In this document: one piece after another, positions 1 to 42,754 of the stretch | How the letters are laid out: each line of letters begins with the position of its first letter | Numbering within the stretch: the first letter of the stretch is position 1 | Program-made: the position numbers and the translations under genes | Notes under the pieces: generated by a model | What the model was told of the DNA's origin: nothing | Seen by the model: only the letters and a program-made list of their open reading frames with translations | Databases searched by the model: none | NCBI GenBank assembly: GCA_016200645.1 | Contig: JACQEJ010000084.1 | Span: forward strand, 1-42,754 | DNA length: 42,754 bases | Direction: 5' to 3' | Source: Deltaproteobacteria bacterium | GTDB taxonomy: Bacteria > Desulfobacterota > GWC2-55-46 > UBA9637

Positions 1-178
1 CCCCGAGGATTATATCCTTGCCGTTCTTTCTCCGGAGGACAGGCTTGACGCTGCATTCAAAATTGCCGGCGAGGCGTTTAAGAAGACCAAGCTGACCATG
101 AAGGATATTGACAATGCGGTGAAAGCGGTAAGGAGAAAGGCGATAAAGGAGAGGAATAGGGGACAGATTTATTTATAA
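1..178 (+). CDS. 3' end of a small protein, possibly an antitoxin-like protein (partial, runs off the window)
   Basis: Frame 2 is open from the edge: PEDYILAVLSPEDRLDAAFKIAGEAFKKTKLTMKDIDNAVKAVRRKAIKERNRGQIYL, TAA at 176-178. The antitoxin call is by resemblance only. Confidence 0.45.
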   Translation, partial: PEDYILAVLSPEDRLDAAFKIAGEAFKKTKLTMKDIDNAVKAVRRKAIKERNRGQIYL

Positions 179-243
179 GGATATGCCTTGACAATGAAAG
201 CAATCTGGATAAGAATTATAAGCGGTTTGAAAAGGAGGTTTCT

Positions 244-435
244 GTGGATAATGTGTTATTAAAAGATGGTGAAAAATATGGTGGACAGTATGTGGCAACA
301 AAATCTTTTAAAGACAAAAAAGTTGTCAGTCATGGCAGCGATCTGAACAAGGTCTTTAATGATGCAAAAGAGAAGGGAATAAAGGCGCCGGTAGTCTTTT
401 ATGTCCCCAAGAAAGGTATGGTGCAAATCTACTGA
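244..435 (+). CDS. Small DUF5678-like protein
   Basis: AGGAGG upstream of GTG; KYGGQYVA...VVSHGSDLNKVF...PVVFYVP pattern; coupled to the downstream protease (TGATG overlap). Confidence 0.65.
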   Translation: MDNVLLKDGEKYGGQYVATKSFKDKKVVSHGSDLNKVFNDAKEKGIKAPVVFYVPKKGMVQIY

Positions 436-896
436 TGCCGCTCAAGGACTGTCCATTTCTTAAACTCAGCAAAGAAGATATTCCACGGCCTCTCCTTCCC
501 ATAAACATTATCAATCCACACACCGGGCTTTCATACGCCACCTTTGGCATCATAGATACCGGCGCAGATGAATGTGCAATTCCTGCCGGCATTGCTTCTC
601 TATTGGGACATAATCTTCAATCAGGTTCCACAAAAGTGATAGGCACAGGAAATGGAGAAACTATTGCATTTGCCCACACAACAAAGTTTGAAATATACGA
701 CCCTTTGTCCTTCAAACTCGCATACACAATCCAGGATACCCCAATAGACTTCATGCCTAACCTACACATCGTTCTTCTCGGTGTAAACAGCTTTCTCAGC
801 AAGTTTGCCTTGAGCATAGATTATCCAAGTAACCTCTTTTCAATCAGTTCGCCCCAAAAAGCGGTGAAAAAGAAGGCAAGAGGAATAAAGATATAA
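435..896 (+). CDS. Retropepsin-like (clan AA) aspartyl protease
   Basis: IIDTGAD catalytic motif and C-terminal VLLGVNSFL motif; 153 aa. Confidence 0.8.
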   Translation: MPLKDCPFLKLSKEDIPRPLLPINIINPHTGLSYATFGIIDTGADECAIPAGIASLLGHNLQSGSTKVIGTGNGETIAFAHTTKFEIYDPLSFKLAYTIQDTPIDFMPNLHIVLLGVNSFLSKFALSIDYPSNLFSISSPQKAVKKKARGIKI

Positions 897-901
897 TACT
901 T

Positions 902-943
902 GCCTAACAAGTCGTTCAAGCGGCCAAAATAAGCCGATTAGAG
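902..943 (+). other. Truncated integron attC-like half site
   Basis: GCCTAAC (RYYYAAC) followed by AAGTCGTTCAAGCGG, 5 nt after the stop codon; no intact GTTRRRY right half. Confidence 0.45.
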
Positions 944-964
944 GGCTGCTGACAGGAGAACACC

Positions 965-1303
965 ATGTCTTTTTACACAACCATCAAAACAGAGATAACC
1001 AATAAAAAATATGTCCTGTCCGCGCTGGAGGAGATGAAGCGGAGGGGCGAGATAACCAACTTTCAGTTGCAGGGAAGAAAAGAAAAGATAGAGGTAGACA
1101 GGAGCGGCGATATAATAAATATAGCCAAGGAAAAGACCGTCAATTTTGAGGTCGGCGGAGACGCAAGGGTTGTCCGGTCATTTTCAGACAGGTTAAAACA
1201 ATTCTACGCTTATGAAGCCATTAAAGACAATCTGCCGCTGGATTTTGAAATCGCAAAAGAATCGGAAACAGCCGGAGAAATTGTGATACTTTTGAAGGGT
1301 TGA
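965..1303 (+). CDS. DUF1257/Ycf35-like protein
   Basis: MSFYTTIKTEI...LSALEEM N-terminus, LKQFYAYEAI and terminal GEIVILL; AGGAG SD; next to a DUF2997-like gene. Confidence 0.65.
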   Translation: MSFYTTIKTEITNKKYVLSALEEMKRRGEITNFQLQGRKEKIEVDRSGDIINIAKEKTVNFEVGGDARVVRSFSDRLKQFYAYEAIKDNLPLDFEIAKESETAGEIVILLKG

Positions 1304-1313
1304 GGAGATAGTC

Positions 1314-1496
1314 ATGGACAGAGAAATAAGGATAAAAATAACCCCTGATGGCAAGGTGGAGATAGATTCCAGCATATTCAAAGACTGCAAGGAAGCGGCT
1401 GAGCATTTATCAAAGGCGCTGGGCAAGGTGGAGAGTTTTGTTGAAAAGGATGAACTGGACAGGGAGGTAAGGATAAAGATAGATACTGAAAGATAG
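1314..1496 (+). CDS. DUF2997-like small protein
   Basis: IRIKITPDGKVEID...DCKEAAEHLSKALGKV pattern; GAGGAG SD. Confidence 0.7.
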   Translation: MDREIRIKITPDGKVEIDSSIFKDCKEAAEHLSKALGKVESFVEKDELDREVRIKIDTER

Positions 1497-1504
1497 CAAA
1501 CTAA

Positions 1505-1610
1505 ATAGCTCATAGCTCATGGCTCATAGTAGTTGCTATCAGCTATGAGCTATCAGCTATGAGCTATCAGCTATGAGCCATCAGCTATGAGCTATCAGCT
1601 ATGAGCCATG
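1505..1610. repeat. Heptamer inverted tandem array, family A (GCTATGA/GCTATCA)
   Basis: (TAGCTCA)n arm, short loop, then alternating CTATCAG/CTATGAG units; supplies the ATG at 1601. Confidence 0.95.
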
Positions 1611-2191
1611 ACCTATTAAACATACACTCCATAATACCGCTCTCAAAGGTAAACGGCCCAGGGAACAGGATGGTTGTATTCTTTCAGGGGTGCGATAAAA
1701 ATTGCCCCGGCTGTTTTAATCCTGATACGCATTCATTTGAAACAATCAGCCTTTACTCCCCTGGCGCTCTATTCAAAAAATATCCTCCAAACAAGCGCAT
1801 AGAAGGCATCACCCTAAGCGGCGGCGAGCCGTTTTTGCAGCCGGAGGGATTGTTTGAGCTTTTAAAAACAGCCAAAGAAAACTTTAACCTTTCCACTGTC
1901 GTATACACAGGATTTACTTATAAAGAAATAAGACAAAAGCCGGAATGCCTCCCGTGCCTTGAGTTCATTGATGTGCTGATTGACGGCAGATATGTGGAGT
2001 CAAAAAAAGAACCGTCTCTTCTGGCGAGGGGCTCAACAAACCAAAGATTGTATCTTTTGAGCAGCCGTTACAAAAGAGAAGATTTTTATATGCCTGGAAA
2101 GATAGAGGTAATAATCGGAAAAGACGGCGTCGTTACAAATACAGGCTTCGGCAAGATAGACATCAAACAAGCGATGCAGATTGAAACATGA
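1601..2191 (+). CDS. NrdG-like radical SAM / 4Fe-4S activase-family protein
   Basis: VNGPGNR, CDKNCPGCFN (CxxxCxxC), LSGGEPF, DVLIDGRY and RGSTNQR motifs; no nrdD in the window. Confidence 0.85.
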   Translation: MSHDLLNIHSIIPLSKVNGPGNRMVVFFQGCDKNCPGCFNPDTHSFETISLYSPGALFKKYPPNKRIEGITLSGGEPFLQPEGLFELLKTAKENFNLSTVVYTGFTYKEIRQKPECLPCLEFIDVLIDGRYVESKKEPSLLARGSTNQRLYLLSSRYKREDFYMPGKIEVIIGKDGVVTNTGFGKIDIKQAMQIET

Positions 2192-3036
2192 TAAACATTG
2201 AAACACAGATAAAAAATGCCATAGAGGCAGCGGATGGCATAACCGAACCTATAAGCAGGAAAACCAAATTGCTTCGCATTGCCGATGAACTTCCGAAGAC
2301 AGAAGAATTTACAAAGCTGCGCCTCCATGCAATGAGGCTGGCGCTTGACCTTGCCGATACGGCGCAGCATAAAAAGGCCTCGCTGGAAGAAATCGCTCAT
2401 GAGTTGCCAAAATCGTCTGACATTAGTTTTTACCGAAGCTATACACTCCTCGGCATTGCCGGCAAACTTCCCAAAACAAGCGGTGGATTCATAAACCTTT
2501 ATAAAGAAGCGATTCAACGGGCGCTGGATGCCGCAGCTGTGATAAAAGAGCCGTATTACAGGGAATACACGCTGCTCTATATTACAAAGGAACTGCCGAA
2601 AACAGAAGAATATCTTGCCTTATACAAACAGGCAATAGAAGAGGCCTTTCGCGCGGCAAAGGCTATACACGACCCTTTCGCAAAGGAACATGCCTTAATA
2701 GAGATACTGCAGGAGATTCCGAAAACACCTGAGTTTTCCGGCCTGCTTCATGAGGTAATAAAACAGGCGCTTGATTTTTATGCCGCAAAAACCAGATTGA
2801 AAAACATAGACATACTCGGCAGGATTGATTATCTGATTGCAGGCGAACAAAGAAGGCTTACCGAATCCAAAAAGACAAGATACACTAAAACAAAATACGG
2901 CCTTATCCTTGCCAAAGAGCTTGAGCAAATCGGCCTGCAATCGAATGACATCCGGCTCATAGAAACCGTCCGGCCTTTCACGCACGTCTGGATATCAGCT
3001 ATGGAAAGGAAATACCGTATGATTTTCTCTCTTTAG
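2188..3036 (+). CDS. Alpha-helical repeat protein; probably the N-terminal part of a disrupted fusion with the downstream Hsp70-like gene
   Basis: Five (E/K)(L/I)PK(T/S) motifs, mostly ~38-41 aa apart; ATGA overlap with the upstream gene; the last codons overlap the Hsp70 motif in another frame. Confidence 0.65.
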   Translation: MINIETQIKNAIEAADGITEPISRKTKLLRIADELPKTEEFTKLRLHAMRLALDLADTAQHKKASLEEIAHELPKSSDISFYRSYTLLGIAGKLPKTSGGFINLYKEAIQRALDAAAVIKEPYYREYTLLYITKELPKTEEYLALYKQAIEEAFRAAKAIHDPFAKEHALIEILQEIPKTPEFSGLLHEVIKQALDFYAAKTRLKNIDILGRIDYLIAGEQRRLTESKKTRYTKTKYGLILAKELEQIGLQSNDIRLIETVRPFTHVWISAMERKYRMIFSL

Positions 3037-4484
3037 ACCTCGGCGCAACCAATACGGTCATCATGCGGAGAAAAGGAGGGGCGCAGCCTGAATTCCTCAC
3101 GCTGGGATCTGCGTCAATACTCTATGGCGACACCTATCTGATTCCAACGGTTTGCATCCCTGAGACAAACTCTATCGGCGCAGAGGCAATTAAAAAATCT
3201 CCTCTGATGGACATAAAAAAGATGCTCCTTGAAGATCATCCCGAAGGGAAAAGGTATATGGAAACATATATCCGCATCCTGTTTAAGCGTCTCAAAGAGG
3301 CGCTCTCGCAAGGGAAGGGATTTTCATTTTTTTCAAAAAAGCTGATTGATGCAATATATGTAACTGCGCCTGTAGGTTTTCAAAATTACAGAAAGGCGCT
3401 GCAAAAAATTCTGGAAAAGACAATCAGGGGCGCAAGGATAGAATTTGTCGAAGAGCCGCTGGCAGCAGCCATCGGCTATCAAGTTGCGGAAGAGAGGGAT
3501 AAGGTTGTTTTGATAGTTGACTTCGGAGGATGCACCCTCAATACGATGCTGGCCAGACTGAATATAAACGAGGCGCATGTAATCGCAAAACCGGACACGG
3601 CCCAAACCCTTGGCGGCCATGATATAGACCTCTGGCTTGCGGAATATCTGGCAAAGAAGATCGGCATGTCAAAAGACGATAAATTGCGCGGCGTTCTTGC
3701 ATCCACAGCAGAAGAGATAAAGATTTCCTTATCAGAGCATAGGCTGACGTCATTTGCATGGAATGGAACTGAGATATGCAAGGTGTCAAGGGAAGACCTT
3801 GAGGATCTGCTGGCAAAACACGATTTTTATAAAACCATTGACAGGACAATATCGTATATCCTCAAAAAGGCGGAAAAGGTGGGCGTAAAAAAGGATATGA
3901 TAGAGGCTGTCCTGCTGACAGGCGGCTCTTCGCAGATACCGTCGTTCAAAGAAAAGATTGAGCATCTCTTTCCTGAGCTCGCAAAGGGCAATGCCGTTTA
4001 TGAGCACAGTCCTCTCTCTGCGGCGGCGCATGGGGCTGCGCTCTATCCCACAAAAAATCTCATCGTAGACAGGCACACGAGTCTGGCATGCGCGATCCGT
4101 TATGCCACAAGAGATAAGGACGCGCCCTATTCCTATAAGATTATACTGGAAAACAACGAGTCTTTGCCGCTTGAAAAAACATTCAGGATAGCCCCTGCAA
4201 GGACATTGGGCGCGCAAAATGAGATATATCTGGAATTATTTGAGGTCCCTGAAAATCTGGTTGCGAGGCGATGGGTAATGGAATCAGGCATGGAATTTAT
4301 AAGGCAGGAGATGAAACAGCCCAGGGATATGGCATTAAAGGCCTGCAAGATAATAACCTTGCCGTTTCAAGAGCCTCTGGGTGAGGATATTGATATTACA
4401 TTCTGCGTTAAAGACACGGGCCATTTAGCAGTCAGGTGCGGAAAGGAAAATAGAGAGATAGAAACCGGCATCAGGCTGCAATAA
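2994..4484 (+). CDS. Hsp70/DnaK-like ATPase lacking its own start upstream of the phosphate-1 motif
   Basis: SLDLGATNT at 3030-3056 lies in frame upstream of the ATG at 3063; EEPLAAA, VDFGGCT, LGGHDID and LTGGSSQIP motifs. Start coordinate approximate. Confidence 0.8.
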   Translation: MSYGKEIPYDFLSLDLGATNTVIMRRKGGAQPEFLTLGSASILYGDTYLIPTVCIPETNSIGAEAIKKSPLMDIKKMLLEDHPEGKRYMETYIRILFKRLKEALSQGKGFSFFSKKLIDAIYVTAPVGFQNYRKALQKILEKTIRGARIEFVEEPLAAAIGYQVAEERDKVVLIVDFGGCTLNTMLARLNINEAHVIAKPDTAQTLGGHDIDLWLAEYLAKKIGMSKDDKLRGVLASTAEEIKISLSEHRLTSFAWNGTEICKVSREDLEDLLAKHDFYKTIDRTISYILKKAEKVGVKKDMIEAVLLTGGSSQIPSFKEKIEHLFPELAKGNAVYEHSPLSAAAHGAALYPTKNLIVDRHTSLACAIRYATRDKDAPYSYKIILENNESLPLEKTFRIAPARTLGAQNEIYLELFEVPENLVARRWVMESGMEFIRQEMKQPRDMALKACKIITLPFQEPLGEDIDITFCVKDTGHLAVRCGKENREIETGIRLQ

Positions 4485-4487
4485 TGC

Positions 4488-5672
4488 ATGGCAAAAGATA
4501 GCAACATTCACAGGATAATCCTCATTACACTGGACAGCCTGGGTATCGGCGAATTGCCGGATGCCAAAGAGTATAACGACGAGGGGAGCAATACGCTCGG
4601 AAATATCATCAAAGCCCTCGGAGGCATTGCCCTGCCCAATCTTGAGGAGATGGGCCTCGGCCTTATTCAGGGAGCTGCCGGGCTTCAAAAAACTATGCAC
4701 CCCATCGCCTCTTACGGCAGGATGGCGGAGGCATCAAAAGGCAAGGATACTGCCGCTGGCCACTGGGAGATTGCGGGGATTATCATTGATAAGCCTTTTC
4801 CAATATATCCGAACGGCTTTCCGAAAGAAATCATGGACAGGTTTAGACAGGAGACAGGGCTTGACTATCTTGGGAATAAGGCTGCGTCCGGCACAGAAAT
4901 TATAAAGGAGCTGGGCGATGAGCATATAAAGACAGGCAAACCGATTGTCTACACATCCGCAGACAGTGTATTCCAGATATCAGCCCACGAGGATGTCATA
5001 CCTGTTGATAGGCTGTATGAAATATGTGAGATTGCAAGAAAGATTGCCGACAGCTATCGCATCGGAAGGGTCATAGCAAGGCCGTTTATCGGGGGAAGCA
5101 GTTCATTCAAGAGAACAGAACGGCGAAAGGATTTTTCCATGGCCCCAACCGATGAAACCGTGTTAGACCGATTAAATTCCAGCGGCCTTTCTGTTGTCGG
5201 TATCGGCAAGATAGGCGATATCTACGGACACCGCGGCCTTACCCGTGAGATACACACCAGAGATAATATGGACGGAGTTGATAAGACCATCGCCGCGATG
5301 CAGAAAATCCATACAGGCCTCATATTTACAAATCTTGTTGATTTCGACATGCTCTACGGCCACAGAAATGATGCAATGGGATATGCGAACGCCCTTCAGG
5401 AATTTGACAAACGACTTCCTGAAATCATGGGAAGGCTTACAGACAGCGATATGCTTATGATTACCGCTGACCATGGATGCGATCCGACAACCCCTTCCAC
5501 AGACCACTCCAGGGAGTATGTGCCGCTCCTTGTGTATGGCAAAAGACTGCGCGCAGCCGTTAACCTCGGCACAAGGAAGACCTTTGCCGATATCGGACAA
5601 ACCATTGCAGAGGTTTTTCACATTGACAGGATGAGGAATGGAAAGTCATTTTTAAAAGAGGTATTTTTTTGA
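4488..5672 (+). CDS. deoB: Phosphopentomutase
   Basis: [48 protein letters not shown] and TDHSREYVP motifs. Confidence 0.97.
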
Positions 5673-5722
5673 AACCGTGACAGGAAAGGTCAAATGCGGC
5701 TTGAGCTTCGCCAAAACATTCC

Positions 5723-5751
5723 TTGATTTCAAAAAAATATCTTGTTACATT
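5723..5751 (+). promoter_or_regulatory. Putative sigma70 promoter for glyS-dnaG
   Basis: TTGATT-17bp-TACATT with an extended -10 TG. Confidence 0.4.
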
Positions 5752-5782
5752 TTAACAACAAAATAAATTTCGGGAGTTTTTT

Positions 5783-7957
5783 GTGGCAAAAGATCTGTTA
5801 TTGGAAATAGGGACAGAAGAGATACCGGCCAGGTTTATACCAAATGCCCTGGAATCAATAAAACTATCCCTTGAAAAGAACATGATGGCTAGAAACCTTC
5901 ATCATAAATCTATTCAAACCGTTGGGACGCCGAGAAGGCTTGTCCTCTACGCGCAAGACATGGATGAGAAACAGGCTGATACTGTTGTTGAGACAATGGG
6001 ACCCGCAAGGCGCGCCGCATTTGATGAGCATGAAAAGCCCACTAAGGCAGCAGAAGGATTTGCAAAGAGCCAGGGCATAAAAGTAAAAGATTTGCAGATT
6101 GTTAAGACTGAAAAAGGCGAATATATCTGCGCAAGAAAAGAGGTTAAAGGAAAAAGGACAAAGGATATTCTGCAAGAGGTCCTGCCTAAAATCATAACCG
6201 AAATTCAGTTTCAAAAGGCAATGCGGTGGGGCAATGGCGACATACGGTTTGCAAGGCCAATCCACTGGATAGCGGCAATATTCGGCAAGGACACAATCCC
6301 TTTCAAAGTCGGACATATAAAGGCAGGGGCGGTTTCTTACGGCCACAGGTTTATGAAGCCGCAGCCATTCAAAGTGACGGGGTTGAAGGATTATCTCAAA
6401 AAAACAAAGGCTGCTTATGTGATTGCCGATATGGAAGAACGGAAACAGGCGATACAAAAAGGGATTAAAAAAGAGGCAAAGACAATCAACGGGGTAGTTT
6501 TGCAGGACGATGAACTCCTTGCAGAGGTTACAAATCTTGTGGAATATCCGGTGGCGCTTCGCGGCGGTTTTGACAGGGAATTTTTAGCGCTTCCCAGGGA
6601 TGTGATCATCAATGCCATGCGGGAGCATCAGAGATATTTTTCTGTAGTTGATAAAGAAGGGAATCTCCTTCCTTATTTCATATTCGTTGCCAACACAAAG
6701 ACAAAAGACCCGAAGGTTGTTATCAAGGGGAATGAGCGGGTGCTGAAGGCGCGGCTCTCCGATGCAAAATTTTATTTTGACAAAGACATAAAGATTCCGC
6801 TCAAGGACAGAGTGGAGCAATTGAAGGGCGTTGTGTTTCAGGCAAGGCTCGGCACATCGTATGAAAAGGTGGAAAGATTTACAAGGCTTGCTGTTTATAT
6901 AGGAAATGAGGCGCGTTTTTGTAATTCCATGGGTGCATTGGAAAAACCTGAGGATTTTCTTACAGAAAATTACAATCCTAAAAATTATGACCCTCAAAAA
7001 ACCGACCCGGGATTCATCGCCAAATATATAATCGGCCGCACTGCCATGCTCTGCAAGGCTGACCTGGTATCAGGCATGGTCGGAGAATTTCCAAAGCTTC
7101 AGGGCGTCATGGGCATGGAATATGCGCTCGTCTCCGGCGAATGCCCTGATGTGGCCAGGGCAATCTATGAACATTATATGCCGACGCAGGCAGGCGGAAA
7201 GACGCCGGCAGGCATTCCGGGGGCAATCATCAGCATAGCTGATAAGATGGATACGATATGCGGATGTTTCGGCGTAGGCCTTATTCCAACGGGAGAGAAA
7301 GATCCGTATGCCCTGCGAAGGCAGGCGCTCGGCATCATCGCCATAATCATTGAAAAGGGATTTCCCGTAAGCATTGACAAGATTGTTGACATATCAATAT
7401 ATCTCCTCAACTCCAAACTCACGAGAACTCTCGCTGATGTAAAAAAGGATGTGATGGAATTTTTCAAAGAGCGGCTCAGGAATCAACTGATGTCGCAAGG
7501 CTCATCCTTTGACACGGTGGACGCGGTGCTGTCAAGTTCATGGCATGACATAAATGATGCGATAAAAAGGGTGAAGACGCTGGAGAAGTTCAAGAAAAAC
7601 CCTGCATGCGGCGCATTGGTCGTTGCGTTCAAACGTGTGTCCAACATATTAAAAGGGATTGAGCTCAACGATGAAAAACCGGATGCCGCACTTTTTGAGG
7701 ATGTGAACGAGAGGGCGCTCTTCGAGGTTGAAGAGAGGATTGCGCCGGAGATAGCCGCATATTGGAAAGACGGTAATTATGAAAAGGTCTTTGAAACATT
7801 GTCGTCGCTCAAAGGCATTATAGACACCTTCTTTGACAAGGTCATGGTCATGGTGGATGACGAGAAAATCCGGCGCAATCGTTTGGTATTGCTCAATACT
7901 GTCAGGAACCTTTATTACCAGATTGCGGACATATCAAAACTGGCAGCGCAGATATGA
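5783..7957 (+). CDS. glyS: Glycine--tRNA ligase beta subunit
   Basis: LLLEIGTEEIP, TPRRL, F.RPIHWI, GNERVLKARLSDA, DPYALRR and RRNRL motifs; GTG start. Confidence 0.97.
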   Translation: MAKDLLLEIGTEEIPARFIPNALESIKLSLEKNMMARNLHHKSIQTVGTPRRLVLYAQDMDEKQADTVVETMGPARRAAFDEHEKPTKAAEGFAKSQGIKVKDLQIVKTEKGEYICARKEVKGKRTKDILQEVLPKIITEIQFQKAMRWGNGDIRFARPIHWIAAIFGKDTIPFKVGHIKAGAVSYGHRFMKPQPFKVTGLKDYLKKTKAAYVIADMEERKQAIQKGIKKEAKTINGVVLQDDELLAEVTNLVEYPVALRGGFDREFLALPRDVIINAMREHQRYFSVVDKEGNLLPYFIFVANTKTKDPKVVIKGNERVLKARLSDAKFYFDKDIKIPLKDRVEQLKGVVFQARLGTSYEKVERFTRLAVYIGNEARFCNSMGALEKPEDFLTENYNPKNYDPQKTDPGFIAKYIIGRTAMLCKADLVSGMVGEFPKLQGVMGMEYALVSGECPDVARAIYEHYMPTQAGGKTPAGIPGAIISIADKMDTICGCFGVGLIPTGEKDPYALRRQALGIIAIIIEKGFPVSIDKIVDISIYLLNSKLTRTLADVKKDVMEFFKERLRNQLMSQGSSFDTVDAVLSSSWHDINDAIKRVKTLEKFKKNPACGALVVAFKRVSNILKGIELNDEKPDAALFEDVNERALFEVEERIAPEIAAYWKDGNYEKVFETLSSLKGIIDTFFDKVMVMVDDEKIRRNRLVLLNTVRNLYYQIADISKLAAQI

Positions 7958-9762
7958 TGATCCCTCAGGACAAAATAGATGAAATAAGAGAACGAGTCAA
8001 TATAGTTGATATAGTCGCAGATTATGTCCAACTAAAAAAGAGCGGCAAGAACCATATCGGACTCTGCCCATTCCATTCAGAAAAAACACCATCCTTTACC
8101 GTAAACGATGAAAAACAGATATTCTACTGCTTTGGCTGCTCTACAGGCGGAAACGCATTTACCTTTCTTATGAAGCAGGAGAACCTCTCGTTTCCGGAGG
8201 CTATAAGGACCATTGCCAAGAGGGTCGGGATTGACCTGTCACTGCCGGACAAGAAGATTTCAGGCGAAGGAAACCAGCGGGAGCTCATGTTTTTAGCCAA
8301 TCATGCGGCTCAGGATTTCTTTCACCAATATCTCTTGACATCCCCTGCCGCAGAACCGGCCCGGCAATATATCAGAAAACGAGGATTAAAGCCTGAGATC
8401 GTCAAAGGTTTTAAAATAGGCTTTGCGCCGCAAGGCCGTGACAACCTTGCAAAATTCTTTGAGAAGAAAGGTATATCTCTGGAGATAGCAGAAAAGGCCG
8501 GGCTTATAAACAGAGGAGAAAGAGATTTTTATGACAGGTTCAGAAACAGGATTATGTTCCCGATAGCAGATGTCAAAAACAGGGTTGTCGGCTTTGGCGG
8601 AAGGGCAATGGGAAATGAGGAACCGAAATATCTCAACTCCCCCACCTCGCCGCTCTTTAAAAAGGGCGAAGTGGTCTACGGCATATATCAGGCCAGAACC
8701 GCTGCGTCAAATAAGGGTTTTGTCTTAGTCGTAGAGGGGTATTTCGACCTTCTTATGCTCCACCAATACGGTTTTTTAAATTCTGTGGCAACCCTTGGAA
8801 CCGCCCTCACCGCGCATCATATCAGGAAACTTAAGGGATATGCAAAGGAAGTCTATACGCTTTTTGATTCAGACGAGGCAGGAAAGGCCGCTGCCTTAAA
8901 GAGCCTCCCCCTATTCATAGAAGAGGATATGCACGCCAGGGTTGTCCTTATACCCACTGGTTTGGACCCCGATGACCTTCTTCAAAAGCAGGGCGCTCAA
9001 GGCATGGCACAGTATATTGAAAAGGCCAAACCCGTCATGGATTTCTTTCTGGACTGCCTCAGAATAAAATTTGACGGCGAGACGCCGAGCAGCAAGATTT
9101 CTTTTCTGGAAGAGGCTGCGCCCTATGTCGTGAGCATGAAGAATGCAGCGACAAGGGATATCTATGTGGAAAAGATTGCCGATATTCTCCATATCAGACC
9201 GGATGCCGTTCTCTCAACAGTAAGGGCTGCTGCAGAGCCGTTATCCGGCAAATCCAGAGTCCGCCACGCCCCTACGACAAATGAAATAATAAGCACAGGC
9301 GACTCCATAAAAGCAGAAGAACTCATACTCAAGATTGTGCTTGCCCATCCTCATTTGCATGATGAGTCCGTTGATAAGGCAATAGAAATGTTTAAAACAG
9401 ATTTTTTAAGGGAGGCAGGGAGATTGATTATCAATGCCTTGCGAAAGAAGACAGCCGCCGGGGATAGTTGTGGAAAGGCTGATTTATCAGCGCTTATTGA
9501 TTCCAGCAACGATGATAAGGCAAAGGCGTGGCTCCTGAAGACATCTGTTGAAGATGACGATTCCGTCAAAGAAGAGCCGAAGAGGATACTGGAGGATTGC
9601 TGCAGGAAGGTGATGATGGCAAGCAGATTGAAAAAAGAGACATCCCTTCTCCTAAAAAAACTTGAGGAGGCTGAAAAAAGCGGCGATATGAATAGTTTTA
9701 GATCCTTATCCGACTCTTACCTTTCCATGAAGAGGATTAACAAATTGCAAAACAAATCTTGA
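7954..9762 (+). CDS. dnaG: DNA primase
   Basis: CPFHSEKTPSF...CFGC zinc finger; FRNRIMFP, KYLNSP, VEGYFD, FDSDEAG and DPDD TOPRIM motifs. Confidence 0.97.
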   Translation: MMIPQDKIDEIRERVNIVDIVADYVQLKKSGKNHIGLCPFHSEKTPSFTVNDEKQIFYCFGCSTGGNAFTFLMKQENLSFPEAIRTIAKRVGIDLSLPDKKISGEGNQRELMFLANHAAQDFFHQYLLTSPAAEPARQYIRKRGLKPEIVKGFKIGFAPQGRDNLAKFFEKKGISLEIAEKAGLINRGERDFYDRFRNRIMFPIADVKNRVVGFGGRAMGNEEPKYLNSPTSPLFKKGEVVYGIYQARTAASNKGFVLVVEGYFDLLMLHQYGFLNSVATLGTALTAHHIRKLKGYAKEVYTLFDSDEAGKAAALKSLPLFIEEDMHARVVLIPTGLDPDDLLQKQGAQGMAQYIEKAKPVMDFFLDCLRIKFDGETPSSKISFLEEAAPYVVSMKNAATRDIYVEKIADILHIRPDAVLSTVRAAAEPLSGKSRVRHAPTTNEIISTGDSIKAEELILKIVLAHPHLHDESVDKAIEMFKTDFLREAGRLIINALRKKTAAGDSCGKADLSALIDSSNDDKAKAWLLKTSVEDDDSVKEEPKRILEDCCRKVMMASRLKKETSLLLKKLEEAEKSGDMNSFRSLSDSYLSMKRINKLQNKS

Positions 9763-9787
9763 CAAAGGAACAGCATTTATTTAGTAT
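9759..9787 (+). promoter_or_regulatory. Putative sigma70 promoter for the tRNA-Ile2 transcript
   Basis: TTGACA-17bp-TAGTAT. Confidence 0.6.
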
Positions 9788-9806
9788 AATAAAATTTCAT
9801 GTAAAT

Positions 9807-9873
9807 CCCGCGCCACTTTCCATTACCAAGGCCGAAAATTAGTATATGCCTTGGCGCAGGAAAGTGGCGCGGG
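9807..9873. repeat. 67-bp palindromic element (CCCGCGCCACTTT...AAAGTGGCGCGGG), copy 1
   Basis: Long hairpin; two differences from the copy at 9975-10041; GTAAA on both flanks. Confidence 0.9.
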
Positions 9874-9880
9874 GTAAAAA

Positions 9881-9956
9881 GGGCCCATAGCTCAGTTGGA
9901 AGAGCCACCGGCTCATAACCGGTCGGTCCCTGGTTCGAGTCCAGGTGGGCCCACCA
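9881..9956 (+). tRNA. tRNA with CAT anticodon, most likely tRNA-Ile2 (lysidine)
   Basis: Cloverleaf GGGCCCA/TGGGCCC, CTCATAA loop, TTCGAGT T-loop, encoded CCA; paired G1-C72 argues against fMet. Confidence 0.9.
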
Positions 9957-9974
9957 GGCAGGCTCAATATTTAT

Positions 9975-10041
9975 CCCGCACCACTTTCCATTACCAAGGC
10001 CGAAAATTAGTATATGCCTTGGTGCAGGAAAGTGGCGCGGG
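9975..10041. repeat. 67-bp palindromic element, copy 2
   Basis: Direct repeat of 9807-9873 on the other side of the tRNA. Confidence 0.9.
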
Positions 10042-10059
10042 ATTTGTTAGAGGTATTTT

Positions 10060-10818
10060 TTGGAAAGCCAAATATTACTGCTTAAGAAAATCCAGGACAC
10101 TGATATTCAAATAGGTTTACAGGAGGCGGAGCGCAGGCAGCATGATGCGGATAGAGAAAGACTTGCCTCAGAGGCCAAAGAATATGAAGATAGATTCGAG
10201 ATAATTAAGAACGAGCTGGAAGAATTGGAAAAAACAAGGCTAACATTAGAAGAGGAAGCGGCGCTATCCGCTGATAGAATAAAGAAAAGTGAAGAACGCC
10301 TCAAAAACATAAAAAATGACAGGGAATTCAAGGCCGTTACCAAGGAAATGAACGCAGCAAAAAAGGAAAAACAGACAAAAGAAGGAGAGGTTGGTAAATT
10401 AAGGGAAAAGGTAGACGAGAAAAAAGCCCTGATGAGAGAGCAGGAAGAGACATTAAAGAATAAGAAAACTGAGCTTGAGGCAAAAATAGCATATATTGAA
10501 ACAAATAAAGAGAAATGGGAAAAGACGATAAAAGACAAGAAAGAAGAAAAGACGGCAATTGCTAAAGACATCGCACCTCCCCTTCTCAAAAGGTATGAAA
10601 CAATACGCGAAAAGAGGCAGGGCATTGCCATAGTGCCTGTGGCAGGCGGCACCTGTCAGGGGTGCCATATGAATATACCGCCTCAGGCGTATATACAACT
10701 TCAGAAAGGATCTTCCGATCTGATTTTTTGTCCCCACTGCCACCGCATACTTTATTGGAATCCAGCATTAAAAACTTCCGAACAGGAAAAAGGAAAGCCG
10801 GCCATTAGTAAACATTAG
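10060..10818 (+). CDS. Coiled-coil, C4-type zinc-ribbon protein
   Basis: Long charged coiled coil followed by CQGCHMNIPPQ...CPHCHRILY; TTG start after GAGG. Confidence 0.9.
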   Translation: MESQILLLKKIQDTDIQIGLQEAERRQHDADRERLASEAKEYEDRFEIIKNELEELEKTRLTLEEEAALSADRIKKSEERLKNIKNDREFKAVTKEMNAAKKEKQTKEGEVGKLREKVDEKKALMREQEETLKNKKTELEAKIAYIETNKEKWEKTIKDKKEEKTAIAKDIAPPLLKRYETIREKRQGIAIVPVAGGTCQGCHMNIPPQAYIQLQKGSSDLIFCPHCHRILYWNPALKTSEQEKGKPAISKH

Positions 10819-10861
10819 GCTGAAGAATCTGCCTAACCACAACCTTTTTATCAAGTAAGCA

Positions 10862-11410
10862 TTGAAAGACAACCTTACATATAGGTTCCTCAAAAGATTG
10901 GCAGAAAATCTTGATATGGCCAAAACAATGAAAGAGTTTCCGGAAGTATCTGTTAAGGAGATACATTCTCTTTTTCTCAAACTTGCCGATACCTTTCGGC
11001 CGGAAGATACGGTTCATATCTATGTGGACGGGGCATCAAGGGGGAATCCGGGTGATGCCGGCATCGGCGTGGTTATCACAACTGAGGATGGGAAGATATT
11101 GAAAGCCCTGGGGAAATATATCGGCAAGACTACAAATAATGTGGCAGAATACCAGGCCCTTATTACTGCGTTAGGGGAAGCAAAGTCACTGGGGGGAACA
11201 GAGATTAAGATATTTGCAGATTCAGAGCTTATGGTTAAGCAGATAAAGGGCGAATATAAGGTGAAAAGCGCCGGTCTTTTGCCGCGTTATCAAGAGGCAA
11301 AAACTTTATTGATGAAATTCAGCAAATATGATATTATTCATATAAAGAGGGAAAAGAATGCGGAAGCAGATAGACTTGCAAATCAGGCAATAGATATGAA
11401 GGCTCGCTGA
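10862..11410 (+). CDS. rnhA: Ribonuclease HI family protein
   Basis: YVDGASRGNPG, TNNVAEYQALI, DSELMVKQ and REKNAEADRLAN motifs. Confidence 0.92.
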   Translation: MKDNLTYRFLKRLAENLDMAKTMKEFPEVSVKEIHSLFLKLADTFRPEDTVHIYVDGASRGNPGDAGIGVVITTEDGKILKALGKYIGKTTNNVAEYQALITALGEAKSLGGTEIKIFADSELMVKQIKGEYKVKSAGLLPRYQEAKTLLMKFSKYDIIHIKREKNAEADRLANQAIDMKAR

Positions 11411-11431
11411 AGCGAGATGAGATGGCCGCTG

Positions 11432-11499
11432 CCCAGCGCCACTTTCTGTTACGAAGCATGGCAGAATTATCAAGTTTCGTGCCGGAAAGTGGTGCTGGG
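11432..11499. repeat. Palindromic element (CCCAGCGCCACTTT...AAAGTGGTGCTGGG) in rnpB P3
   Basis: Termini resemble the 67-bp elements flanking tRNA-Ile2. Confidence 0.8.
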
Positions 11500-11549
11500 T
11501 GGAGGAAAGTCCGGACTCCGCAGGGCAGGGAGGTCGCTAACAGCGACCG

Positions 11550-11615
11550 CCCAGCGCCACTTTGCATTGCAAGTCTGATTATAAAATCAGATTCAGCGCG
11601 GCAAAGGGGCGCCGG
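11550..11615. repeat. Palindromic element of the same family at the rnpB P9 position
   Basis: CCCAGCGCCACTTTGC...GCAAAGGGGCGCCGG between the P8 hairpin and AGGGAAAGGGCCACAGAA. Confidence 0.75.
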
Positions 11616-11652
11616 ATAGGGAAAGGGCCACAGAAAACAAACCGCCTAAAAG

Positions 11653-11738
11653 GCAGGGGCTGGGGGCTAGGTATTAGGGGCTGGTTAAATTATTTAATGC
11701 TTTTTACCAGACTCTAGTCTCTAGTCCCTAGTCTCTGT
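11653..11738. repeat. Heptamer inverted array, family F (GGGGCTA/TAGTCYC), in rnpB P12
   Basis: GGGGCTG/GGGGCTA arm pairs with (CTAGTCT/CTAGTCC)n using G-U pairs. Confidence 0.85.
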
Positions 11739-12012
11739 ATTTTTAGGTAAGGGTGAAACGGCGGGGTAAGAGCCCACCGCCCCGATGGTGACATCGGGGG
11801 CAGGGCAACCCCCTCCCGGAGCAAGACCAAATAGGAAGGCATTGAAGGATGGCCCGTCCGCGCCTTCGGGTTGGTCGCTTGAGGCGCTGAGCAATCGGCG
11901 TCCCAGATGAATGGTCATCGCCCTTTTGGGGAACAGAATCCGGCTTACGGTCTCGCTTCAGCGATTTTTTTGTGGTTCTTTTGTATGTTAGTTGAAGAAG
12001 CTGCCTAACTAA

Positions 12013-12226
12013 AAGAGGCATGGGGAATTTTTTCTGTCAAAACAATATTTCCATATTGCCAATGGAACGGCAGAGCAAACCAAATTTAGTAAATCCTATA
12101 CCCCATTGAACTTGCCTGAACAAAGCCTCTGGAAACCTGCCTAGCCTGGCAAAACACGAAGGCATTGGGGTCTTAAAAAAGGCACGGCAAAATTTGTTTT
12201 GACAGAAAAAATTCCCCATGCCTCTT
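12013..12226. mobile_element. 214-bp MITE-like element with 33-bp perfect terminal inverted repeats
   Basis: 12013-12045 is the exact reverse complement of 12194-12226; interior homologous to 27992-28210. Confidence 0.7.
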
Positions 12227-12317
12227 CCAATGAGGTTTTTTTAAAGTAAATTCAACTTTTTTTACGAAAGAATCCTTTTTATAGCATAGAATGAGGAGGC
12301 GCGAATTCTTTCCGTCG

Positions 12318-13217
12318 CTATCCTCTCAGCGCCGCTCCTTTTCGCAGCGATATTCTGCTTCCAAATACACCAAGAACAATCCCCCCTGTAATAAGTCCCA
12401 AAACAAAATAATATGGGGAAAATGGCGCTTCAACCAGTGAAACAAAGGCAAACGGAATCTTCAATATCAATATCTCTCTGGTCAGATATAAAAGAGCAAC
12501 AGCAAGAACAGCCCCTGAAAAACCCTCCAGCATACCTTCGATCAAAAACGGGGCATTGATAAATAGATTGGTCGCCCCCATCAGACTCAGTATCTCAATC
12601 TCTTCTCGCCTGGCGTATATTACAAGTCTTATGGTATTCGACACAATAAACACTGCGGCTATCAGTAGAAAACTGCCTATGATTAAGGCAAATGCTTCTA
12701 TAAATCTAATAAAGGCAAAGAACTTATCAAGCCACTCCTGACCATATTGAACATCCTCAATGCCGCCCATTGTCTTCAATTTTGATATAAGGCCTTTAAC
12801 ACCTTGCGGGTTCCTGAACATTGTCTTTATTTTAATCTCCAGCGATGCCGGGAACGGATTTGCGCCCAGTCCCTCCAATATCCCCTTCTCCCCTCTGAGA
12901 TCATCTTTAAATATCGAAAATGCCTTTTCCTTGGAAACATATTCTACATTCTCCACCTCGCGCATGTCGGCAATTTCTTTCCTGATATTCAAGACTGCGT
13001 CGCCTGACAGACCATCCTTGATGTATGCTGTAATCTGAATCTGGCTGCCGATGCTGTCCAGCATCTTGTTCAGGTTCACAAAAACTCCGAAAAATAACCC
13101 GCACAGGGACAGCGCTATGGCGATGGTTGCCATGGTTACAAGAGATGTTGTGAGATTACCCCTTATATTCTGAAATGCCTCTGAAAAAAAATATATAAGC
13201 CATTTAAGGTAATTCAC
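12318..13217 (-). CDS. ftsX: Cell division permease FtsX
   Basis: Four TM segments; NTIRL...RREEIEI...GAT...PFLIEG; downstream of ftsE. Confidence 0.95.
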   Translation of the reverse strand: MNYLKWLIYFFSEAFQNIRGNLTTSLVTMATIAIALSLCGLFFGVFVNLNKMLDSIGSQIQITAYIKDGLSGDAVLNIRKEIADMREVENVEYVSKEKAFSIFKDDLRGEKGILEGLGANPFPASLEIKIKTMFRNPQGVKGLISKLKTMGGIEDVQYGQEWLDKFFAFIRFIEAFALIIGSFLLIAAVFIVSNTIRLVIYARREEIEILSLMGATNLFINAPFLIEGMLEGFSGAVLAVALLYLTREILILKIPFAFVSLVEAPFSPYYFVLGLITGGIVLGVFGSRISLRKGAALRG

Positions 13218-13228
13218 ATTGCACTCTG

Positions 13229-13879
13229 CTAATTTGCCACCCTCCCTTTATCAAGGAGAATGGCCCTTTTATTAAATCTGTCCATGAGAGATTTGTCATG
13301 GGTGGCTACCACAACCGTAGTTCCCCTGGTATTTATCTCATGAAAAAGGTTGATTATATCCACAGCCCGCTCGGGATCGAGATTTCCTGTGGGCTCATCT
13401 GCGAGAAGGATGGCCGGCTCTTTTGCCAGCGCCCTCGCAATAGCCACTCTCTGCTGTTCGCCGCCTGAAAGCGTTAATGGCTTGAAATTCGCCCTGTGCT
13501 GAAGCCCCAGATAGGAGAGCACCTTAAGAACCCTTTTATTTATATCTTTGTTATCCATGCCCGTAATTCGCAGCGCCAGGGCAATATTCTCAAAAACCGT
13601 TTTGTTGTTTAAAAGCTTAAAATCCTGAAAAACAAAACCTATCTTCCTCCTGAAAAAGGGGATGTCCCGCGGCTTAAATCTCGCTATATTTTTGCCGCCT
13701 ATGATAATCTGTCCCTGAGTTGGCCTCTCCGTATAAAACATAAGTTTTAATAAGGTTGATTTCCCCGCCCCGCTCGCCCCGGTTATAAAAACAAATTCCC
13801 CTTTATCAATCTTAAGGGTCACATCGGTTAACGCCGATACGCCGTCATAGTTTTTGTAAACATGAAACATGTTGATCAT
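13229..13879 (-). CDS. ftsE: Cell division ATP-binding protein FtsE
   Basis: [31 protein letters not shown] and [10 protein letters not shown] motifs. Confidence 0.95.
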
Positions 13880-13950
13880 GCCGCCTAGCTCCGCCCCAAA
13901 AATGCAGAATAAAAAAAGTGAAATTGCGCTTTTAAAAATGTGTCGCTAAT

Positions 13951-14016
13951 AAACAAAAGCCCCTCTCCTCTGACCTCCTGATTTATATCATGGAGGAGGT
14001 GAGAAGAGAAGGGCAA
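13951..14016 (-). terminator. Probable intrinsic terminator after tRNA-Val/Asp
   Basis: Imperfect GC-rich hairpin ending GGGGCTTTTGTTT on the minus strand. Confidence 0.45.
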
Positions 14017-14022
14017 CAAATC

Positions 14023-14099
14023 TGGCGGGGCCGACGGGGCTCGAACCCGCAACTTCCGCCGTGACAGGGCGGTGCTCTAACCAATTGAACTACGGCCCC
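14023..14099 (-). tRNA. tRNA-Asp(GTC)
   Basis: GGGGCCGTAGTTCAATTGG...CTGTCAC...GTTCGAG...GCCA. Confidence 0.97.
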
Positions 14100-14106
14100 A
14101 TATAAA

Positions 14107-14196
14107 ACAGCAGGCAGTATGTGGTAGATAGTAAACAGGAAAAAGAAAGTAAATCCCTGTCTACCGCCTACAGTCTGCTAATTCTGTCTACTGTCT
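14107..14196. repeat. Heptamer inverted array, family C (TAGACAG/CTACTGT), degenerate, between the tRNAs
   Basis: CAGGCAGTA..GTAGATAGTAAACAGG arm and CCCTGTCTACCGCCTAC..TGTCTACTGTC arm. Confidence 0.8.
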
Positions 14197-14201
14197 CTAA
14201 A

Positions 14202-14277
14202 TGGTAGGCGGAACAGGGATCGAACCTGCGACCTCAGCCTTGTAAGGGCTGCGCTCTCCCAACTGAGCTATCCGCCC
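14202..14277 (-). tRNA. tRNA-Val(TAC)
   Basis: GGGCGGATAGCTCAGTTGG...CTTACAA...GTTCGAT...ACCA. Confidence 0.97.
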
Positions 14278-14336
14278 GAATAAAAAGAGGCAGTAACCAG
14301 GCCGGACCATGAATTCTGTATTCTATCAAGCCTGTC

Positions 14337-14612
14337 TTATTTTTTTACTGCGTCTTTCAGACCTTTCCCGGCCTTAAACTTTGGAACCTTTGCTGCGGGA
14401 ATATTAATCTCTTTCCCGGTCTGCGGATTGCGTCCTTTCCGCGCCTTCCTCTTGGAAACGGAAAATGTTCCGAAACCAACAAGACTGACCGTATCCCCCT
14501 TTTTCAAAGATTTGGTTACAGCCTCTGTAAAGGCATTCAATGCCTTTTCAGCAGCAACCTTGGTAATACCAGCCGCTCCTGCCATTGCATCAACGAGTTC
14601 GCCTTTTGTCAT
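14337..14612 (-). CDS. hup: DNA-binding protein HU
   Basis: MTKGELV...GFGTF...RKGRNPQTG...PKFKAGK. Confidence 0.97.
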
Positions 14613-14662
14613 ACTTTTCCCTCCTTTTTAGTTTTTAGAATTAGGAATAAAAATTATGTAAA

Positions 14663-14691
14663 GCTATAACAGCTTTACTCAATCCTGTCAA
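14663..14691 (-). promoter_or_regulatory. Putative sigma70 promoter for hup
   Basis: TTGACA-17bp-TATAGC with an extended -10 TG, minus strand. Confidence 0.5.
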
Positions 14692-14731
14692 GGAAATTAT
14701 GACTGCTGATAGGATAGAACGATATAAAGAT

Positions 14732-17176
14732 TCAGTGGGTAATAATCCTGTCATTTTGCGCCGCATCCGGCACAGCCTCTTTCTGATACATATCCTTTTC
14801 CTGCGCCTTCTTAAATATCTCTTCGGGTTTTTCCAGAATCAACGCCTGCCTCAATACATCATCCATATGCTCCACAAAAACAATTTCCACCTTTTTAAGG
14901 ATCTCGGCAGGAATATCTTTTATGTCCTTGTCATTTTCCTTTGGCACCAGAACCTTTGGTATCATACCCCTGTGCGCTGCAAGGATCTTCTCTTTCAGAC
15001 CGCCGATGGGCAAAACCTTTCCGCGAAGCGTAATCTCGCCTGTCATGGCGACATCCTTTTTCACAGGAGCCTTCATAAGACTTGATGCAATTGCAGTGGC
15101 CATGGCAATGCCGGCGGACGGCCCGTCTTTAGGTATGGCGCCTTCTGGCACATGTATGTGTATGTCATTCTTCTGATAAAAATCCTTGTCTATGCCCAGC
15201 ACATCCGCCCTGGAGCGGATATAGGTAAGCGCTGCCTGGGCAGATTCCTGCATGACATCTCCCAGTTTTCCCGTAACCGTCAGCTTGCCTTTCCCCGGCA
15301 CGACGGTCACCTCTATTGATAAGAGCTCGCCACCGGTCTCTGTCCACGCAAGGCCTGTTGAAACGCCAATCTCATCTTTTTCTTCCATCCTGCCGTAGCG
15401 ATACTTTGGTATGCCGAGATACTTACCCAGACCTTTGGCGGAAATCCTTATCTTGATATCCTTTCCCTTTTTCAAAACCTCTTTTGCAGCCTTTCTGCAG
15501 AGAGAGGCAATCTCTCTCTCTAAATTCCTGACACCCGCCTCCCTTGTATATCTTCTGATGATTGACAGGAGGGTCTTATCCGGTATCTCAAGATTCGTGC
15601 CGGAAAGACCGTGGGCCTTTAACTGCTTTGGTATAAGGAATCTTCCGGCTATATGAACCTTCTCAAATTCCGTGTAGCCTGCAATCCTGATTATCTCCAT
15701 TCTGTCCAATAAAGGATAGGGAATCCCCTGCAGACTGTTTGCCGTGGTGATAAACATTACCTTTGAAAGGTCATAGTCTAAGTCCAGATAGTGGTCGTTA
15801 AAAGTGTGGTTTTGCTCCGGGTCTAAAACCTCCAGCAGAGCGGACGCAGGATCGCCTCTGAAATCCGTAGACATCTTGTCAACTTCATCCAGCAGAAAAA
15901 CAGGATTGTTCGCCCCTGCCTTCTTCAAAGACTGGATAATCTTCCCAGGCATAGAGCCGATATATGTCCGCCTGTGCCCCCTTATCTCCGCCTCATCCCT
16001 TACCCCTCCGAGAGATAAGCGGACAAACTTTCTATTTGTTGCCCTTGCAATGGACCTGGCCAGAGAAGTCTTCCCAACCCCAGGAGGCCCCACAAGGCAC
16101 AGTATCGGCCCTTTCATCTCCTCCACAAGACCGTGGACGGCAAGATGTTCTACAATCCTCTCCTTGACCTGCTTTAACCCATAATGATCTTCTTCAAGAC
16201 ATTTCTCCGCCTCAATGATGTCCTTTTTCTCTTCTGTCACATCAAACCACGGGAGGGCCAACAGCCAGTCCAAATAATTCCTCACTACGGTCGCCTCCGC
16301 AGCCATGGGCGCCATGAATTTTAATTTTTTCAGCTCCTGCTTTGCCTTTTTTACAGCCTCCTTGCTCATCTTTTTGTTTTTTATCCGCTCTTCAAGCTCC
16401 TGAAGCTCGCCCTTAAACTCATCCTTTTCTCCAAGCTCTTTCTGGATAGCCTTCATTTGCTCGCTTAAGTAATACTCCTTCTGGGTCTTCTCCATCTGCT
16501 TTTTGACCCTGTTTCGTATCCTCTGTTCAGCCTCAAGTATCTCTATCTCTCCCTCCATAAAGCCATAGAGCCTTTCCAGCCGGTGGGTGGCATTGGTAAG
16601 CTCCAGAAGGGCCTGTTTATCCTGGAGTTTTATGATAAGATGGCTGGCGATGGTATCCGCAAGCCTGCCTGGATCATCAATGGAAGCTACCGACATTATC
16701 ATCTCAGGGGGTATTTTCTTGTTGAGTTTTACATATATTTCAAATGCCTTGACTACATTTCTTATAAGCGCCTCTGTCTCTATGGTCTCGTCTGTTTCCT
16801 CGGCTATCTCGGCAACCTTGACCATAAAACATTCCTTGGAAGGGATAAATTCCTTTATCTGCGCCCTTTTCTTTCCTTCCACAAGCACCTTCACGCTTCC
16901 GTCAGGCAGCCTTAAAAGCTGCAATACGCTGCCCATAGTGCCGACCCTGTATATATCATCAGGCATCGGATCGTCTGTTTTTGCCTTTTTCTGCGCAACG
17001 AGCAAGACGCTTTTATCCTGAGATATGGCAAGTTCCAGGGCCTTTACAGACTTATCCCTGCCCACAAAAAGCGGCACAACCATATGCGGGAAAATCACTA
17101 TATCCCGCAATGGTATGAGGGGGACGGACAACTCCTTTACCTCATCTATTGTATCTTTATTGCTTTTAAAGAACAT
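14732..17176 (-). CDS. lon: Lon protease
   Basis: LON N-domain, [23 protein letters not shown] and IGGLKEK motifs. Confidence 0.98.
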
Positions 17177-17191
17177 TGGTCACCTCGTTTA

Positions 17192-17267
17192 AAATACAGG
17201 CTATGGGCAATGGGCTATAGGCTATGGGTTTTCCTATCGCCTATCGCCTATTGCCTATTGCCTGTCT
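17192..17267. repeat. Heptamer inverted array, family B (GGCTATA/GGCAATA), empty copy
   Basis: 37-bp arm identical to 19230-19266 and 24143-24179; fills the clpX-lon gap. Confidence 0.95.
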
Positions 17268-18527
17268 TTATGCTGATTCTGCCTTTTTCTCGTAAACCAT
17301 TATCGGATTTCCCTTGCCAAGTATCATATCTTCATTGACAAGACATTCCCTTATATTGGCCTGTGACGGCATCTCATACATCACATCCAGCATGGCGTTT
17401 TCAAGAATAGCCCTGAGCCCCCTGGCGCCTGTCTTCCTCTTCATTGCCTCCCTGGCGACAGCAACAAGGGCGCTGTCAGTAAATTTAAGTTTTACATTTT
17501 CAAATTCAAAAAGCTTCTGATACTGCTTGACCAGGGCATTTCGCGGCTCGGTAAGTATCTTTACAAGGGCATTCTCGTTCAGTTCATCCAGCACTGCCAC
17601 TACAGGCAGTCTTCCCACAAATTCAGGTATCAAGCCGTATTTTAACAGGTCCTCAGGCTGAATTTCACGCAAGAGTTCATTGACATTTCTTTCTATCCTG
17701 TTTTTTATATCAGCGGCAAAACCAAGGCCCTTCTTTCCTATCCTCTGCCGTATGATATTCTCCAATCCGGCAAAGGCCCCGCCGCATATAAAAAGGATAT
17801 TGGTCGTATCAACCTGAAGGAATTCCTGCTGGGGATGCTTCCTGCCGCCTTTGGGAGGGACATTTGCAATGGTGCCTTCAATTATCTTTAAGAGCGCCTG
17901 CTGAACGCCTTCACCGGAGACATCCCGTGTAATAGATGGGGTATCGGATTTTCTGGATATCTTGTCTATCTCGTCAATATAGACAATCCCCTTCTGGCAT
18001 TTATCTACCTCATAATTGGAATTCTGCAGAAGGCTTAATATTATATTCTCAACATCCTCGCCGACATAACCGGCCTCGGTCAGGGTTGTGGCATCGGCTA
18101 TGGTAAACGGGACATTCAACATCTTTGCAAGTGTCTGGGCGAGGAGCGTCTTGCCGGAACCTGTCGGGCCGAGCAGGAGTATATTGCTTTTCTGGAGCTC
18201 AACGCCGCCCATGTTGAACTTCTTCTCTTTGCTTTCAATCCTCTTGTAATGATTATGAACAGCGACAGAGAGTATCTTCTTTGCCTTTTCCTGTCCCACC
18301 ACATATTCATCCAGTATCTTCTTTATCTCCGCAGGCTTCGGAACCGACAGTTCCTTTGCGTGTAATATCTCCTCTTTTTCATATTCCTCGCCGATTATAT
18401 CATTGCAGAGTTCCACGCACCCGTCGCATATATACACCATCGGACCGGCAATCAGCTTTCTCACCTCAGCCTGGCTCTTGCCGCAGAATGAACAGGTCAG
18501 CGCATCATTTCGTTTTTTGTCTGCCAT
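17268..18527 (-). CDS. clpX: ATP-dependent Clp protease ATPase subunit
   Basis: CSFCGK zinc finger, [20 protein letters not shown] and LGF loop. Confidence 0.98.
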
Positions 18528-18546
18528 AAAACCCCCGCTTAAAGAA

Positions 18547-18625
18547 AGTAGATAGTAGACGGTAGACAGTAGATAGGAACTGCCTTGTTTTTCCCTGTCT
18601 ACTGTCTACTACATACTGTCTACTA
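18547..18625. repeat. Heptamer inverted array, family C
   Basis: (AGTAGAY)n arm and (CTGTCTA)n arm filling the clpP-clpX gap. Confidence 0.92.
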
Positions 18626-18632
18626 TTAGTTA

Positions 18633-19217
18633 TCACCTTCTCTTCTCTATTACTAAGTCAATTATACCATACTCTTTTGCCTGCTCGCCAGTCATAAAAA
18701 AATCTCTATCCGTATCCTTGCTTATCTTCTCCATCGGCTGTCCGGTATGTTTTGCAAGGATATGATTTAACTCTTCCCTGATCCTCAGGATTTCCTTGGC
18801 CTGAATGCCTATATCCGTTGCCTGTCCCTGCGCGCCCCCCAGCGGCTGATGTATCAAAATCCTGGAATGGGGAAGGGCAAACCTTTTTCCGACAGCGCCG
18901 CCTGCGAGAAGAAGCGCGCCCATGCTGGCAGCCTGGCCCATGCAGGTTGTTGAAACCACTGGTCTTACATACTGCATGGTATCATAGATGGCCAGTCCCG
19001 CGCTTACAACCCCGCCCGGTGAATTTATATAAAGGTGTATCTCCTTATCAGGGTCCTCCGATTCCAGAAAGAGCATCTGGGCGATCACCAGATTCGCCAC
19101 ATCATCGTCAATAGCCGTTCCAAGAAAGATTATCCTGTCCTTGAGCAGCCTGGAATAGATGTCAAATGCCCGTTCGCCGCGGCCTGTCTGTTCAACCACC
19201 ATGGGGATTAATGTCAT
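18633..19217 (-). CDS. clpP: Clp protease proteolytic subunit
   Basis: [30 protein letters not shown] and DRDF motifs. Confidence 0.98.
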
Positions 19218-19229
19218 TGTGCCTCCTTA

Positions 19230-19315
19230 AAATACAGGCTATGGGCAATGGGCTATAGGCTATGGGGTTTTCTCCTATTGCCTATTGCCTATCGCCTATC
19301 GCCTATAGCCTGTTT
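19230..19315. repeat. Heptamer inverted array, family B, empty copy
   Basis: Same 37-bp arm; the other arm supplies the tig stop codon. Confidence 0.95.
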
Positions 19316-20571
19316 TTTATTATAAAATCAAAAACCTTTTCTTCCAGCATCCCTGCCATCAGGGCGGCATCAGAACCTTGCTCTACAAACTGCCTCTTCA
19401 GCTCCTCAAACCTCTGATGGCGCTCTGCAGCCATTTCTTTTATTTTAGCATCTATCTCGTTGTCTGAAACAGTTATATTCTCCTGCCTTGCCACAGCATC
19501 CAGTATCATCTCTTCCTTAACCCTCATCTCCGCTATCCCGGAGTATTTCTCTTTTAATTTCTCAGGGGTCATTTCCGCCGCATCCTCCGGCTTAACCCTT
19601 ACCTTTCTCATATCTTCCATTGCCCGGGAAACAAATGATTGCAAATAGCTTGCCACAAGGGAAGGGGGCGTATCAAATGTATTCTTTTCAATAAGGCGCT
19701 CCACTATCTCTTTTTTAAGCCGTTCCTTTTCTGCCGCCTCTTTCTGTTTTATCAGGGCTTCTCGCACCTTATCCTTCAGCTGGGCAAGGTTGTCCAGCTT
19801 CAAATCCTTTGCAAATTCGTCATCCAGGGCAGGCAAAACCCTTTCTTTTACGGCCTTGACCTTTATCTTAAAGAGCGCCTCCTTGCCTGCAAGCCCTTTA
19901 TGCTTATAGTCCTCATGGAATCTTACCTTAACCTCTTTTTCATCGCCTTTACCCGCGCCCACAAGCGCATCCTCAAGGTCAGGGACAAGGGCATTTGTGC
20001 CTATCACCACAGGATATTCAGTCGCCTTTGCATTCTCCACAGGCTTGCCGTCTGAAAATCCCTCAAAATCTATGACAACCAAATCCTTCTCCCGGGCAGG
20101 TCGCTCCACCTCGCTGAAATGGGCATTCCCCTCCCTCAAGAGTTCCATAGCCTTTTCTATCTCATCATCATTAACCGTTGCCGCCTCTTTCTTAAGTTCC
20201 ATGCCAAGATAGCCTTCCACAGTGATGTCCGGCCTCACCTCAACCGTCGCGGTATAGGAAAAGGGCTTGCCATACTCTATTCCTTCCTTCACATCTATCT
20301 TGGGTCTTGCAACCGGAGAGAGATTTTTTTCCCTGACAACCTTTGGATATGAACCCTCAATAATTTTTGAAACAACCTCTCCCAGCGCATAGTCCTTATA
20401 GCGGCTTTCCAATATCGCCTTTGGCGCCTTTCCTTTTCTGAAACCGTCAATGGAAACCGTCGCCCCGAGTTCTCTGTAAACAGCATCCATCTCCGCGTTA
20501 ATATCCTCAGGCGGAATCTCTATAATGAGCCTCTTTTTTACAGGGCTCAAATCTTCGATTGATACCTTCAT
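19303..20571 (-). CDS. tig: Trigger factor
   Basis: GFRKGKAP ribosome-binding loop, FKBP-like domain; position before clpPX. Confidence 0.96.
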   Translation of the reverse strand: MKVSIEDLSPVKKRLIIEIPPEDINAEMDAVYRELGATVSIDGFRKGKAPKAILESRYKDYALGEVVSKIIEGSYPKVVREKNLSPVARPKIDVKEGIEYGKPFSYTATVEVRPDITVEGYLGMELKKEAATVNDDEIEKAMELLREGNAHFSEVERPAREKDLVVIDFEGFSDGKPVENAKATEYPVVIGTNALVPDLEDALVGAGKGDEKEVKVRFHEDYKHKGLAGKEALFKIKVKAVKERVLPALDDEFAKDLKLDNLAQLKDKVREALIKQKEAAEKERLKKEIVERLIEKNTFDTPPSLVASYLQSFVSRAMEDMRKVRVKPEDAAEMTPEKLKEKYSGIAEMRVKEEMILDAVARQENITVSDNEIDAKIKEMAAERHQRFEELKRQFVEQGSDAALMAGMLEEKVFDFIIKNRL

Positions 20572-20585
20572 TGTACCCCCTAAAT

Positions 20586-20640
20586 AAAGTCAAAAGTCAA
20601 AAGTGAAAAGTCAGAAGTAAAAAGCAAAAACTGCAAAACT
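20586..20640. repeat. Heptamer arm, family D (AAAGTCA), downstream of the four-helix gene
   Basis: AAAGTCA AAAGTCA AAAGTGA AAAGTCA GAAGTAA AAAGCAA; inverted relative to 21044-21084. Confidence 0.9.
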
Positions 20641-20653
20641 ATTATTACTAAAG

Positions 20654-21043
20654 TCATAAGCTCTTTTCTAATCTTGAAATAAAGGATGAAAGCATAGCTC
20701 TAACTTCCTGATACCCTTTTTCTATTGCCAGATGAATAGCTCCTTCTATATAACCCAACTCAAAACTCAAAAAAAGCCAATAATCTGTTTCTGTTGCTTC
20801 CCTTCTCTCAATGGTCAAAGAGTTCTGAAAAACCTTGCCCTTGTTTCCGCCATAACCTTCTGCAATATTGCCAGGAATTGCGGTGGAAGATCTTAACAGT
20901 TGTTTCTTTATTATTCTGGCCTCTTCAGTATTCGGAAATTTACTACAAGTTTTAATGACTGCCTTTGCCAATCCATGAGCCCTTTGCCAAACTATCAAAT
21001 CTCTATAATCCCTAATTTTCTTTTGACCACTATTTTTCTCCAT
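20654..21043 (-). CDS. Four-helix-bundle protein (23S rRNA IVP / Avd-like family)
   Basis: YRDLIVWQRA...QLLRSSTAIPGNIAEG...EATETDYWL...LGYI pattern; 129 aa. Confidence 0.9.
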   Translation of the reverse strand: MEKNSGQKKIRDYRDLIVWQRAHGLAKAVIKTCSKFPNTEEARIIKKQLLRSSTAIPGNIAEGYGGNKGKVFQNSLTIERREATETDYWLFLSFELGYIEGAIHLAIEKGYQEVRAMLSSFISRLEKSL

Positions 21044-21084
21044 ACTTTTGGCTTATGACTTTTGACTTCTGACTCCTGACTGTC
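21044..21084. repeat. Heptamer arm, family D (TGACTTT/TGACTTC/TGACTCC), upstream of the four-helix gene
   Basis: Abuts the ATG; starts 6 nt after the tRNA-Leu CCA. Confidence 0.9.
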
Positions 21085-21090
21085 TTATCT

Positions 21091-21173
21091 TGGTGCGAGA
21101 GGGGGGAATCGAACCCCCATGGTTGCCCACCAGATCCTAAGTCTGGCGCGTCTGCCAGTTCCGCCACCCTCGC
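21091..21173 (-). tRNA. tRNA-Leu(TAG)
   Basis: GCGAGGGTGGCGGAACTGG...CTTAGGA...variable arm...GTTCGAT...ACCA. Confidence 0.96.
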
Positions 21174-21176
21174 AAA

Positions 21177-21270
21177 AATACAGGCGATGGGCTATAGGAA
21201 AATATTTTTTGCCTTTTGTTTTGCCTATTGCCTATTGCCTATAACCTGTATTTTATTGCCTATTGCCTGC
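21177..21270. repeat. Heptamer inverted array, family B, degenerate, in the tRNA-Leu leader
   Basis: AATACAGGCGATGGGCTATAGG arm and (TTGCCTA)n arm. Confidence 0.85.
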
Positions 21271-21326
21271 TTTTTAGTGAAATTATTATAGGGGATTTTT
21301 TTACCCGTTGCAACGGAAAATTAAAC

Positions 21327-21361
21327 AAAAAAAAGGGCGGGTTAAAAACCCCGCCCTTTTT
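21327..21361 (-). terminator. Intrinsic terminator of the porin gene (possibly bidirectional)
   Basis: A8-GGGCGGG-loop-CCCGCCC-T5. Confidence 0.8.
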
Positions 21362-21365
21362 AAAA

Positions 21366-21423
21366 CTTCAAGGCTAACGCCTTGAGTTACATACAACTGT
21401 AGCTCAACCCTTTAGGGTTGAGG
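21366..21423. repeat. REP-like pair (GTAA/GTAG + palindrome)
   Basis: Minus-strand GTAACTCAAGGCGTTAGCCTTGA and plus-strand GTAGCTCAACCCTTTAGGGTTGAG; related copy at 39606-39649. Confidence 0.7.
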
Positions 21424-21428
21424 TGTTT

Positions 21429-22859
21429 TTAAAAGTCATACTGAACTTTTGCAAAGTACTCGCTGACTGTATCGCTTGTTGCAGTGGACGGCTTTGGCTT
21501 TACAGAAAGGATGCCGTCTCCTGGCATAAACCATGCCGCCTGGCCAACAAGTGCAAGTTCTTTATAGAGTTTGTAAACAGCGGTCACATCAACCTCTGTG
21601 CCCAGGGTCGCATCCCATTCCGTGCTGTCTTTCTTTGTCTCTGTCTGCTGGAATTGGGCAACAAGGCCGTTCAAGGTCAGATCATCCGTTGCCTTGTAAA
21701 TGCCGTAGAGCTGGGCAAAGGTGATATTGCCGAGGGTGCTGTTGTCAATGCTGTTTGCACTGCTGGTCTTAATGACTGCGCCGCCATTTGAAACATCGCC
21801 GCTGTCAAAGAATATGGCGGGCCGCACGCCAAGCTGAACGCCGTAAGCGCCTGCAACTCCGCTGAATGCAGTGCTGCTTTTATCCGTCTTGTTGTCGCCG
21901 GAACCATAACCAACGGCAACCCCGACAGTAGCAGGGCCAACAGGCATGCTCGCATCAGCGTCAAGGGCATAAGCGGCATAACTAAGGTCAGCGGCAGAAT
22001 CCGTTGACGCCAAACCGCAGGAGCCTGGCTGACATCCCTTGGTCTTTGTGCCGCCCTTATATGCTGCATGAACCTTTAGATTGACAGGCCCAAGCTGTTT
22101 TGCATCCACGCCTACGCCAAGCCACCAGGGGTTGTCTTCTCCCACAGTAGAAGTTACTGTTGATCTGTTTGCGTCATACACTAAATAGGCAGCGCCGGTC
22201 AGGGCGTCTGAAGGCATGAATACGCCCTCTACGATATAGAGGTCGTGGTCAAGGTCGCCCTGTGTTGTTGCACCTGTGTTTTGGCTTGGTGTTGCTCCGG
22301 TAGATGTCTCCGCAAGTTTTACATAACCGGCGGCAATTGCCAGTTGATCGGACGGCTTCATTGCAAATAAAAATGCATCGACCTGAGAAACGACAATCAG
22401 ACCGCCGTCCAGAAGCCCCCAATATACCTTGTCATCAGAGACCCTGAATGACTGGCCTCCATCCGGCGCATCGCCGAATACGGAACGGCCTGCCTTTACC
22501 CGGACAGGACCTGCATTGAATGAGAGATATGCCTGACGCACATTTATTCTGTTGTTCTGGTCAGTACTTGCTGCGCCGCTTCCCCACACATGGCTCCTGT
22601 TTGGCCCGCCTGTATTGCCCATCTCCAACTGCACAAAACCCCTTAACTGGTCTGATGCCTTGCTGTCAACATTGAGACGGAACCTTTGGTCAACCCAGGA
22701 GTTGTTATCTCCTGTCTTGCTATTGTAATCTGCCGCATTGTCCGTGCTGAATGCCCTTACCCTGTATGTGCCGTAGAATGTGGTATCTACTGCCATTGCA
22801 GGCAATACCCATGCGGCTGTTACTACAACCGCAAAAACTGCTGCGAGAATCTTCTTCAT
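21429..22859 (-). CDS. Outer-membrane beta-barrel porin
   Basis: Signal peptide ending AMA, amphipathic beta strands, C-terminal KVQYDF; AGGAGG SD. Confidence 0.85.
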   Translation of the reverse strand: MKKILAAVFAVVVTAAWVLPAMAVDTTFYGTYRVRAFSTDNAADYNSKTGDNNSWVDQRFRLNVDSKASDQLRGFVQLEMGNTGGPNRSHVWGSGAASTDQNNRINVRQAYLSFNAGPVRVKAGRSVFGDAPDGGQSFRVSDDKVYWGLLDGGLIVVSQVDAFLFAMKPSDQLAIAAGYVKLAETSTGATPSQNTGATTQGDLDHDLYIVEGVFMPSDALTGAAYLVYDANRSTVTSTVGEDNPWWLGVGVDAKQLGPVNLKVHAAYKGGTKTKGCQPGSCGLASTDSAADLSYAAYALDADASMPVGPATVGVAVGYGSGDNKTDKSSTAFSGVAGAYGVQLGVRPAIFFDSGDVSNGGAVIKTSSANSIDNSTLGNITFAQLYGIYKATDDLTLNGLVAQFQQTETKKDSTEWDATLGTEVDVTAVYKLYKELALVGQAAWFMPGDGILSVKPKPSTATSDTVSEYFAKVQYDF

Positions 22860-22957
22860 TTTCTCCTCCTTTTGTTTTTTAATAAGCAGGCAAATAAATT
22901 TGCCGTTTCTTCCCTATCAGCAATTCAACTTTTCTGTCCTATCACCTCCCTTTAGCC

Positions 22958-23022
22958 GTAGCGTCGGGGTTTATCCCGACGAATTCGTTGCCGCGCCCAG
23001 AGGGCGCCCGGGGCAACGCTAC
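22958..23022. repeat. REPIN-like doublet with a nested GC-rich mini-palindrome
   Basis: GTAG-CGTCGGGGTTTATCCCGACG and inverted GTAG-CGTTGCC..GGCAACG, the latter interrupted by CCGCGCCCAGAGGGCGCCCG. Confidence 0.7.
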
Positions 23023-23126
23023 TTTAAAGTAAGCTCATAAATAATAACTAACTATTAGGGCCGAATTGATTTTACCCCCTCTTTTACACCACAAAATAAA
23101 TTACTTGTCAAGTGTTTTTTTATTTT

Positions 23127-24101
23127 TTACACCACCCCCGCCTTCAACAGATCATGCAGATGGATAACGCCTGCAACCTTATCCCGATTTTTCACTTCGT
23201 AAACAAAAAGGGTGGTTATGGAATAATCCTCCATTATCTTGAGCGCAGCCTCTGCCAGCGCGCCTTTCTCTATCTTTTTCGGATTGCGAGTCATCACATC
23301 CTTAACGCTTTTATTTAAAATATCATTCCCTTTTTCCAGCGCCCTTCTCAAATCGCCGTCCGTTATCACGCCGACAAGGTGTTTGTTGTTATCCACCACT
23401 GCGGTAACGCCGAGCCTTTTTGCCGTTATCTCCAGAATTGCCTGTTTCATGGATGCGGCAGCCGTGATTATCGGAATATGTTTTCCGGTGTGCATGAGTT
23501 CGTCAACCTTCAGCAGTTTTTTACCGAGACTGCCCGCGGGATGGAGCAGGGCAAAGTCCTCCTCTTTAAAACCCTTTTCCTCCAGAAGCGCAACTGCCAG
23601 CGCATCGCCCATAGCCAGCGCAGCCGTGGTTGACGCGGTCGGCGCAAGCCCGAGCGGACACGCCTCTTTTTTCACGCCGATATCCAGCGCCACATCGCCT
23701 GCGCGCGCAAGGCTCGACTTCTTATCTCCGGTCATGGCGATAAGCTTTGCGCCCATCCTCTTGATGAGCGGGATGATCCGAATAATCTCCTCGGTCTCGC
23801 CGCTGTTGGAGACAGCAATAACGATGTCGTCTTTCATCAGCATACCCAAATCGCCGTGAACCCCTTCCGCAGGATGCAGGAAAAACGCGGGTGTGCCGGT
23901 GGAGGCAAAGGTGGCCGCAATCTTTTTGCAGATAAGCCCGCTCTTGCCCATGCCGGTTATAATCACCTTGCCGGTTGAATGCAAAATCAGGTCAATGGCC
24001 CTGGAGAAATTTGCGTCAAGCCTTAGGGCAAGACGGGTTATGGCCTCGGCCTCGATTTTCAAAACACGTTTTGCGGTTTGTATGGATTGGTTGGGTTTCA
24101 T
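23127..24101 (-). CDS. kdsD: Arabinose-5-phosphate isomerase (KpsF/GutQ family)
   Basis: GMGKSG, HGDLG, SNSGET, EACPLGLAPTAST and HPAGSLG motifs plus a CBS pair. Confidence 0.95.
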   Translation of the reverse strand: MKPNQSIQTAKRVLKIEAEAITRLALRLDANFSRAIDLILHSTGKVIITGMGKSGLICKKIAATFASTGTPAFFLHPAEGVHGDLGMLMKDDIVIAVSNSGETEEIIRIIPLIKRMGAKLIAMTGDKKSSLARAGDVALDIGVKKEACPLGLAPTASTTAALAMGDALAVALLEEKGFKEEDFALLHPAGSLGKKLLKVDELMHTGKHIPIITAAASMKQAILEITAKRLGVTAVVDNNKHLVGVITDGDLRRALEKGNDILNKSVKDVMTRNPKKIEKGALAEAALKIMEDYSITTLFVYEVKNRDKVAGVIHLHDLLKAGVV

Positions 24102-24108
24102 AATAAAA

Positions 24109-24252
24109 GGCTATAGGCTATTGGCGATAGGCTATGGCCATGAAATACAGGCTATGGGCAATGGGCTATAGGCTATGGGGTTTTCCTATTTCCTATTGCC
24201 TATCGCCTATTGCCTGCTTTTTGCCTATAGCCTGCCTTTATCGCCTATTGCT
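24109..24252. repeat. Heptamer array, family B, downstream of the four-helix gene
   Basis: Contains the 37-bp arm (24143-24179), a local inverted arm and the gene's stop codon. Confidence 0.95.
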
Positions 24253-24608
24253 CCTTGTCTTACTTTAATTAGTTTTCCAATCATTCTACCTAATTCATCA
24301 CAATACGCTTCAATTTTCTCATAAACTGGTTTTTCTAAATATCCTATTTCATAAGCTATCTGAGTTTGTGTTTTTAATTCAGCAAGAGAACCTTTAGCTA
24401 TATAGAAAAAACGAATAGACTCTTTATCTGTGTCACGTTCATCGCCTTCTGCCAAATTACTGGCAATACTTACCGCACTTCGTCTAATTTGGTCTCTTAA
24501 ACCGAAATCACGGCCAAAAATCCCGTCCCCAGATACTTTATAAATAAGAACAGCAATATCCTTAGCGTTTTGCCAAACTATCAAATCTTTAAAGCCTTTT
24601 TTGCCCAT
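24225..24608 (-). CDS. Four-helix-bundle protein (23S rRNA IVP / Avd-like family)
   Basis: FKDLIVWQ...DFGLRDQIRRSAVSIASNLAEG...IAKGSLAELKTQ...GYL pattern; visibly AT-richer than kdsA and kdsD. Confidence 0.93.
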   Translation of the reverse strand: MGKKGFKDLIVWQNAKDIAVLIYKVSGDGIFGRDFGLRDQIRRSAVSIASNLAEGDERDTDKESIRFFYIAKGSLAELKTQTQIAYEIGYLEKPVYEKIEAYCDELGRMIGKLIKVRQGAIGDKGRL

Positions 24609-24611
24609 AGC

Positions 24612-27185
<2,574 letters not shown>

Positions 27186-27204
<19 letters not shown>

Positions 27205-27920
27205 ATCCTTCTTACCCTTTCCAAATCCTCCATCGTGTCAACGCCGATGGAATTGTATCGTGTTTCCACCACTTTTATTTTATAACCGTTTTCCAAAACC
27301 CTCAACTGCTCCAGTTTTTCCGCCTCTTCCAACGGCGTCGGCTTCATTTGAGCAAATTTCAGGAGAAAATCTTTTCTGTAAACATAGAGACCGATATGCT
27401 TGTAATGAATATTTTTTCCCTGACCCTGTTCTCTCACATATGGTATTGGATAGCGTGAAAAATAAAGCGCAAAGCCGTTTTTATCCGTTACCACCTTCAC
27501 CACATTCGGGCTGTTAAGTTCCTCCGCATCCGATATCTTTGTTTTGAGCGTTGCCATGTAAACTTCTGAATCATCCACAAGCGGTTTCACCGCCTCATCT
27601 ATCATCTCAGGTTCAACGAGCGGCTCATCCCCCTGGACATTTACAACTACATCACACTTAATATTTGCCGCTGCCTCTGCAAGCCTGTCCGTGCCGGACT
27701 TATGAGATGCGGATGTCATAACCGCCGCGCCGCCGAATTTCTTTACCACATCAAAAATCCGTCGGTCATCAGTGGCCACGATTACATCATTTACCAGCCT
27801 CGCCTTTTTCGCCCTTTCGTATACATGCCGGACCATCGGCTTGCCTGCTATATCCAGAAGAGGCTTCCCTTCAAGACGGGTAGAGCCGTATCTTGCAGGA
27901 ATAATAGCAACAACATCCAT
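27186..27920 (-). CDS. kdsB: CMP-KDO synthetase
   Basis: [27 protein letters not shown] and LEQLR motifs; ATG at 27920 preferred over the TTG at 27929. Confidence 0.96.
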
Positions 27921-27991
27921 GGGAGTCAATATATCAAAAAAACAGCAGAAAAGTCTACAAGTCGTTAATGAGGGTCAAAACAACCATATCG

Positions 27992-28210
27992 TTTGTGTCA
28001 GCAAGAAAATTTTTATGGCAAAACACATTAGTACAGCACCATTAGGACGGCAGTGTGGATCAAAATTTCCCTGAGCCAAGACCCCACTGAACGTGCTGCA
28101 ATGAAGTCTCTGGAAACCTGCCTTGCAATGCAAAATACGAAGGCACTGGGGTCGGGGAAAGAAGCACTGCAAAATTTGTTTTGCCATAAAAATTTTCTTG
28201 CTGACACAAA
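27992..28210. mobile_element. 219-bp MITE-like element with 34-bp perfect terminal inverted repeats
   Basis: 27992-28025 is the exact reverse complement of 28177-28210; interior homologous to 12013-12226. Confidence 0.7.
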
Positions 28211-28225
28211 ATAATTGACATTACC

Positions 28226-29791
28226 TTAGTCTAAAAGTTTTTTGACTTTTAGACTCGCAAACTGTTTTACCACCCCTATCTTCAACACCCTTTTTGTCTC
28301 CGGCCCCACTCTGCCATACGCACCCTGCCTTACACCTGCCACCCATATAATTTCATTGCCGGAGAGGATGAGCGGGATTAAACCTCTTTTGCGCCTCGGA
28401 ATCTTCTTTTCTATAAAGAGGTCTTTTATCTTTTTATGGCCGCTCATGCCGAACGGCACAAACCGGTCGCCGGACCTAAAGTTTCGTATGAGCAGGGGCG
28501 CTTTGAGTTTATCGTAATCAAAATAAGCAACCCTTTGAGATTTTAGATTTACCCCCACACCAAAATCTTTGGTGCGGGGGTTTACGATTTCAGATTTACC
28601 CCCACACCAAAATCTTTGGTGCGGGGGTTTACGATTTTGAACTTTTGTCTTAAACTCTGCAATCCTGAGTCCGCAATCCGCAATTACTTCTGTTCTGCCG
28701 TCTATTTCTAATTCCTGCTCAAATATAATGCCTCTGTCTTTCTTCTGACTTCTGACTCCTGGCTTCTGACTTCTTTCCATTGTCACCCTGTCATACTCCC
28801 TGTAAACAGTCAGGCCATGGGGCAGGTTAATTGAAATGTTCGGCGCTTTACCGGACAGCAGTTTTAAAAAATCCTCAACATGGCAACTGTAAAATCCCGC
28901 TGATGAGCCGAGAAGCTCCTCTGCCGCCATAAAAAACATCCTGACTTTGATTGCATCATGCAGACTGTTAAGTTTTTTTACCGAAAGAGCAACGGATGTT
29001 TTTCCTTTGCCCCTTGACCCTTGACCCTTGACCTTTTGCCCGCCCTTCACGCAATTCGTGTAAGCATCTTTTGCCTGACTGCACAGATAATCTTCATCCC
29101 TCGTAAGGATGCGGGAAAGCCTGGCCATGTCGTTTTTAAAGGCCGGGTTATATCCCATCAGCGCAGGCATAAGTTTAAGCCTTATATGGTTGCGAAGATA
29201 TTTGGCGCTTTGATTTGAGCTGTCTTTTACAAACTTTAGTCTTTTAGCTTCAGCGTATTTTTCTATCTCTACTCTGGTTATATCAAGAAGCGGCCTTATG
29301 TATTTTCCCCTTACAGCCGGAATGCCGCATAAACCCCTTAAGCCGGCGCCATTTAAAAATCTCATTACCATCGTCTCGGCCTGGTCATCCCGATTATGGC
29401 CTGTGGCTATTTTCTGCGCCTTATATTTTTTTGCAGTCTCCTCAAAAAATGCGTATCTCGCCTTTCGCGCGACATCCTGAAGAGAATCCCCCCTTTTGAG
29501 AAGCTTGCGGGTATCTACCCTTTTGCAAACACACGGGACGCCGAGCCTTTTTGCAAGGCTCCTTATAAAGGCCTCATCCATGTCGGATTCTTTGCCCCTT
29601 AAAGAGTGATTGATGTGGGCTGCAATGAGGGAAATCTTATATTCCGCTGCAAGCCTTGTAAGGATATGAAGCAGTACAACCGAATCCACACCGCCGGAGA
29701 CAGCGGCCACGACAGTGTCGCCCCTTTTGAGCATCTTGAATTTTTCAATGGTGTTTTTTGCTTTGTCCAGCATAGGGTTTTCAAGTATCAT
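28226..29791 (-). CDS. tilS: tRNA(Ile)-lysidine synthetase with repeat-derived insertions
   Basis: SGGVDS PP-loop, ARKARY, GHNRDDQAET, RPLL, DSSN and RNHIR motifs; C-terminal KKIKDLFIEKKIP domain. Confidence 0.95.
   Translation of the reverse strand: MILENPMLDKAKNTIEKFKMLKRGDTVVAAVSGGVDSVVLLHILTRLAAEYKISLIAAHINHSLRGKESDMDEAFIRSLAKRLGVPCVCKRVDTRKLLKRGDSLQDVARKARYAFFEETAKKYKAQKIATGHNRDDQAETMVMRFLNGAGLRGLCGIPAVRGKYIRPLLDITRVEIEKYAEAKRLKFVKDSSNQSAKYLRNHIRLKLMPALMGYNPAFKNDMARLSRILTRDEDYLCSQAKDAYTNCVKGGQKVKGQGSRGKGKTSVALSVKKLNSLHDAIKVRMFFMAAEELLGSSAGFYSCHVEDFLKLLSGKAPNISINLPHGLTVYREYDRVTMERSQKPGVRSQKKDRGIIFEQELEIDGRTEVIADCGLRIAEFKTKVQNRKPPHQRFWCGGKSEIVNPRTKDFGVGVNLKSQRVAYFDYDKLKAPLLIRNFRSGDRFVPFGMSGHKKIKDLFIEKKIPRRKRGLIPLILSGNEIIWVAGVRQGAYGRVGPETKRVLKIGVVKQFASLKVKKLLD
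28535..28685. repeat. Composite in-frame insert in tilS: heptamer family G plus two nested 27-28 bp palindromes
   Basis: 47-bp tandem unit 28545-28591 / 28592-28637; TCCGCAA units at 28668-28684. Confidence 0.9.
28742..28774. repeat. Heptamer arm, family D, in frame in tilS
   Basis: CTTCTGA CTTCTGA CTCCTGG CTTCTGA; encodes RSQKPGVRSQK. Confidence 0.85.
29004..29041. repeat. Heptamer arm, family E (CCTTGAC), in frame in tilS
   Basis: Encodes GQKVKGQGSRGKG. Confidence 0.85.
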
Positions 29792-29792
29792 G

Positions 29793-29866
29793 GAGTCAAA
29801 GAGTCAGAGGGTCAAAGGGTCAGAGCAAAAACAACAACTTTGACTCTATGACTCTTTGACTCTCTG
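29793..29866. repeat. Octamer inverted array (GRGTCARA / TGACTCTW)
   Basis: Four 8-mers, a loop, and three to four inverted 8-mers filling the lptD-tilS gap. Confidence 0.9.
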
Positions 29867-29876
29867 CTGCTGTATT

Positions 29877-32210
29877 TCATTGCATCTTTCCGCCCGCCCC
29901 GCCGACCTCCCCGATGCCGAGCAAGTTAAATGTCACCATGACTATCTTCTCCTCCGGTCTCTCCGTATAGGTAATCTGAGTATTCCAGCACTGGCGTTTA
30001 TATTCAAGGCCATAAGCAGCCTCAAGGATTGTGTTGTCATTATAGGAATACCGGTTGTGATAGGTAAGGTCAACGGATGGGATAAGCTTAAACCTTAACG
30101 ATGCATCAAGATATTCCATAAGAGGGCTTCTGGCATATCTATAGCTTGCATCCAGTCTGTCGCCTCTTCTGTCCCATATTCCGAGAGATGCATCATACTG
30201 GTTCAGCCAGTTATTATATACATCGTATGCGCCCTTTGCCGCTATCATTGTCCATGACAGGGGCTTTAGCCTGGCCTCTCCGGTAACAGCTGAAAACGGC
30301 CTCCTTTCATCCGCGGGAGAGACGAGCTTCCTTGTCGCCTCATTGATATCATAGCTTTGACTCAAATCCATGTATACATAGTCGCGATAAGAAGGATTGC
30401 CGCCTTCTATGAATTTTCCGGTCAGTATGGTGTTTAATGAATAGGTAATAGTGCTTGTAGCCGCAATCCTATCCACAGCGTCAAAATTGGGGAGGCTGTC
30501 CTGCCTCAGTTCCGGTATATAGGTATATACAATCTTCGGCCTTATCGTGTGCTTTATTTTTTGGACCGAGGCAACCGTGTTGCCGTTTGTTTCTACGCCG
30601 ACCGGGGCGCCCATCCGAAGGATGGGTCGGGCTTGCTCCATATTTTCATCCCATGAATATATCTTCACAAATGTAGTGGTAAGGTCAAGATTCAGGTCAT
30701 ACAAGCTTCTGTCCGAATATCCCTCTTGCAGCGGATTGTTTTCCACCCAGTAGTATGTTTCCCTTATCCCTGCAGACGGCTTCAGCTCAAAATATCCTCC
30801 GGGATTCAATGGCAAAGACACGGCTGGATGAATATCAATGCGCTGCCCCGTATAATCTTTCTCTCTCTCAAAATTGACAAACGAGGATTCCATGGAAAAA
30901 TTAAACGGTGTATCCGGCACCTGCTGGTCTGCGCCGGTCAGGGTAATTTCAGGAAGCCTTTGCAGCGTTGAACTGTCATCGGCAGCCAGGAGGTTGTCAA
31001 AATACCTGAACTGGGCCACAAGATTAAATTTATTCCAGGTCTTTGTCATGGAGACATTGCTCTCAAGGCTTACTAAAGACCGCTCCTGAATGTCTTTCCC
31101 GAAATCGATAAAATATTCATCATCGCTTACTCGTTTTATATCTGCCTTCAAAATAACATCGTGGGGCAAAAGCCCCCTATGCCGGTATTGAAGAAACCAT
31201 CGGTCGTTGGTAGCGGTCATGGGTCTTGACAGGTTGTCTATTCCTTGTCTGAATTCTCTTACCCTGCTTATATCGTTTTCCTGAAAATGGTAGAAAGAAA
31301 ACTCTCCATCCGTAGTTTTGGAAAGCGCATATCTATATTCTATGCCTTTGCCAATACCCCTCAGACTCTCTATATCAAGATAGAAAGTCGCATCGGCAGA
31401 GTCCGATATCGCCCAGAAAAAACTATTGTCAAATATAGCGCCCCTCACTCCGGAATACCCGACCGACGGCATGAGGAATCCAGTCTCCCTCTCGGTTTTC
31501 ACAGGGAATACGACATAAGGGGAATACAGCACCGGAACATTTTTAATGTAGAAAAATGTATTCCATGCATGGATGTATTTACCGAGCGTTACATCGGTAT
31601 CCTGCGCGTAAAAACTCCATGCGGGAGAACTGCCCTCTTCACAGTCGCATGTTGTAAAAAAACTGTGGTGCGCTGAATAGCTCTGCGCTCCTGTTTTTTT
31701 TATCTCATCGCCGACAACATGTACATTCTCCTTTTTAAAAAACAGTCTGCCGTTTATCGCAACGCCTACCTTGGTATCTATATCAATATCCAGGCTGTCG
31801 CCCTTTAATGTGTCTCCCCCCTCATCCACAATCTCCACATTGCCGGAGGCATGAGCGTGCGATGCGCTCATATCAACAATCATCTTGTCCGCCTTGATAG
31901 ATGACTCTCCTTGAATTACTATTACATGCCCCTCGGCATAGTATGTATCTTTAGATTTATCATAGCTGAGCGAATCAGCGGTTATCGCTATCGGTTTCTT
32001 TTCTGAAAATGACTTGCCATCCTCTGCAAAGGCAAGGAGAGGCGGCAGAAACAGCAGACAGCAGACAGTAAGCAGTAACAAGAACGCGGAATGCGGAATG
32101 CCGGGCGCCCGCGCAGTGGGCGCGGAATTTAAATCCGAAATCCTACACCCCAAAGATTTTGGTGTGGTGGTAAATCCGAAATCCGAAATCCGAGGTTTAT
32201 GCACTGTCAT
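29877..32210 (-). CDS. lptD: LPS-assembly protein LptD
   Basis: OstA-like N-domain, FTTC.C, ERETGFLMP, LQRLPEI, KHTIRP and YKRQCW; start placed at ATG 32210 (ATGA overlap with the folC stop). Confidence 0.92.
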   Translation of the reverse strand: MTVHKPRISDFGFTTTPKSLGCRISDLNSAPTARAPGIPHSAFLLLLTVCCLLFLPPLLAFAEDGKSFSEKKPIAITADSLSYDKSKDTYYAEGHVIVIQGESSIKADKMIVDMSASHAHASGNVEIVDEGGDTLKGDSLDIDIDTKVGVAINGRLFFKKENVHVVGDEIKKTGAQSYSAHHSFFTTCDCEEGSSPAWSFYAQDTDVTLGKYIHAWNTFFYIKNVPVLYSPYVVFPVKTERETGFLMPSVGYSGVRGAIFDNSFFWAISDSADATFYLDIESLRGIGKGIEYRYALSKTTDGEFSFYHFQENDISRVREFRQGIDNLSRPMTATNDRWFLQYRHRGLLPHDVILKADIKRVSDDEYFIDFGKDIQERSLVSLESNVSMTKTWNKFNLVAQFRYFDNLLAADDSSTLQRLPEITLTGADQQVPDTPFNFSMESSFVNFEREKDYTGQRIDIHPAVSLPLNPGGYFELKPSAGIRETYYWVENNPLQEGYSDRSLYDLNLDLTTTFVKIYSWDENMEQARPILRMGAPVGVETNGNTVASVQKIKHTIRPKIVYTYIPELRQDSLPNFDAVDRIAATSTITYSLNTILTGKFIEGGNPSYRDYVYMDLSQSYDINEATRKLVSPADERRPFSAVTGEARLKPLSWTMIAAKGAYDVYNNWLNQYDASLGIWDRRGDRLDASYRYARSPLMEYLDASLRFKLIPSVDLTYHNRYSYNDNTILEAAYGLEYKRQCWNTQITYTERPEEKIVMVTFNLLGIGEVGGAGGKMQ
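32050..32193. repeat. Composite repeat forming the LptD N-terminus (families C and G plus nested palindromes)
   Basis: (CAGACAG)n, (GCGGAAT)n, (ATCCGAA)n, CGGGCGCCC..GGGCGCGG and CACCCCAAAGATTTTGGTGTG. Confidence 0.88.
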
Positions 32211-33658
32211 TGAAGCATCTCCAATAGGGCATCCCTCGCTTCTCCCACGGTAAAAACAGAGCCTGTGATGCATATCATATCATCGGCCTTGCTCATGGAC
32301 AGAGCGGCCTTGCAGGCGTCTGCGACATCGTTAATAAATTTTATCTTTAATTTTGGATTTTTAATTCCGCGCCCACTGCGTGGGCGCCCGGCAATCCGCA
32401 TTCCGCATTTTATAAGCTCCCTGTAAAGGATATCCAGCGGCGCAGCCCTCTCTGTCTTTGGACGCGTCAGTATTATTATACTGGCAAGCGGCGCAAGCCT
32501 TGATAATATCCCCTTTATGTCTTTATCCGCCATAATGCCAAGCACAAGAAATATATGTCTTATATGACCTATATGACTTATAATTTTTCTTTTTCGCAAA
32601 TCAACCAAGGCTTCCCTTAAAACCTCCGCCCCTGCCGGATTATGGGCGCAGTCTAAAACAATCAAGGGTTTCTTACGCAATATCTCGAGTCTCCCCGGCC
32701 AGAAAATATTCTGAAACCCTTTTCTTACGGCAGATTCAGGGATACAAAAACCTTTCCCTTGCAAAATCTCCAATGCCGCCAAAGCGCAGGATGCATTCTT
32801 ATATTGATGCCTGCCCAAAAGATTGAGCGTTAAGTTGCTCAAGAACCACCGTCTTCCTTTAAACGCAAAATGATTTTCTTTTTTGACCCTTGACCGCGCC
32901 CAGAGGGCGCCCGCCTTGACCCTTGTATTCTCATCTATAAAAAAATCCCTATCAAACCTGTAAAATATCGCTTTCTTGTTTTTGCATTCAGCCGTCAAAA
33001 CCTTTAGCGCCGCAGGCTTTGTTTCTCCAGATATTAAGACGCCACCCTTCTTTATTATCCCGGCCTTTTCAAATGCTATATCCTTTATCCTGCGCCCAAG
33101 GATTGCCTGATGGTCTCTTGCAATGTTTGTTATTACGGAAACAAGGGGGTTGCCCACATTGGTAGCGTCCAGCCTCCCGCCCAATCCCACCTCCATTATC
33201 GCAAAATCAACTTTTTCTTCCGCAAAATACAAAAACGCCATTGCGGTGGCAAATTCAAAGAAGGTAGGGATTAGGGACTGGGGACTGGGGACTGGGGTTT
33301 TAGATTTTAATCCCAAGCCCCTAGCCTCTAGCCTCTGCCTTATCCTTTCCACCAACTCCGCCACTTTCTTATCCGATATCTCTTGTCCATTTATCTTTAT
33401 CCGCTCATTAAACCGAACAAGGTGCGGTGATGTATAAAGCCCTGCTCTATATCCCGCCTCTGTCAGGATAGACGCTATCATGGCGGAAGTAGAACCTTTG
33501 CCGTTTGTCCCGCCGATATGGATTATAGATAATTTATCCTGCGGATTGCCGAGGGATTTTAAAAGGGGCTTTATCCTTTTAAGCCCCAATTTCATGCCGT
33601 ATTTTTCAAGGCTGGATAGATATTGAATGGGTTTTGTATAACGGGAAGATTTTGGCAT
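32207..33658 (-). CDS. folC: Bifunctional folylpolyglutamate synthase/dihydrofolate synthase with repeat-derived insertions
   Basis: GTNGKGS, YTSPHL..FNERI, EVGLGGRLDATN, WPGRLE, DCAHN and TGS motifs; the upstream in-frame extension to 33706 is REP sequence. Confidence 0.95.
   Translation of the reverse strand: MPKSSRYTKPIQYLSSLEKYGMKLGLKRIKPLLKSLGNPQDKLSIIHIGGTNGKGSTSAMIASILTEAGYRAGLYTSPHLVRFNERIKINGQEISDKKVAELVERIRQRLEARGLGLKSKTPVPSPQSLIPTFFEFATAMAFLYFAEEKVDFAIMEVGLGGRLDATNVGNPLVSVITNIARDHQAILGRRIKDIAFEKAGIIKKGGVLISGETKPAALKVLTAECKNKKAIFYRFDRDFFIDENTRVKAGALWARSRVKKENHFAFKGRRWFLSNLTLNLLGRHQYKNASCALAALEILQGKGFCIPESAVRKGFQNIFWPGRLEILRKKPLIVLDCAHNPAGAEVLREALVDLRKRKIISHIGHIRHIFLVLGIMADKDIKGILSRLAPLASIIILTRPKTERAAPLDILYRELIKCGMRIAGRPRSGRGIKNPKLKIKFINDVADACKAALSMSKADDMICITGSVFTVGEARDALLEMLQ
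32350..32410. repeat. Family G heptamers plus mini-palindrome, in frame in folC
   Basis: Near-inverted copy of 32083-32141. Confidence 0.85.
32551..32582. repeat. 9-bp tandem repeat in frame in folC
   Basis: TATATGTCT TATATGACC TATATGACT; encodes ISHIGHIRHI. Confidence 0.75.
32881..32925. repeat. Family E heptamers interrupted by a mini-palindrome, in frame in folC
   Basis: TTGACCCTTGA-CCGCGCCCAGAGGGCGCCCG-CCTTGACCCTTG. Confidence 0.85.
33264..33339. repeat. Heptamer inverted array, family F, in frame in folC
   Basis: (GGGACTG)n arm and (CTAGCCT)n arm; encodes RLEARGLGLKSKTPVPSPQSLIP. Confidence 0.9.
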
Positions 33659-33666
33659 TGGGTTGG

Positions 33667-33720
33667 CAGGGGAGGGGCTTGCCCCTCCCGTTTCGAGCGA
33701 CCACAAGGGTCGCCCCTACA
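33667..33720. repeat. REPIN-like doublet
   Basis: Minus-strand GTAG-GGGCGACCCTTGTGGTCGC facing plus-strand GCAG-GGGAGGGGCTTGCCCCTCCC. Confidence 0.75.
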
Positions 33721-33727
33721 AAAAGGA

Positions 33728-34570
33728 TTACGGGGCAAGCATCTTGAGAAGTTTTCCAAGGGTATCTTTCATATTTTTTCTCTCTACTATCATATCTATC
33801 ACGCCGTGCTCAAGGAGGTATTCGGCCCTCTGGAAGCCTTCCGGCAGTTTTTGCCTTATCGTCTGTTCAATAACCCTTGGGCCGGCAAACCCTATGAGGG
33901 CCTTCGGCTCTGCAATGATTATATCCCCGAGCATGGCAAAGCTGGCAGTGACCCCCCCCATCGTGGGATCGAGAAGAACGGATATATAAGGAAGCCCTGC
34001 CTTTCTGAATCTTCCCAGCGCAGCGCAGGTTTTGGCCATCTGCATAAGCGAAAATATGCCTTCCTGCATCCTGGCGCCGCCCGAAGAAGACAATATAACA
34101 ACGCCGCAGCCATTATCCATTGCCTTTTCAATAAGCCTTGCAATCTTTTCGCCGACAACAGAACCCATGCTTCCGCCCATAAACTCAAATTCAAATATCG
34201 CAGCCATTGCCTTCTGCCCGTTTATAAGCCCCTGTCCGCAGACCAACGCATCCTTACGGGGCAATGCCTTCTGCGCTGTCCTCAGTCTGTCCCTGTACCT
34301 CTTCGCATCTTTAAAATCCAGCGCATCCACCGGTTCAAGCCCTGCATCGAACTCAATAAAGCTTCCCTCGTCAAATGTGATTGCCAGCCTCTTTTGGCTG
34401 CTGATCCTGAAATGGTAATTGCACTTGGGACACACATCCAGGTTTTTCTCTATCTCTTTCTTATATATGATCTCGCCGCAGGATTCGCACTTAATCCATA
34501 ACCCACGAGGCACCCTCACCCTTTTCCCTTCCGGCCGCACAGAAGCATCTATTTCTTTTTTTAGAACCAT
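33728..34570 (-). CDS. accD: Acetyl-CoA carboxylase carboxyltransferase beta subunit
   Basis: WIKCESC...CPKC zinc finger, [16 protein letters not shown] and [12 protein letters not shown] motifs. Confidence 0.97.
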
Positions 34571-34582
34571 AAAACCTCCAAG

Positions 34583-34658
34583 TTAGCTGATAGCTCATGG
34601 CTGATAGCTGATAGTTGATAGTAAAAACTATGAGCCATGAGCTATCAGCTATGAACTA
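34583..34658. repeat. Heptamer inverted array, family A
   Basis: (TAGCTGA)n / (CTATGAG)n; supplies the stop codon of the phosphodiesterase gene. Confidence 0.92.
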
Positions 34659-35420
34659 TATCTCTATCACATCCCCCTGCTTCAAAACCTTGATCCTTTT
34701 GTTATCTAAAAGGGCAATCTCCTTCTCGATTATATCCAGATACTGCGGCTTCATGTGAAATACATATACAGGAACTTTTTTATCGCCAGCCTTTTTTAAT
34801 TCCTCAGCCATGCCTTGCACGGTCAGATGCCCGCTTATAGCCGCCAGATCCGCCATGCTGTTGGGAAACGATGCCTCTATAAAGATAGCCTTGAGATTAT
34901 CCTCTTTCAGAGCAGCATCCCATATCCAATCTGTGTGGCTTGTATCCCCTGTATAAACGATAGCCCCGTCATTATCCTTTATGATATAACCCGTCGCATC
35001 AACAATATGATTCACCCGTATAGGCTTCACAGTCACATCTCCGAGGCACAGCTCTTCTTTCCCCTTAACAGGCAACAACTTAAGTATTGGACCGTTTACC
35101 GATGGAATGGTGGTAAAATCAGGCCAGATTATATTATTCAATACATTGGCCCTGAGTATATCCAGAACACCGTGGGTGCCGATCAGATTTATATGTCCGT
35201 TCCTTTTCCCTATTACATTGTCCGCCAGAAACTGTATGTCCTTGATATGGTCAAGGTGGGTATGGCTTATAATGATGTTGTTTATCTTGAGCTGCTCCTC
35301 AACATTCAAAACTGAAACCACCGTGCCGGCGTCCAAAAGGGTATCGTCATTGATGAGAAAACCGCTGGTCTTATAACCAGGCATTTCAGCGCCGTAACAG
35401 CCGAGAACCTGTATCCTCAT
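34656..35420 (-). CDS. Class II (metallo-beta-lactamase fold) cyclic-nucleotide phosphodiesterase
   Basis: LGCYG, LLDAGT, SHTHLDHI, IWPDF, YTGDT, SGHLT and HMKP motifs. Confidence 0.85.
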   Translation of the reverse strand: MRIQVLGCYGAEMPGYKTSGFLINDDTLLDAGTVVSVLNVEEQLKINNIIISHTHLDHIKDIQFLADNVIGKRNGHINLIGTHGVLDILRANVLNNIIWPDFTTIPSVNGPILKLLPVKGKEELCLGDVTVKPIRVNHIVDATGYIIKDNDGAIVYTGDTSHTDWIWDAALKEDNLKAIFIEASFPNSMADLAAISGHLTVQGMAEELKKAGDKKVPVYVFHMKPQYLDIIEKEIALLDNKRIKVLKQGDVIEI

Positions 35421-35439
35421 AAAATCCCCCTTAAAAAGA

Positions 35440-35582
35440 AGTAGGCAGTAGACTGTAGACAGGGGCTTTTTAGGAGTAGACAGTAGACAGGGAAAGACTT
35501 GTTTCTCCCTGTCTACTGTCTACTGTTTGCTGTTTACTTTCCTTTTTTCCCTGTCTACTTTCTACTACATACTGTCTACTGT
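35440..35582. repeat. Heptamer inverted array, family C (double)
   Basis: Two AGTAGAC blocks facing two CTGTCTA blocks; 35545-35580 differs at one base from 18589-18624. Confidence 0.92.
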
Positions 35583-35584
35583 AT

Positions 35585-36232
35585 TTATATTTTCCCAGTT
35601 TCCTTTTCTATCTCCAGAAAGTCAAGAAATTTGAGTTTGTGCATCCCTTTTATGTTTATGGCCTTTTCTTCCAGTGTAACAATATTTGCCTGAGACAATC
35701 TTTCCATCAAACCCTTTACTACATGGACATCAATACCGGTCTCTTGCGCAAGCTCCATGGGCGTTACGCCCACCCTTATGCAATTTCCATCTTTCATGCC
35801 GCCGGTCTCAGCCATGCGCATAAGTATATGGACGATCCTGCTCATGTTGTCCCTCAGCATAAGGCCTTCCATCTTTTCATTAGCCTCCAAAAGGCGGCTG
35901 GCAAGTTTTTTAATTATCTTTAGCGCAATATTGGTATTTTCCGATATCATATTCTCAACCGTGTGCGGCTCTATAACAACAAGCAGGCTGTCTTCCACTA
36001 CCTCTGCTGTTGCAGAGCGCGGCTTATCAAGGAGTGTTGCCATCTCTCCCAAAAATTCTCCCGGCCCAAGCACAGCAAGCGTCTTTTCTGAATCTCCAAT
36101 CTGTTTTGTTATCTTAACCTTTCCATTGTGAATGACATACATCTCTTTGCTCCGTTCGCCGTCCCGGAAAAGAACGGCGCCCTTTGGAAAATTCTTGCCA
36201 AACTTCTGGAGTATTGCATCATCACTCTTCAT
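35585..36232 (-). CDS. Crp/Fnr-family regulator with cNMP-binding domain
   Basis: GEFLGEM...PRSATA phosphate-binding cassette and C-terminal HTH-like region. Confidence 0.88.
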   Translation of the reverse strand: MKSDDAILQKFGKNFPKGAVLFRDGERSKEMYVIHNGKVKITKQIGDSEKTLAVLGPGEFLGEMATLLDKPRSATAEVVEDSLLVVIEPHTVENMISENTNIALKIIKKLASRLLEANEKMEGLMLRDNMSRIVHILMRMAETGGMKDGNCIRVGVTPMELAQETGIDVHVVKGLMERLSQANIVTLEEKAINIKGMHKLKFLDFLEIEKETGKI

Positions 36233-36266
36233 ATCAACATTCCTTGTGCCGCTTACCGCTCACAGC

Positions 36267-37997
36267 TTACTCTCTTATTTCTATCTCCCCTTCTTCAAAT
36301 GCCTTAACAAATGCCGCAGCAACATCATTGTCAAATTGAGAGCCCGCATATCTTTTGATTTCATCAATCGCTGTCTTATGAGGCAAGCCTTTCCTGTAAG
36401 GCCTGTTGGTTGTCATGGCGTCATAAGTGTCTGCAACAGAGATTATCTTGGCGACTACCGGAATCTCCCCGTCTTTCAAACCCTCAGGATAACCCTTGCC
36501 GTCAGGCCGTTCATGGTGATACATCATGCCCGGAACCAAATCCTTAAGCTGTTTTATGTGCCGCATAATATCGGCGCCCATCATCGGATGCATCTTCATA
36601 AGCCTTGCCTCTTCGTCATCCAGCTTATCAGGCTTTCTCAGCACCTTGTCTTCAACGCCTATCTTTCCTATGTCATGCAGGATTGCGGAAAGCTTCAAAA
36701 GCTCTGTCTCTCTTGGCGTAAGGTCCAGATATTTGGCCGCGGCAAGGCTGTAATGCACCACCCTTTTTGTGTGGCCGCCGGTATACGGGTCGCGTTTTTC
36801 TATGGCCTCTGCCAGGGCCTCTGCCGTTGCAAAGAATGTCTCCCGTATCTCCTCATAAAGCCGCGCATTATCAAGGGCTATAGCAACCTGGTTTGAGAAG
36901 AGCTGAAAGAGCTTCATATCATCCTCTGCAAATATCCCTTCCTTCTTATTTATAGCTTGCAAGACGCCGATTATCTTATCTTTAACCTTTACCGGCACGC
37001 AGACCATATCTCTTGTAGTAAACTCTGTCTTCGTATCTGCTGATTTGTAAAACCTCGGGTCCTTTCTTACATCCTGTATCAAAAGAGGTTCGCCATGTTC
37101 AGCAACCCATCCCGCAATGCCCTCACCCATCTTTAACCGTATCTCCTTTACCTTATCCCCTTTTTCACCGAGGGCCACTTCAAAATAGAGCTCTCTCTTT
37201 TCATCATCCACAAGCAGAAGAGAGCCTACCTCTGCATTCATAAGAAACGTTATCGCCTCCATTGCCCGCTTTCTTATGATATTCTGATTAAGGGTGGAAT
37301 TGAGGAGCGCATCAACCTCGGCAAGGGTGGCGAACTGTTTTACCGACCTGTCAAGTTCTATAAAGAGTTTGGCCTTTTCAATGATGGTAGATATGCGCAT
37401 GGCCAGGGCGGTTAAAATTGTCAGGTCTCTTTTATCAAACAACTCATTCTTCTTGCCCATCACCTCTATTACGCCTATAACCCCTTTCTCTGCCTTTAAA
37501 GGCACGCCCAGCACATCCTGCGGCGTATAGCCAACCCTCGTGGCAAATTCTTTATTCCACAGAGGATCGCCTGCCGCCTCATTGGCAACATAAGGCATGC
37601 CTGTTCTTGCAATCCAGCCGGCAATGCCGTCGCAAACGTTCATCTTTTCCCCTCTTAACCGTTCTGCAACAGGGCCTTTGACAACCTCAAACACAAGCTC
37701 GCCATTGTCATCAAGCCTGTAAAGTGTTCCGGCATCAACATCCATGGTCGTTATTACCATATCCATAACACGGTCCAGTATAGCCTTGACATTCGCCGCA
37801 TCCACGGTAATGCTGTCAATCTCGTGGTATATGGCAAGCTCGGTTTCCGTAAGTCTTGCTTTTTTCTTCAACTCCGTAATCTCGAATTCTTTCTGGACAA
37901 GCCTGTCCCCCATAAGCCGGGTCTCGGTTTCAAGGAGCTTGATTCTGGCTTCACAGGCTTCCGGTTTTTGAAGAAACTCTTTGCTCTTTTGGGTCAT
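36267..37997 (-). CDS. Tandem GAF + HD-GYP phosphodiesterase
   Basis: Two GAF domains (GIAGW...VPL/VPV...GVI/GVL); RDPYTGGH, LHDIGK, HHERPDGKGYP and DAMTTNRPYRK motifs. Confidence 0.93.
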   Translation of the reverse strand: MTQKSKEFLQKPEACEARIKLLETETRLMGDRLVQKEFEITELKKKARLTETELAIYHEIDSITVDAANVKAILDRVMDMVITTMDVDAGTLYRLDDNGELVFEVVKGPVAERLRGEKMNVCDGIAGWIARTGMPYVANEAAGDPLWNKEFATRVGYTPQDVLGVPLKAEKGVIGVIEVMGKKNELFDKRDLTILTALAMRISTIIEKAKLFIELDRSVKQFATLAEVDALLNSTLNQNIIRKRAMEAITFLMNAEVGSLLLVDDEKRELYFEVALGEKGDKVKEIRLKMGEGIAGWVAEHGEPLLIQDVRKDPRFYKSADTKTEFTTRDMVCVPVKVKDKIIGVLQAINKKEGIFAEDDMKLFQLFSNQVAIALDNARLYEEIRETFFATAEALAEAIEKRDPYTGGHTKRVVHYSLAAAKYLDLTPRETELLKLSAILHDIGKIGVEDKVLRKPDKLDDEEARLMKMHPMMGADIMRHIKQLKDLVPGMMYHHERPDGKGYPEGLKDGEIPVVAKIISVADTYDAMTTNRPYRKGLPHKTAIDEIKRYAGSQFDNDVAAAFVKAFEEGEIEIRE

Positions 37998-38005
37998 ATT
38001 GATAT

Positions 38006-38120
38006 AAGTTGAGAAGAAAGTAGAAAGTTAGAAAGTAGAAAGTTACAACCTTACACTTACAACCTTACAACTTGACTTTCTACTTTATAACTTGATAACT
38101 TTCTACTTTCTTTCTAACTT
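38006..38120. repeat. 7/8-mer inverted array (AGAAAGT(T) / ACTTTCT, with AACCTTAC units)
   Basis: Fills the trpA to HD-GYP gap and supplies the trpA C-terminus and stop. Confidence 0.85.
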
Positions 38121-39002
38121 TATCCCTTTTTTCAGTTTCGCTGCAAACTCCCCCACTTTTTTCGCCAAATCAGGAGCGTCCTGATTCTGCTCAATCACCT
38201 TTACAATGGCGCTCCCAACAATAACAGCGTCTGCCCACTTTGACACCTCTCCGGCCTGTTCCGGGGTAGATATACCAAATCCCACGCCAACTGGCAAGGG
38301 TGTAAACCTTTTAACCTTTTTTACATATTTCTGGATTGTATCTGATAATTCTTTTCTTGCGCCGGTAATCCCTGCAACAGACACATAGTAAATAAACCCG
38401 CTTGCCTGGCTTGCCACAAGCCTCATCCTATTATCATCGCTTGTGGGGGTTAAAAGAAATATAAGATCAAGCCCATTTTTATTCGTATGTGTCTTTAATT
38501 CAGCAGCCTCCTCAGGAGGGAGGTCAACAACAAGAACCCCGTCCGCCCCTGCCTTTTTTGCATCCCTGGCAAATCTATCCGCACCGTAAACGAATATAGG
38601 GTTATAATAACCAAAAAGGACTATCGGAATCCGGCTCTTTTTCCTTACATCTCTTACCAGTTCCAGAACACCCCTTAATGTTGCGCCTTTCTTCAATGCC
38701 CTTTCAGATGCAGCCTGAATAGTCGGCCCATCCGCCATAGGGTCGGAAAAAGGTATGCCCAATTCAACAATATCTGCGCCGGATTTTTCAAGCTCAAAAA
38801 TAATCTCTTTGCTGGTTTTGAAATTGGGATCGCCTGCGGTGATAAAAGTGATAAGAGCCTTTTCACCCTTTGCTTTTAGCCTTGCAAAGGTTTCTTCTAT
38901 CCTGTTTTCTCCTTGACCCTTGATTAAAACCTTCAAGGGCAGGCTTTTGAGTTTTGACCCCCGCTTATTGCCTGCAAGGGCAGGCTTTTGAGTTATCTTC
39001 AT
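38103..39002 (-). CDS. trpA: Tryptophan synthase alpha chain with ~30-aa repeat-derived N-terminal extension
   Basis: FITAGDP, ELGIPFSDPMADGPTIQ, GITG, VGFGI and VIVGSA motifs. Confidence 0.96.
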   Translation of the reverse strand: MKITQKPALAGNKRGSKLKSLPLKVLIKGQGENRIEETFARLKAKGEKALITFITAGDPNFKTSKEIIFELEKSGADIVELGIPFSDPMADGPTIQAASERALKKGATLRGVLELVRDVRKKSRIPIVLFGYYNPIFVYGADRFARDAKKAGADGVLVVDLPPEEAAELKTHTNKNGLDLIFLLTPTSDDNRMRLVASQASGFIYYVSVAGITGARKELSDTIQKYVKKVKRFTPLPVGVGFGISTPEQAGEVSKWADAVIVGSAIVKVIEQNQDAPDLAKKVGEFAAKLKKGIKLERK

Positions 39003-39380
39003 ATCTCTATCCCCATCTTTTGCTGTTTGTCAACAAACAATGTATCTATCTTACTCAAAACCTCCTGAAACACTGCCTGTTTAAGCCTGCCGATTTTTTT
39101 TGAGAATTATATCTTGCTCTATATTCGTAATTGCATCAACTCTGATTTTACTGGTAAGTTTTAAATATCCTCCGTCCAGACTTTCGGTAGATATTTCAAT
39201 TCCATATTCTGATTCTTCAAGGTTGCTGCTGATGCCGCAAACAATGACATCTGCATATTTATGATTGTAGCCGTCTTTTGATAGAATGAGAACCGGCCTC
39301 ACTTTAAAATCAGTCAGGTTGGAAAATGGAAATCTGGTAAGCGCTATCTCCCGCTGCCTATAGATAACTTTCCCAGACAT
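38999..39380 (-). pseudogene. PemK/MazF-family toxin, frameshifted near its 3' end
   Basis: FPFSNL..KVRPVLILS..N...VIVCGISS; as sequenced it stops at 39081; removing one A from the A8 run restores KKIGRL...VFQEVLSKI to TGA 38999. Confidence 0.8.
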
Positions 39381-39576
39381 CGTCCTTTTCCCCTTTCCAT
39401 ATCTCTGCAAACTTCTTCTCTGAAGCAATTCGTAAAGCTTTTACATCTTCAGCGCTGCCTTCCTTAATAATCCCGATTTTGAAGTAGTGAATAAGGTCAT
39501 ATATTTCCCGTAATTTGTCCTTTGGAATATCCTTGAGTTCAACCTCAATAAGTTTTTCCATAGATATAGCCTTCAT
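39358..39576 (-). CDS. Putative antitoxin of the PemK-like toxin
   Basis: 72 aa; C-terminal ASEKKFAEIW...DDVWESYL overlaps the toxin start. Confidence 0.75.
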   Translation of the reverse strand: MKAISMEKLIEVELKDIPKDKLREIYDLIHYFKIGIIKEGSAEDVKALRIASEKKFAEIWKGEKDDVWESYL

Positions 39577-39605
39577 TTTAAATCACTCCTCTCATCCTTC
39601 CTATA

Positions 39606-39649
39606 AACTCAAGCCTAAAGGTTTGAGTTACGGTGTCTTATCGTAACTC
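39606..39649. repeat. REP-like palindrome at the trpB/TA boundary
   Basis: AACTCAAGCCTAAAGGTTTGAGTTAC followed by GTAACTC; same family as 21366-21423. Confidence 0.7.
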
Positions 39650-40877
39650 ATATCTCTATCCTCATCTCCTTGGCCGCGGTATTCAAATCCTTATCGCCTC
39701 TGCCGGAGAGGTTCACAATGATTATCTTATCCTTGCCGAGTTTCGCCGCCAGCTTCATTGCGTATGCAACCGCATGAGAGCTTTCCAAGGCAGGGATAAT
39801 CCCTTCCAAAAGCGATAAGGTCTTAAAGGCATTCAGCGCCTCTTTATCTGTGATTGCCGTATATTCAATCCTTCCTGCATCGTGCAGATAGCTGTGTTCA
39901 GGCCCGACGCCTGGATAATCAAGCCCCGCTGAAACAGAATGGGTGTGAATTATCTGACCATCGCTGTCCTGCAAAAGATAAGTTTTGCTTCCGTGCAGAA
40001 CGCCAACCTTGCCGGCGCAGATTGACGCCGCATGTCTGCCTGTTTTAATGCCGAACCCTGCCGCCTCAATGCCAATCATCTTCACACCCTTATCCTTTAT
40101 AAAAGGATGGAATAAACCCATTGCATTGCTTCCGCCGCCGACACAGGCGACAAGATAATCCGGAAGCCTGCCTGTCATTTTCTTCATCTGCTCCCTTGCC
40201 TCTTTTCCTATGACCGATTGAAAATCCCTCACCATCATGGGATACGGATGCGGCCCGGCCACGCTGCCGATGATATAAAATGTATTCCACACATTTGTAA
40301 CCCAGTCGCGGAGCGCCTCATTCATTGCATCTTTCAAAGTGCAGCTTCCTGATGAAACCGGATTGACCTTTGCGCCAAGGAGTTTCATTCTGAATACATT
40401 GGGTTTCTGCCTCTCAATGTCCTCTGTTCCCATATATATCTCGCAAGGCAGGCCAAACATGGCCGCAACCGTTGCAGTCGCAACGCCGTGCTGTCCCGCG
40501 CCTGTCTCTGCTATTATCCTTGTCTTACCCATCCGCCGCGCCAAAAGTATCTGACCGATGGTGTTATTGATTTTATGAGCGCCGGTATGGCACAAATCCT
40601 CCCGCTTTAAATATATTTTAGCGCCGCTTGTTTTTTTCGTAAGCCTCTCCGCAAAATAGAGCGGCGTGGGCCTGCCCACATATTCCTTGAGATAATAATC
40701 CAATTCTTCCTTGAAATTTTTATCGCTCTTAAATTTCAGATATGCCTTTTCAAGCTCCAGAACCACCGGCATCAAAGTCTCGGAGATATACCTGCCGCCG
40801 TAAACGCCGAAGTGGCCGTGTTTGTCGGGTAGATTTTGAAATCCTTGACCCTTGACCCTTGACCCTTGACCCTTCAT
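39648..40877 (-). CDS. trpB: Tryptophan synthase beta chain
   Basis: [43 protein letters not shown] and NLSGRGDKD motifs. Confidence 0.98.
40843..40875. repeat. Heptamer arm, family E, forming the TrpB N-terminus
   Basis: (CCTTGAC)x4; encodes [11 protein letters not shown]. Confidence 0.92.
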
Positions 40878-41512
40878 AACGCTCCTTTTGCCCTTTCTAT
40901 AAACTCCATGACCTTTATTAAATCCTTTTTCCCAGGCGCCTCTTCCACGCCGCTTGAAACATCAACAGCATATGGCGTTACTATCTTTATGGCCTGCTTA
41001 ACATTTTCAGGAGTCAATCCGCCGGCCAGTATTAGCCTCCCCGCCTTTGCAACTTCCTTGGCAACGCCCCAATTAAAGAGAGCGCCGGCGCCTCCCTCAA
41101 CTCCTTCTTTATATGTGTCTAAAAGATATGCGGAAACACGGTAACGTTCCGCCTCCTGACTAACCCCATGCCCGCGCGCTCCAACAACCTGCGCCCCTTT
41201 CATTTTGAATGTTTTTATAATCTTGCCGGATATGCCTTCACAAAACTCAGGGGATTCGCTGCCGTGAAGCTGAACCACATGCAGACCAACGGTTTTGATG
41301 ATTTCATTTATCATGTTTGCGTCTTCGTCAACAAATACGCCTACTGTGGTTACAAAAGGCGGCAGCTCCCTGATAATCTCTTTTGCCTTTTCAGGCTCAA
41401 TAAACCTGGGGCTTTTTTTATAAAATATAAATCCAAGGGCGTCTGCTCCGTATTCGCACGCTGCCAGGGCATCCTCAAGGTTTGTTATGCCGCATATTTT
41501 GACTTTAACCAT
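40874..41512 (-). CDS. trpF: Phosphoribosylanthranilate isomerase
   Basis: [24 protein letters not shown] and VDVSSGVE motifs. Confidence 0.96.
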
Positions 41513-42209
41513 TTCCCATCAACTCCCTCAATTTCTTTCCAATATCATTTTCTCTCATAAGCGACTCGCTCACAAGAAAGATATGGACGCCTTTTCTCTT
41601 CAGCATATCTACATCGCTGTAGCTGTTTATCCCGCTTTCGCTCACAACAATCTTGTCTTTTGGAATCATGGAAGCAAGGCGAAGTGTGGTTTTTATATCT
41701 GTCTTAAATGTTTTGAGGTCTCTATTATTTATGCCGATAAGTTTTGCCTTGGTTGACAAAGCCTTTTCCAGCTCTCCCTCATCATGCGCCTCAACGATAC
41801 AGCTCATGCCAAGGTGATGACTTGTGTCGAGAAACAAGTCTATCTCCCCCTTTTCCAGAATCCCCGCTATAAGCAATATTGCATCCGCGCCGGCCGCCCT
41901 GGATTCATAAATCTGATATTCATCAAAGATAAAATCCTTCCGCAGCACAGGGATTGAAACAGCATCCTTTATGTCTTTTAAATAATCTATATGCCCGTGA
42001 AAATATTTTTCCTCTGTGAGAACCGATATGGCCTTCACCTCTGCAATTATCTTTATGCCTTTGCCTTTAACAGCCTTGATAAAATCTCGAGTGGGAGGAA
42101 GCTGCTTAATCCGCATCTTCAGCCCTTGAATAAGCCCTTTCACAGGAAAATCCGCCTTGAGCCTTGTCAATTCTTCTCTTTTATTTGCTATAATTTCGTT
42201 CAGTATCAT
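41505..42209 (-). CDS. trpC: Indole-3-glycerol-phosphate synthase with an internal in-frame deletion (possible pseudogene or assembly error)
   Basis: ISVLTE, LRKDF, GINNRDL and SESGI motifs, but IAEVK joins directly to AISVLT. Confidence 0.9.
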   Translation of the reverse strand: MILNEIIANKREELTRLKADFPVKGLIQGLKMRIKQLPPTRDFIKAVKGKGIKIIAEVKAISVLTEEKYFHGHIDYLKDIKDAVSIPVLRKDFIFDEYQIYESRAAGADAILLIAGILEKGEIDLFLDTSHHLGMSCIVEAHDEGELEKALSTKAKLIGINNRDLKTFKTDIKTTLRLASMIPKDKIVVSESGINSYSDVDMLKRKGVHIFLVSESLMRENDIGKKLRELMGNG

Positions 42210-42235
42210 TTGTTTTTAGTCTTTGTTTTAGTATG

Positions 42236-42275
42236 TTTTCCTGCCTACTGTCTACTGCTTACTGCCTACTGTCTG
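42236..42275. repeat. Heptamer arm, family C
   Basis: CTGCCTA CTGTCTA CTGCTTA CTGCCTA CTGTCTG; supplies the trpD stop codon. Confidence 0.9.
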
Positions 42276-42754
42276 TTAGTCATCTCCGCCAACTTATTCA
42301 GTTTATCCAATGCTGCGCCGCTGTCTATTGAACCCCTTGCAGCAGCTAGGCCCTCCTCAATGGAATTGGCCATGCCGCCCGCCACAATGGCAGCGGCAGC
42401 ATTAAGCAAAACCACATCCTGCTGCGGGCTTTTTTTGCCTTTTAATATGGAAAGTATTATCCCTGCATTTTGTTCAGGATCGCCGCCTTTCAAATCCTCC
42501 GGCCTGCACCGCTTAAATCCGAAGTCTTCCGGCTTGATATGATATGTTCGCAGAGAGCCGCTTTTTAGTTCCGTGACTTTTGTCCCGGCTGCAAGCGTTA
42601 TTTCATCAAGCCCGTCTTCGCCCCTCACAACAAACGCATGTTCAGCGCCAAGGTTTGACAGAACCTTTCCAATTATGTCAGTAAGGCTGTCATCATAAAC
42701 GCCAATCACCTGACACCGCGCCCCTGCCGGATTTGTAAGCGGCCCGAGAATATT
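42266..42754 (-). CDS. trpD: Anthranilate phosphoribosyltransferase, 3' part (runs off the window)
   Basis: NILGPLTNPA at the edge; GVY, DGLDEI, LKGGDP..NA and LNAAAA motifs. Confidence 0.95.
   Translation of the reverse strand, partial: NILGPLTNPAGARCQVIGVYDDSLTDIIGKVLSNLGAEHAFVVRGEDGLDEITLAAGTKVTELKSGSLRTYHIKPEDFGFKRCRPEDLKGGDPEQNAGIILSILKGKKSPQQDVVLLNAAAAIVAGGMANSIEEGLAAARGSIDSGAALDKLNKLAEMTNRQ

Follow-up and report, generated by a model that had tools for sequence, protein, structure and literature searches.

The window analysed here (the whole stretch of DNA, 42,754 nt) belongs to a small-genome groundwater bacterium whose ClpX is nearest (74%) to those of Thermodesulfobacteriota and Binatia MAGs; the genome that holds it (G000) is 93.9% complete. 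Tandem Repeats Finder (TRF) gave 68 rows for the window, 38 of them with period 7. The repeats lie between and within nrdG, the RNase P RNA gene (rnpB), lon, clpX, clpP, tig, two four-helix-bundle genes (4HB1 and 4HB2), kdsA, pyrG, kdsB, tilS, lptD, folC, accD, MBL/PDE and CRP genes and trp genes (Table 1).

Table 1 Repeat elements and associated genes of the window
Feature	Coordinates	Strand	Details
Family A (GCTATSA) element upstream of nrdG	1505..1616		Short arm 1505-1529, long inverse arm 1535-1616 (TRF rows, sequence); nrdG ATG inside array; nrdG family match starts at residue 7
rnpB (RNase P RNA gene)	11409-11963		Rfam RF00010, 298.8 bits; insert visible in alignment
GGGGCTR-armed hairpin (family F of the sequence-only reading), loop of rnpB helix P12	11644..11752	+	Rfam RF00010 alignment
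Family B (GGCNATR) hairpin filling clpX|lon spacer	17192..17267		Arms 17199-17228 and 17233-17263; TRF
Family C (TAGACAG) hairpin, clpP|clpX spacer	18543..18624		TRF
Family B hairpin, tig|clpP spacer	19230..19311		Includes tig stop 19303-19305; TRF
Cassette 1	20586..21090	-	AGTCARA arm ~21044-21090, then 4HB1, then inverse arm 20586-20638; TRF rows
4HB1 four-helix-bundle gene	20654-21043	-	TIGR02436, 95.9 bits
Degenerate family B hairpin upstream of tRNA-Leu (21091-21173)	21177..21276		
Cassette 2	24108..24640	-	GGCNATR arm 24603-24634 (holds 4HB2 ATG 24606-24608 and kdsA stop 24612-24614), 4HB2, inner hairpin, outer inverse arm 24108-24140
Complete inner family B hairpin of cassette 2	~24145-24215		
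4HB2	24225-24608	-	TIGR02436, 116.2 bits; PDB 2GSC match, E 1.6e-14
Single family D array, last codons of pyrG	25460..25493		CTGACTC x4.9; TRF
Family C hairpin, kdsB|pyrG spacer	27117..27204		Includes kdsB stop 27186-27188
Repeats inside tilS ORF	28539..29033		47-nt x2.1 28539-28637; GCAATCC 28659-28684; CTTCTGA 28742-28774; TTGACCC 29007-29033
8-nt-unit hairpin (GAGTCAAA), lptD|tilS spacer	29793..29863		TRF period 8 rows at 29793 and 29841
ACAGCAG, GAATGCG and AAATCCG arrays, 5' part of lptD ORF	32051..32193		TRF
Arrays and GC-rich palindromes inside folC ORF	32350..33340		32391-32409; 9-mer 32552-32582; ~32881; 33274-33340
Family A hairpin, MBL/PDE|accD spacer	34584..34659		Includes PDE-gene stop 34656-34658
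Family C arrays, CRP|PDE spacer	35440..35582		35475-35490 and 35509-35582
AGAAAGT arrays and inverse, trpA|HD-GYP spacer	38006..38133		Include trpA stop 38103-38105
41-nt x2 repeat with TTGACCC units, first 31 codons of longest trpA ORF	38913..38994		TRF
Perfect CCTTGAC x4.6 array, trpB codons 2-12	40843..40874		Right after ATGA overlap with trpF
Family C array, trpD|trpC spacer	42236..42271		Includes trpD stop 42266-42268

An earlier sequence-only reading had described short-unit families that occupy gene junctions and donate start and stop codons, and its observation was partly confirmed. Among the 30 positions that it cited, 20 had a TRF row of about the period given starting no more than 10 nt away. 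Ten others did not: 28535 and 38911 are covered by rows of period 47 and 41, and at 21177, 14107, 27117, 35440, 32881, 11653, 32350 and 36249, where no row starts within 10 nt, only 2-3 degenerate units occur. The supposed 8-mer at 38006 has a TRF period of 7/15, and family G (ATCCGMA) is poorly defined, 28535 belonging to the 47-nt repeat. The overlap with start and stop codons held by coordinates in all eight cases, as TRF arrays include six stops (tig, kdsA, kdsB, trpD, trpA, MBL/PDE gene) and two ATGs (1601 and 24608). Gene junctions account for only 17 of the 30 sites, which lie between protein ORFs, one of them (11653) inside the RNase P RNA gene; the other 13 fall inside longest ORFs (tilS, folC, the 5' parts of lptD, trpA and trpB, the end of pyrG and the start of 4HB2). 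TilS domain matches are confined to residues 27-209 and 433-479, and FolC is matched over residues 42-492 against a 400-position model. The ACAGCAG array encodes the hydrophobic core of the predicted lptD signal peptide. The TrpA model match begins at residue 39, and the repeat at 38913..38994 is probably leader sequence, not protein.

Excess and architecture of heptamer arrays

In the whole G000 genome, period 7 accounted for 983 of 2145 tandem-repeat rows. A third-order Markov sequence of the same size, used as control, gave 55 of 386 and had no array of more than 3.5 copies. The heptamers comprise 209 canonical units, with six or more major families. Among 280 pairs of neighbouring arrays, 128 were inverted (at most one mismatch per unit) and 12 direct, whereas random pairing gives 4.1% of each. 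Both the period-7 excess and the inverted-arm geometry, which had been proposed as checks on the sequence-only reading, were therefore observed. Arm length peaked at 31 nt (115 arrays) and 30 nt (75), compared with 43 arrays at 28 nt, and the modal and median arm was 30-31 nt in each of six unrelated unit families. In addition, the elements are flanked by an A-rich stretch on one (left) side and a T-rich stretch on the other (right). These data support a shared, sequence-independent architecture across unit families, in line with the earlier claim of one architecture for different sequences.

Hairpins were present in 114 of the 1255 gene pairs that are co-directional, in 13 of the 185 convergent pairs and in 7 of the 144 divergent pairs, with no special preference for co-directional gaps, and 360 of the 983 arrays lay inside coding regions (all counts based on crude ORF calls). 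The mean MFE was about -31 kcal/mol for about 74 nt, and arm complementarity was only about 80%. No register-specific covariation or compensatory changes could be observed when registers were compared: the near-mirror register was ahead of all shifted ones in 72 hairpins, level in 17 and behind in 75. Neither gene-less hairpins in 114 co-directional gaps (60 versus 54) nor cassettes (31 sense versus 45 antisense) showed a sense-strand folding bias, and thus an IVS-like RNA role is without support outside rnpB. The rnpB insert itself folds at -57.5 kcal/mol on the sense strand versus -26.1 on the antisense strand, the sense-strand pairing being achieved through G-U.

Four-helix-bundle genes and element turnover

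Both four-helix genes of the window (TIGR02436, Avd/S23p-like) lie in the loop of a heptamer hairpin. Throughout G000, all three good four-helix genes were bracketed by a hairpin, compared with 15 of 1613 other genes. Inverted 7-mer sharing was found around 29 of 42 copies in relatives versus 150 of 1609 control genes, and, by local alignment scores above the 99th percentile of shuffles, 54 of 117 homologues elsewhere (26 of 45 in genomes and 28 of 72 in metagenomes) also lie in such a hairpin, as against 17 of 600 control genes. Divergence of the arm units goes along with that of the four-helix protein: the fraction of non-syntenic pairs with units no more than two mismatches apart was 50% at protein identities of at least 70% (n=34), 33% at 55-70% (n=769), 14% at 40-55% (n=1001) and 12% below 40% (n=1577). 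However, arm matching within the own genome was weak overall (diagonal 0.21 versus off-diagonal 0.125, small samples), and 43% of 961 gene-less arrays matched the arms of the three G000 four-helix genes, whereas 57% matched none.

A relation between heptamer density and four-helix gene number, suggested as a further check, was found in 35 genomes of the class (Spearman 0.73; 0.58 in the 25 outside the own family; kinship uncorrected in both), although some sampled regions in this comparison had been picked around four-helix or Y1 matches. Genomes with a four-helix gene (n=18) had a mean of 2.85 arrays per 10 kb, and those without (n=17) had 0.38. The relation had exceptions in both directions. 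No four-helix gene was found in G038 (96% complete), yet it had 1.45 arrays per 10 kb, and G006, in which none was detected, had 1.39; G013, G024 and G035 possess such genes at near-background density (0.2-0.3). Within genera, four contrasts were for the relation and two against.

The elements behave as small insertions, not as simple slippage products. They have landed in short spacers that follow stop codons, within the loop of the RNase P P12 helix and in frame inside genes. The clpX|lon junction holds different units in G000, G001, G007/G006, G003, G004, G009 and G008 and none in G002, the G006 element being a shorter version of that in G007. The family C element of clpP|clpX is missing in G002, G007 and G009 (40-nt spacers), and the tig|clpP spacer is empty (29 nt) in G002 and G006. 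G003 and G007 share the family B element at the tig|clpP junction, and its arms have three, four and five units in G007, G003 and G000, respectively. Across 31 orthologous junction comparisons, an array was found in both genomes in 5 (unit identical in 1), in G000 only in 16, in the other genome only in 1 and in neither in 9. One exact 30-nt arm (17199-17228 is one copy) occurs seven times on five contigs of G000. Family B as a whole has 47 arms in 37 distinct sequences. Public contigs also show two joints in which the 4HB ORFs are skipped; their support is 24-36 nt of repeat, and other copies may be their source.

Possible origin of the elements

On the basis of these results, we consider it somewhat more probable than its opposite (roughly 55%) that the window is densely set with small palindromic insertion elements, with gene-carrying full-length and gene-less miniature forms. 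Each element would have A-rich sequence on one side, about 4.4 heptamers in tandem as its first arm (30-31 nt), a short loop of A/T, the inverse of that arm and T-rich sequence on the other side. In the putative full-length form, the loop would carry a four-helix-bundle gene (TIGR02436/PF05635, S23p or Avd-like), which is the layout of an ORF-bearing 23S rRNA IVS; most copies here are gene-less and would be the miniatures. Such elements may be selfish or mobile units rather than products of local slippage alone, and among possible family-specific partners that recognise their own arms the four-helix protein stands out as lead candidate. The data show that entire arms are copied from locus to locus, that one family gives way to another at a given junction between sister species and that unit number shifts by whole units. 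The 'donated' start and stop codons are probably a by-product; arms border directly on ORF ends, and TAG, TGA and ATG all occur in their units. The analysis turned up neither a transposase nor a target-site duplication or excision product for the elements, and a simple version of copy-and-paste does not predict the unique mixes of unit variants in most family B copies.

Plain replication slippage, in which the polymerase prefers 7-nt units, arrays arise and vary in place, and hairpins and four-helix neighbourhood are incidental, seems unlikely. Among the long simple repeats of many prokaryotes, heptamers are the most frequent, and a contact of the polymerase with 7 nt has been proposed (Mrazek 2007, as cited in parts of PMC4679880 and PMC4692102), and the lack of register-specific covariation would fit this account. 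The same is true of the tig|clpP arms and the shortened G006 element, and slippage may be the source of unit-number change between orthologous elements, whose arm copy number differs by whole units. However, it does not explain an arm length that peaks in six unrelated families without decay, inverted pairs among 46% of neighbouring arrays versus 4% by random pairing, an idiosyncratic order of unit variants repeated in seven identical arms, or unrelated unit families at one junction in sister genomes. Moreover, arrays are strongly associated with one gene family, and are at background in 17 related genomes that presumably have similar replication enzymes. The link of the repeats to four-helix genes is physical, with genes inside hairpins and co-diverging arm units, but the family-specific partners of the sequence-only reading are putative, and one partner per family is unproven, as G000 has only three good four-helix genes for six or more families and about 180 hairpins. 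Overall, the sequence-only interpretation was partly supported.

It is also rather improbable that each hairpin has been locally selected for transcript work (as terminator or attenuator, RNase III site, mRNA stabiliser or in translation coupling), the repeats being merely an easy route to a long stem. The position of hairpins between a stop codon and the next Shine-Dalgarno sequence, flanks that look like those of two-way terminators, strong folding and the G-U pairing of the rnpB insert would agree with such roles, as would the action of RNase III on IVS stems (in the sections cited from PMC4990558) and the translational roles proposed for TAACTGA repeats (likewise from PMC4679880). Nevertheless, the absence of sense-strand bias and of compensatory changes, the many arrays in coding regions and the hairpin-free junctions of G002, G006, G007 and G009, with their 29-40-nt spacers, argue against them, and of the heptamer hairpins in 14-34 kb just one (27117..27204) matches a terminator pattern as well. 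A REPIN-RAYT type of system, with REP-like doublets moved in trans by Y1 (IS200-like) tyrosine transposases, one per repeat family, is very doubtful. G000 does encode two Y1_Tnp proteins (one fused to a DnaA_C helix-turn-helix), family f1 genomes have 1-13 Y1 copies, several Y1 genes adjoin tandem repeats of 7-17 nt, and GGGTCAA-type motifs resembling family E of the sequence-only reading flank one copy (C78). But 16 of 23 Y1 genes are bracketed by their own single inverted motifs of 12-20 nt (for example, GGGGACGGTTCT and GGGTCAGGTCTAC) instead of heptamer arrays, none of the 23 has a period-7 score of at least 17/21 on either flank, and the flank motif of another copy (C69) occurs only three times in G000. 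The correlation of Y1 count with heptamer density (Spearman 0.49, n=33) is weaker than that of the four-helix gene, and G028 has arrays but no Y1 match.

Comparison with known systems

Heptamer repeats reportedly occur in the RNase P RNA gene of heterocystous cyanobacteria. The partial accounts considered here describe STRR in Calothrix/Anabaena and simple heptamer repeats in Xanthomonas (GGGAATC), Nostoc (GGGGAYT) and Beggiatoaceae (TAACTGA). Like these, the arrays of G000 are tandem 7-nt units, with several unit sequences in one genome, mostly intergenic and of patchy occurrence across taxa. The usual number of units per array in Xanthomonas is four, some arrays form inverted repeats, and length and sequence vary at the same gene pair in close relatives (sections of PMC4692102); the 170 sets of BOGUAY TAACTGA repeats are of the direct type and include one indirect repeat (sections of PMC4679880). 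G000 differs in its many more families (209 canonical units) and in the paired-arm hairpin, which is the rule and not the exception; no link to a four-helix-bundle gene is reported in those parts of this literature. Geobacter metallireducens, a deltaproteobacterial-type host, has elements of four or five tandem heptanucleotides in dozens of copies between and within genes, as here (GGGACCG/GGACCGG, 49 copies; MTYCTGA class 3 sites), and some are drawn as strand-switching pairs. The sections cited from PMC2700814 interpret them as regulatory RNA or binding sites of a global regulator and describe no four-helix link, between-species turnover or shared arm length across families.

REP/REPIN sequences are likewise short extragenic palindromes in many copies, accompanied by Y1 transposase genes with inverted flank motifs. 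The Y1 genes here, however, are flanked by their own single motifs, whereas the arms are tandem arrays of many unrelated unit families. With regard to diversity-generating retroelements, 4HB2 weakly matches the Avd model NF033474 (E 1.1e-6), and PF05635 is described as Avd-like in the part of PMC10053308 cited; unlike in Avd systems, no reverse transcriptase (PF00078) was found in G000 at 93.9% completeness, and no template/variable repeat pair was seen there.

The heptamer excess and four-unit elements have already been published, whereas a link to a four-helix gene was found in the literature only for the 23S rRNA IVS of Coxiella burnetii. There, according to sections of PMC4990558, an inverted-repeat stem encloses an S23p ORF, GACAGAT tandem heptamers lie directly upstream of it in numbers that differ between strains, and the IVS occupies the loop of an RNA helix as an insertion; ORF-bearing IVS are also cited there for Leptospira, Xanthomonas and Brucella. 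The elements described here differ from 23S rRNA IVS in lying between or inside protein genes and in rnpB, most copies being ORF-less and the arms without sense-strand pairing bias. They resemble the Coxiella IVS in the PF05635/TIGR02436 ORF within a stem (cassettes 1 and 2) and in the helix-loop insertion (rnpB P12). Hairpin elements with a gene-carrying full-length form may help to explain the long-noted excess of 7-base repeats in bacteria.

Hairpin anatomy and extent of the heptamer arrays

The window is densely populated by heptamer-armed hairpin elements, which in their full-length form are IVS-like cassettes carrying a four-helix-bundle gene. The window, of 42,754 nt, makes up an entire contig (C121) of genome G000 (1.98 Mb in 201 contigs, 93.9% complete, 45.6% G+C), whose ClpX has its nearest records among Thermodesulfobacteriota and Binatia MAGs at no more than 74% identity, and window DNA is contained in groundwater metagenome runs, none of the runs listed for it being an RNA run. 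According to profile matches, gene content is an ordinary housekeeping set (nrdG, deoB, glyS, dnaG, rnhA, ftsEX and HU; lon-clpX-clpP-tig, a porin and kdsD-kdsA-pyrG-kdsB; tilS, lptD, folC, accD, an MBL-fold phosphodiesterase, a CRP-type regulator and a GAF/HD-GYP protein; trpDCFBA and two small TIGR02436 four-helix-bundle genes), together with four genes for tRNAs and rnpB, the gene for RNase P RNA.

Tandem Repeats Finder (TRF) returned 68 rows for the window, 38 of them of period 7. Across G000, period 7 made up 983 of 2145 rows (period 14, 224; period 21, 53), compared with 55 of 386 rows in a third-order Markov control of equal size, in which the longest arrays had at most 3.5 copies. The period-7 excess expected by the sequence-only reading is therefore present, and so is the expected excess of inverted arms: among 280 neighbouring array pairs in G000, 128 were inverted and 12 direct, each class having 4.1% under random unit pairing. 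The genome contains 209 canonical heptamer units. On crude ORF calls, 59% of array bases were non-coding (17% for G000 overall), and the arrays were divided into 532 intergenic, 360 coding and 91 boundary cases. With regard to the individual sites in the window, 20 of the 30 coordinates proposed earlier had a matching TRF row within 10 nt, whereas two lay under 41- and 47-nt repeats and eight consisted of two or three degenerate units only. All eight overlaps with stop or start codons were correct on coordinates. The placement at gene junctions proved too narrow, since 17 of the 30 sites lay between protein ORFs and 13 inside the longest ORFs. Nor did a preference for co-directional gaps emerge, as hairpins were present in 114/1255 of the co-directional gaps, 13/185 of the convergent ones and 7/144 of the divergent ones.

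A typical element, as illustrated by 26 examples of family B (unit GGCWATA/GGCNATR), opens with an A-rich run, which is followed by an arm of four units and roughly 3 nt more; then come a loop rich in A/T (about 3–28 nt), the inverse arm and a T-rich run. Arm length was peaked rather than decaying (115 arrays at 31 nt, 75 at 30 nt and 43 at 28 nt), with the mode of 30–31 nt corresponding to 4.0–4.5 copies, and six unit families unrelated to one another all had a median of 30–31 nt. This common arm-length ruler is the best support for the earlier suggestion that different units share one architecture. The arms were about 80% complementary to each other, and compensation of variable unit positions between arms was not found. 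Compared with registers shifted by one or two units, the near-mirror register was superior in 72 hairpins, inferior in 75 and on a par in 17, a comparison that does not support template-switch symmetrisation or compensatory pairing. Folding had no strand bias in 114 co-directional gaps (sense better in 60, antisense in 54), and the idea of a better-folding strand intrinsic to each family gave inconsistent results. A universal ACAG...CTGT terminus as a shared end was also rejected, its enrichment (26% and 25% vs 8% and 6.5%) being mainly in units containing CAG. Between 14 and 34 kb, terminator-like sites (G+C-rich short stem, small loop, U tract) numbered 36 vs 21.2 expected, and within the same interval the intrinsic-terminator pattern was seen in a single heptamer hairpin, at 27180-27158.

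Element sites, copying and turnover

Insertion into the loop of an RNA helix was observed in rnpB (298.8 bits), which holds a heptamer-armed hairpin in its P12 loop; site 11653, previously regarded as a gene junction, falls within this gene. The insert folds in the sense direction at -57.5 kcal/mol, as one long helix through G-U pairs, and in the antisense direction at -26.1. Heptamer repeats within cyanobacterial rnpB were reportedly described by Vioque in 1997. Coordinates of these and other features are listed in the table.

Features of the window, other G000 contigs and one related genome
Feature	Location	Strand	Observation
RNase P RNA gene (rnpB)	11409-11963	+	555 nt vs 367-position model; two more hairpin expansions, of 54 nt (4 in the model) and 67 nt (10 in the model)
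ORFs over rnpB	11422-11619; 11743-12021		Overlie rnpB; probably spurious
tRNA-Asp and tRNA-Val	14023-14277		Separated by a degenerate family C (TAGACAG) stretch (14107)
4HB1, gene of cassette 1	20654-21043	-	TIGR02436, 95.9 bits
tRNA-Leu	21091-21173		Flanked by cassette 1 and by a hairpin of family B
4HB2, gene of cassette 2	24225-24608	-	TIGR02436, 116.2 bits
High-depth interval	27944-29271		Summed contig depth 5-15 times neighbouring bins (runs X1, X3, X4)
tilS repeat	28539-28637		47-nt unit x2.1; small hairpin in each copy (CCCCCACACC...GGTGCGGGGG)
Array in 5' part of lptD	32051-32068	-	ACAGCAG array forms leucine-rich hydrophobic core of predicted LptD signal peptide (FLLLLTVCCLLFLPPLLAFA)
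GC-rich palindromes, type GCGCCCACTGCGTGGGCGC	32082-32130; 32350-32409; ~32881		Inside or beside folC and lptD
trpB array	40843-40877		Perfect 4.6-unit GGGTCAA array right after trpB ATG, which overlaps trpF stop as ATGA; about 11 residues ahead of conserved TrpB start
Y1 (IS200-like) genes	C69:14462-15136; C78:17628-18590		In G000
L106, locus from a relative	G002:C22:143600-145900		TIGR02436 match opens 519-aa frame flanked by heptamer arrays

Several of these deserve a brief comment. The palindromes in and beside folC and lptD lie between GAATGCG/CGCATTC arms and resemble another small element that has become nested within the heptamer hairpins. Judging from contig depth, the 47-nt element of tilS seems to be multicopy in the community. 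In addition, tRNA genes adjoin elements.

Turnover was assessed in the tig-clpP-clpX-lon block of nine genomes from the same family as G000, in which ClpX is 89–94% identical. Most of them have a four-plus-four-unit hairpin in the clpX|lon spacer, the unit of which differs nearly genome by genome: GGCAATA in G000, CAGTGAG in G001, GGTTAAG in G007 (with a shorter form in G006), AGTTCGG in G003 (about 300 nt inserted in the loop), CGATTTA in G004, GGGTCAA in G009 and a GGGGTGA-like unit in G008, while the 33-nt spacer of G002 is without an array. The tig|clpP element is common to G000, G003 and G007, with one arm of 4, 4 and 3 units, respectively, and the corresponding spacer is 29 nt in G002 and G006. 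In 31 comparisons of orthologous junctions, an array was found in both genomes in 5 cases (the same unit in 1), in G000 alone in 16, in the other genome alone in 1 and in neither in 9. Moreover, a 30-nt arm whose unit variants follow an idiosyncratic order is present in 7 exact copies, spread over 5 G000 contigs, and the 47 family B arms in G000 represent 37 distinct sequences. On the basis of these junction comparisons and the repeated arm, unit number drifts, which fits slippage, and whole arms are copied, with whole elements gained, lost or replaced. In a comparison with MITEs, the arms act as long inverted ends and one arm is present in 7 copies; no target-site duplication was recognised in filled-vs-empty junctions and no transposase was linked to the elements.

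Further insertions of about 300 nt are carried in the loops of G003 and G008 hairpins. Those in or beside hairpin loops lie in the clpX|lon spacer of G003 (locus L092) and in the clpP|clpX and tig|clpP spacers of G008 (L097); with ends of the type GTCATTCCCG...CGGGAATGAC, these insertions resemble a separate MITE-like family. Logan contigs from four groundwater DNA runs end at the heptamer arrays. Two Logan joints (20623>21046 and 24131>24605) bypass the two four-helix-bundle ORFs, but are supported by 24–36 nt of repeat and possibly derive from other copies.

Four-helix-bundle genes and rival partners

Both window genes score well above the TIGR02436 cut-off of 24 bits, and 4HB2 matches PDB 2GSC (E 1.6e-14), an entry with five chains that is described as a homopentamer in PMC4990558. 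These two genes and the third good G000 copy (contig C109) are each located in the loop of a heptamer hairpin, with an arm terminating at the start codon or across it and the inverse of that arm lying 3' of the stop codon. The three cassettes belong to three different families (D, AGTCARA; B; and A, GCTATSA). Of the two in the window, cassette 1 has tig and tRNA-Leu as its neighbours and cassette 2 has kdsA and kdsD; helix 25/45 of 23S rRNA is not the site here, and no rRNA match was found in the window. In a loose test, inverted arrays of the same family bracketed 3/3 four-helix genes and 15/1613 other genes. Bracketing was rejected as a mark of cargo, the 15 being ordinary housekeeping genes with a full hairpin of an abundant family (A or B) on each side.

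Ties to the gene family, both physical and evolutionary, are also seen outside G000. We collected 42 homologous loci from 11 related genomes, leaving out partial or weak matches and those of G016, G018, G019, G021, G024 and G035. From metagenomes, 80 loci related to 4HB2 were fetched, 70 of which were usable for 7-mer sharing and 72 for co-divergence and local alignment, the others being without flank; because the search profile was a 5-sequence alignment, these are relatives of the 4HB2 clade only. Inverted 7-mers were shared by the upstream (50 nt) and downstream (150 nt) flanks in 29 of 42 related loci and 3/3 G000 genes vs 150 of 1609 control genes, and in 33 of 70 metagenome loci vs 8.9 expected under permuted pairing. 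Similarly, local alignment of the flanks exceeded the 99th percentile of shuffles in 54/117 loci vs 17/600 control genes. Both measures took the place of a duplex-energy test of arms with 60-nt flanks, which placed 9 of 42 loci below the control 1st percentile, a low yield because AT-rich arms and arms beyond the inner hairpin were missed. Strict period 7 was less general (a window of at least 15/21 on one flank in 83/117 loci and on both in 35/117), and some cassette arms are built of 8-nt units. In non-syntenic pairs, closer proteins had closer arm units, the share of pairs with at most two mismatches falling from 50% in the highest of four identity bins to 33%, 14% and 12% in the next three; the pairs are not independent. 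For example, 4HB2 and the protein of locus L117 are 76% identical, come from different genera and have no common flanks, and GGCNATR is found in both; arm units are alike in the same way in L133/L136 and L114/L118. As a side observation, the long frame of L106 is either a fusion or a cassette read through into the next gene. Matching of gene-less arrays to resident four-helix arms within the same genome was weak and under-sampled.

The proposed correlation between heptamer density and four-helix gene number was also borne out, with a Spearman coefficient of 0.73 against TIGR02436 count (n=35) and 0.58 outside the own family (n=25), kin not being independent. The sample comprised 8–90 kb from each of 35 class genomes, part of it chosen around four-helix or Y1 matches, and six further genomes, each represented by under 8 kb, were excluded. 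Mean density was 2.85 arrays per 10 kb in genomes with the gene (n=18) and 0.38, approximately the Markov background, in those without (n=17); eighty distant ClpX loci had 0.45. Within genera, 4 contrasts were for and 2 against the correlation. It should be noted that the gene was undetected in G038 and G006, which have arrays, and that arrays are few in G013, G024 and G035, which have genes.

Another candidate partner is a Y1 (PF01797, RAYT-like) transposase, which would serve the heptamer arrays in the manner of REPIN-RAYT. Such genes do exist, with 2 matches in G000 and 1–13 in genomes of its family, and their number correlates with heptamer density (Spearman 0.49), but more weakly than that of the four-helix genes. 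Their flanks, however, have single 12–20-nt inverted motifs of their own (inverted sharing in 16/23 loci), the motif beside the C69 gene occurs 3 times in G000, and a period-7 window of at least 17/21 was found on either Y1 flank in 0/23 loci. GGGTCAA-type motifs beside the C78 gene leave some doubt for family E (GGGTCAA). A DGR-like retro-mechanism is without support, since G000 (93.9% complete) has no match to reverse transcriptase PF00078. As to the Y1 genes themselves, those of G000 and loci L206-L225 encode 220–330 aa, and some are fused to a DnaA_C helix-turn-helix. The bracketing motif has a TTGACA-like box after its left copy, 7–17-nt tandem repeats often lie beside the right end, and the sister genome G005 has up to 13 copies.

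Interpretation and relation to known systems

Heptamer repeats have been known to be in excess since 1990 in cyanobacteria and since 2007 across prokaryotes, and polymerase slippage is, to our knowledge, the sole general explanation of this excess. The TIGR02436/PF05635 four-helix-bundle family is large and widespread, and we know of no function for it outside DGR Avd. We infer that the elements are mobile or selfish and that the four-helix protein may recognise its own arms. A further reading, with a probability of about one in five, is that every heptamer family serves one pentameric four-helix-bundle (S23p/Avd-like) protein as its cognate nucleic-acid site. The 30–31-nt arm would then present five 3-nt cores at 7-nt spacing, one per ring subunit, the gene-in-hairpin would be the autonomous form, the gene-less hairpins would be miniature derivatives or extra binding sites, and insertion would occur into helix loops of mRNA spacers, rRNA and RNase P RNA. 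The numerical fit to a pentamer, five cores being available in an arm made up of four units and 3 nt, is speculative.

If the pentamer-site reading is true, such a system would rank among the main sources of the 7-nt repeat excess of bacterial genomes, which has long gone unexplained; and if heptamers and the four-helix family are one system, both puzzles become open to ordinary binding and deletion experiments. The elements also rewrite gene ends, having supplied six stop and two start codons in 43 kb; this codon 'donation' is a by-product. They lengthen both RNase P RNA and enzymes, disrupt assembly from short reads and lead ORF callers astray, as with the two probably spurious ORFs over rnpB.

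Some of these features have precedents. Heptamer excess in prokaryotes (PMC4679880, PMC4692102), TAACTGA repeats (PMC4679880) and four-unit arrays of Xanthomonas with inverted arrangements and inter-strain variation (PMC4692102) are already published. Literature searches on repeats and on TIGR02436/PF05635 gave no paper with a general tie of this family to heptamer hairpins; the Geobacter supplement may bear on this. New here are the arm-length ruler, co-divergence, the negative covariation and strand-bias tests, junction-wise turnover, the correlation and the test of the RAYT rival.

Among known systems, DGRs have a reverse transcriptase, with template and variable repeats, beside an Avd-like gene, unlike G000 with no PF00078 match. 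In REPIN-RAYT systems the Y1 gene is flanked by the dispersed repeat, whereas strong period 7 was not seen on the flanks of the 23 Y1 loci. STRR/long-SSR heptamers, like the arrays of G000, are head-to-tail 7-nt units far in excess of chance, with several units per genome and a mainly non-coding location. The Geobacter elements of four and five heptanucleotides (PMC2700814) are likewise multicopy, the four-heptanucleotide form having about four units and lying between and within genes, as G000 arrays do. Finally, ORF-bearing IVSs, which RNase III excises from the transcript, lie in 23S rRNA, unlike the G000 cassettes, but they share with them a TIGR02436/PF05635 ORF flanked by inverted arms, and in the Coxiella IVS heptamers are found beside the S23p ORF (PMC4990558).

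Follow-up and report, generated by a model that had tools for sequence, protein, structure and literature searches.

RNase P RNA is the ribozyme that trims tRNAs, and its outer helices are usually viewed as slowly drifting decoration. The locus described here raises the question of how far these helices can be rebuilt, and from what material, in an RNA whose core does not change. The window, as we call the 42,754-nt stretch of DNA that was analysed, comes from a groundwater bacterium with a genome of about 2 Mb and contains a gene for RNase P RNA (rnpB). Two kinds of genomic repeat supplied the material from which three outer helices of this RNA were rebuilt after the split from relatives of the same genus, and the core remained constant.

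The rnpB gene and its boundaries

At positions 11409–11963 of the forward strand, cmscan identified a class A rnpB gene that is complete and 555 nt long. The match to the Rfam model RF00010 covers model positions 1–367 without truncation, scores 298.8 bits (gathering threshold 100; E = 6.2e-97), and is the only one in the host genome of the window (G000). The 5′ strand of helix P1 (11404–11417, forward strand) forms a perfect 14-nt inverted repeat with positions 11951–11964, so the helix may begin 5 nt upstream of the start reported by cmscan. P1 delimited in this way closes the minimum free energy (MFE) fold of the full-length RNA and gives a gene of 561 nt. The length of 559 nt in the original prediction falls between the two values. 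Of the 78 rnpB genes in the class that cover the full model, the 555-nt gene is the longest, and it extends about 170 bases beyond the usual length.

The 3′ strand of P1 is adjoined by a run of seven T (11965–11971, forward strand), which from its sequence and position is the likely transcript end; the run is absent from the list produced by a simple terminator scan. The consensus of a promoter is matched on the forward strand at 11309–11337 (TTGATG-17-TATTAT with a TG element), in the 3′ end of the upstream gene. Such matches are not above chance, since two were found, against 4.2 expected in shuffled sequences. The upstream open reading frame (10862–11410, forward strand) is an rnhA-like RNase H gene with the domains RNase_H (PF00075) and RVT_3 (PF13456). 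Its TGA stop codon at 11408–11410 covers the first bases of rnpB, in agreement with the overlap predicted from the sequence. The adjacency of rnhA and rnpB is kept in 10 of the 12 loci of relatives that were searched, and the overlap is conserved across the lineage and no peculiarity of the host copy.

Conservation of the core and the RNase P complement of the genome

The host rnpB could be aligned column for column with the genes of seven relatives and with RF00010, and the alignment bore out the claim that all the conserved blocks are intact. These blocks comprise the two strands of P4, J11/12, J12/13, P13, P14, the GGU of L15, and P18, and their conserved columns are invariant across the eight aligned members of the family. 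The P4 pseudoknot strands GAGGAAAGUCCGG (11502–11514) and ACAGAAUCCGGCUUA (near 11933–11947) align to the RF00010 consensus and are likewise invariant in the eight sequences. The modules of the specificity domain, CCACAGAAAAC and GGUAAGGGUGAAA together with P13 and P14, fit the model at high posterior probability, as does the L15 segment CGGGUUGG, the GGU of which pairs with the 3′-CCA of tRNA. In both the MFE and the centroid folds of the full-length RNA (z −12.4), helices P1, P2, P8, P14, P15–17, and P18 are recovered and all three inserts stay local hairpins.

The host assembly, a metagenome bin of 1.98 Mb, is fragmented into 201 contigs and has a completeness of 93.9%. The original prediction had raised the possibility of another intact rnpB; searches of this 93.9%-complete assembly returned no second class A gene and no match to class B, and the same assembly contained no PIN_5 / HARP match. 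The gene for the RNase P protein, rnpA, is present on contig C84 (PF00825, 102.8 bits) with an open frame of 136 residues, and the genome also has a gene for RNase III.

Structure of the inserts in P3, P9, and P12

The additional length of the host rnpB is located in the tips of helices P3, P9, and P12, where it had been predicted to be. The alignment to RF00010 does not place these segments into helices of normal length: the loop of P3 has 54 nt against 4 in the model, P9 has 67 nt against 10, and P12 contains 83 inserted nucleotides. The predicted helices match the coordinates proposed for all three inserts. The folding energies are −48.9 kcal/mol for the P3 insert (11432–11499; z −8.6), −33.5 kcal/mol for the P9 insert (11550–11615; z −5.3), and −48.6 kcal/mol for the P12 insert (11653–11738; z −6.7), and for each of them none of 200 shuffled sequences folded as well. 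The loops of all three inserts are A/U-rich.

The palindromic elements recognised earlier in P3 and P9 proved to be copies of a dispersed palindromic repeat of about 66 nt. P3, on the forward strand, consists of one such copy (CCCAGCGCCACTTTC...GGAAAGTGGTGCTGGG), as indicated by its fold, the other members of the repeat family, and the alignment with relatives, in which the place of the palindrome is taken by a 19-nt P3 hairpin (CCCCGATGTAATATCGGGG). P9, also on the forward strand, is a diverged copy, identified by the same evidence and by its inverted repeat. The 5′ arm of the P9 copy is identical to that of the P3 copy over 15 nt, and its 3′ arm has two mismatches to the consensus. The interior of P9 contains the 12-nt word TTTGCATTGCAA, which is common to a second repeat family. 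The P9 insert had been singled out as the unusual one. This holds insofar as none of the other full-model rnpB genes in the class (78 in total) has one, and a metagenome scan for P9 segments of 40–70 nt between the same flanks found no further case; however, there is a precedent for an extended P9 (PMC9945441).

The P12 extension is a 34-bp hairpin on the forward strand built of two heptamer arrays, as seen from its fold, a pair census, and its period of seven. Tandem Repeats Finder detected the period at 11712–11736, with 3.6 copies of CTCTAGT, which supports the predicted heptamer stem. The 5′ array is of the GGGGCTG type and the 3′ array of the CTCTAGT type, and 8 of the 34 pairs between them are G-U wobbles; folding of the antisense strand reaches only −20 kcal/mol. 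According to the pair census, the extensions of P3 and P12 are long, nearly perfect duplexes of 31 and 34 pairs, respectively. Heptamer arrays are frequent in the host genome, with 722 at period 7 compared with 122 and 64 at periods 6 and 8, respectively, and P12 arms built of heptamers recur in at least seven further rnpB genes from the phylum sample. The stems of P3 and P12 together contain 15 G-U and no A-C oppositions, and their antisense folds are far less stable. We did not accept this G-U excess as evidence that selection acted once the repeats were in place: that of P3 is largely inherited from the palindrome family, since the asymmetry is linked to orientation in the same way in copies located outside rnpB.

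The palindromic repeat family

The palindrome is a small dispersed repeat that has conserved terminal inverted repeats and no coding capacity. Its termini are CCCAGCRCCACTTT and AAAGTGGYGCTGGG, its length is about 66 nt, and it is MITE-like (MITE, miniature transposable element with inverted repeats). The host genome contains 14 copies of 59–100 nt, and none of the six other genomes of the genus has any. The distribution in the class is patchy, with copies in 15 of 96 genomes and as many as 117 in one of them (G028); at least 127 loci were found in a wider set of genome contigs, and the palindrome occurs in other phyla as well. No match was found on viral contigs.

The P3 and P9 inserts are absent from the rnpB genes of seven relatives, four of the same genus and three of the same family, which have short hairpins instead. 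Judged from this comparison, the inserts appear to be recent and specific to the host lineage. Two further copies, both on the forward strand, flank a tRNA-Met gene of the window. One (9808–9872) lies 9 nt upstream of the tRNA, between it and a promoter-like site, and the other (9976–10040) lies 20 nt downstream; each corresponds to an empty site in five relatives. Filled and empty sites can also be distinguished between G028 and its congener G038. The copy at 9808–9872 has TAAA on both sides, and no target-site duplication is visible at any of the copies in rnpB, where the native hairpin is replaced.

Candidates for a mobilising partner were rejected. Arms of the palindrome located about 1.8 kb apart in the host genome flank genes for a T2SS ATPase and an AMP-binding enzyme, and no transposase. 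Y1_Tnp / RAYT proteins are encoded in 60 of the 96 genomes of the class, with none in G028, despite its 117 copies, or in G047 and G034. The proposal that tRNA genes are a general target of the palindrome was discarded as well: a tRNA lies within 76 nt of 3 of the 14 host copies, but in other genomes within 150 nt of only 1 of the 127 matches listed. The palindrome arm sequences occur in no relevant context in the main texts searched.

Representation of the locus in sequencing reads

A run search showed that four DNA runs of one study contain the window, with shares of 0.83–0.95; the shares in RNA runs are 0.09–0.10. Positions 11380–11780 are matched without a difference by a Logan contig of 1788 nt (run X1), and two Logan contigs from run X4 cover the same positions, also without a difference. 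The inserts are thus no artefact of one assembly, since they recur identically in independent contigs from two DNA samples of one study. Two metatranscriptome runs have zero depth over the inserts, and their contigs cover only conserved blocks of the core, with the letters of other organisms.

Fate of the inserts in the RNA

Based on the alignment, the folds, and the repeat families, we propose, with a probability of about 70%, that this gene is the sole working class A rnpB of the host and that repeats of the host genome provided the DNA for rebuilding three of its outward-pointing hairpins. Of these, P3 and P9 are copies of the MITE-like palindrome, and the distal part of P12 consists of two heptamer arrays paired through G-U wobbles. 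Because each insert is itself a hairpin placed at the tip of a helix, the helix would be merely lengthened coaxially. This would leave untouched the catalytic core, the strands of the P4 pseudoknot, the modules that recognise the T-loop and CCA, and the loops L8, L14, and L18. Only the contact between loop L9 and helix P1, which is dispensable outside thermophiles, would be given up. The host RNase P RNA is probably active, and the extensions of P3 and P9 are probably retained in the mature RNA. Nicking may occur harmlessly in the A/U-rich tip of P12, since the pieces would stay paired. The P9 extension of about 25 bp has to get past helix P1, possibly with a steric conflict, which counts against our proposal.

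It is conceivable, although rather unlikely, that the inserts are transcribed and then excised or nicked by RNase III acting on the duplexes or by an RNase E-type enzyme acting in the A/U-rich tips, so that the active RNA would consist of two to four base-paired pieces. The cleavage of P3 and P12 is plausible because their extensions are long, nearly perfect duplexes and the genome encodes RNase III, and A/U-rich loops are present in all three inserts. Processing of this kind has been described elsewhere: in its own host, the RNase P RNA of Thermodesulfatator indicus is deprived of the distal A/U-rich part of the expanded P12, as determined by northern blot and RACE, and it still complements Escherichia coli (PMC9945441), and RNase III cuts Correia-element hairpins in transcripts (PMC10969869). 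On the other hand, the RNase P RNA of Methylacidiphilum infernorum, which has an extended P9, is given in the first of these reports as detected at full length and complementing E. coli (PMC9945441). The G-U wobbles and 1x1 mismatches of the host stems would make them poorer substrates for RNase III than perfect duplexes. Moreover, the RNase P RNAs of cyanobacteria that bear short tandemly repeated repetitive (STRR) heptamers are reportedly intact.

The remaining alternatives concern the purpose, or the reality, of the altered gene. We consider it improbable that the inserted hairpins are kept for a function such as protein binding, RNA stability, or folding. In its favour, the number of palindromes in rnpB greatly exceeds what the copy number would predict (nine copies in four rnpB genes compared with 265 exact copies in 15 genomes that total about 31 Mb), the fold of the sense strand is better than that of the antisense strand in eight of the nine rnpB copies, and complementation worsened when the expanded P12 of T. 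indicus was replaced by a short one (PMC9945441). Nevertheless, close relatives manage without the inserts, the sites used are those whose loops make no essential contact, and the whole repeat family shows the strand asymmetry, the copies within one gene not being independent. We also know of no partner protein for the inserted hairpins. The alternative of a decaying or silent rnpB, with RNase P activity supplied from elsewhere, could be argued from its unusual length and from the 6% of the genome that is unassembled. It is very improbable, since all the conserved blocks are intact with a score of 298.8 bits, rnpA is intact, no other rnpB or HARP was found in the 93.9%-complete assembly, and the inserts are confined to the tips of helices, unlike random decay. 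A misjoining of repeats into rnpB during assembly might be expected in a fragmented bin of 201 contigs with inserts derived from repeat families, but it is hardly credible given the Logan contigs from runs X1 and X4 that span 11380–11780 with no differences and the three other genomes with the same palindrome at equivalent helix tips.

Comparison with known systems

Insertions of repeats into rnpB are known from cyanobacteria and Rickettsia, so the host case adds breadth and no new principle; it is a new and good instance of a type of tolerated insertion that is already known. The STRR heptamers in helix P12 of the rnpB of heterocyst-forming cyanobacteria are said to have been described by Vioque in 1997 (NAR 25:3471). 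There, as in the host, heptamer arrays that are spread genome-wide extend P12 of a class A RNase P RNA. The host, however, is a groundwater bacterium and not a heterocyst-forming cyanobacterium, its P12 arms pair largely through G-U wobbles, and its heptamer units appear to differ from STRR units. The relatives that bear the palindrome are Deltaproteobacteria / Thermodesulfobacteriota metagenome-assembled genomes.

Rickettsia palindromic elements (RPEs) are located inside the genes for M1 RNA, the RNase P RNA, and tmRNA (Ogata et al. 2002, as cited in the review PMC2229807). The host palindrome shares with them, as they are presented there, the character of a dispersed non-coding hairpin repeat with terminal inverted repeats that is found in an essential stable-RNA gene and presumed neutral. 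It differs in its length of about 66 nt, compared with the 105–146 bp given for RPEs in the same part of the review (PMC2229807), is unrelated in sequence, and occurs in several phyla. It is also present twice in one rnpB, and up to three times in those of relatives, and replaces the native hairpin rather than interrupting it.

The RNase P RNA of T. indicus, as described in the accessible part of the report (PMC9945441), resembles that of the host in its greatly expanded class A P12 with an A/U-rich distal part. Its fragmentation was demonstrated on RNA. The P12 of the host is a simple heptamer hairpin accompanied by expanded P3 and P9. The M. infernorum RNA of the same report also has P16.1, P18.1, and P19 elements and has in common with the host an extended P9, which is functional and full length there; in the text available, this P9 is a lineage feature and not a copy of a dispersed repeat (PMC9945441). 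Bacteria of the CPR have diverged RNase P RNAs, some helices of which are greatly extended (Lui, Nielsen and Arkin 2021, PMC8172020). These RNAs, which needed manual refolding, have in common with that of the host the oversized or rebuilt peripheral helices and the origin from uncultured groundwater bacteria, but the extensions of CPR RNAs are not traced to repeat families in the available part of that paper (PMC8172020), and the host core scores normally at 298.8 bits.

The host rnpB and its relatives form a natural test set for the bulk tolerated by P3, P9, and P12, and the host gene permits a test of whether the L9–P1 contact is dispensable. Inserts of this kind inflate rnpB and can hide the gene from standard annotation tools; the main texts on Bcheck and P finder are silent on repeat inserts. 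A search of the main texts of the literature found no report on a bacterial MITE in rnpB.

Occurrence of the palindrome in other rnpB genes

Genomes of two other families of the class also have the palindrome in rnpB: G028 and G047 contain it in P3, in P12, and at the position of P19, and G070 contains it in P12. It forms P3 in six metagenome contigs as well. We tentatively suggest, as a possible but doubtful reading, that CCCAGCRCCACUUU...AAAGUGGYGCUGGG is a horizontally spreading hairpin cassette that prefers the outer hairpins of RNase P RNA in unrelated groundwater phyla. It would be inserted in one orientation, by a hairpin-for-hairpin swap and not by cut-and-paste transposition with target duplication, and would use P3 most often, followed by P12, the P19 position, and P9.

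Other stable RNAs were checked in five element-rich genomes; LSU rRNA is not assembled in G000 or in the five. tmRNA was of normal length in two of the five and was not found in G000, G028, and G047, and SRP RNA was of normal length in all five. The presence of the palindrome in the rnpB genes of four genomes of the class and on six metagenome contigs points to an unexplained liking for rnpB.

RNase P RNA gene and its boundaries

A single class A RNase P RNA (RF00010) was identified by cmscan in the whole window, at positions 11409–11963 of the forward strand. The untruncated match covers model positions 1–367 with a score of 298.8 bits against the gathering score of 100 (E-value 6.2e-97). Outside the inserts, the posterior probability is high for both P4 strands, J11/12, J12/13, P13, P14, the GGU of L15, P18, and P1/P2, in agreement with the original prediction that all conserved blocks are intact. 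A perfect 14-nt inverted repeat (11404–11417 and 11951–11964) suggests that P1 begins 5 nt before position 11409, and the RNA would therefore be 555–561 nt long, which is compatible with the predicted length of 559 nt. The gene is immediately followed, 3′ of P1, by a run of seven T. Upstream lies an RNase H open reading frame (10862–11410; PF00075 and PF13456), the TGA of which covers the first bases of rnpB, so that the proposed overlap with the rnhA stop exists. The two genes are adjacent in ten of the twelve loci of relatives searched by tblastn, up to the class level.

Structure of the three inserts

The RF00010 alignment contains large insertions at exactly the three sites where expansions had been predicted, P3 (11432–11499), P9 (11550–11615), and P12 (11653–11738). 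The P3 insert has 54 nt in place of the 4-nt loop of the model, the P9 insert has 67 nt against 10 nt in the model, and 83 nt are inserted in P12; none of these excess segments was aligned as a helix of normal length. Each insert is predicted to form a long autonomous hairpin, with sense-strand folding energies of −48.9 (P3, z −8.6), −33.5 (P9, z −5.3), and −48.6 kcal/mol (P12, z −6.7), and none of 200 shuffled sequences was as stable. When the 561-nt RNA is folded in full (z −12.4), all three inserts remain local hairpins in both the minimum free energy and the centroid structure, which also contain the canonical helices.

The elements at P3 and P9, described as palindromic in the original prediction, proved to be copies of one dispersed palindrome family and are identical in their first 15 nt (GCCCAGCGCCACTTT). 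The heptamer stem proposed for P12 was likewise found: the 3′ arm is a heptamer array of period 7 with 3.6 copies, and degenerate heptamers make up the array of the 5′ arm. These arms are non-complementary as DNA but form 34 pairs as RNA, eight of them G-U, and the antisense fold of the insert reaches just −20 kcal/mol. Together, the P3 and P12 stems contain fifteen G-U oppositions and no A-C, and their sense strands are more stable than the antisense strands by 17 and 29 kcal/mol, respectively. The sense strand is more stable in eight of nine palindromes embedded in rnpB genes, the exception being P9 of the source genome, G000. Control palindromes outside rnpB have the same kind of asymmetry, again linked to orientation (in one instance, 5 G-U against 1). 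The asymmetry speaks for a favoured orientation of the palindrome in rnpB and is no demonstration of selection after insertion.

Replacement of rnpB hairpins by the palindrome

In 35 rnpB genes of the class, segments were delimited by conserved anchors and their lengths compared. The P1–P3 segment has 93 nt in G000 and 34–53 nt in the others, except for G028 (91 nt). The P5–P11 segment has 113 nt, compared to 55–57 (28 genes), 65–66 (five genes), or 76 nt (one gene). The P12 segment has 114 nt, compared to 23–61 nt in most others and 82–123 nt in G004, G008, G011, G018, and G028. In seven aligned rnpB genes of the same family, the core is near-identical, and P3 and P9 are short hairpins in all seven. 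The rnpB of G000 is the longest of 78 full-model matches from 96 class genomes, nine of which have at least 450 nt. None of the 40 class matches outside the segment measurement exceeds 409 nt, which is too short for an otherwise normal gene to accommodate a 50-nt insert. Among 151 genomes sampled evenly across the phylum, the other matches of at least 500 nt belong to G140 (525 nt), G177 (550 nt), G183 (540 nt), and G210 (573 nt); two of these four, G210 and G183, also have heptamer-built P12 arms. The rnpB of G022 (L035, 553 nt) has a 252-nt P15–P17 region with long palindromes of a different kind.

The palindrome occurs at P3, P12, and the P19 position in the rnpB genes of both G028 and G047 and at P12 in that of G070, genomes from two other families of the class. 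When G028 is compared to its congener G038, each native hairpin has been swapped whole for the palindrome, with flanks unchanged and no duplication. The same outright replacement is observed for P3 and P9 of G000 relative to its relatives. The junction of the palindrome 3′ arm with the P4 strand was found in six metagenome contigs (L180–L185) from other, mostly AT-rich lineages. The full palindrome (CCCAGCACCACTTT...AAAGTGGTGCTGGG) forms P3 in five of them, and only the 3′ arm is recognisable in L184. The sequences downstream of the junction are widely divergent, and only three of these contigs score high enough to pass the RF00010 gathering threshold. Hairpins with the stem CCCCGAT...ATCGGGG occupy P3, P12, P14, and the P19 position in the short-form rnpB genes of G002, G005, G007, and G009 (L003, L005, L006, L002), and also P9 in G005 and G007, which looks like the copying of a single hairpin to several sites of rnpB; the whole G000 genome contains only four such hairpins.

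Nine palindromes were observed in rnpB genes against about 0.05 expected by length (15 genomes of together about 31 Mb contain 265 exact copies). Copies within one rnpB are not independent; those at P12 and P19 of G047 differ in a single base. The excess is real, and it could be caused by insertion preference, local hopping, or retention. A palindrome of G046 (contig C46, 7150–7213) is located 25 nt upstream of the rnpB 5′ end (6744–7125, minus strand).

Distribution of the palindrome family

G000 contains fourteen palindrome copies of 59–100 nt when up to two mismatches per arm are allowed, and eight by the exact pattern, so the count is pattern-dependent. Two of the fourteen are in rnpB, two flank tRNA-Met (9881–9956), and one is 76 nt from tRNA-Ser; thus, four of the fourteen lie within 2.2 kb. 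The copy at 9808–9872 ends 9 nt upstream of tRNA-Met, between a promoter-like site (TTGACA-17-TAGTAT) and the tRNA, and has TAAA on each side. The copy at 9976–10040 begins 20 nt downstream, and the region as a whole extends over 9759–10040. Both flanks are without a palindrome in five relatives.

The exact pattern is present in 15 of 96 class genomes, with the highest copy numbers in G028 (117), G062 (45), and G046 (31), and in none of six other genomes of the same genus. With each species represented by one genome, at least 127 loci were detected. Among the matches listed, the majority are in metagenome-assembled genomes titled Deltaproteobacteria or Thermodesulfobacteriota, and the other hosts are Saccharibacteria and other CPR groups, Elusimicrobia, Anaerolineales, Spirochaetota, Gammaproteobacteria, Acidobacteriaceae, and Pirellulales. 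The palindrome termini are conserved, and the 30–40-nt interior is variable. A search for a partner transposase found none, and the viral contigs scanned contained no copies.

Use of the gene and fate of the inserts

The G000 assembly, which is 93.9% complete, contains one RF00010 match and no match to class B RNase P RNA (RF00011); the second intact copy that would have spoken against the original prediction was not found. The rnpA gene is intact, and the profile of PIN_5, the cluster to which HARPs are assigned in PMC8266387, had no matches in G000. Contigs from two DNA samples of one study match the window without differences throughout the three inserts. Based on the sole rnpB, the intact rnpA, the lack of PIN_5 matches, and the DNA confirmation, we conclude that 11409–11963 is, as judged from genomic data, the working rnpB of G000, with a small gap in the argument due to the genome completeness.

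RNA runs were searched for the organism's own sequence, which was present in none. Both retention and excision of such inserts have precedents among class A RNAs: according to PMC9945441, the RNA of M. infernorum has an extended P9 and is detected at full length, and that of T. indicus is functional even though the A/U-rich distal portion of the expanded P12 is removed in its native host. RNase III, for which hairpins of miniature transposable elements (MITEs) in mRNAs are described as possible substrates (PMC10969869), is encoded in G000. We favour retention of the P3 and P9 inserts in the RNA, with a probability of roughly 0.55–0.6, and consider it unlikely that one or more of the three inserts is cut. 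An expanded, apparently three-armed P12 is common to G004, G008, G011, G018 (L009, L031, L029, L016), G210, and G183 (L172, L175), with a middle arm made of heptamers, the units of which vary from genome to genome; this P12 may be built in the same way as the expanded one of T. indicus.

Comparison with known cases and other repeats

Heptamer repeats were reportedly described by Vioque in 1997 in P12 of heterocystous cyanobacteria. Palindromic elements lie inside the M1 RNA and tmRNA genes of Rickettsia (Ogata 2002, as told in PMC2229807), and large helix extensions of CPR RNase P RNAs are described in PMC8172020. The notable points of the G000 case are that a single rnpB has three inserts drawn from two types of repeat, that P9 is an insert site, and that a cross-phylum palindrome repeatedly replaces rnpB hairpins. 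Neither ARAGORN nor RF00023 found tmRNA in G000, and none scored above the cut-off in G028 and G047; G062 and G070 have normal ones. The missing tmRNA could be unassembled or disrupted, and the metagenome-assembled genomes used are without rRNA.

Genome-wide, G000 contains 722 arrays at period 7 versus 122 at period 6. The window has 27 heptamer arrays of at least three units (for example, 1535–1604, 17199–17260, 19237–19308, and 24109–24177), one of them with ten units of GCTATCA. A second, larger repeat family is represented by a copy of about 300 nt at about 11974–12272, directly 3′ of the rnpB T-run, with 38-nt terminal inverted repeats (12013–12050 and 12190–12226). Near-full copies are located on contigs C95, C152, C124, C61, and C109 and partial ones on more than 25 contigs, and this family has a 12-nt word in common with the P9 insert.

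Follow-up and report, generated by a model that had tools for sequence, protein, structure and literature searches.

Heptamer-repeat hairpins in operon spacers share a base-identical arm with a cassette carrying a four-helix-bundle (S23p/IVP) gene

Background

The closest described systems are the ORF-bearing intervening sequences of 23S rRNA, known from Coxiella burnetii and Leptospira. For Coxiella, an S23p ORF is described together with variable heptamers (GACAGAT) and a terminal stem of 28 bp that RNase III cleaves; the tandem heptamers lie in the stem region and vary in number between strains, as they do here (PMC4990558). The locus described here, from a groundwater (aquifer) bacterium, also has a PF05635 ORF in the loop of an inverted-repeat stem and a sporadic distribution among relatives, and a heptamer hairpin also tips a structural-RNA helix, P12 of RNase P RNA. 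The setting is different, in that the elements are in mRNA spacers between protein genes and not in helix 25 or 45 of 23S rRNA. In addition, both arms are whole heptamer arrays, and there are hundreds of gene-less copies belonging to many unit families.

A second parallel is provided by the REPINs and RAYTs, where the repeats on either side of a single-copy gene belong to a family specific to that gene (Bertels and Rainey 2011, PMC3116915). The likeness includes hairpins that lie outside genes and number from tens to hundreds, and gene lineages that each have their own repeat family, although the lineages here are IVP genes and not RAYTs. Copy number here follows gene presence in two of the three families tested. 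The differences are that the gene encodes a four-helix bundle with no known nuclease or transposase fold, that tandem heptamers are present and not a fixed palindrome of ~20 nt, and that only one arm appears homogenised.

Tandem 7-nt units of many types, mostly intergenic, also characterize the cyanobacterial STRR and the TAACTGA repeats of Beggiatoaceae. The latter are described as arrays in direct orientation, a single set out of 170 being inverted (PMC4679880), whereas the repeats described here are paired as inverted hairpins between a stop codon and an RBS and are linked to a gene family. The Correia/NEMIS elements of Neisseria, which RNase III cleaves, and the ERIC elements of enterobacteria are likewise short palindromes transcribed together with the genes beside them. 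Correia and ERIC elements have a fixed consensus and target duplications; those reported here are periodic and unit-variable, and have a gene-bearing form.

To our knowledge, the function of S23p/IVP proteins has been unknown since their discovery in rRNA intervening sequences, intergenic bacterial tandem heptamers are unexplained, and no movement enzyme is known for the PF05635/IVP family. A search of the literature outside subscription journals found heptamers linked to S23p only in the Coxiella intervening sequence. The present locus brings the two into a single small operon. A gene-bearing cassette and gene-less hairpins have a base-identical arm.

Results and discussion

The 37-bp arm and its copies

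The window, i.e., the whole stretch of 42,754 nt that was analyzed, contains two IVP cassettes and several heptamer hairpins (Table 1). The initial annotation had described a 37-bp sequence as identical in two gene-less stems and a gene-carrying copy. The 37-mer, read on the + strand, is indeed an exact match at all three positions (master arm copies 1 to 3), where 100 dinucleotide shuffles give 0 expected matches. An inverted copy with 3 mismatches is at 24604-24640. The annotation also pointed to two lesser similarities, and both are borne out: the family-C sequences at 18589-18624 and 35545-35580 are identical at 35 of 36 positions, and the decayed copy near 21177 is a 27-nt, 81% complementary hairpin (21175-21201 / 21228-21254).

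Table 1. Positions of repeat arms, hairpins and IVP genes in the window
Feature	Position	Strand	Remarks
Master arm copy 1	17192..17228	-	3' arm of clpX-lon hairpin; ends 15 nt before lon start codon
5' arm, clpX-lon hairpin	17233..17269	-	AGGCAAT/AGGCGAT units; 30/37 complementary to master arm; begins 1-3 nt after clpX stop codon
Family-C (AGTAGAC) hairpin	18543..18624	-	clpP-clpX spacer
Master arm copy 2	19230..19266	-	3' arm of tig-clpP hairpin
5' arm, tig-clpP hairpin	19281..19319	-	Overlaps tig last codons and stop codon
IVP1 cassette	20586..21081	-	Between tRNA-Leu and tig; arms of AAAGTCA-type units at 20588-20629 and 21033-21074; gene at 20654-21043, 129 aa, PF05635, E = 2.1e-27
Decayed family-B hairpin	21175..21254	-	Between promoter-like site and tRNA-Leu; relative G004 has a family-B hairpin at the same place
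Outer 3' arm array, IVP2 cassette	24102..24145	-	Directly before kpsF-like start codon; predicted partner of outer 5' arm
Master arm copy 3	24143..24179	-	Adjoins gene-carrying cassette; predicted local pairing with 24185-24215
Inner 5' arm, kdsA-kpsF locus	24185..24215	-	
IVP2	24225..24608	-	127 aa, four-helix-bundle 23S_rRNA_IVP (PF05635), E = 4.5e-34; closest solved chain XCC0516 (2gsc), E = 1.6e-14
Outer 5' arm, IVP2 cassette	24597..24640	-	34/37 complementary to master arm; covers kdsA last codons and IVP2 start codon
Family-C hairpins	35475..35582	-	crp-mbl spacer

A count of exact copies in the whole genome (1.98 Mb), which the annotation had proposed, gives 4; the fourth is on another contig (C100:23679). 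There are 8 copies when up to 2 mismatches are allowed. All 8 are 3' arms on the RBS side, just 5' of the downstream start codon. These arms are alike at 35.6 of 37 positions, compared with 25.1 of 37 for their partner arms. Thus the identity claimed for the stems applies to one arm only, and the partners differ between loci. In the copies at 19230 and 24143 the identity spans 43 bp, i.e., the arm and the first 6 loop bases, and then ends. The copy at C34:1118 stands alone, without an opposing arm.

The gene-carrying locus does have the 37-mer, but its predicted pairing is with the local inner arm, as a nested gene-less hairpin. In the predicted fold of the IVP2 locus the partner of the outer arm (24640-24604) is the array at 24140-24108; alternatively, 24143-24179 could pair with 24604-24640, at 92% complementarity. 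Predicted folds close an outer stem around each of the IVP1 and IVP2 genes. Neither cassette is inserted in a 23S rRNA helix; both are between protein or tRNA genes, and the window has no rRNA.

Heptamer hairpins in the genome

Arrays with a period of 7 are abundant in this genome, with 696 compared with 4 in a shuffled genome; periods of 6 and 8 give 219 and 46 arrays, respectively. More than 100 heptamer unit variants are present. As scored by crude custom scripts, which also made the gene calls, the arrays group into 545 clusters, of which 229 give strong hairpins, and ~68 of these belong to family B (units RGGCNAT, ends AAAKAC...GTMTTT). An element consists of two inverted arrays of ~4 heptamers each. 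For 127 hairpins the position is unambiguously between the stop and start codons of co-directional genes, a median of 3 nt past the stop codon and 15 nt ahead of the start codon, and the usual order is stop codon, hairpin, RBS. The hairpins are not covered by any Rfam family. An ACAG...CTGT frame common to all families was considered and rejected; the counts are 28 and 27 of the 127 hairpins, chiefly members of family B, compared with ~4% for random 16-mers.

Probable copying of arms between loci

The reading we favor, with a probability of roughly 0.6, is that family-B elements resemble rRNA intervening sequences, that their arms have been homogenised by short-tract copying, and that they comprise a gene-bearing cassette and its non-autonomous relatives. 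Of this, the anatomy and positions of the hairpins, their turnover, the local grouping of exact copies and the co-variation of gene and arm are shown, and the copying route is inferred. The three 37-bp stretches are RBS-proximal arms of this one family. The elements, which lie within operons after one gene's stop codon and ahead of the following RBS, turn over quickly, and the arms of a family would be homogenised within the genome, most often between neighbors, which would account for the same arm in three spacers within 7 kb. The route may be ectopic gene conversion or template switching via repeat homology. The gene-bearing form is a cassette in which an outer arm is followed by the four-helix-bundle (S23p/IVP) gene and then by another arm; gene and arms would travel together between loci and genomes, and the gene-less hairpins would be non-autonomous relatives within each family. 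In RNA the hairpins may function as stems that RNase III cleaves, for processing or stability, as in the 23S intervening sequences, and the protein may have a part in spreading or binding them.

Exact copies are clustered. The exact arm is found in 3 of 4 family-B hairpins at 17-25 kb and in 1 of 64 elsewhere (Fisher p = 3e-4). The same 4-unit order is present in 5 of 38 arms, and the proportion of near-identical arm pairs is 0.021, compared with a mean of 0.005 and a maximum of 0.024 in 500 random rebuilds. This random-rebuild null is beaten only modestly. The annotation had argued that independent slippage would not reproduce the unit order; the order does recur more than in most of the rebuilds, but the maximum slightly exceeds the observed value, and with a small pool of units identical orders can recur.

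Nevertheless, independent slippage that led to identity by chance appears very improbable, as does an artefactual collapse of similar repeats during assembly. The identity takes in the non-repeat end and, in two copies, the 6 loop bases; the exact copies cluster locally; and the exact 37-mer is also present in an independently assembled relative (G003). In four runs the public contigs end within the arms and no independent molecule spans them, so assembly collapse keeps a small formal probability, yet joins between arm and unique flank recur in contigs of three other samples. Contig joints such as 24131 to 24605 were considered as empty alleles and rejected. They carry loop letters of other family-B loci and thus represent cross-matches.

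The orthologous spacers of relatives had been suggested as a comparison, and absent, empty, filled and family-swapped states are all seen, with flanks too diverged to define the element ends. The elements overlap stop codons. In the clpX-lon spacer, family B is found in 0 of 8 same-family relatives; in each of them the flanks are conserved and enclose either a hairpin of a different family or a minimal one. A strain that is ~93-95% identical in its genes has all four spacers replaced and does not have IVP1. The tig-clpP copy is common to two relatives: G003 has the exact arm, G007 has an arm that is shorter by one unit, and their Tig proteins are 70% and 68% identical, respectively.

An exact arm at an orthologous site of a different species, with Tig only 70% identical, fits selection as well as copying. 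According to this alternative the RBS-proximal arm would be a functional RNA or DNA site that purifying selection keeps to a single sequence at every locus, e.g., a binding site or translation-control sequence, with which the distal arm pairs roughly. All 8 near-identical copies adjoin an RBS, the 3' arms of families B and D are more alike than the 5' arms, and unit composition differs between the arms relative to gene direction (chi-square p = 1e-8, family B). We consider selection unlikely as the sole cause. Most family-B 3' arms are not identical to the master arm (32 distinct 28-mers among 38), function alone would not predict the clustering of exact copies in one 8-kb stretch, and the clpX-lon spacer works with seven other sequences in relatives.

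The proposal that arms are copied between loci, and did not arise separately, is therefore partly supported: local clustering, clpX-lon turnover, the repeated unit order and the solo arm are in its favor, but only the RBS-proximal arm is common to the loci, which is not predicted by transposition or copying of whole elements. The IVP paralogues of this genome are 26-38% identical to each other, which indicates that the gene itself has not been copied recently.

IVP genes and arm families

A gene-spanning inverted repeat (score of at least 12) is present at 37 of 45 IVP loci, compared with 23 of 581 control genes; the 45 loci comprise 40 of 74 PF05635 rows, chosen by best E-value and away from contig ends, and 5 other loci, and the relatives they come from are not independent samples. 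Period-7 arms are present at 25 of the 45. The packaging of IVP genes in stems is kept across several bacterial families of the class.

The IVP protein lineage tracks the arm family at non-orthologous loci. At least 3 arm 8-mers are common to 7 of 13 non-orthologous IVP pairs with at least 55% protein identity, whereas among pairs below 45% this holds for 3 of 478. The three genomes with an IVP2-lineage gene (at least 69% identity) contain 184, 74 and 58 family-B triple units, and each of the other 58 genomes has 27 or fewer. Family D reaches 97 in the one genome that has an intact IVP3, and no other genome exceeds 20. For a third family, TTYAAKR, a count of unit matches gives no clear sign that copy number follows the gene. 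There are 18 matches in G005, of which 11 are at its own IVP locus, and 4, 3 and 1 in G003, G019 and G018, where the gene lineage is present; G004, whose matching-gene state was outside the comparison, has 13. In contigs of eight relatives, IVP count and heptamer density show only a loose trend. Thus the suggestion that gene-less stems are like non-autonomous versions of the four-helix element finds agreement in lineage-arm co-variation and in the copy numbers of families B and D, but no clear support in the third family.

The gene may drive the gene-less copies or may simply be carried in them. It is possible, but in our estimate well short of probable, that the hairpins came first and spread by slippage, template switching and recombination, and that the gene is a passenger whose protein has no role, moving between hairpins of the same family by recombination through both arms. 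The arms provide ~35 bp of homology on each side of the gene, and a cassette that settles only in genomes rich in its arm family would also explain the copy numbers of families B and D. The same spacer has different IVP lineages across genomes (30% identity at kdsA-kpsF and 32% at tRNA-Leu-tig), and gene-less hairpins with family-C, AGTTGCA, AGGGTCA or AGGGGCA units are abundant in this genome, in which no matching IVP gene was found. A passenger would nevertheless leave two properties unexplained, the presence of stems around nearly all IVP genes but only a few other small genes and the maintenance of this packaging in several bacterial families.

A transposase of the Y1 (IS200/RAYT) type that moves REPIN-like elements, the four-helix gene being incidental, is quite unlikely. 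The logic is the same as that published for REPINs and RAYTs, with a single-copy gene flanked by its own repeats (PMC3116915). The genome has two Y1_Tnp genes; AGGGTCA-type heptamers lie on both sides of the one on contig C78, and the one on C69 has palindromes of its own. However, neither has family-B or family-D units beside it; such arms flank IVP genes. In addition, two enzymes would have to serve more than 100 unit variants, and the arm family follows the IVP lineage. The full-length element encodes only the four-helix-bundle protein and no cognate transposase. No reverse transcriptase gene (RVT_1) was found in the genome, which is 94% complete.

A more tentative proposal can also be made, which we hold to be doubtful at present. 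IVP/S23p proteins may be putative sequence-specific partners of the arms, one unit family per lineage, that maintain or spread the gene-less hairpins. The arm might be recognized as RNA or single-stranded DNA, possibly with one unit per ring subunit; the peak of arm length is at 4 units and not 5, so a simple one-unit-per-subunit fit to a pentamer is unsupported. The gene-less hairpins would settle at transcribed helix tips, i.e., in operon spacers, RNase P P12 and 23S rRNA, in a REPIN/RAYT-like partnership without a transposase. If true, this would join three orphans: the rRNA intervening sequences, the IVP family and the bacterial heptamer repeats.

RNA context and possible processing

The presence of hairpins between essential genes (tig, clpP, clpX, lon, kdsA) and in RNase P RNA suggests that they may set the relative expression of operon genes. 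The heptamer hairpin in P12 of RNase P RNA has G-U pairs and a folding energy of -49 kcal/mol in the sense orientation, compared with -24 kcal/mol antisense; it is absent from the RNase P RNAs of 5 of 8 relatives. A gene for RNase III is present. Among the RNA runs listed, none contains the locus.

Among the spacer hairpins, 59 fold better in the sense orientation and 68 in the antisense. Family-B stems fold better antisense in 28 cases and sense in 13, e.g., the clpX-lon stem has -50.7 kcal/mol antisense and -37.1 kcal/mol sense, and family D favors neither strand. A sequence signature of selection for a sense RNA stem was considered and rejected, as G-U pairs do not favor the mRNA strand. 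Mismatches in mRNA-sense stems are mostly A-A, A-C and G-A, not G-U, and these mismatch types together with the antisense preference of family B give no such signature. Intrinsic terminators were also rejected: a scan calls none of the heptamer hairpins at 14-28 kb, yet finds a canonical terminator at 21361-21330. A run of at least three T residues follows the 3' arm in 48 of the 127 hairpins.

Copies of the 37-bp arm and their gene context

The 37-bp arm (37-mer) belongs to family B, whose 7-base units have the form RGGCNAT. The initial annotation described three identical copies in the window, and these are present as exact matches (see table), where no copies are expected by chance. The decayed family-B copy and the 35 of 36 match within family C (AGTAGAC units) that were also claimed are both real. 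A genome-wide count, which had been proposed as a check, gives four exact copies and eight with no more than two mismatches. The genome bin, of which the window is contig C121, is 1.98 Mb in 201 contigs, 94% complete, with 45.6% G+C.

The genes of the tRNA-Leu/tig/lon run and the kdsB/kpsF-like genes are all on the minus strand. The order of transcription is a promoter-like site, a decayed family-B hairpin, tRNA-Leu, IVP1, tig, clpP, clpX and lon; upstream of this run are kdsB, pyrG, kdsA, IVP2 and a kpsF-like gene. In the gene sense the 37-mer is the 3' arm of the hairpin at every copy in the window. The hairpins start a few bases from the upstream stop codon and end 10–15 nt ahead of the next start codon. 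At two sites the 5' arm overlaps a gene: about nine last codons of kdsA, and the final codons and stop codon of tig, consist of family-B units. At both sites the C-terminus of a housekeeping protein has thus been rewritten by the element.

Table. Positions of repeat elements and associated genes
Feature	Position	Strand	Remark
37-mer, exact	17192	+	clpX-lon spacer
37-mer, exact	19230	+	tig-clpP spacer
37-mer, exact	24143	+	kdsA-kpsF spacer
37-mer, exact	C100:23679		another contig
37-mer, inverted copy	24604-24640		3 mismatches; outer arm of IVP2, spans kdsA end and IVP2 start codon
Array pairing with outer arm	24140-24108		predicted fold
Decayed family-B copy	near 21177
5' arm overlapping kdsA	24612-24640
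5' arm overlapping tig	19303-19319
Promoter-like site	21313-21285	-
IVP1, four-helix-bundle gene	20654-21043	-	between tRNA-Leu and tig
IVP2, four-helix-bundle gene	24225-24608	-	between kdsA and kpsF-like gene
RNase P RNA gene	11409-11963	+	555 nt
Heptamer hairpin at P12 tip	chiefly 11640-11745
Non-heptamer hairpins, tRNA-Met	9803-10045		both sides of tRNA-Met
Non-heptamer hairpins, RNase P RNA	11430-11620		two helices
Element with terminal inverted repeats	27992-28210		tilS-kdsB spacer

Heptamer hairpins in the genome

There are 696 arrays of period 7 in the genome and four in a shuffled copy; arrays of period 5, 6, 8, 9 and 10 number 572, 219, 46, 9 and 2. Canonical heptamer units number 171. 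Strong hairpins are formed by 229 of 545 array clusters, with arms mostly of 3–5 units (mode 4). By our own crude gene calls, 127 hairpins lie unambiguously between the stop and start codons of co-directional genes, at a median distance of 3 nt from the stop and 15 nt to the start, and only six are purely convergent and three purely divergent. A simple terminator scan picks up the canonical terminator downstream of the porin gene but calls none of the heptamer hairpins at 14–28 kb of the window, and no Rfam family matches the hairpins.

Gene-bearing cassettes

IVP1 and IVP2 are PF05635 proteins, and the closest solved chain to them is the pentameric XCC0516. Inverted heptamer arms bracket both genes. 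In the predicted fold of IVP2 an outer arm pairs with an array on the far side of the gene, and within this stem the 37-mer folds locally into a hairpin of its own that contains no gene. A third IVP gene, on contig C109, has an identical layout with arms of family D. Of 61 genomes from the class, 23 have PF05635 genes, among them eight of the nine from this family. A gene-spanning inverted repeat with a score of at least 12 is present at 37 of 45 IVP loci, compared with 23 of 581 comparably sized control genes from this genome, and 25 of the 37 have period-7 arms. The three paralogues of this genome are 26–38% identical. IVP genes in the same spacers elsewhere are no closer (kdsA-kpsF in G007, 30%; tRNA-Leu-tig in G004, 32%), so these junctions have received IVP genes on more than one occasion.

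Probable copying of arms from one locus to another

The initial annotation proposed that arms are copied or gene-converted between loci. Near-identical arm pairs have an observed frequency of 0.021, and random rebuilds from pooled units give a mean of 0.005 but a maximum of 0.024 in 500 trials, which exceeds the observed value; the master four-unit order is present in five of 38 arms. This is modest support for copying. Local clustering is stronger support: three of the four family-B hairpins at 17–25 kb of the window carry the exact 37-mer, vs one of 64 elsewhere (68 hairpins, p = 3e-4).

The near-identical arm is the RBS-proximal one in all eight copies, and selection on that arm, instead of copying, is a live rival explanation. 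The eight copies are alike at 35.6 of 37 positions and their partner arms at 25.1 of 37; the partners pair with just 23–30 of the 37 positions, and the copy on contig C34 is a solo arm without a partner. Across 43 family-B hairpins the unit variants differ between arms relative to gene direction (chi-square p = 1e-8), AGGCAAT and AGGCGAT being dominant in the 5' arm and AGGCTAT and GGGCTAT (as complement) in the 3' arm, with a similar skew in families D and AGTTNCA. Stem mismatches in the gene sense are mostly A-A, A-C and G-A, not G-U. Family-B stems fold better as antisense RNA in 28 cases vs 13 as sense, and the clpX-lon hairpin has a delta G of -50.7 kcal/mol antisense vs -37.1 kcal/mol sense.

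The clpX-lon and tig-clpP spacers were compared in relatives, as had been suggested. The order tig-clpP-clpX-lon is conserved in 14 of 14 loci compared, and the flanks of the clpX-lon spacer are conserved (TAAAGACAG ... CTGT.TTTTAACGAGGTG). Its content is AGTGAGC units in G001, AGTTCGG units with some 290 nt of additional sequence in G003, CGATTTA units in G004, AGGGTCA units in G009, AACCTC-type units in G006 and G007, another G+C-rich stem in G008 and a minimal 33 nt in G002; family B is found there in none of the eight relatives of the family. The tig-clpP spacer has the exact 37-mer in G003 and an arm one unit shorter in G007; it measures 14 nt in both G002 and G006, and other elements occupy it in G004, G008 and G009. 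By these comparisons the arm is old at tig-clpP, and its presence at clpX-lon only here among the genomes compared fits copying from the neighbouring spacer. Copying between loci is our best reading, with a probability of roughly 0.6.

In contigs of a strain from another study's run, with genes about 93–95% identical, all four spacers are replaced by unalignable sequence, and 173 nt stand where the window has the 516-nt IVP1 cassette. Contigs of the other three runs break at the arms and none spans them.

In G004 (L005 1250-1822) the IVP gene that precedes tig is followed by a non-periodic A+T-rich end sequence of about 32 nt. This sequence recurs without a gene in the clpP-clpX spacer of G003 (L003) and three times in this genome (C84:18553, C141:3276, C131:11215), and may represent a further type of arm for such cassettes. 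In G006 (L018) the 462-nt kdsA-kpsF spacer has a small gene pair where the window has IVP2, and the end of the second protein is RelE/ParE toxin-like as judged by eye. This junction appears to accept small cassettes in general.

Gene lineage and arm family

IVP2 shares 76% identity with a gene of G007 and 69% with one of G011, from another family of the class, and both of these have family-B arms. Similarity of the loci ends at the arms, so the G007 and G011 loci are not orthologous. At least three arm 8-mers are in common in seven of 13 non-orthologous IVP pairs with at least 55% identity, vs three of 478 pairs below 45%, a large effect, although the pairs are non-independent. Counts of family-B triple units are 184 here, 74 for G011 and 58 for G007, precisely the three genomes whose IVP2-lineage gene has at least 69% identity; the other 58 genomes have at most 27. 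Family-D units number 97 in this genome, the only one with an intact IVP3, and at most 20 elsewhere; G001 has six and a broken IVP3 remnant. For a third family, copy number and gene show no clear pattern.

The earlier proposal that gene-less stems resemble non-autonomous four-helix elements gains support from two families and no clear support from the third. From the co-variation of gene and arms, the gene-less stems would be non-autonomous relatives of the four-helix cassette. Two readings fit: the IVP protein may help its own hairpins persist or spread, or a cassette may settle only where hairpins of the same family give homology.

Relation to known systems

Among published objects the closest is the 23S rRNA intervening sequence that carries an ORF. 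In the Coxiella example (PMC4990558) a 28-bp terminal stem, which RNase III cuts, closes the loop that holds the S23p ORF, and there are two or three strain-variable GACAGAT heptamers; the authors of that paper cite an earlier suggestion that the ORF has a role in mobility. REPINs and RAYTs, as described in PMC3116915, have one gene lineage per repeat family, the same logic as the IVP and arm families. Unlike in that system, the four-helix protein associated with the arms is without a known catalytic fold, and both Y1 transposase genes here are flanked by other repeats. Of these IS200/RAYT-type genes, one (C78:18228-18554) has AGGGTCA-type heptamers on both sides and the other (C69:14765-15097) its own inverted palindromes (TTAGGGACACATCCCA). 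In the literature searched, gene-less heptamer hairpins are not described as relatives of IVP cassettes.

RNase P RNA and other repeats

The RNase P RNA gene is long relative to the 367-position model. The tip of P12 carries a heptamer hairpin in which AGGGGCT units pair with AGTCTCT units via G-U pairs (-49 kcal/mol sense, -24 antisense). Of eight genomes from the family, five have an RNA of 377–388 nt; in G004 (466 nt) and G008 (524 nt) the P12 tip also has a heptamer hairpin, made of units from a different family. Another type of hairpin, not built of heptamers (GCGCCACTTTC ... GAAAGTGGCGC), lies on both sides of tRNA-Met and fills two further RNase P helices, which measure 54 and 67 nt, vs 4 and 10 in the model. 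Small intergenic elements are unusually abundant in this genome. Several other dispersed repeats are spread over the window and many contigs; examples are an element of about 220 nt in the tilS-kdsB spacer, whose terminal inverted repeats are 38 nt long, and a palindrome, CCCCCACACCAAA..TTTGGTGTGGGGG. A CRISPR array is on contig C80.

Follow-up and report, generated by a model that had tools for sequence, protein, structure and literature searches.

Between the tRNA-Leu gene and tig, the window (the whole stretch analysed here, 42,754 nucleotides of contig JACQEJ010000084.1 from a Deltaproteobacteria bacterium) carries a gene of the PF05635 four-helix-bundle family, ORF1, flanked on both sides by tandem arrays of the heptamer AGTCARR (the D word) or its complement (Table 1). 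ORF1 and its two arms are an insert at the tRNA-Leu-tig junction. With moderate confidence, the gene and its D-word arms are read as a single insertable cassette that resembles the intervening sequences (IVSs) of rRNA and sits in the tRNA-Leu/tig transcription unit. Such a cassette is probably an rRNA-IVS-like element that lives in operons and acts as an RNA stem.

Table 1. Features of the ORF1 locus and of related elements elsewhere in the window.
Feature	Position	Strand	Remarks
ORF1	20654-21043	-	129 aa; intact PF05635/TIGR02436 four-helix-bundle gene
5' (upstream) arm of ORF1	21044..21084	-	five heptamer units plus AGT, touching the ORF1 ATG
3' (downstream) arm of ORF1	20586..20640	-	~7 degenerate TTTGACT-type units after the ORF1 stop
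tRNA-Leu (anticodon tag)	21091..21173	-	ARAGORN; Rfam tRNA 55.7 bits; conserved upstream neighbour of tig
tig (trigger factor), downstream host gene	19303..20571	-	TIGR00115, E 7.8e-120; same strand as the ORF1 cassette
Promoter-like site TTGCAA-17-TATAAT upstream of tRNA-Leu	21285..21313	-	10/12; consensus scan only
Terminator-like hairpin closing the porin gene	21330-21361	-	consensus scan; precedes the promoter-like site
Second cassette (ORF2 and arms) between kdsA and kdsD	24108..24634	-	PF05635 match
ORF2	24225-24608	-	127 aa; PF05635
Solo D array, C-terminal tail of CTP synthase	25459..25493	-	AGTCAGG/AGTCAGA x5, in frame, past the end of the PyrG profile
Solo D array in tilS	28744..28771	-	in frame between the N- and C-terminal domains (...ERSQKPGVRSQKK...)

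The upstream arm, which reads AGTCAGG AGTCAGA AGTCAAA AGTCATA AGCCAAA AGT on the sense strand and runs directly into the ATG, begins 9 nt after the 3' end of tRNA-Leu, and TRF assigns a period of 7 to 21044-21081. The downstream arm (...CTTCTGA CTTTTCA CTTTTGA CTTTTGA CTTT on the sense strand) repeats the 5' arm word in reverse-complement form, stops 14 nt short of the first codon of tig and is likewise of period 7 according to TRF (20586-20629, 6.4 copies). The original prediction, that an AGTCARR array abuts the ORF1 start, that (TGACTTT)n follows its stop and that the whole lies inside an otherwise standard tRNA-Leu-tig junction, is thus borne out by the mapped features. A tRNA-Leu/ORF1/tig transcript might start at the promoter-like site upstream of tRNA-Leu.

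The adjacency of tRNA-Leu(tag) and tig is kept in all 30 loci compared, including the present one, and hence in 29/29 loci of relatives, and at 27 of these 29 junctions the two genes are separated by a spacer of 30-369 nt without a four-helix match. The remaining two junctions belong to congeners (G003 and G004) whose tig is 75-76% identical to the one here, and they hold a different four-helix gene, which is 31-32% identical to ORF1 and has other arms. A contig of another study joins position 20574 to 21091 with 173 other letters between them, and in short contigs in X1, X2 and X4 position 20623 is joined to 21046 by 'ACT'. The latter contigs could represent either a gene-less D hairpin from elsewhere or a cassette-less form of the ORF1 locus, and they are not placeable because only 36 letters are present on a side.

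The second cassette provides a comparison within the same window. Its arm word is AGGCTAT/AGGCAAT/AGGCGAT, kdsA takes its final codons and its stop from the upstream arm, and the kdsA-kdsD junction is empty in 7/10 samples from relatives and occupied by a different four-helix gene in G007. ORF1 and ORF2 are 26% identical and both match PF05635, so the view of ORF1 as a divergent paralogue of the gene at 24225-24608, paired with a different heptamer, is upheld, and the recurrence of D units in pyrG and tilS was also recovered, in frame in both genes. In the window as a whole the D-word pattern occurs 14 times, against 0.15 expected. Among D arrays within genes, AGTCARR lies on the coding strand in 50/53; this bias was rejected as a sign of RNA function, because, by our reading of the unit, an antisense D array meets TGA every frame cycle.

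To follow the arm word along the protein family, a sample of 87 cassettes was used, consisting of the ORF1 locus and 86 relatives, and genomes of the phylum were searched as well. The cross-phylum sample is small and comprises six named plasmid loci, with cassettes in Nostoc sp. ATCC 53789 and Azospirillum lipoferum 4B among them; the arms are clearly complementary in two of the six, three show arrays that are one-sided or in the same orientation, and the last lacks arrays. Arms were compared by the distance between consensus words and by local alignment of periodic segments, while shared exact 7-mers were dropped as a measure, being too noisy (background of ~2.3 shared words). A periodic arm with a period of 6-9 is present in 77/87 cassettes, and a period of 7 fits best in 35/46 upstream and 35/48 downstream arms. 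Similar arms are found in 21/52 pairs with at least 60% protein identity, in 3/129 pairs at 45-60% and in 18/2713 pairs below 45%, and 0/5000 permutations of arm similarity against protein identity reach the observed count. The nearest relatives of ORF1 (L134 at 72%, L135 at 57%, and L136) come from other classes of the phylum, and all three carry AGTCARR/TGACTYC arms, the same word as ORF1, while fourfold-site identity in the comparison of these relatives is 4/19 and 10/20, meaning that synonymous sites are near saturation. Similarly, the relatives of ORF2 (L067 and L041) have AGGC[TAG]AT arms. An unrelated four-helix protein with 26% identity (L079) is also flanked by AAAAGTC, which is about the chance level. 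These comparisons support the view that every four-helix-bundle subfamily has an arm word of its own, and, as judged from the sequences, the AGTCARR word belongs to the cassette. The proposal of one paralogue per repeat family was only half right: the subfamily-specific words stand, while the reverse is not supported, because no more than 3/58 repeat families of the genome have a paralogue and ordinary genes are bracketed too.

The two arms of ORF1 are predicted to pair at -56.2 kcal/mol, compared with -27.9 for shuffled sequences (z -6.5). When the 519-nt tRNA-tig spacer is folded, they make up its terminal stem in the MFE structure as well as in the centroid, in keeping with the earlier placement of ORF1 in the loop of a D-word stem. 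The fold of the whole 519-nt spacer is no better than that of shuffles (z -1.75), and the arm pairing alone is significant. Over 60 cassettes, arm pairing reaches z < -3 in 38 and is weak (z > -2) in 17. In 43/60 cassettes the sense strand gives the stabler duplex (Wilcoxon p 5e-4), although ORF1 itself goes slightly the other way (antisense -58.7 vs sense -56.2), and this sense/antisense asymmetry could stem from strand-biased C-to-T mutation instead of selection. Neighbouring genes are co-oriented with the cassette in 69/72 cases upstream, 65/72 downstream and 54/61 on both sides, with genome baselines of 0.78 and 0.65, and the cassette arms fill the intergenic space between co-directional host genes. 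The genome encodes an RNase III (TIGR02191, 251 bits), and between 20200 and 21500 the tRNA is the only Rfam match at gathering score.

ORF1 matches PF05635 (E 2.1e-27, 95.8 bits, cut-off 33.8), which is its sole Pfam match, and TIGR02436 (E 1.5e-27, 95.9 bits, cut-off 24). The conserved GxxRxxxSxxxNxxE motif of the PF05635 family (PMC3936711) is present in ORF1, where it reads KKQLLRSSTAIPGNIAEG, and alignment A1 shows no variation at Q48, R51, N59 and E85 and almost none at S55 and E62. The AF2 model (pLDDT 92) has helices at 17-33, 40-66, 70-95 and 101-128, and it resembles the solved folds 2GSC (TM 0.83/0.91), 2RLD (TM 0.76/0.90) and Avd, 4DWL (TM 0.74/0.87). The best matches in both sequence and fold are XCC0516 (PDB 2GSC) and BT_0352 (PDB 2RLD), two structural-genomics proteins for which no function or nucleic-acid partner is described, and each entry contains five chains. 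XCC0516 is presented as a toroidal homopentamer in PMC4990558, and by likeness to these pentameric relatives the ORF1 protein may form a ring as well.

Heptamer hairpins, arising from slippage-prone repeats or from terminator- or stabiliser-like hairpins, might also fill most intergenic regions of this lineage for reasons unrelated to the gene, with ORF1 merely lying between two of them. The features of the locus itself go beyond chance, but the bracketing of ORF1 is indeed not unique in this genome, which contains 983 period-7 arrays in 2 Mb, grouped into 58 greedy families of which 55 have no four-helix gene. ORF1 ranks 91 among 1826 crude genes for flank-to-flank pairing, and out of 28 strong complementary array pairs with loops of 250-700 nt only 3 enclose a four-helix gene; a scan of eight of the remaining enclosed ORFs gave matches to other families (Ribosomal_S7, 2Fe-2S_thioredx, MoaC, NifU_N, EIIA-man, cNMP_binding, HEPN and Robl_LC7). 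Solo arrays also match the cassette words of their own genome only weakly more often than expected (25/83 vs 16.5). However, each of the three PF05635 genes of the genome is within the best 5% for flank pairing (7th, 25th and 91st of 1826), the word follows the protein clade in the permutations and is shared by relatives in other classes at near-saturated synonymous divergence, arms occur even where heptamers are scarce, for example in G002, G028 and G065, and the junctions of relatives lack gene and arms alike, all of which makes a background coincidence quite improbable. Two further readings accept that the gene and its arms belong together. In one, a non-autonomous transposon or MITE-like unit has the arms as its terminal inverted repeats and is moved by a transposase encoded elsewhere, the four-helix gene being cargo and the RNA stem incidental. 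Presence, absence and swapping at two junctions (tRNA-Leu-tig and kdsA-kdsD), the same cassette with the same arms at different loci (L084 vs L006/L007; L067 vs ORF2) and the inverted ends typical of transposons are in its favour, and the idea has been raised in the IVS literature (PMC4990558). Nevertheless, 0/87 cassettes have a linked transposase as far as can be seen from their ORF flanks, the ends are not fixed termini but tandem arrays that vary, and a target duplication is not definable because the empty sites are too diverged; nor would this reading lead one to expect that 96% of cassettes share the sense of the upstream gene, or that the sense strand shows a G-U bias. We consider it unlikely.

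Equally doubtful is a partnership of the REP/RAYT type, in which the four-helix protein would recognise its own word and maintain or spread the arrays, so that the D arrays in pyrG, in tilS and at ~80 other sites would be the work of ORF1. The inverted copies of the repeat at the gene and its dispersal over the genome (88 D-like arrays, 73 under the strict pattern) fit this picture, as do the ranks of the three resident cassette words (1, 2 and 5 of 58 families), the ring-shaped pentamers of relatives and the binding of structured RNA by Avd in solved DGR complexes. Array density also rises with PF05635 copy number (Spearman 0.66, 35 genome samples), but the correlation is carried by two low-GC families and is not significant at the family level (rho 0.44, n 8, p 0.27), and G002 has a four-helix gene yet 0 arrays in 20 kb. 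Moreover, 63% of the arrays belong to families without a resident PF05635 gene, homogeneity is no higher in arrays of resident words than in the rest (82-91% vs 88% matches), ranks of 1, 2 and 5 are expected ~15% of the time by our own arithmetic if arms are drawn by abundance, and the ORF1 protein has no known catalytic domain.

The reading we prefer, an IVS-like cassette, may be outlined as follows. The ORF1 cassette would be co-transcribed with its host genes, and the arms would pair in the RNA into a stem of ~30 bp. By analogy with rRNA IVSs, which RNase III removes from the precursor transcript without religation, host RNase III might then cut the arm stem, and such cutting would let the insert be tolerated inside host transcripts, be they operons, rRNA or CRISPR arrays, with release of the cassette RNA. 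More speculatively, a ring-forming ORF1 protein could bind its own heptamer word, either for autoregulation or for copying of the unit. It is possible, though we hold it improbable, that PF05635 rings in general read their own heptamer word in a sequence-specific manner and that cassettes are the source or keepers of the unexplained excess of tandem heptamers, as in STRR-type arrays, in bacteria; if this were true, a clade-specific protein/word code would enable each cassette to mark RNAs or DNAs bearing the word, to process them or to copy them, including host genes such as pyrG and tilS.

The ORF1 locus and its 86 relatives share one design, a gene in the loop of a tandem-heptamer stem, suggesting that the rRNA 'intervening sequence' is an instance of a general packaging that is also used in operons, beside tRNAs and inside CRISPR-like arrays, with the repeat word as a heritable, clade-specific part of the cassette that is kept beyond neutral divergence. 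To our knowledge, no function has been assigned outside the Avd protein of DGRs to PF05635, which is very large and has solved structures, and reports of heptamer repeats in bacteria go back to the 1980s-2000s, with no explanation given. These two old puzzles may therefore be merged into one question, whether the ring binds the word and whether RNase III releases the unit. For annotation, cassette genes should be treated as inserts and not as members of the surrounding operons or cas loci.

Several known systems resemble the ORF1 cassette in part. Avd (PDB 4DWL; RT-Avd-RNA complexes 8UBB/8UBE) shares the four-helix-bundle fold and the Pfam superfamily with ORF1, and, as a ring, it binds structured RNA jointly with the DGR reverse transcriptase. 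However, ORF1 is 12% identical to Avd and does not match the Avd profile NF033474, for which ORF2 reaches 28.9 bits, below the cut-off of 80. A search of this genome, which is 94% complete, gave no RVT_1 reverse transcriptase, and no template or variable repeat lies near ORF1.

RAYTs are HUH/Y1 nucleases of the IS200/IS605 type, and REP repeats are palindromic 20-40-mers. In partial likeness to ORF1, a RAYT gene is a single-copy gene between inverted copies of a short repeat scattered over the genome (REPIN), and different gene clades are paired with different repeat families. In contrast, ORF1 encodes a small helical bundle without a known catalytic site and with PF05635 as its only Pfam match, the repeats here are tandem heptamers instead of palindromes, and 55/58 repeat families are without a gene.

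Heptamer arrays have been described as STRR in cyanobacteria, as GGGAATC in Xanthomonas and as TAACTGA in Beggiatoaceae (PMC4692102, PMC4679880). Such arrays are also short and intergenic, have 7-base units, often occur as convergent pairs capable of forming hairpins and vary in length between relatives, and the terms 'intervening sequence', 'four helix' and 'S23' have 0 occurrences in each text. Unlike them, the arrays studied here bracket a specific gene family with clade-specific words. A general description of the heptamer-armed four-helix cassette was not found in print.

The closest likeness is to the ORF-bearing IVSs of 23S rRNA in Coxiella and Leptospira, where, according to PMC4990558, a PF05635 ORF is likewise enclosed in a stem of complementary termini. 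The IVS of Coxiella burnetii, in helix 45, has tandem GACAGAT heptamers directly before its S23p ORF, just as AGTCARR precedes ORF1, and belongs to a similar size class (428 nt, against ~500 nt from arm to arm for the ORF1 cassette). A poor or absent Shine-Dalgarno sequence is also common to both, and heptamer copy number varies between strains. The Coxiella IVS is cut by RNase III in the stem, at the first repeat, whereas for the ORF1 cassette such a cut is predicted. In the ORF1 cassette each of the two arms is a heptamer array, with a word that depends on the protein subfamily, and ORF1 is intact, whereas the Coxiella ORF is described there as decaying. Finally, unlike the IVSs, the cassette resides outside rRNA: its neighbours are a tRNA gene on one side and a protein gene on the other, and those of its paralogue are two protein genes.

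ORF1, the four-helix-bundle gene between tRNA-Leu(tag) and tig, matches PF05635 (E 2e-27) and TIGR02436 in profile searches, carries the family motif Q..R...S...N..E and is predicted to fold into four helices (pLDDT 92). It shares 26% identity with ORF2, located between kdsA and kdsD, which agrees with the original prediction that the two are divergent paralogues. The genome that contains the window (G000) has three PF05635 genes above the cut-off, and they carry three different words, i.e., heptamer units of the tandem arrays (arms) up- and downstream of each ORF: AGTCARR (D word, ORF1), AGGC[TAG]AT (B word, ORF2) and AGCTCAT. A fourth, weak and longer match without arms is also present; this PF05635-like match (L004, G000:C80:5745-5951; 28 bits, below the cut-off) lies inside a 190-aa ORF lacking periodic arms.

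Positions of the features at the ORF1 locus and of its paralogue
Feature	Position	Strand	Remark
Terminator-like hairpin, then promoter-like site	upstream of tRNA-Leu	-	putative, from a sequence scan
tRNA-Leu(tag)	21091-21173	-	
ORF1	20654-21043	-	129 codons
ORF2	24225-24608	-	

Following a 9-nt spacer after tRNA-Leu, the 5' arm of ORF1 consists of five units (AGTCAGG, AGTCAGA, AGTCAAA, AGTCATA and AGCCAAA) and AGT, directly followed by the ATG. A degenerate (TTTGACT)n array is located ~30 nt past the ORF1 stop, with the tig start codon 14 nt beyond it, and a period of 7 was assigned to both arrays by TRF. The two arms are mutually reverse-complementary (duplex of -56.2 kcal/mol vs. -27.9 kcal/mol with shuffled partners, z -6.5) and form the closing stem of the 519-nt spacer in the predicted MFE and centroid folds alike, while the fold energy of the whole spacer is unremarkable relative to shuffles (z -1.75). 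All the observed elements of the looped arrangement described for this junction are thereby confirmed. The window has 14 occurrences of the D pattern (0.15 expected). The noted recurrence in pyrG and tilS was borne out, as arrays lie in frame within the CTP synthase C-terminal tail and the linker between the TilS domains.

Other arrays occur nearby. The 13-residue tail of CTP synthase (25459-25493) is a D array past the end of the PyrG profile, and the ORF2 upstream arm (24609-24634) encodes the end of kdsA (final residues QAMGNRR and the stop); host genes such as these gain coding sequence from heptamer arrays. The tilS gene also contains, in frame, 2.1 tandem copies (98% identity; 28539-28637) of a 47-nt unit that has an internal palindrome (CCCCCACACCAAAATCTTTGGTGCGGGGG) and resembles a small hairpin element that was inserted. 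In the interval between tilS and the next gene (29793-29863), a gene-less hairpin is built from an 8-base D-word variant, with GAGTCAAA units facing TGACTCTA units. As well, a B-type array of TTGCCTA units (plus strand, 21203-21276) is situated between the promoter-like site and tRNA-Leu, and would be within the tRNA leader if the promoter call is correct.

Period-7 arrays account for 983 of the 2145 TRF rows in the 2.0-Mb G000 assembly, and merging overlapping rows of period 7, 14, 21 and 28 gave 990 arrays. Strongly complementary, non-overlapping array pairs with a loop of 250-700 nt number 28, only three of which enclose a four-helix gene; eight other enclosed ORFs were scanned and returned Ribosomal_S7, 2Fe-2S_thioredx, MoaC, NifU_N, EIIA-man, cNMP_binding, HEPN and Robl_LC7. 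Among 1826 crude genes ranked by flank-to-flank pairing, the four-helix genes were 7th, 25th and 91st (ORF1). Looping by heptamer stems is overrepresented among PF05635 genes, because all three are in the top 5%, yet it is not diagnostic in G000, and evidence for arm-gene ownership is needed from elsewhere.

At each of the 30 loci compared (the window and 29 relatives from throughout the class), tRNA-Leu(tag) immediately precedes tig. The spacer measures 30-369 nt in 27 of these relatives and contains no match to either ORF1 or ORF2; in one congener it is 30 nt long and ends with a Shine-Dalgarno sequence. Two congeners (tig 75-76% identical) carry another four-helix gene at the junction, with 31-32% identity to ORF1 and non-heptamer inverted arms, and a family member, G009, has a GTTGTTG/CAACAAC hairpin without a gene. 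The tig portion of a groundwater-metagenome contig from another study has 25 differences from the window over 275 aligned letters, and on this contig 173 different letters replace the cassette (ORF plus arms) between the tig and tRNA sides. On short contigs from three sequencing runs (X1, X2 and X4; depths 35, 26.6 and 9.8), the downstream arm (20623) is joined to the upstream arm (21046) via 'ACT' only, which represents a solo D hairpin located elsewhere or, alternatively, a version of the ORF1 locus that lacks the cassette.

A similar pattern is seen at the kdsA-kdsD junction, where the gap is 2-121 nt in seven of ten relatives' samples. The G007 gap holds a four-helix gene from another clade, and the closest relative of ORF2 (74% identity, same word) is in G007 too, on a contig other than that of its kdsA-kdsD pair. 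In the G006 sample (L099), this spacer contains two small overlapping ORFs without heptamer arms, which, judged by eye, look like a RelE/ParE-type toxin-antitoxin pair. The kdsA-kdsD spacer attracts different small selfish modules. G011 has the cassette of the two congeners, same arm included, at a different locus. Different cassettes thus occupy one site, and one cassette type occupies different sites.

Searches detected PF05635 in 22 of the 96 class genomes and ORF1 matches in 100 of 401 phylum-sampled genomes, and 87 cassettes were assembled. At least one periodic arm (period 6-9) is present in 77 of them, and both arms are periodic in 35. In the class set, the best period is 7 in 35/46 upstream and 35/48 downstream arms, with some of period 8 or 6. 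Arm pairing reaches z < -3 in 38 of 60 cassettes and stays at z > -2 in 17. Cassettes have arms even in genomes such as G002, G028 and G065, whose sampled 20 kb has few or no other arrays.

The original prediction had further tied the flanking word to the protein clade, and the comparison showed that they are related. Within its class, ORF1 is an orphan (best identity 34%); it has relatives in other classes, including L134 (~72%, stop-interrupted and truncated at its 3' end), L135 (57%) and L136 (68% over the C-terminal half). All three carry AGTCAGG/AGTCAAA units upstream (directly adjoining the ATG or up to 4 nt away from it) or TGACTYC units downstream. Relatives at 44% and 39% have AGT[CT]GAA and AGTGAAA, one letter off, and one at 33-34% has GGGATTA. 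Fourfold-degenerate sites agree at 4/19 (ORF1-L134) and 10/20 (ORF1-L135), and at 0.10-0.50 in other word-sharing pairs; the word is therefore kept where silent sites are near-random. Consensus words with at most one mismatch are shared by 7/11 non-syntenic pairs at ≥60% identity, 3/26 at 45-60% and 19/855 below 45%, and local alignment of periodic segments in a larger set gave 21/52, 3/129 and 18/2713, respectively; none of 5000 permutations reached either word-sharing count. An unrelated protein at 26% identity (L079) shares exactly AAAAGTC, and about one chance coincidence is expected among 726 pairs. Between subfamilies, both arms change jointly and complementarity is retained.

The suggestion of one paralogue per repeat family holds in one direction: each paralogue has a word, but most words have no paralogue. 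Greedy grouping at ≤1 mismatch divided the G000 arrays into 58 families, of which those of the three cassette words are the 1st (159 arrays), 2nd (146) and 5th (58) in rank, and only these three have a resident gene; in this 94%-complete assembly, none was found for AACTTGC (96), ACAGTAG (64), AAAATTT (58), AAGGGGC (54) or the remaining words. Some orphan words are cassette words of sister genomes, e.g., ACAGTAG in G009. In 20-kb samples, 25 of 83 solo arrays match cassette words of their own genome, compared with an expectation of 16.5 based on the words of other genomes. After masking of the cassettes, the density of arrays correlates positively with PF05635 copy number in 35 samples (Spearman rho 0.66; medians of 2.9 arrays per 10 kb in 16 genomes with PF05635 and 0.0 in 19 without), a signal that is mainly in two low-GC families and does not reach significance between families (rho 0.44, n=8), with G002 as a counter-example.

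Beyond the phylum, six named plasmid loci were spot-checked. Complementary heptamer arms are present in Nostoc sp. ATCC 53789 and Azospirillum lipoferum 4B, the arrays are same-orientation or one-sided in Gemmatirosa and Nostoc PCC 7120, and no arrays were found at the Calothrix PCC 7716 locus. Pseudanabaena galeata pPg_01 (L168) has the order cas6, four-helix gene, cas4, with ~14 AAAGCTA upstream and ~12 AAAGCCA downstream, direct rather than inverted. The link between four-helix genes and short tandem arrays is therefore broad, but the arrays are not universally inverted. In other classes, ORF1-clade cassettes (L134, L137, L138 and L139) are located within CRISPR-like arrays of ~37-nt direct repeats (...CTTGATGAATAAAGGATTG[AC]GAC) spaced 72-83 nt apart; at L138, one cassette fills a ~530-nt 'spacer' slot and a second starts after the next repeat, each cassette being preceded by a small GC hairpin (GGCGACCTTCGGTCGG-type).

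Cassettes share their strand with the upstream neighbour in 69/72 cases, with the downstream one in 65/72 and with both in 54/61 (G000 baselines 0.78 and 0.65; p 2e-5, 5e-3 and 2e-5, respectively). Median gaps from ORF to neighbours are 62 and 73 nt, and therefore the arms fill the intergenic space. The arm duplex is more stable in sense than in antisense in 43/60 cassettes (Wilcoxon p 5e-4), with ORF1 slightly opposite. This bias fits an RNA stem tolerating G-U pairs, and could alternatively come from strand-biased deamination. Co-orientation, intergenic fill and sense-strand bias argue for cassette action in the co-transcript.

The best structural matches of the ORF1 model are XCC0516 (2GSC) and BT_0352 (2RLD), followed by Avd, a protein of diversity-generating retroelements. 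A role of ORF1 in such an element is unlikely, because no RVT_1 reverse transcriptase was found in the 94%-complete G000. An IVS-type cassette, like the intervening sequences of 23S rRNA, is the best-supported reading of ORF1 and its arms. The stem may be cleaved as in IVS, and RNase III is encoded in G000; any protein role and the means of cassette insertion are likewise inferred.

According to previous studies, 18 23S_rRNA_IVP genes are located in cas loci (PMC3936711) and IVP ORFs occur within rRNA inserts of CPR bacteria; papers on heptamer repeats do not mention the PF05635 family (PMC4692102, PMC4679880). No general description of this cassette type was found in literature outside subscription journals and supplements. 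The Coxiella IVS is the one experimentally studied case: an S23p ORF with a poor Shine-Dalgarno sequence is enclosed by a stem-loop, the 5' side of which includes tandem GACAGAT heptamers in variable number, and RNase III cleaves the stem at the first of these repeats (PMC4990558). The ORF1 cassette has the same parts, but in a tRNA/mRNA context.

Follow-up and report, generated by a model that had tools for sequence, protein, structure and literature searches.

What is a small AT-rich gene doing between kdsA and kdsD, two genes of one operon, in the loop of a stem built from tandem seven-nucleotide repeats, and how are the gene and the repeats related? The window, meaning the whole 42,754-nt stretch of DNA analysed here, is contig C121 of a 1.98-Mb assembly (201 contigs, 93.9% complete, GC 45.6%). 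The segment at issue, 24102–24640 on the minus strand, is probably one copy of a widespread cassette consisting of a stem and an ORF, with heptamer arms specific to its lineage, inserted where kdsA and kdsD ancestrally abutted.

Architecture and context of the kdsA–kdsD insert

The insert is about 540 nt long and spans the interval from the kdsD start codon (24101) to the body of kdsA. pyrG (25448–27106), the upstream host gene kdsA (24612–25451, matching DAHP_synth_1), the inserted ORF and the downstream host gene kdsD (23127–24101, with SIS and CBS domains) all lie on the minus strand, and in the sense direction the parts of the insert follow one another as arm a1, ORF, arm a2, arm a'1 and arm a'2. 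Arm a1 (24603–24640), located 5' of the ORF, comprises about 4.6 units of the GGCTATR, GGCAATA and GGCGATA types; read in sense, its outer end is AAAAACAGGC. The ORF (24225–24608) encodes a 127-residue four-helix-bundle protein with PF05635 and TIGR02436 profile matches, and its final eight codons and stop fall within repeat units. Arm a2 (24183–24251) consists of sense-strand G-rich heptamers laid over the 3' end of the ORF and forms the 5' half of a local hairpin; the complementary array a'1 (24143–24179) can pair either locally with a2 or with a1 across the ORF. The outermost complementary array, a'2 (24102–24140), stops 7 nt short of the kdsD ATG.

An inverted-repeat search of the window pairs 24143–24179 with 24604–24640 (37 nt, 92% complementary) and, further out, 24102–24145 with 24597–24640 (44 nt, 82% complementary), both pairs being composed of GGCTATR, GGCAATA and GGCGATA heptamers. 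The 32-nt inverted core with two mismatches that had been described from the sequence alone (24148–24179 and 24604–24635) was recovered at those positions. The same reading had held that the repeats provide the kdsA stop as well as the start and stop of the ORF, and all three codons are indeed read within units: the kdsA stop lies at 24612–24614 and, three bases on, the ORF ATG at 24606–24608, with the ORF stop at 24225–24227. Compared with the empty site of the relative G001, the C-terminal kdsA residues QAMGNRR and the stop codon derive from arm a1. The ORF is AT-rich, as also claimed, with a GC content of 0.35 against 0.51 in its flanks. In the minimum-energy RNA fold a1 pairs with a'2, enclosing the ORF, and a2 with a'1 forms the local hairpin; the fold energy is −168.8 kcal/mol, compared with −127 ± 5.4 kcal/mol for shuffled sequences (z −7.7).

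The insert has company in the window. A second unit of this kind, also on the minus strand, occupies 20583–21086, where a PF05635 gene (20654–21043) is enclosed by inverted AAAGTCA-type arms (20583–20629 and 21033–21086) and adjoined by a tRNA gene (21094–21173). A solo, or 'empty', hairpin of the GGCTATR family lies at 19228–19319, with arms of 39 nt that are 82% complementary and 14 nt apart; its left arm is identical to 24143–24179 over 37 nt and it shares the ...ATAGCCTGTTTTT end, which bears out the proposal that the local hairpin of the insert resembles the empty copies. An apparent further solo copy, at 17199–17263, is made of neighbouring GGCTATG and CCTATCG arrays in opposite orientation, for which the inverted-repeat search returned no pairs at the settings used. 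Solo hairpins of the GGCTATR type are scattered through the genome.

The junction was compared in 18 relatives with a kdsA orthologue. kdsA and kdsD abut or overlap in six of them (G001, G002, G008, G010, G014, G017), are separated by a two-gene RelE/ParE-like cassette of about 500 nt that lacks heptamers in three (G003, G006, G009), and flank 130–300 nt of non-coding DNA in four (G011, G016, G018, G019). In G007, from another genus, GTTAGAG-type arms surround a different PF05635 gene (30% identity), and in the remaining four (G004, G012, G013, G020) kdsD was not seen next to kdsA in the stretch examined, a porin gene following kdsA in G004. Among these relatives junction arrays occur only with a PF05635 gene: there are none at the empty junctions or at those holding the toxin–antitoxin-like cassette. 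The comparison of filled and empty sites suggested by the sequence-only reading thus reveals a real polymorphism, with six relatives empty and one holding a different unit, and the kdsA–kdsD junction is an insertion hot spot. No target-site duplication is apparent when the filled site is set against the empty G001 site.

When four DNA sequencing runs were compared with the window, contigs broke at the arrays, and most of the read joints here were short-sided and came from other copies of the repeat. A single divergent contig joins 24088 to 24700 and stems from a relative whose site is empty rather than from an allele of the strain. Heptamer arrays are therefore also of practical concern in that they break genome assemblies.

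The PF05635 protein and its heptamer arms

The protein belongs securely to its family, matching PF05635 at E 4.5e-34 and 117.3 bits (cut-off 33.8), TIGR02436 at 116.2 bits (cut-off 24) and NF008912 at 126.9 bits (cut-off 124). No domain other than PF05635 was found in it, and it does not qualify as a Y1 (HUH) transposase. To our knowledge no catalytic site or motif is known for PF05635, a helical bundle of 120 residues, and we know of no role assigned outside retroelements to PF05635/TIGR02436, a large family with solved structures. The closest solved relative, by sequence match alone, is XCC0516 (2gsc_A; E 1.6e-14 over residues 8–101); the 2gsc entry has five chains, and the available text of PMC4990558 terms the protein a homopentamer. 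The median pI of 102 family members is 9.0. The nearest named relatives of the window protein are from Nitrospirota and Thermodesulfovibrionales MAGs, and dN/dS values of 0.07–0.14 against its homologues show that it is under strong purifying selection; homologues that keep a common arm unit have already reached saturation at synonymous sites. A defence role was dropped, as none of the three paralogues of the genome matched any family among the PADLOC defence-protein models.

Heptamer repeats are abundant in the host genome, which holds 983 period-7 tandem arrays in about 2 Mb, some 140 of them in close inverted pairs, and which has an array within 100 nt of 21% of its gene ends. The kds locus alone therefore proves little and could be a coincidence. 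All three PF05635 genes of the genome have arrays at both ends, compared with 122 of 1655 crude genes (7.4%), and all three are among the 19 of 1681 genes whose flanks reach an inverted-repeat score of at least 17; bracketing by arrays is nonetheless not confined to PF05635, because the other 16 of these 19 are ordinary genes. The three PF05635 genes belong with three repeat families, GGCTATR, AAAGTCA and AGCTSAT, which include the two most abundant of the genome; for the abundant CTTGCAA-type, ACAGTAG and AAGGGGC families there is no PF05635 gene in the assembly. A heptamer hairpin is also present within helix P12 of the RNase P RNA of this genome. Hairpins of this sort in P12 have reportedly been seen in cyanobacteria.

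The association was surveyed in 80 loci picked solely by protein similarity from one-genome-per-species contigs of Clostridia, Bacteroidota, Acidobacteriota, Planctomycetota, Verrucomicrobiota, CPR lineages (Saccharibacteria, Paceibacterota and others), Fibrobacter, Gammaproteobacteria and other taxa. The score used was that of the best ungapped inverted repeat between the two 165-nt flanks of an ORF. A score of at least 14 was reached by 47 of 74 PF05635 ORFs, compared with 10 of 474 control ORFs from the same loci and 3 of 145 small controls, with median scores of 14.5 for PF05635 and 7 for control ORFs (Mann–Whitney p 2.6e-29, uncorrected for phylogeny, related genomes not being independent). 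For direct repeats the same threshold was reached by 2 of 74 and 13 of 474, and the flanking repeats of PF05635 genes are thus inverted rather than direct. It had been predicted that the flanks of PF05635/TIGR02436 genes would carry inverted heptamer arms, and these four-helix genes are far likelier to be repeat-flanked than their neighbours. At the threshold 26 of the 74 genes show neither an inverted nor a direct repeat, and in 22 no array was detected.

The arms are nearly all tandem heptamers, occasionally octamers, and the unit differs from locus to locus. Period-7 arrays occur at 1.81 per kb close to a PF05635 gene and at 0.237 per kb elsewhere, and they flank both sides of 36 of 74 PF05635 genes compared with 9 of 344 controls. 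At the median, arms measure 25 nt and arrays 4.3 units, the 5' arm ends 35 nt before the start codon and the 3' arm begins 10 nt past the stop. The 16 strongest loci are all outside rRNA. The same pattern holds on viral contigs, where 17 of 29 PF05635 ORFs and 9 of 175 controls are so flanked.

The identity of the repeat unit follows the protein. The closest homologues of the window protein, at 76% (locus L144 of G007), 70% (a Nitrospirota MAG) and 69% identity (G011), all have GGCWATR arms, and GGCWATR-armed homologues have ends of the AAATACAGGC...GCCTGTATTT type in common. All three are located away from kdsA and kdsD and have non-homologous flanks, giving four unrelated contexts with that of the window. 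A second clade was formed from relatives of the protein on contig C109, whose arms are of the AGCTCAT/AGCTGAT type: among 74 members from metagenome contigs, at 55–80% identity, 28 have exactly this unit, 23 (mostly the more divergent proteins) are one mismatch off, 8 have another unit and 15 have no array detected, and the 51 cognate loci fall into 33 clusters of genomic context. Both surveys cover the subfamilies near two of the genome's proteins, rather than the whole of PF05635. Among gene pairs the same unit is shared by 4.7% at below 35% identity, by 25.5% at 55–70% and by 6 of 9 at 70% or above, and in G004, G007 and G008 each array-bearing paralogue has its own unit. In two clades, therefore, the repeat unit follows the protein clade and not the chromosomal site, and gene and arms travel together; the notion that each protein has a cognate repeat accordingly survives, with paralogues of one genome differing.

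The link extends to arrays that are not adjacent to the gene. Those lying more than 400 nt away match the unit of the gene in 45 of 150 cases, compared with an average of 6.4 and at most 14 in permutations. The units of a genome match its own arrays exactly in 22% (host genome), 16% (G004) and 32% (G008) of cases, and units from foreign genomes match 0–14% of a genome's arrays; matching between genomes at up to one mismatch was abandoned as too loose for specificity. In 20-kb samples from 20 relatives, genomes with more PF05635 genes tend to have denser arrays (Spearman 0.72, with no correction for phylogeny), a relationship that is only quantitative because a relative lacking the gene still has arrays. 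This relative, G006 (84% complete), in which no PF05635 gene was detected, looked array-free in 20 kb yet holds 0.22 arrays per kb over 192 kb, and its use as a 'natural knock-out' was dropped on account of these persisting arrays.

An enzyme that might move such units was also sought. RVT_1 had no match in the 93.9%-complete genome. Among 124 neighbour proteins of the surveyed loci (the 14 longest left out) no Pfam family occurs in more than four; the frequent families are housekeeping enzymes, and reverse transcriptase is absent from the 25 most frequent. The absence of a reverse transcriptase first remarked in the window therefore extends to the genome, and a conserved neighbour is likewise not seen. 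An enzyme acting in trans, like the transposase of a classical IS or MITE, may nonetheless move the unit. Neither of the genome's two Y1_Tnp genes lies between inverted heptamers, and a RAYT was for that reason dropped as the mobilising enzyme.

Explanations for the linked gene and repeats

The preferred account, that of an inserted cassette, has been outlined at the start. In the transcript of the operon the outer arms would pair and enclose the ORF, and the insert would therefore be tolerated within the operon; by analogy with the 23S rRNA intervening sequence (IVS), the stem may be excised by RNase III. The protein, probably ring-forming and mildly basic, would recognise the heptamer array of its own unit, a proposal made because unit and protein co-vary, the solved relative is pentameric, arrays have four to five units and the median pI is 9.0. 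If it also helps to maintain or spread these arrays, the solo hairpins would be its non-autonomous relatives, in the manner of REPINs and RAYTs. Movement by recombination between arrays of the same family is a guess.

The sequence-only reading had proposed a unit of repeat plus gene, lacking a transposase, that spreads or regulates mRNA processing. The flanking repeats, the polymorphism and the cognate unit speak in part for this, and the two computational outcomes named beforehand as fatal to the idea, an absence of repeat enrichment and an absence of filled and empty sites, did not materialise. A test for selection on the stem as sense RNA was negative: arm mismatches comprise 118 G·U and 150 A·C, so that the G·U excess which such selection would leave is missing. 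A wider proposal, offered tentatively, is that PF05635 proteins are the trans-acting partners of dispersed heptamers, including STRR-like repeats, those of Xanthomonas and Beggiatoaceae and the hairpins of this genome. Each paralogue would recognise its own repeat, with one subunit bound to each 7-nt unit, and the proteins would cause arrays and their own genes to be gained, maintained or copied without a transposase or reverse transcriptase, the 23S IVS and the RNase P hairpin being copies that landed in RNA genes.

Given a genome so rich in heptamers, the simplest alternative is that a horizontally acquired gene happens to sit among arms that belong to the site. The 983 arrays and the 21% of gene ends with an array within 100 nt would allow it, as would some 20 ordinary small genes (CheY, CheW, NuoE, AroK, MoaC and others) that lie between inverted arrays of one family, and the pairing of three PF05635 genes with three families that include the two most abundant. 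The same layout, however, recurs at PF05635 genes in many phyla that are otherwise sparse in arrays, the unit follows the protein clade across sites, and the kds junctions that are empty or filled by a toxin–antitoxin-like cassette have no arrays; the idea of a chance passenger, overturned by the family survey and clade tracking, is now very improbable. That the arms serve their own transcript alone, as a closing stem that stabilises or processes a small mRNA, with the scattered arrays arising by unrelated slippage, is improbable. It would suit an RNA fold that encloses the ORF, arms whose median distances are 35 nt from the start and 10 nt from the stop, and the analogous 23S IVS stem, cut by RNase III according to the available text of PMC4990558. 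It accounts neither for the lack of a G·U excess on the sense strand nor for the heptamer make-up of the stems, and it sits badly with distant arrays that match the unit of the local gene far above permutations and with own units that match a genome's arrays better than foreign ones. A stray avd gene from a diversity-generating retroelement is extremely improbable: the similarity to Avd is weak (NF033474, 28.9 bits; phrog_3206, E 5.7e-05), the score being far below the equivalog cut-off of 80, and the genome has no RVT_1 match, nor do the frequent neighbour families include a reverse transcriptase.

A regulatory role deserves more room, even if as a full explanation it is rather unlikely. On this view a ring-shaped protein binding RNA or DNA would recognise tandem heptamers and control folding, termination or translation at the hairpins of its family, the arrays at its own gene serving autoregulation and the scattered ones forming a regulon. 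TRAP and HutP, which act on spaced triplets, offer a likeness. The co-variation of protein and unit, the strong purifying selection and the match between a median of 4.3 units per array and a pentameric solved relative are all consistent with such a binder. Arrays, moreover, are most frequent in co-directional spacers (26–29%), divergent spacers having the fewest (14%). Of 72 upstream units 26 (36%) contain TAG, compared with an expected 19%, and a stop codon is found in units on the sense strand in 44 of 72 cases compared with 29 of 72 on the antisense strand; a function as stop codon or TAG element was dropped, the enrichment being modest. Termination likewise finds little to act through, with no terminator-like site at the locus (none in 23900–24900) and a TTTT run after just 25 of 142 hairpins, and a terminator role was dropped on these grounds. 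Against regulation as the whole story, gene and arms are found on viral contigs as well as in dozens of unrelated contexts, and are present or absent at one junction, which is the behaviour of mobile DNA. Regulation is nevertheless compatible with mobility, and may be the actual activity of the protein encoded by the cassette.

If the inserted-cassette account is right, the lineage-specific link between protein and repeat gives a testable account of both an orphan protein family and the heptamer repeats, and the unit may be a new type of mobile element that consists of repeat and gene with no recognisable recombinase. Matched pairs of protein and repeat would then form a natural orthogonal set of nucleic-acid sequences and their putative binders.

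Comparison with known systems

Avd binds nucleic acid. The PF05635 protein falls in the same structural superfamily as Avd, which forms a pentameric four-helix bundle according to the available text of PMC10053308, and differs from it in having no reverse transcriptase partner and in scoring 28.9 bits on NF033474 against the cut-off of 80.

The arrays resemble the cyanobacterial STRR, Xanthomonas and Beggiatoaceae heptamers, which are likewise intergenic tandem heptamers, often in convergent pairs, as far as the available parts of their descriptions go. These describe tandem heptamers as the commonest class of bacterial short repeat, with an origin not known (PMC4679880, PMC4692102), and report dispersed heptamers in Xanthomonas (GGGAATC) and Nostoc, with 70 convergent pairs of intergenic arrays in X. 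campestris (PMC4692102), and in Beggiatoaceae (TAACTGA), Cyanobacteria and Bacteroidetes, where the patchy distribution suggests horizontal spread by a mechanism not known (PMC4679880). In the portions of the two papers available, no associated protein is named for the heptamers and intervening sequences are not mentioned, nor are four-helix proteins in PMC4679880.

The organisation also recalls REPIN–RAYT systems, in which a gene is flanked by its own short repeat, the repeat is itself scattered between genes, each gene has one repeat family, and the dispersed copies take the form of inverted pairs able to fold into hairpins. The likeness is one of layout and not of membership. According to abstracts on REPIN–RAYT systems, RAYTs are Y1 transposases and their repeats fixed palindromes; the kds insert, by contrast, has tandem heptamers and no Y1 transposase.

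Closest of all is the 23S rRNA IVS of Coxiella and Leptospira, in which terminal inverted repeats similarly form a stem with a PF05635 ORF in its loop. In open-access papers and bioRxiv, supplements aside, a general link between PF05635 and flanking heptamers was not found, and Coxiella provides the one instance: the accessible text of PMC4990558 describes tandem GACAGAT heptamers that precede the S23p ORF, differ in copy number among strains and are cut by RNase III at the first repeat. The same source has RNase III cutting the terminal stem of the 23S IVS, reports the Coxiella S23p ORF as decaying, and describes the IVS as a selfish element whose means of movement is not known (PMC4990558). 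The kds insert differs in lying between protein genes of an operon, the window having no rRNA match, and it is not ranked as a 23S IVS because it is outside the rRNA location that defines that element; its protein, unlike the decaying Coxiella ORF, is under purifying selection. The 23S rRNA IVS is best read as a special case of an IVS-type stem-plus-ORF cassette, and the link between protein and repeat would make it just one of the places where a general element has inserted. Recurring as they do across many bacterial phyla, such pairs of gene and matching repeat point to a type of self-spreading DNA unit that has received little recognition.

Arms and integrity of PF05635 copies in relatives

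Many of the genes for the PF05635 four-helix bundle in the relative G008 are flanked by arrays of octamers, not heptamers (loci L008, L030 and L147-L149), and across 180 kb of this genome period-8 arrays are nearly as common as period-7 arrays (39 versus 53). Several matches to PF05635 in relatives are truncated or broken by stop codons, for example at G004:C61:31228-31525 and on contigs G035:C21, G009:C14 and G024:C1, and many lie at contig ends; together, these interruptions and positions suggest that the copies turn over and that assemblies break at their repeats. In G000, the genome that holds the window, a weak PF05635-like match at G000:C80:5745-5951 scores 28 bits, under the cut-off, within a 192-aa frame; several relatives have this match too, where the frames that hold it are 200-218 aa long.

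A second junction cassette and a long inverted repeat

The kdsA-kdsD junction of three relatives, G009 (L035), G003 (L037) and G006 (L038), carries an AT-rich cassette of ~500 nt with two small ORFs, from which heptamers are absent; judged by its sequence alone, ORF 2 looks RelE/ParE-like. In G000, a 259-aa ORF (G000:C72:2886-3665) has a very long inverted repeat at its flanks, whose score of 86, for the best ungapped inverted repeat between the two flanks, is the highest in the genome by a wide margin.

Other repeats in the window

An array of 4.9 copies of CTGACTC (25460-25493) lies within the 3' end of pyrG and is translated as the C-terminal tail of its product, so coding sequence can absorb repeat arrays. 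Two tandem repeats with longer units each have a palindrome inside, one of 2.1 copies of 47 nt (28539-28637) and the other of 2.0 copies of 41 nt (38913-38994).

The RNase P RNA gene (11409-11963) is 555 nt long, against a model of 367 positions, and its P12 helix bears a heptamer hairpin in which GGGGCUR units face CUAGUCU units and pair with them via G.U. This hairpin resembles a solo repeat hairpin, that is, opposed heptamer arrays with no PF05635 gene between them, inserted into a structural RNA.
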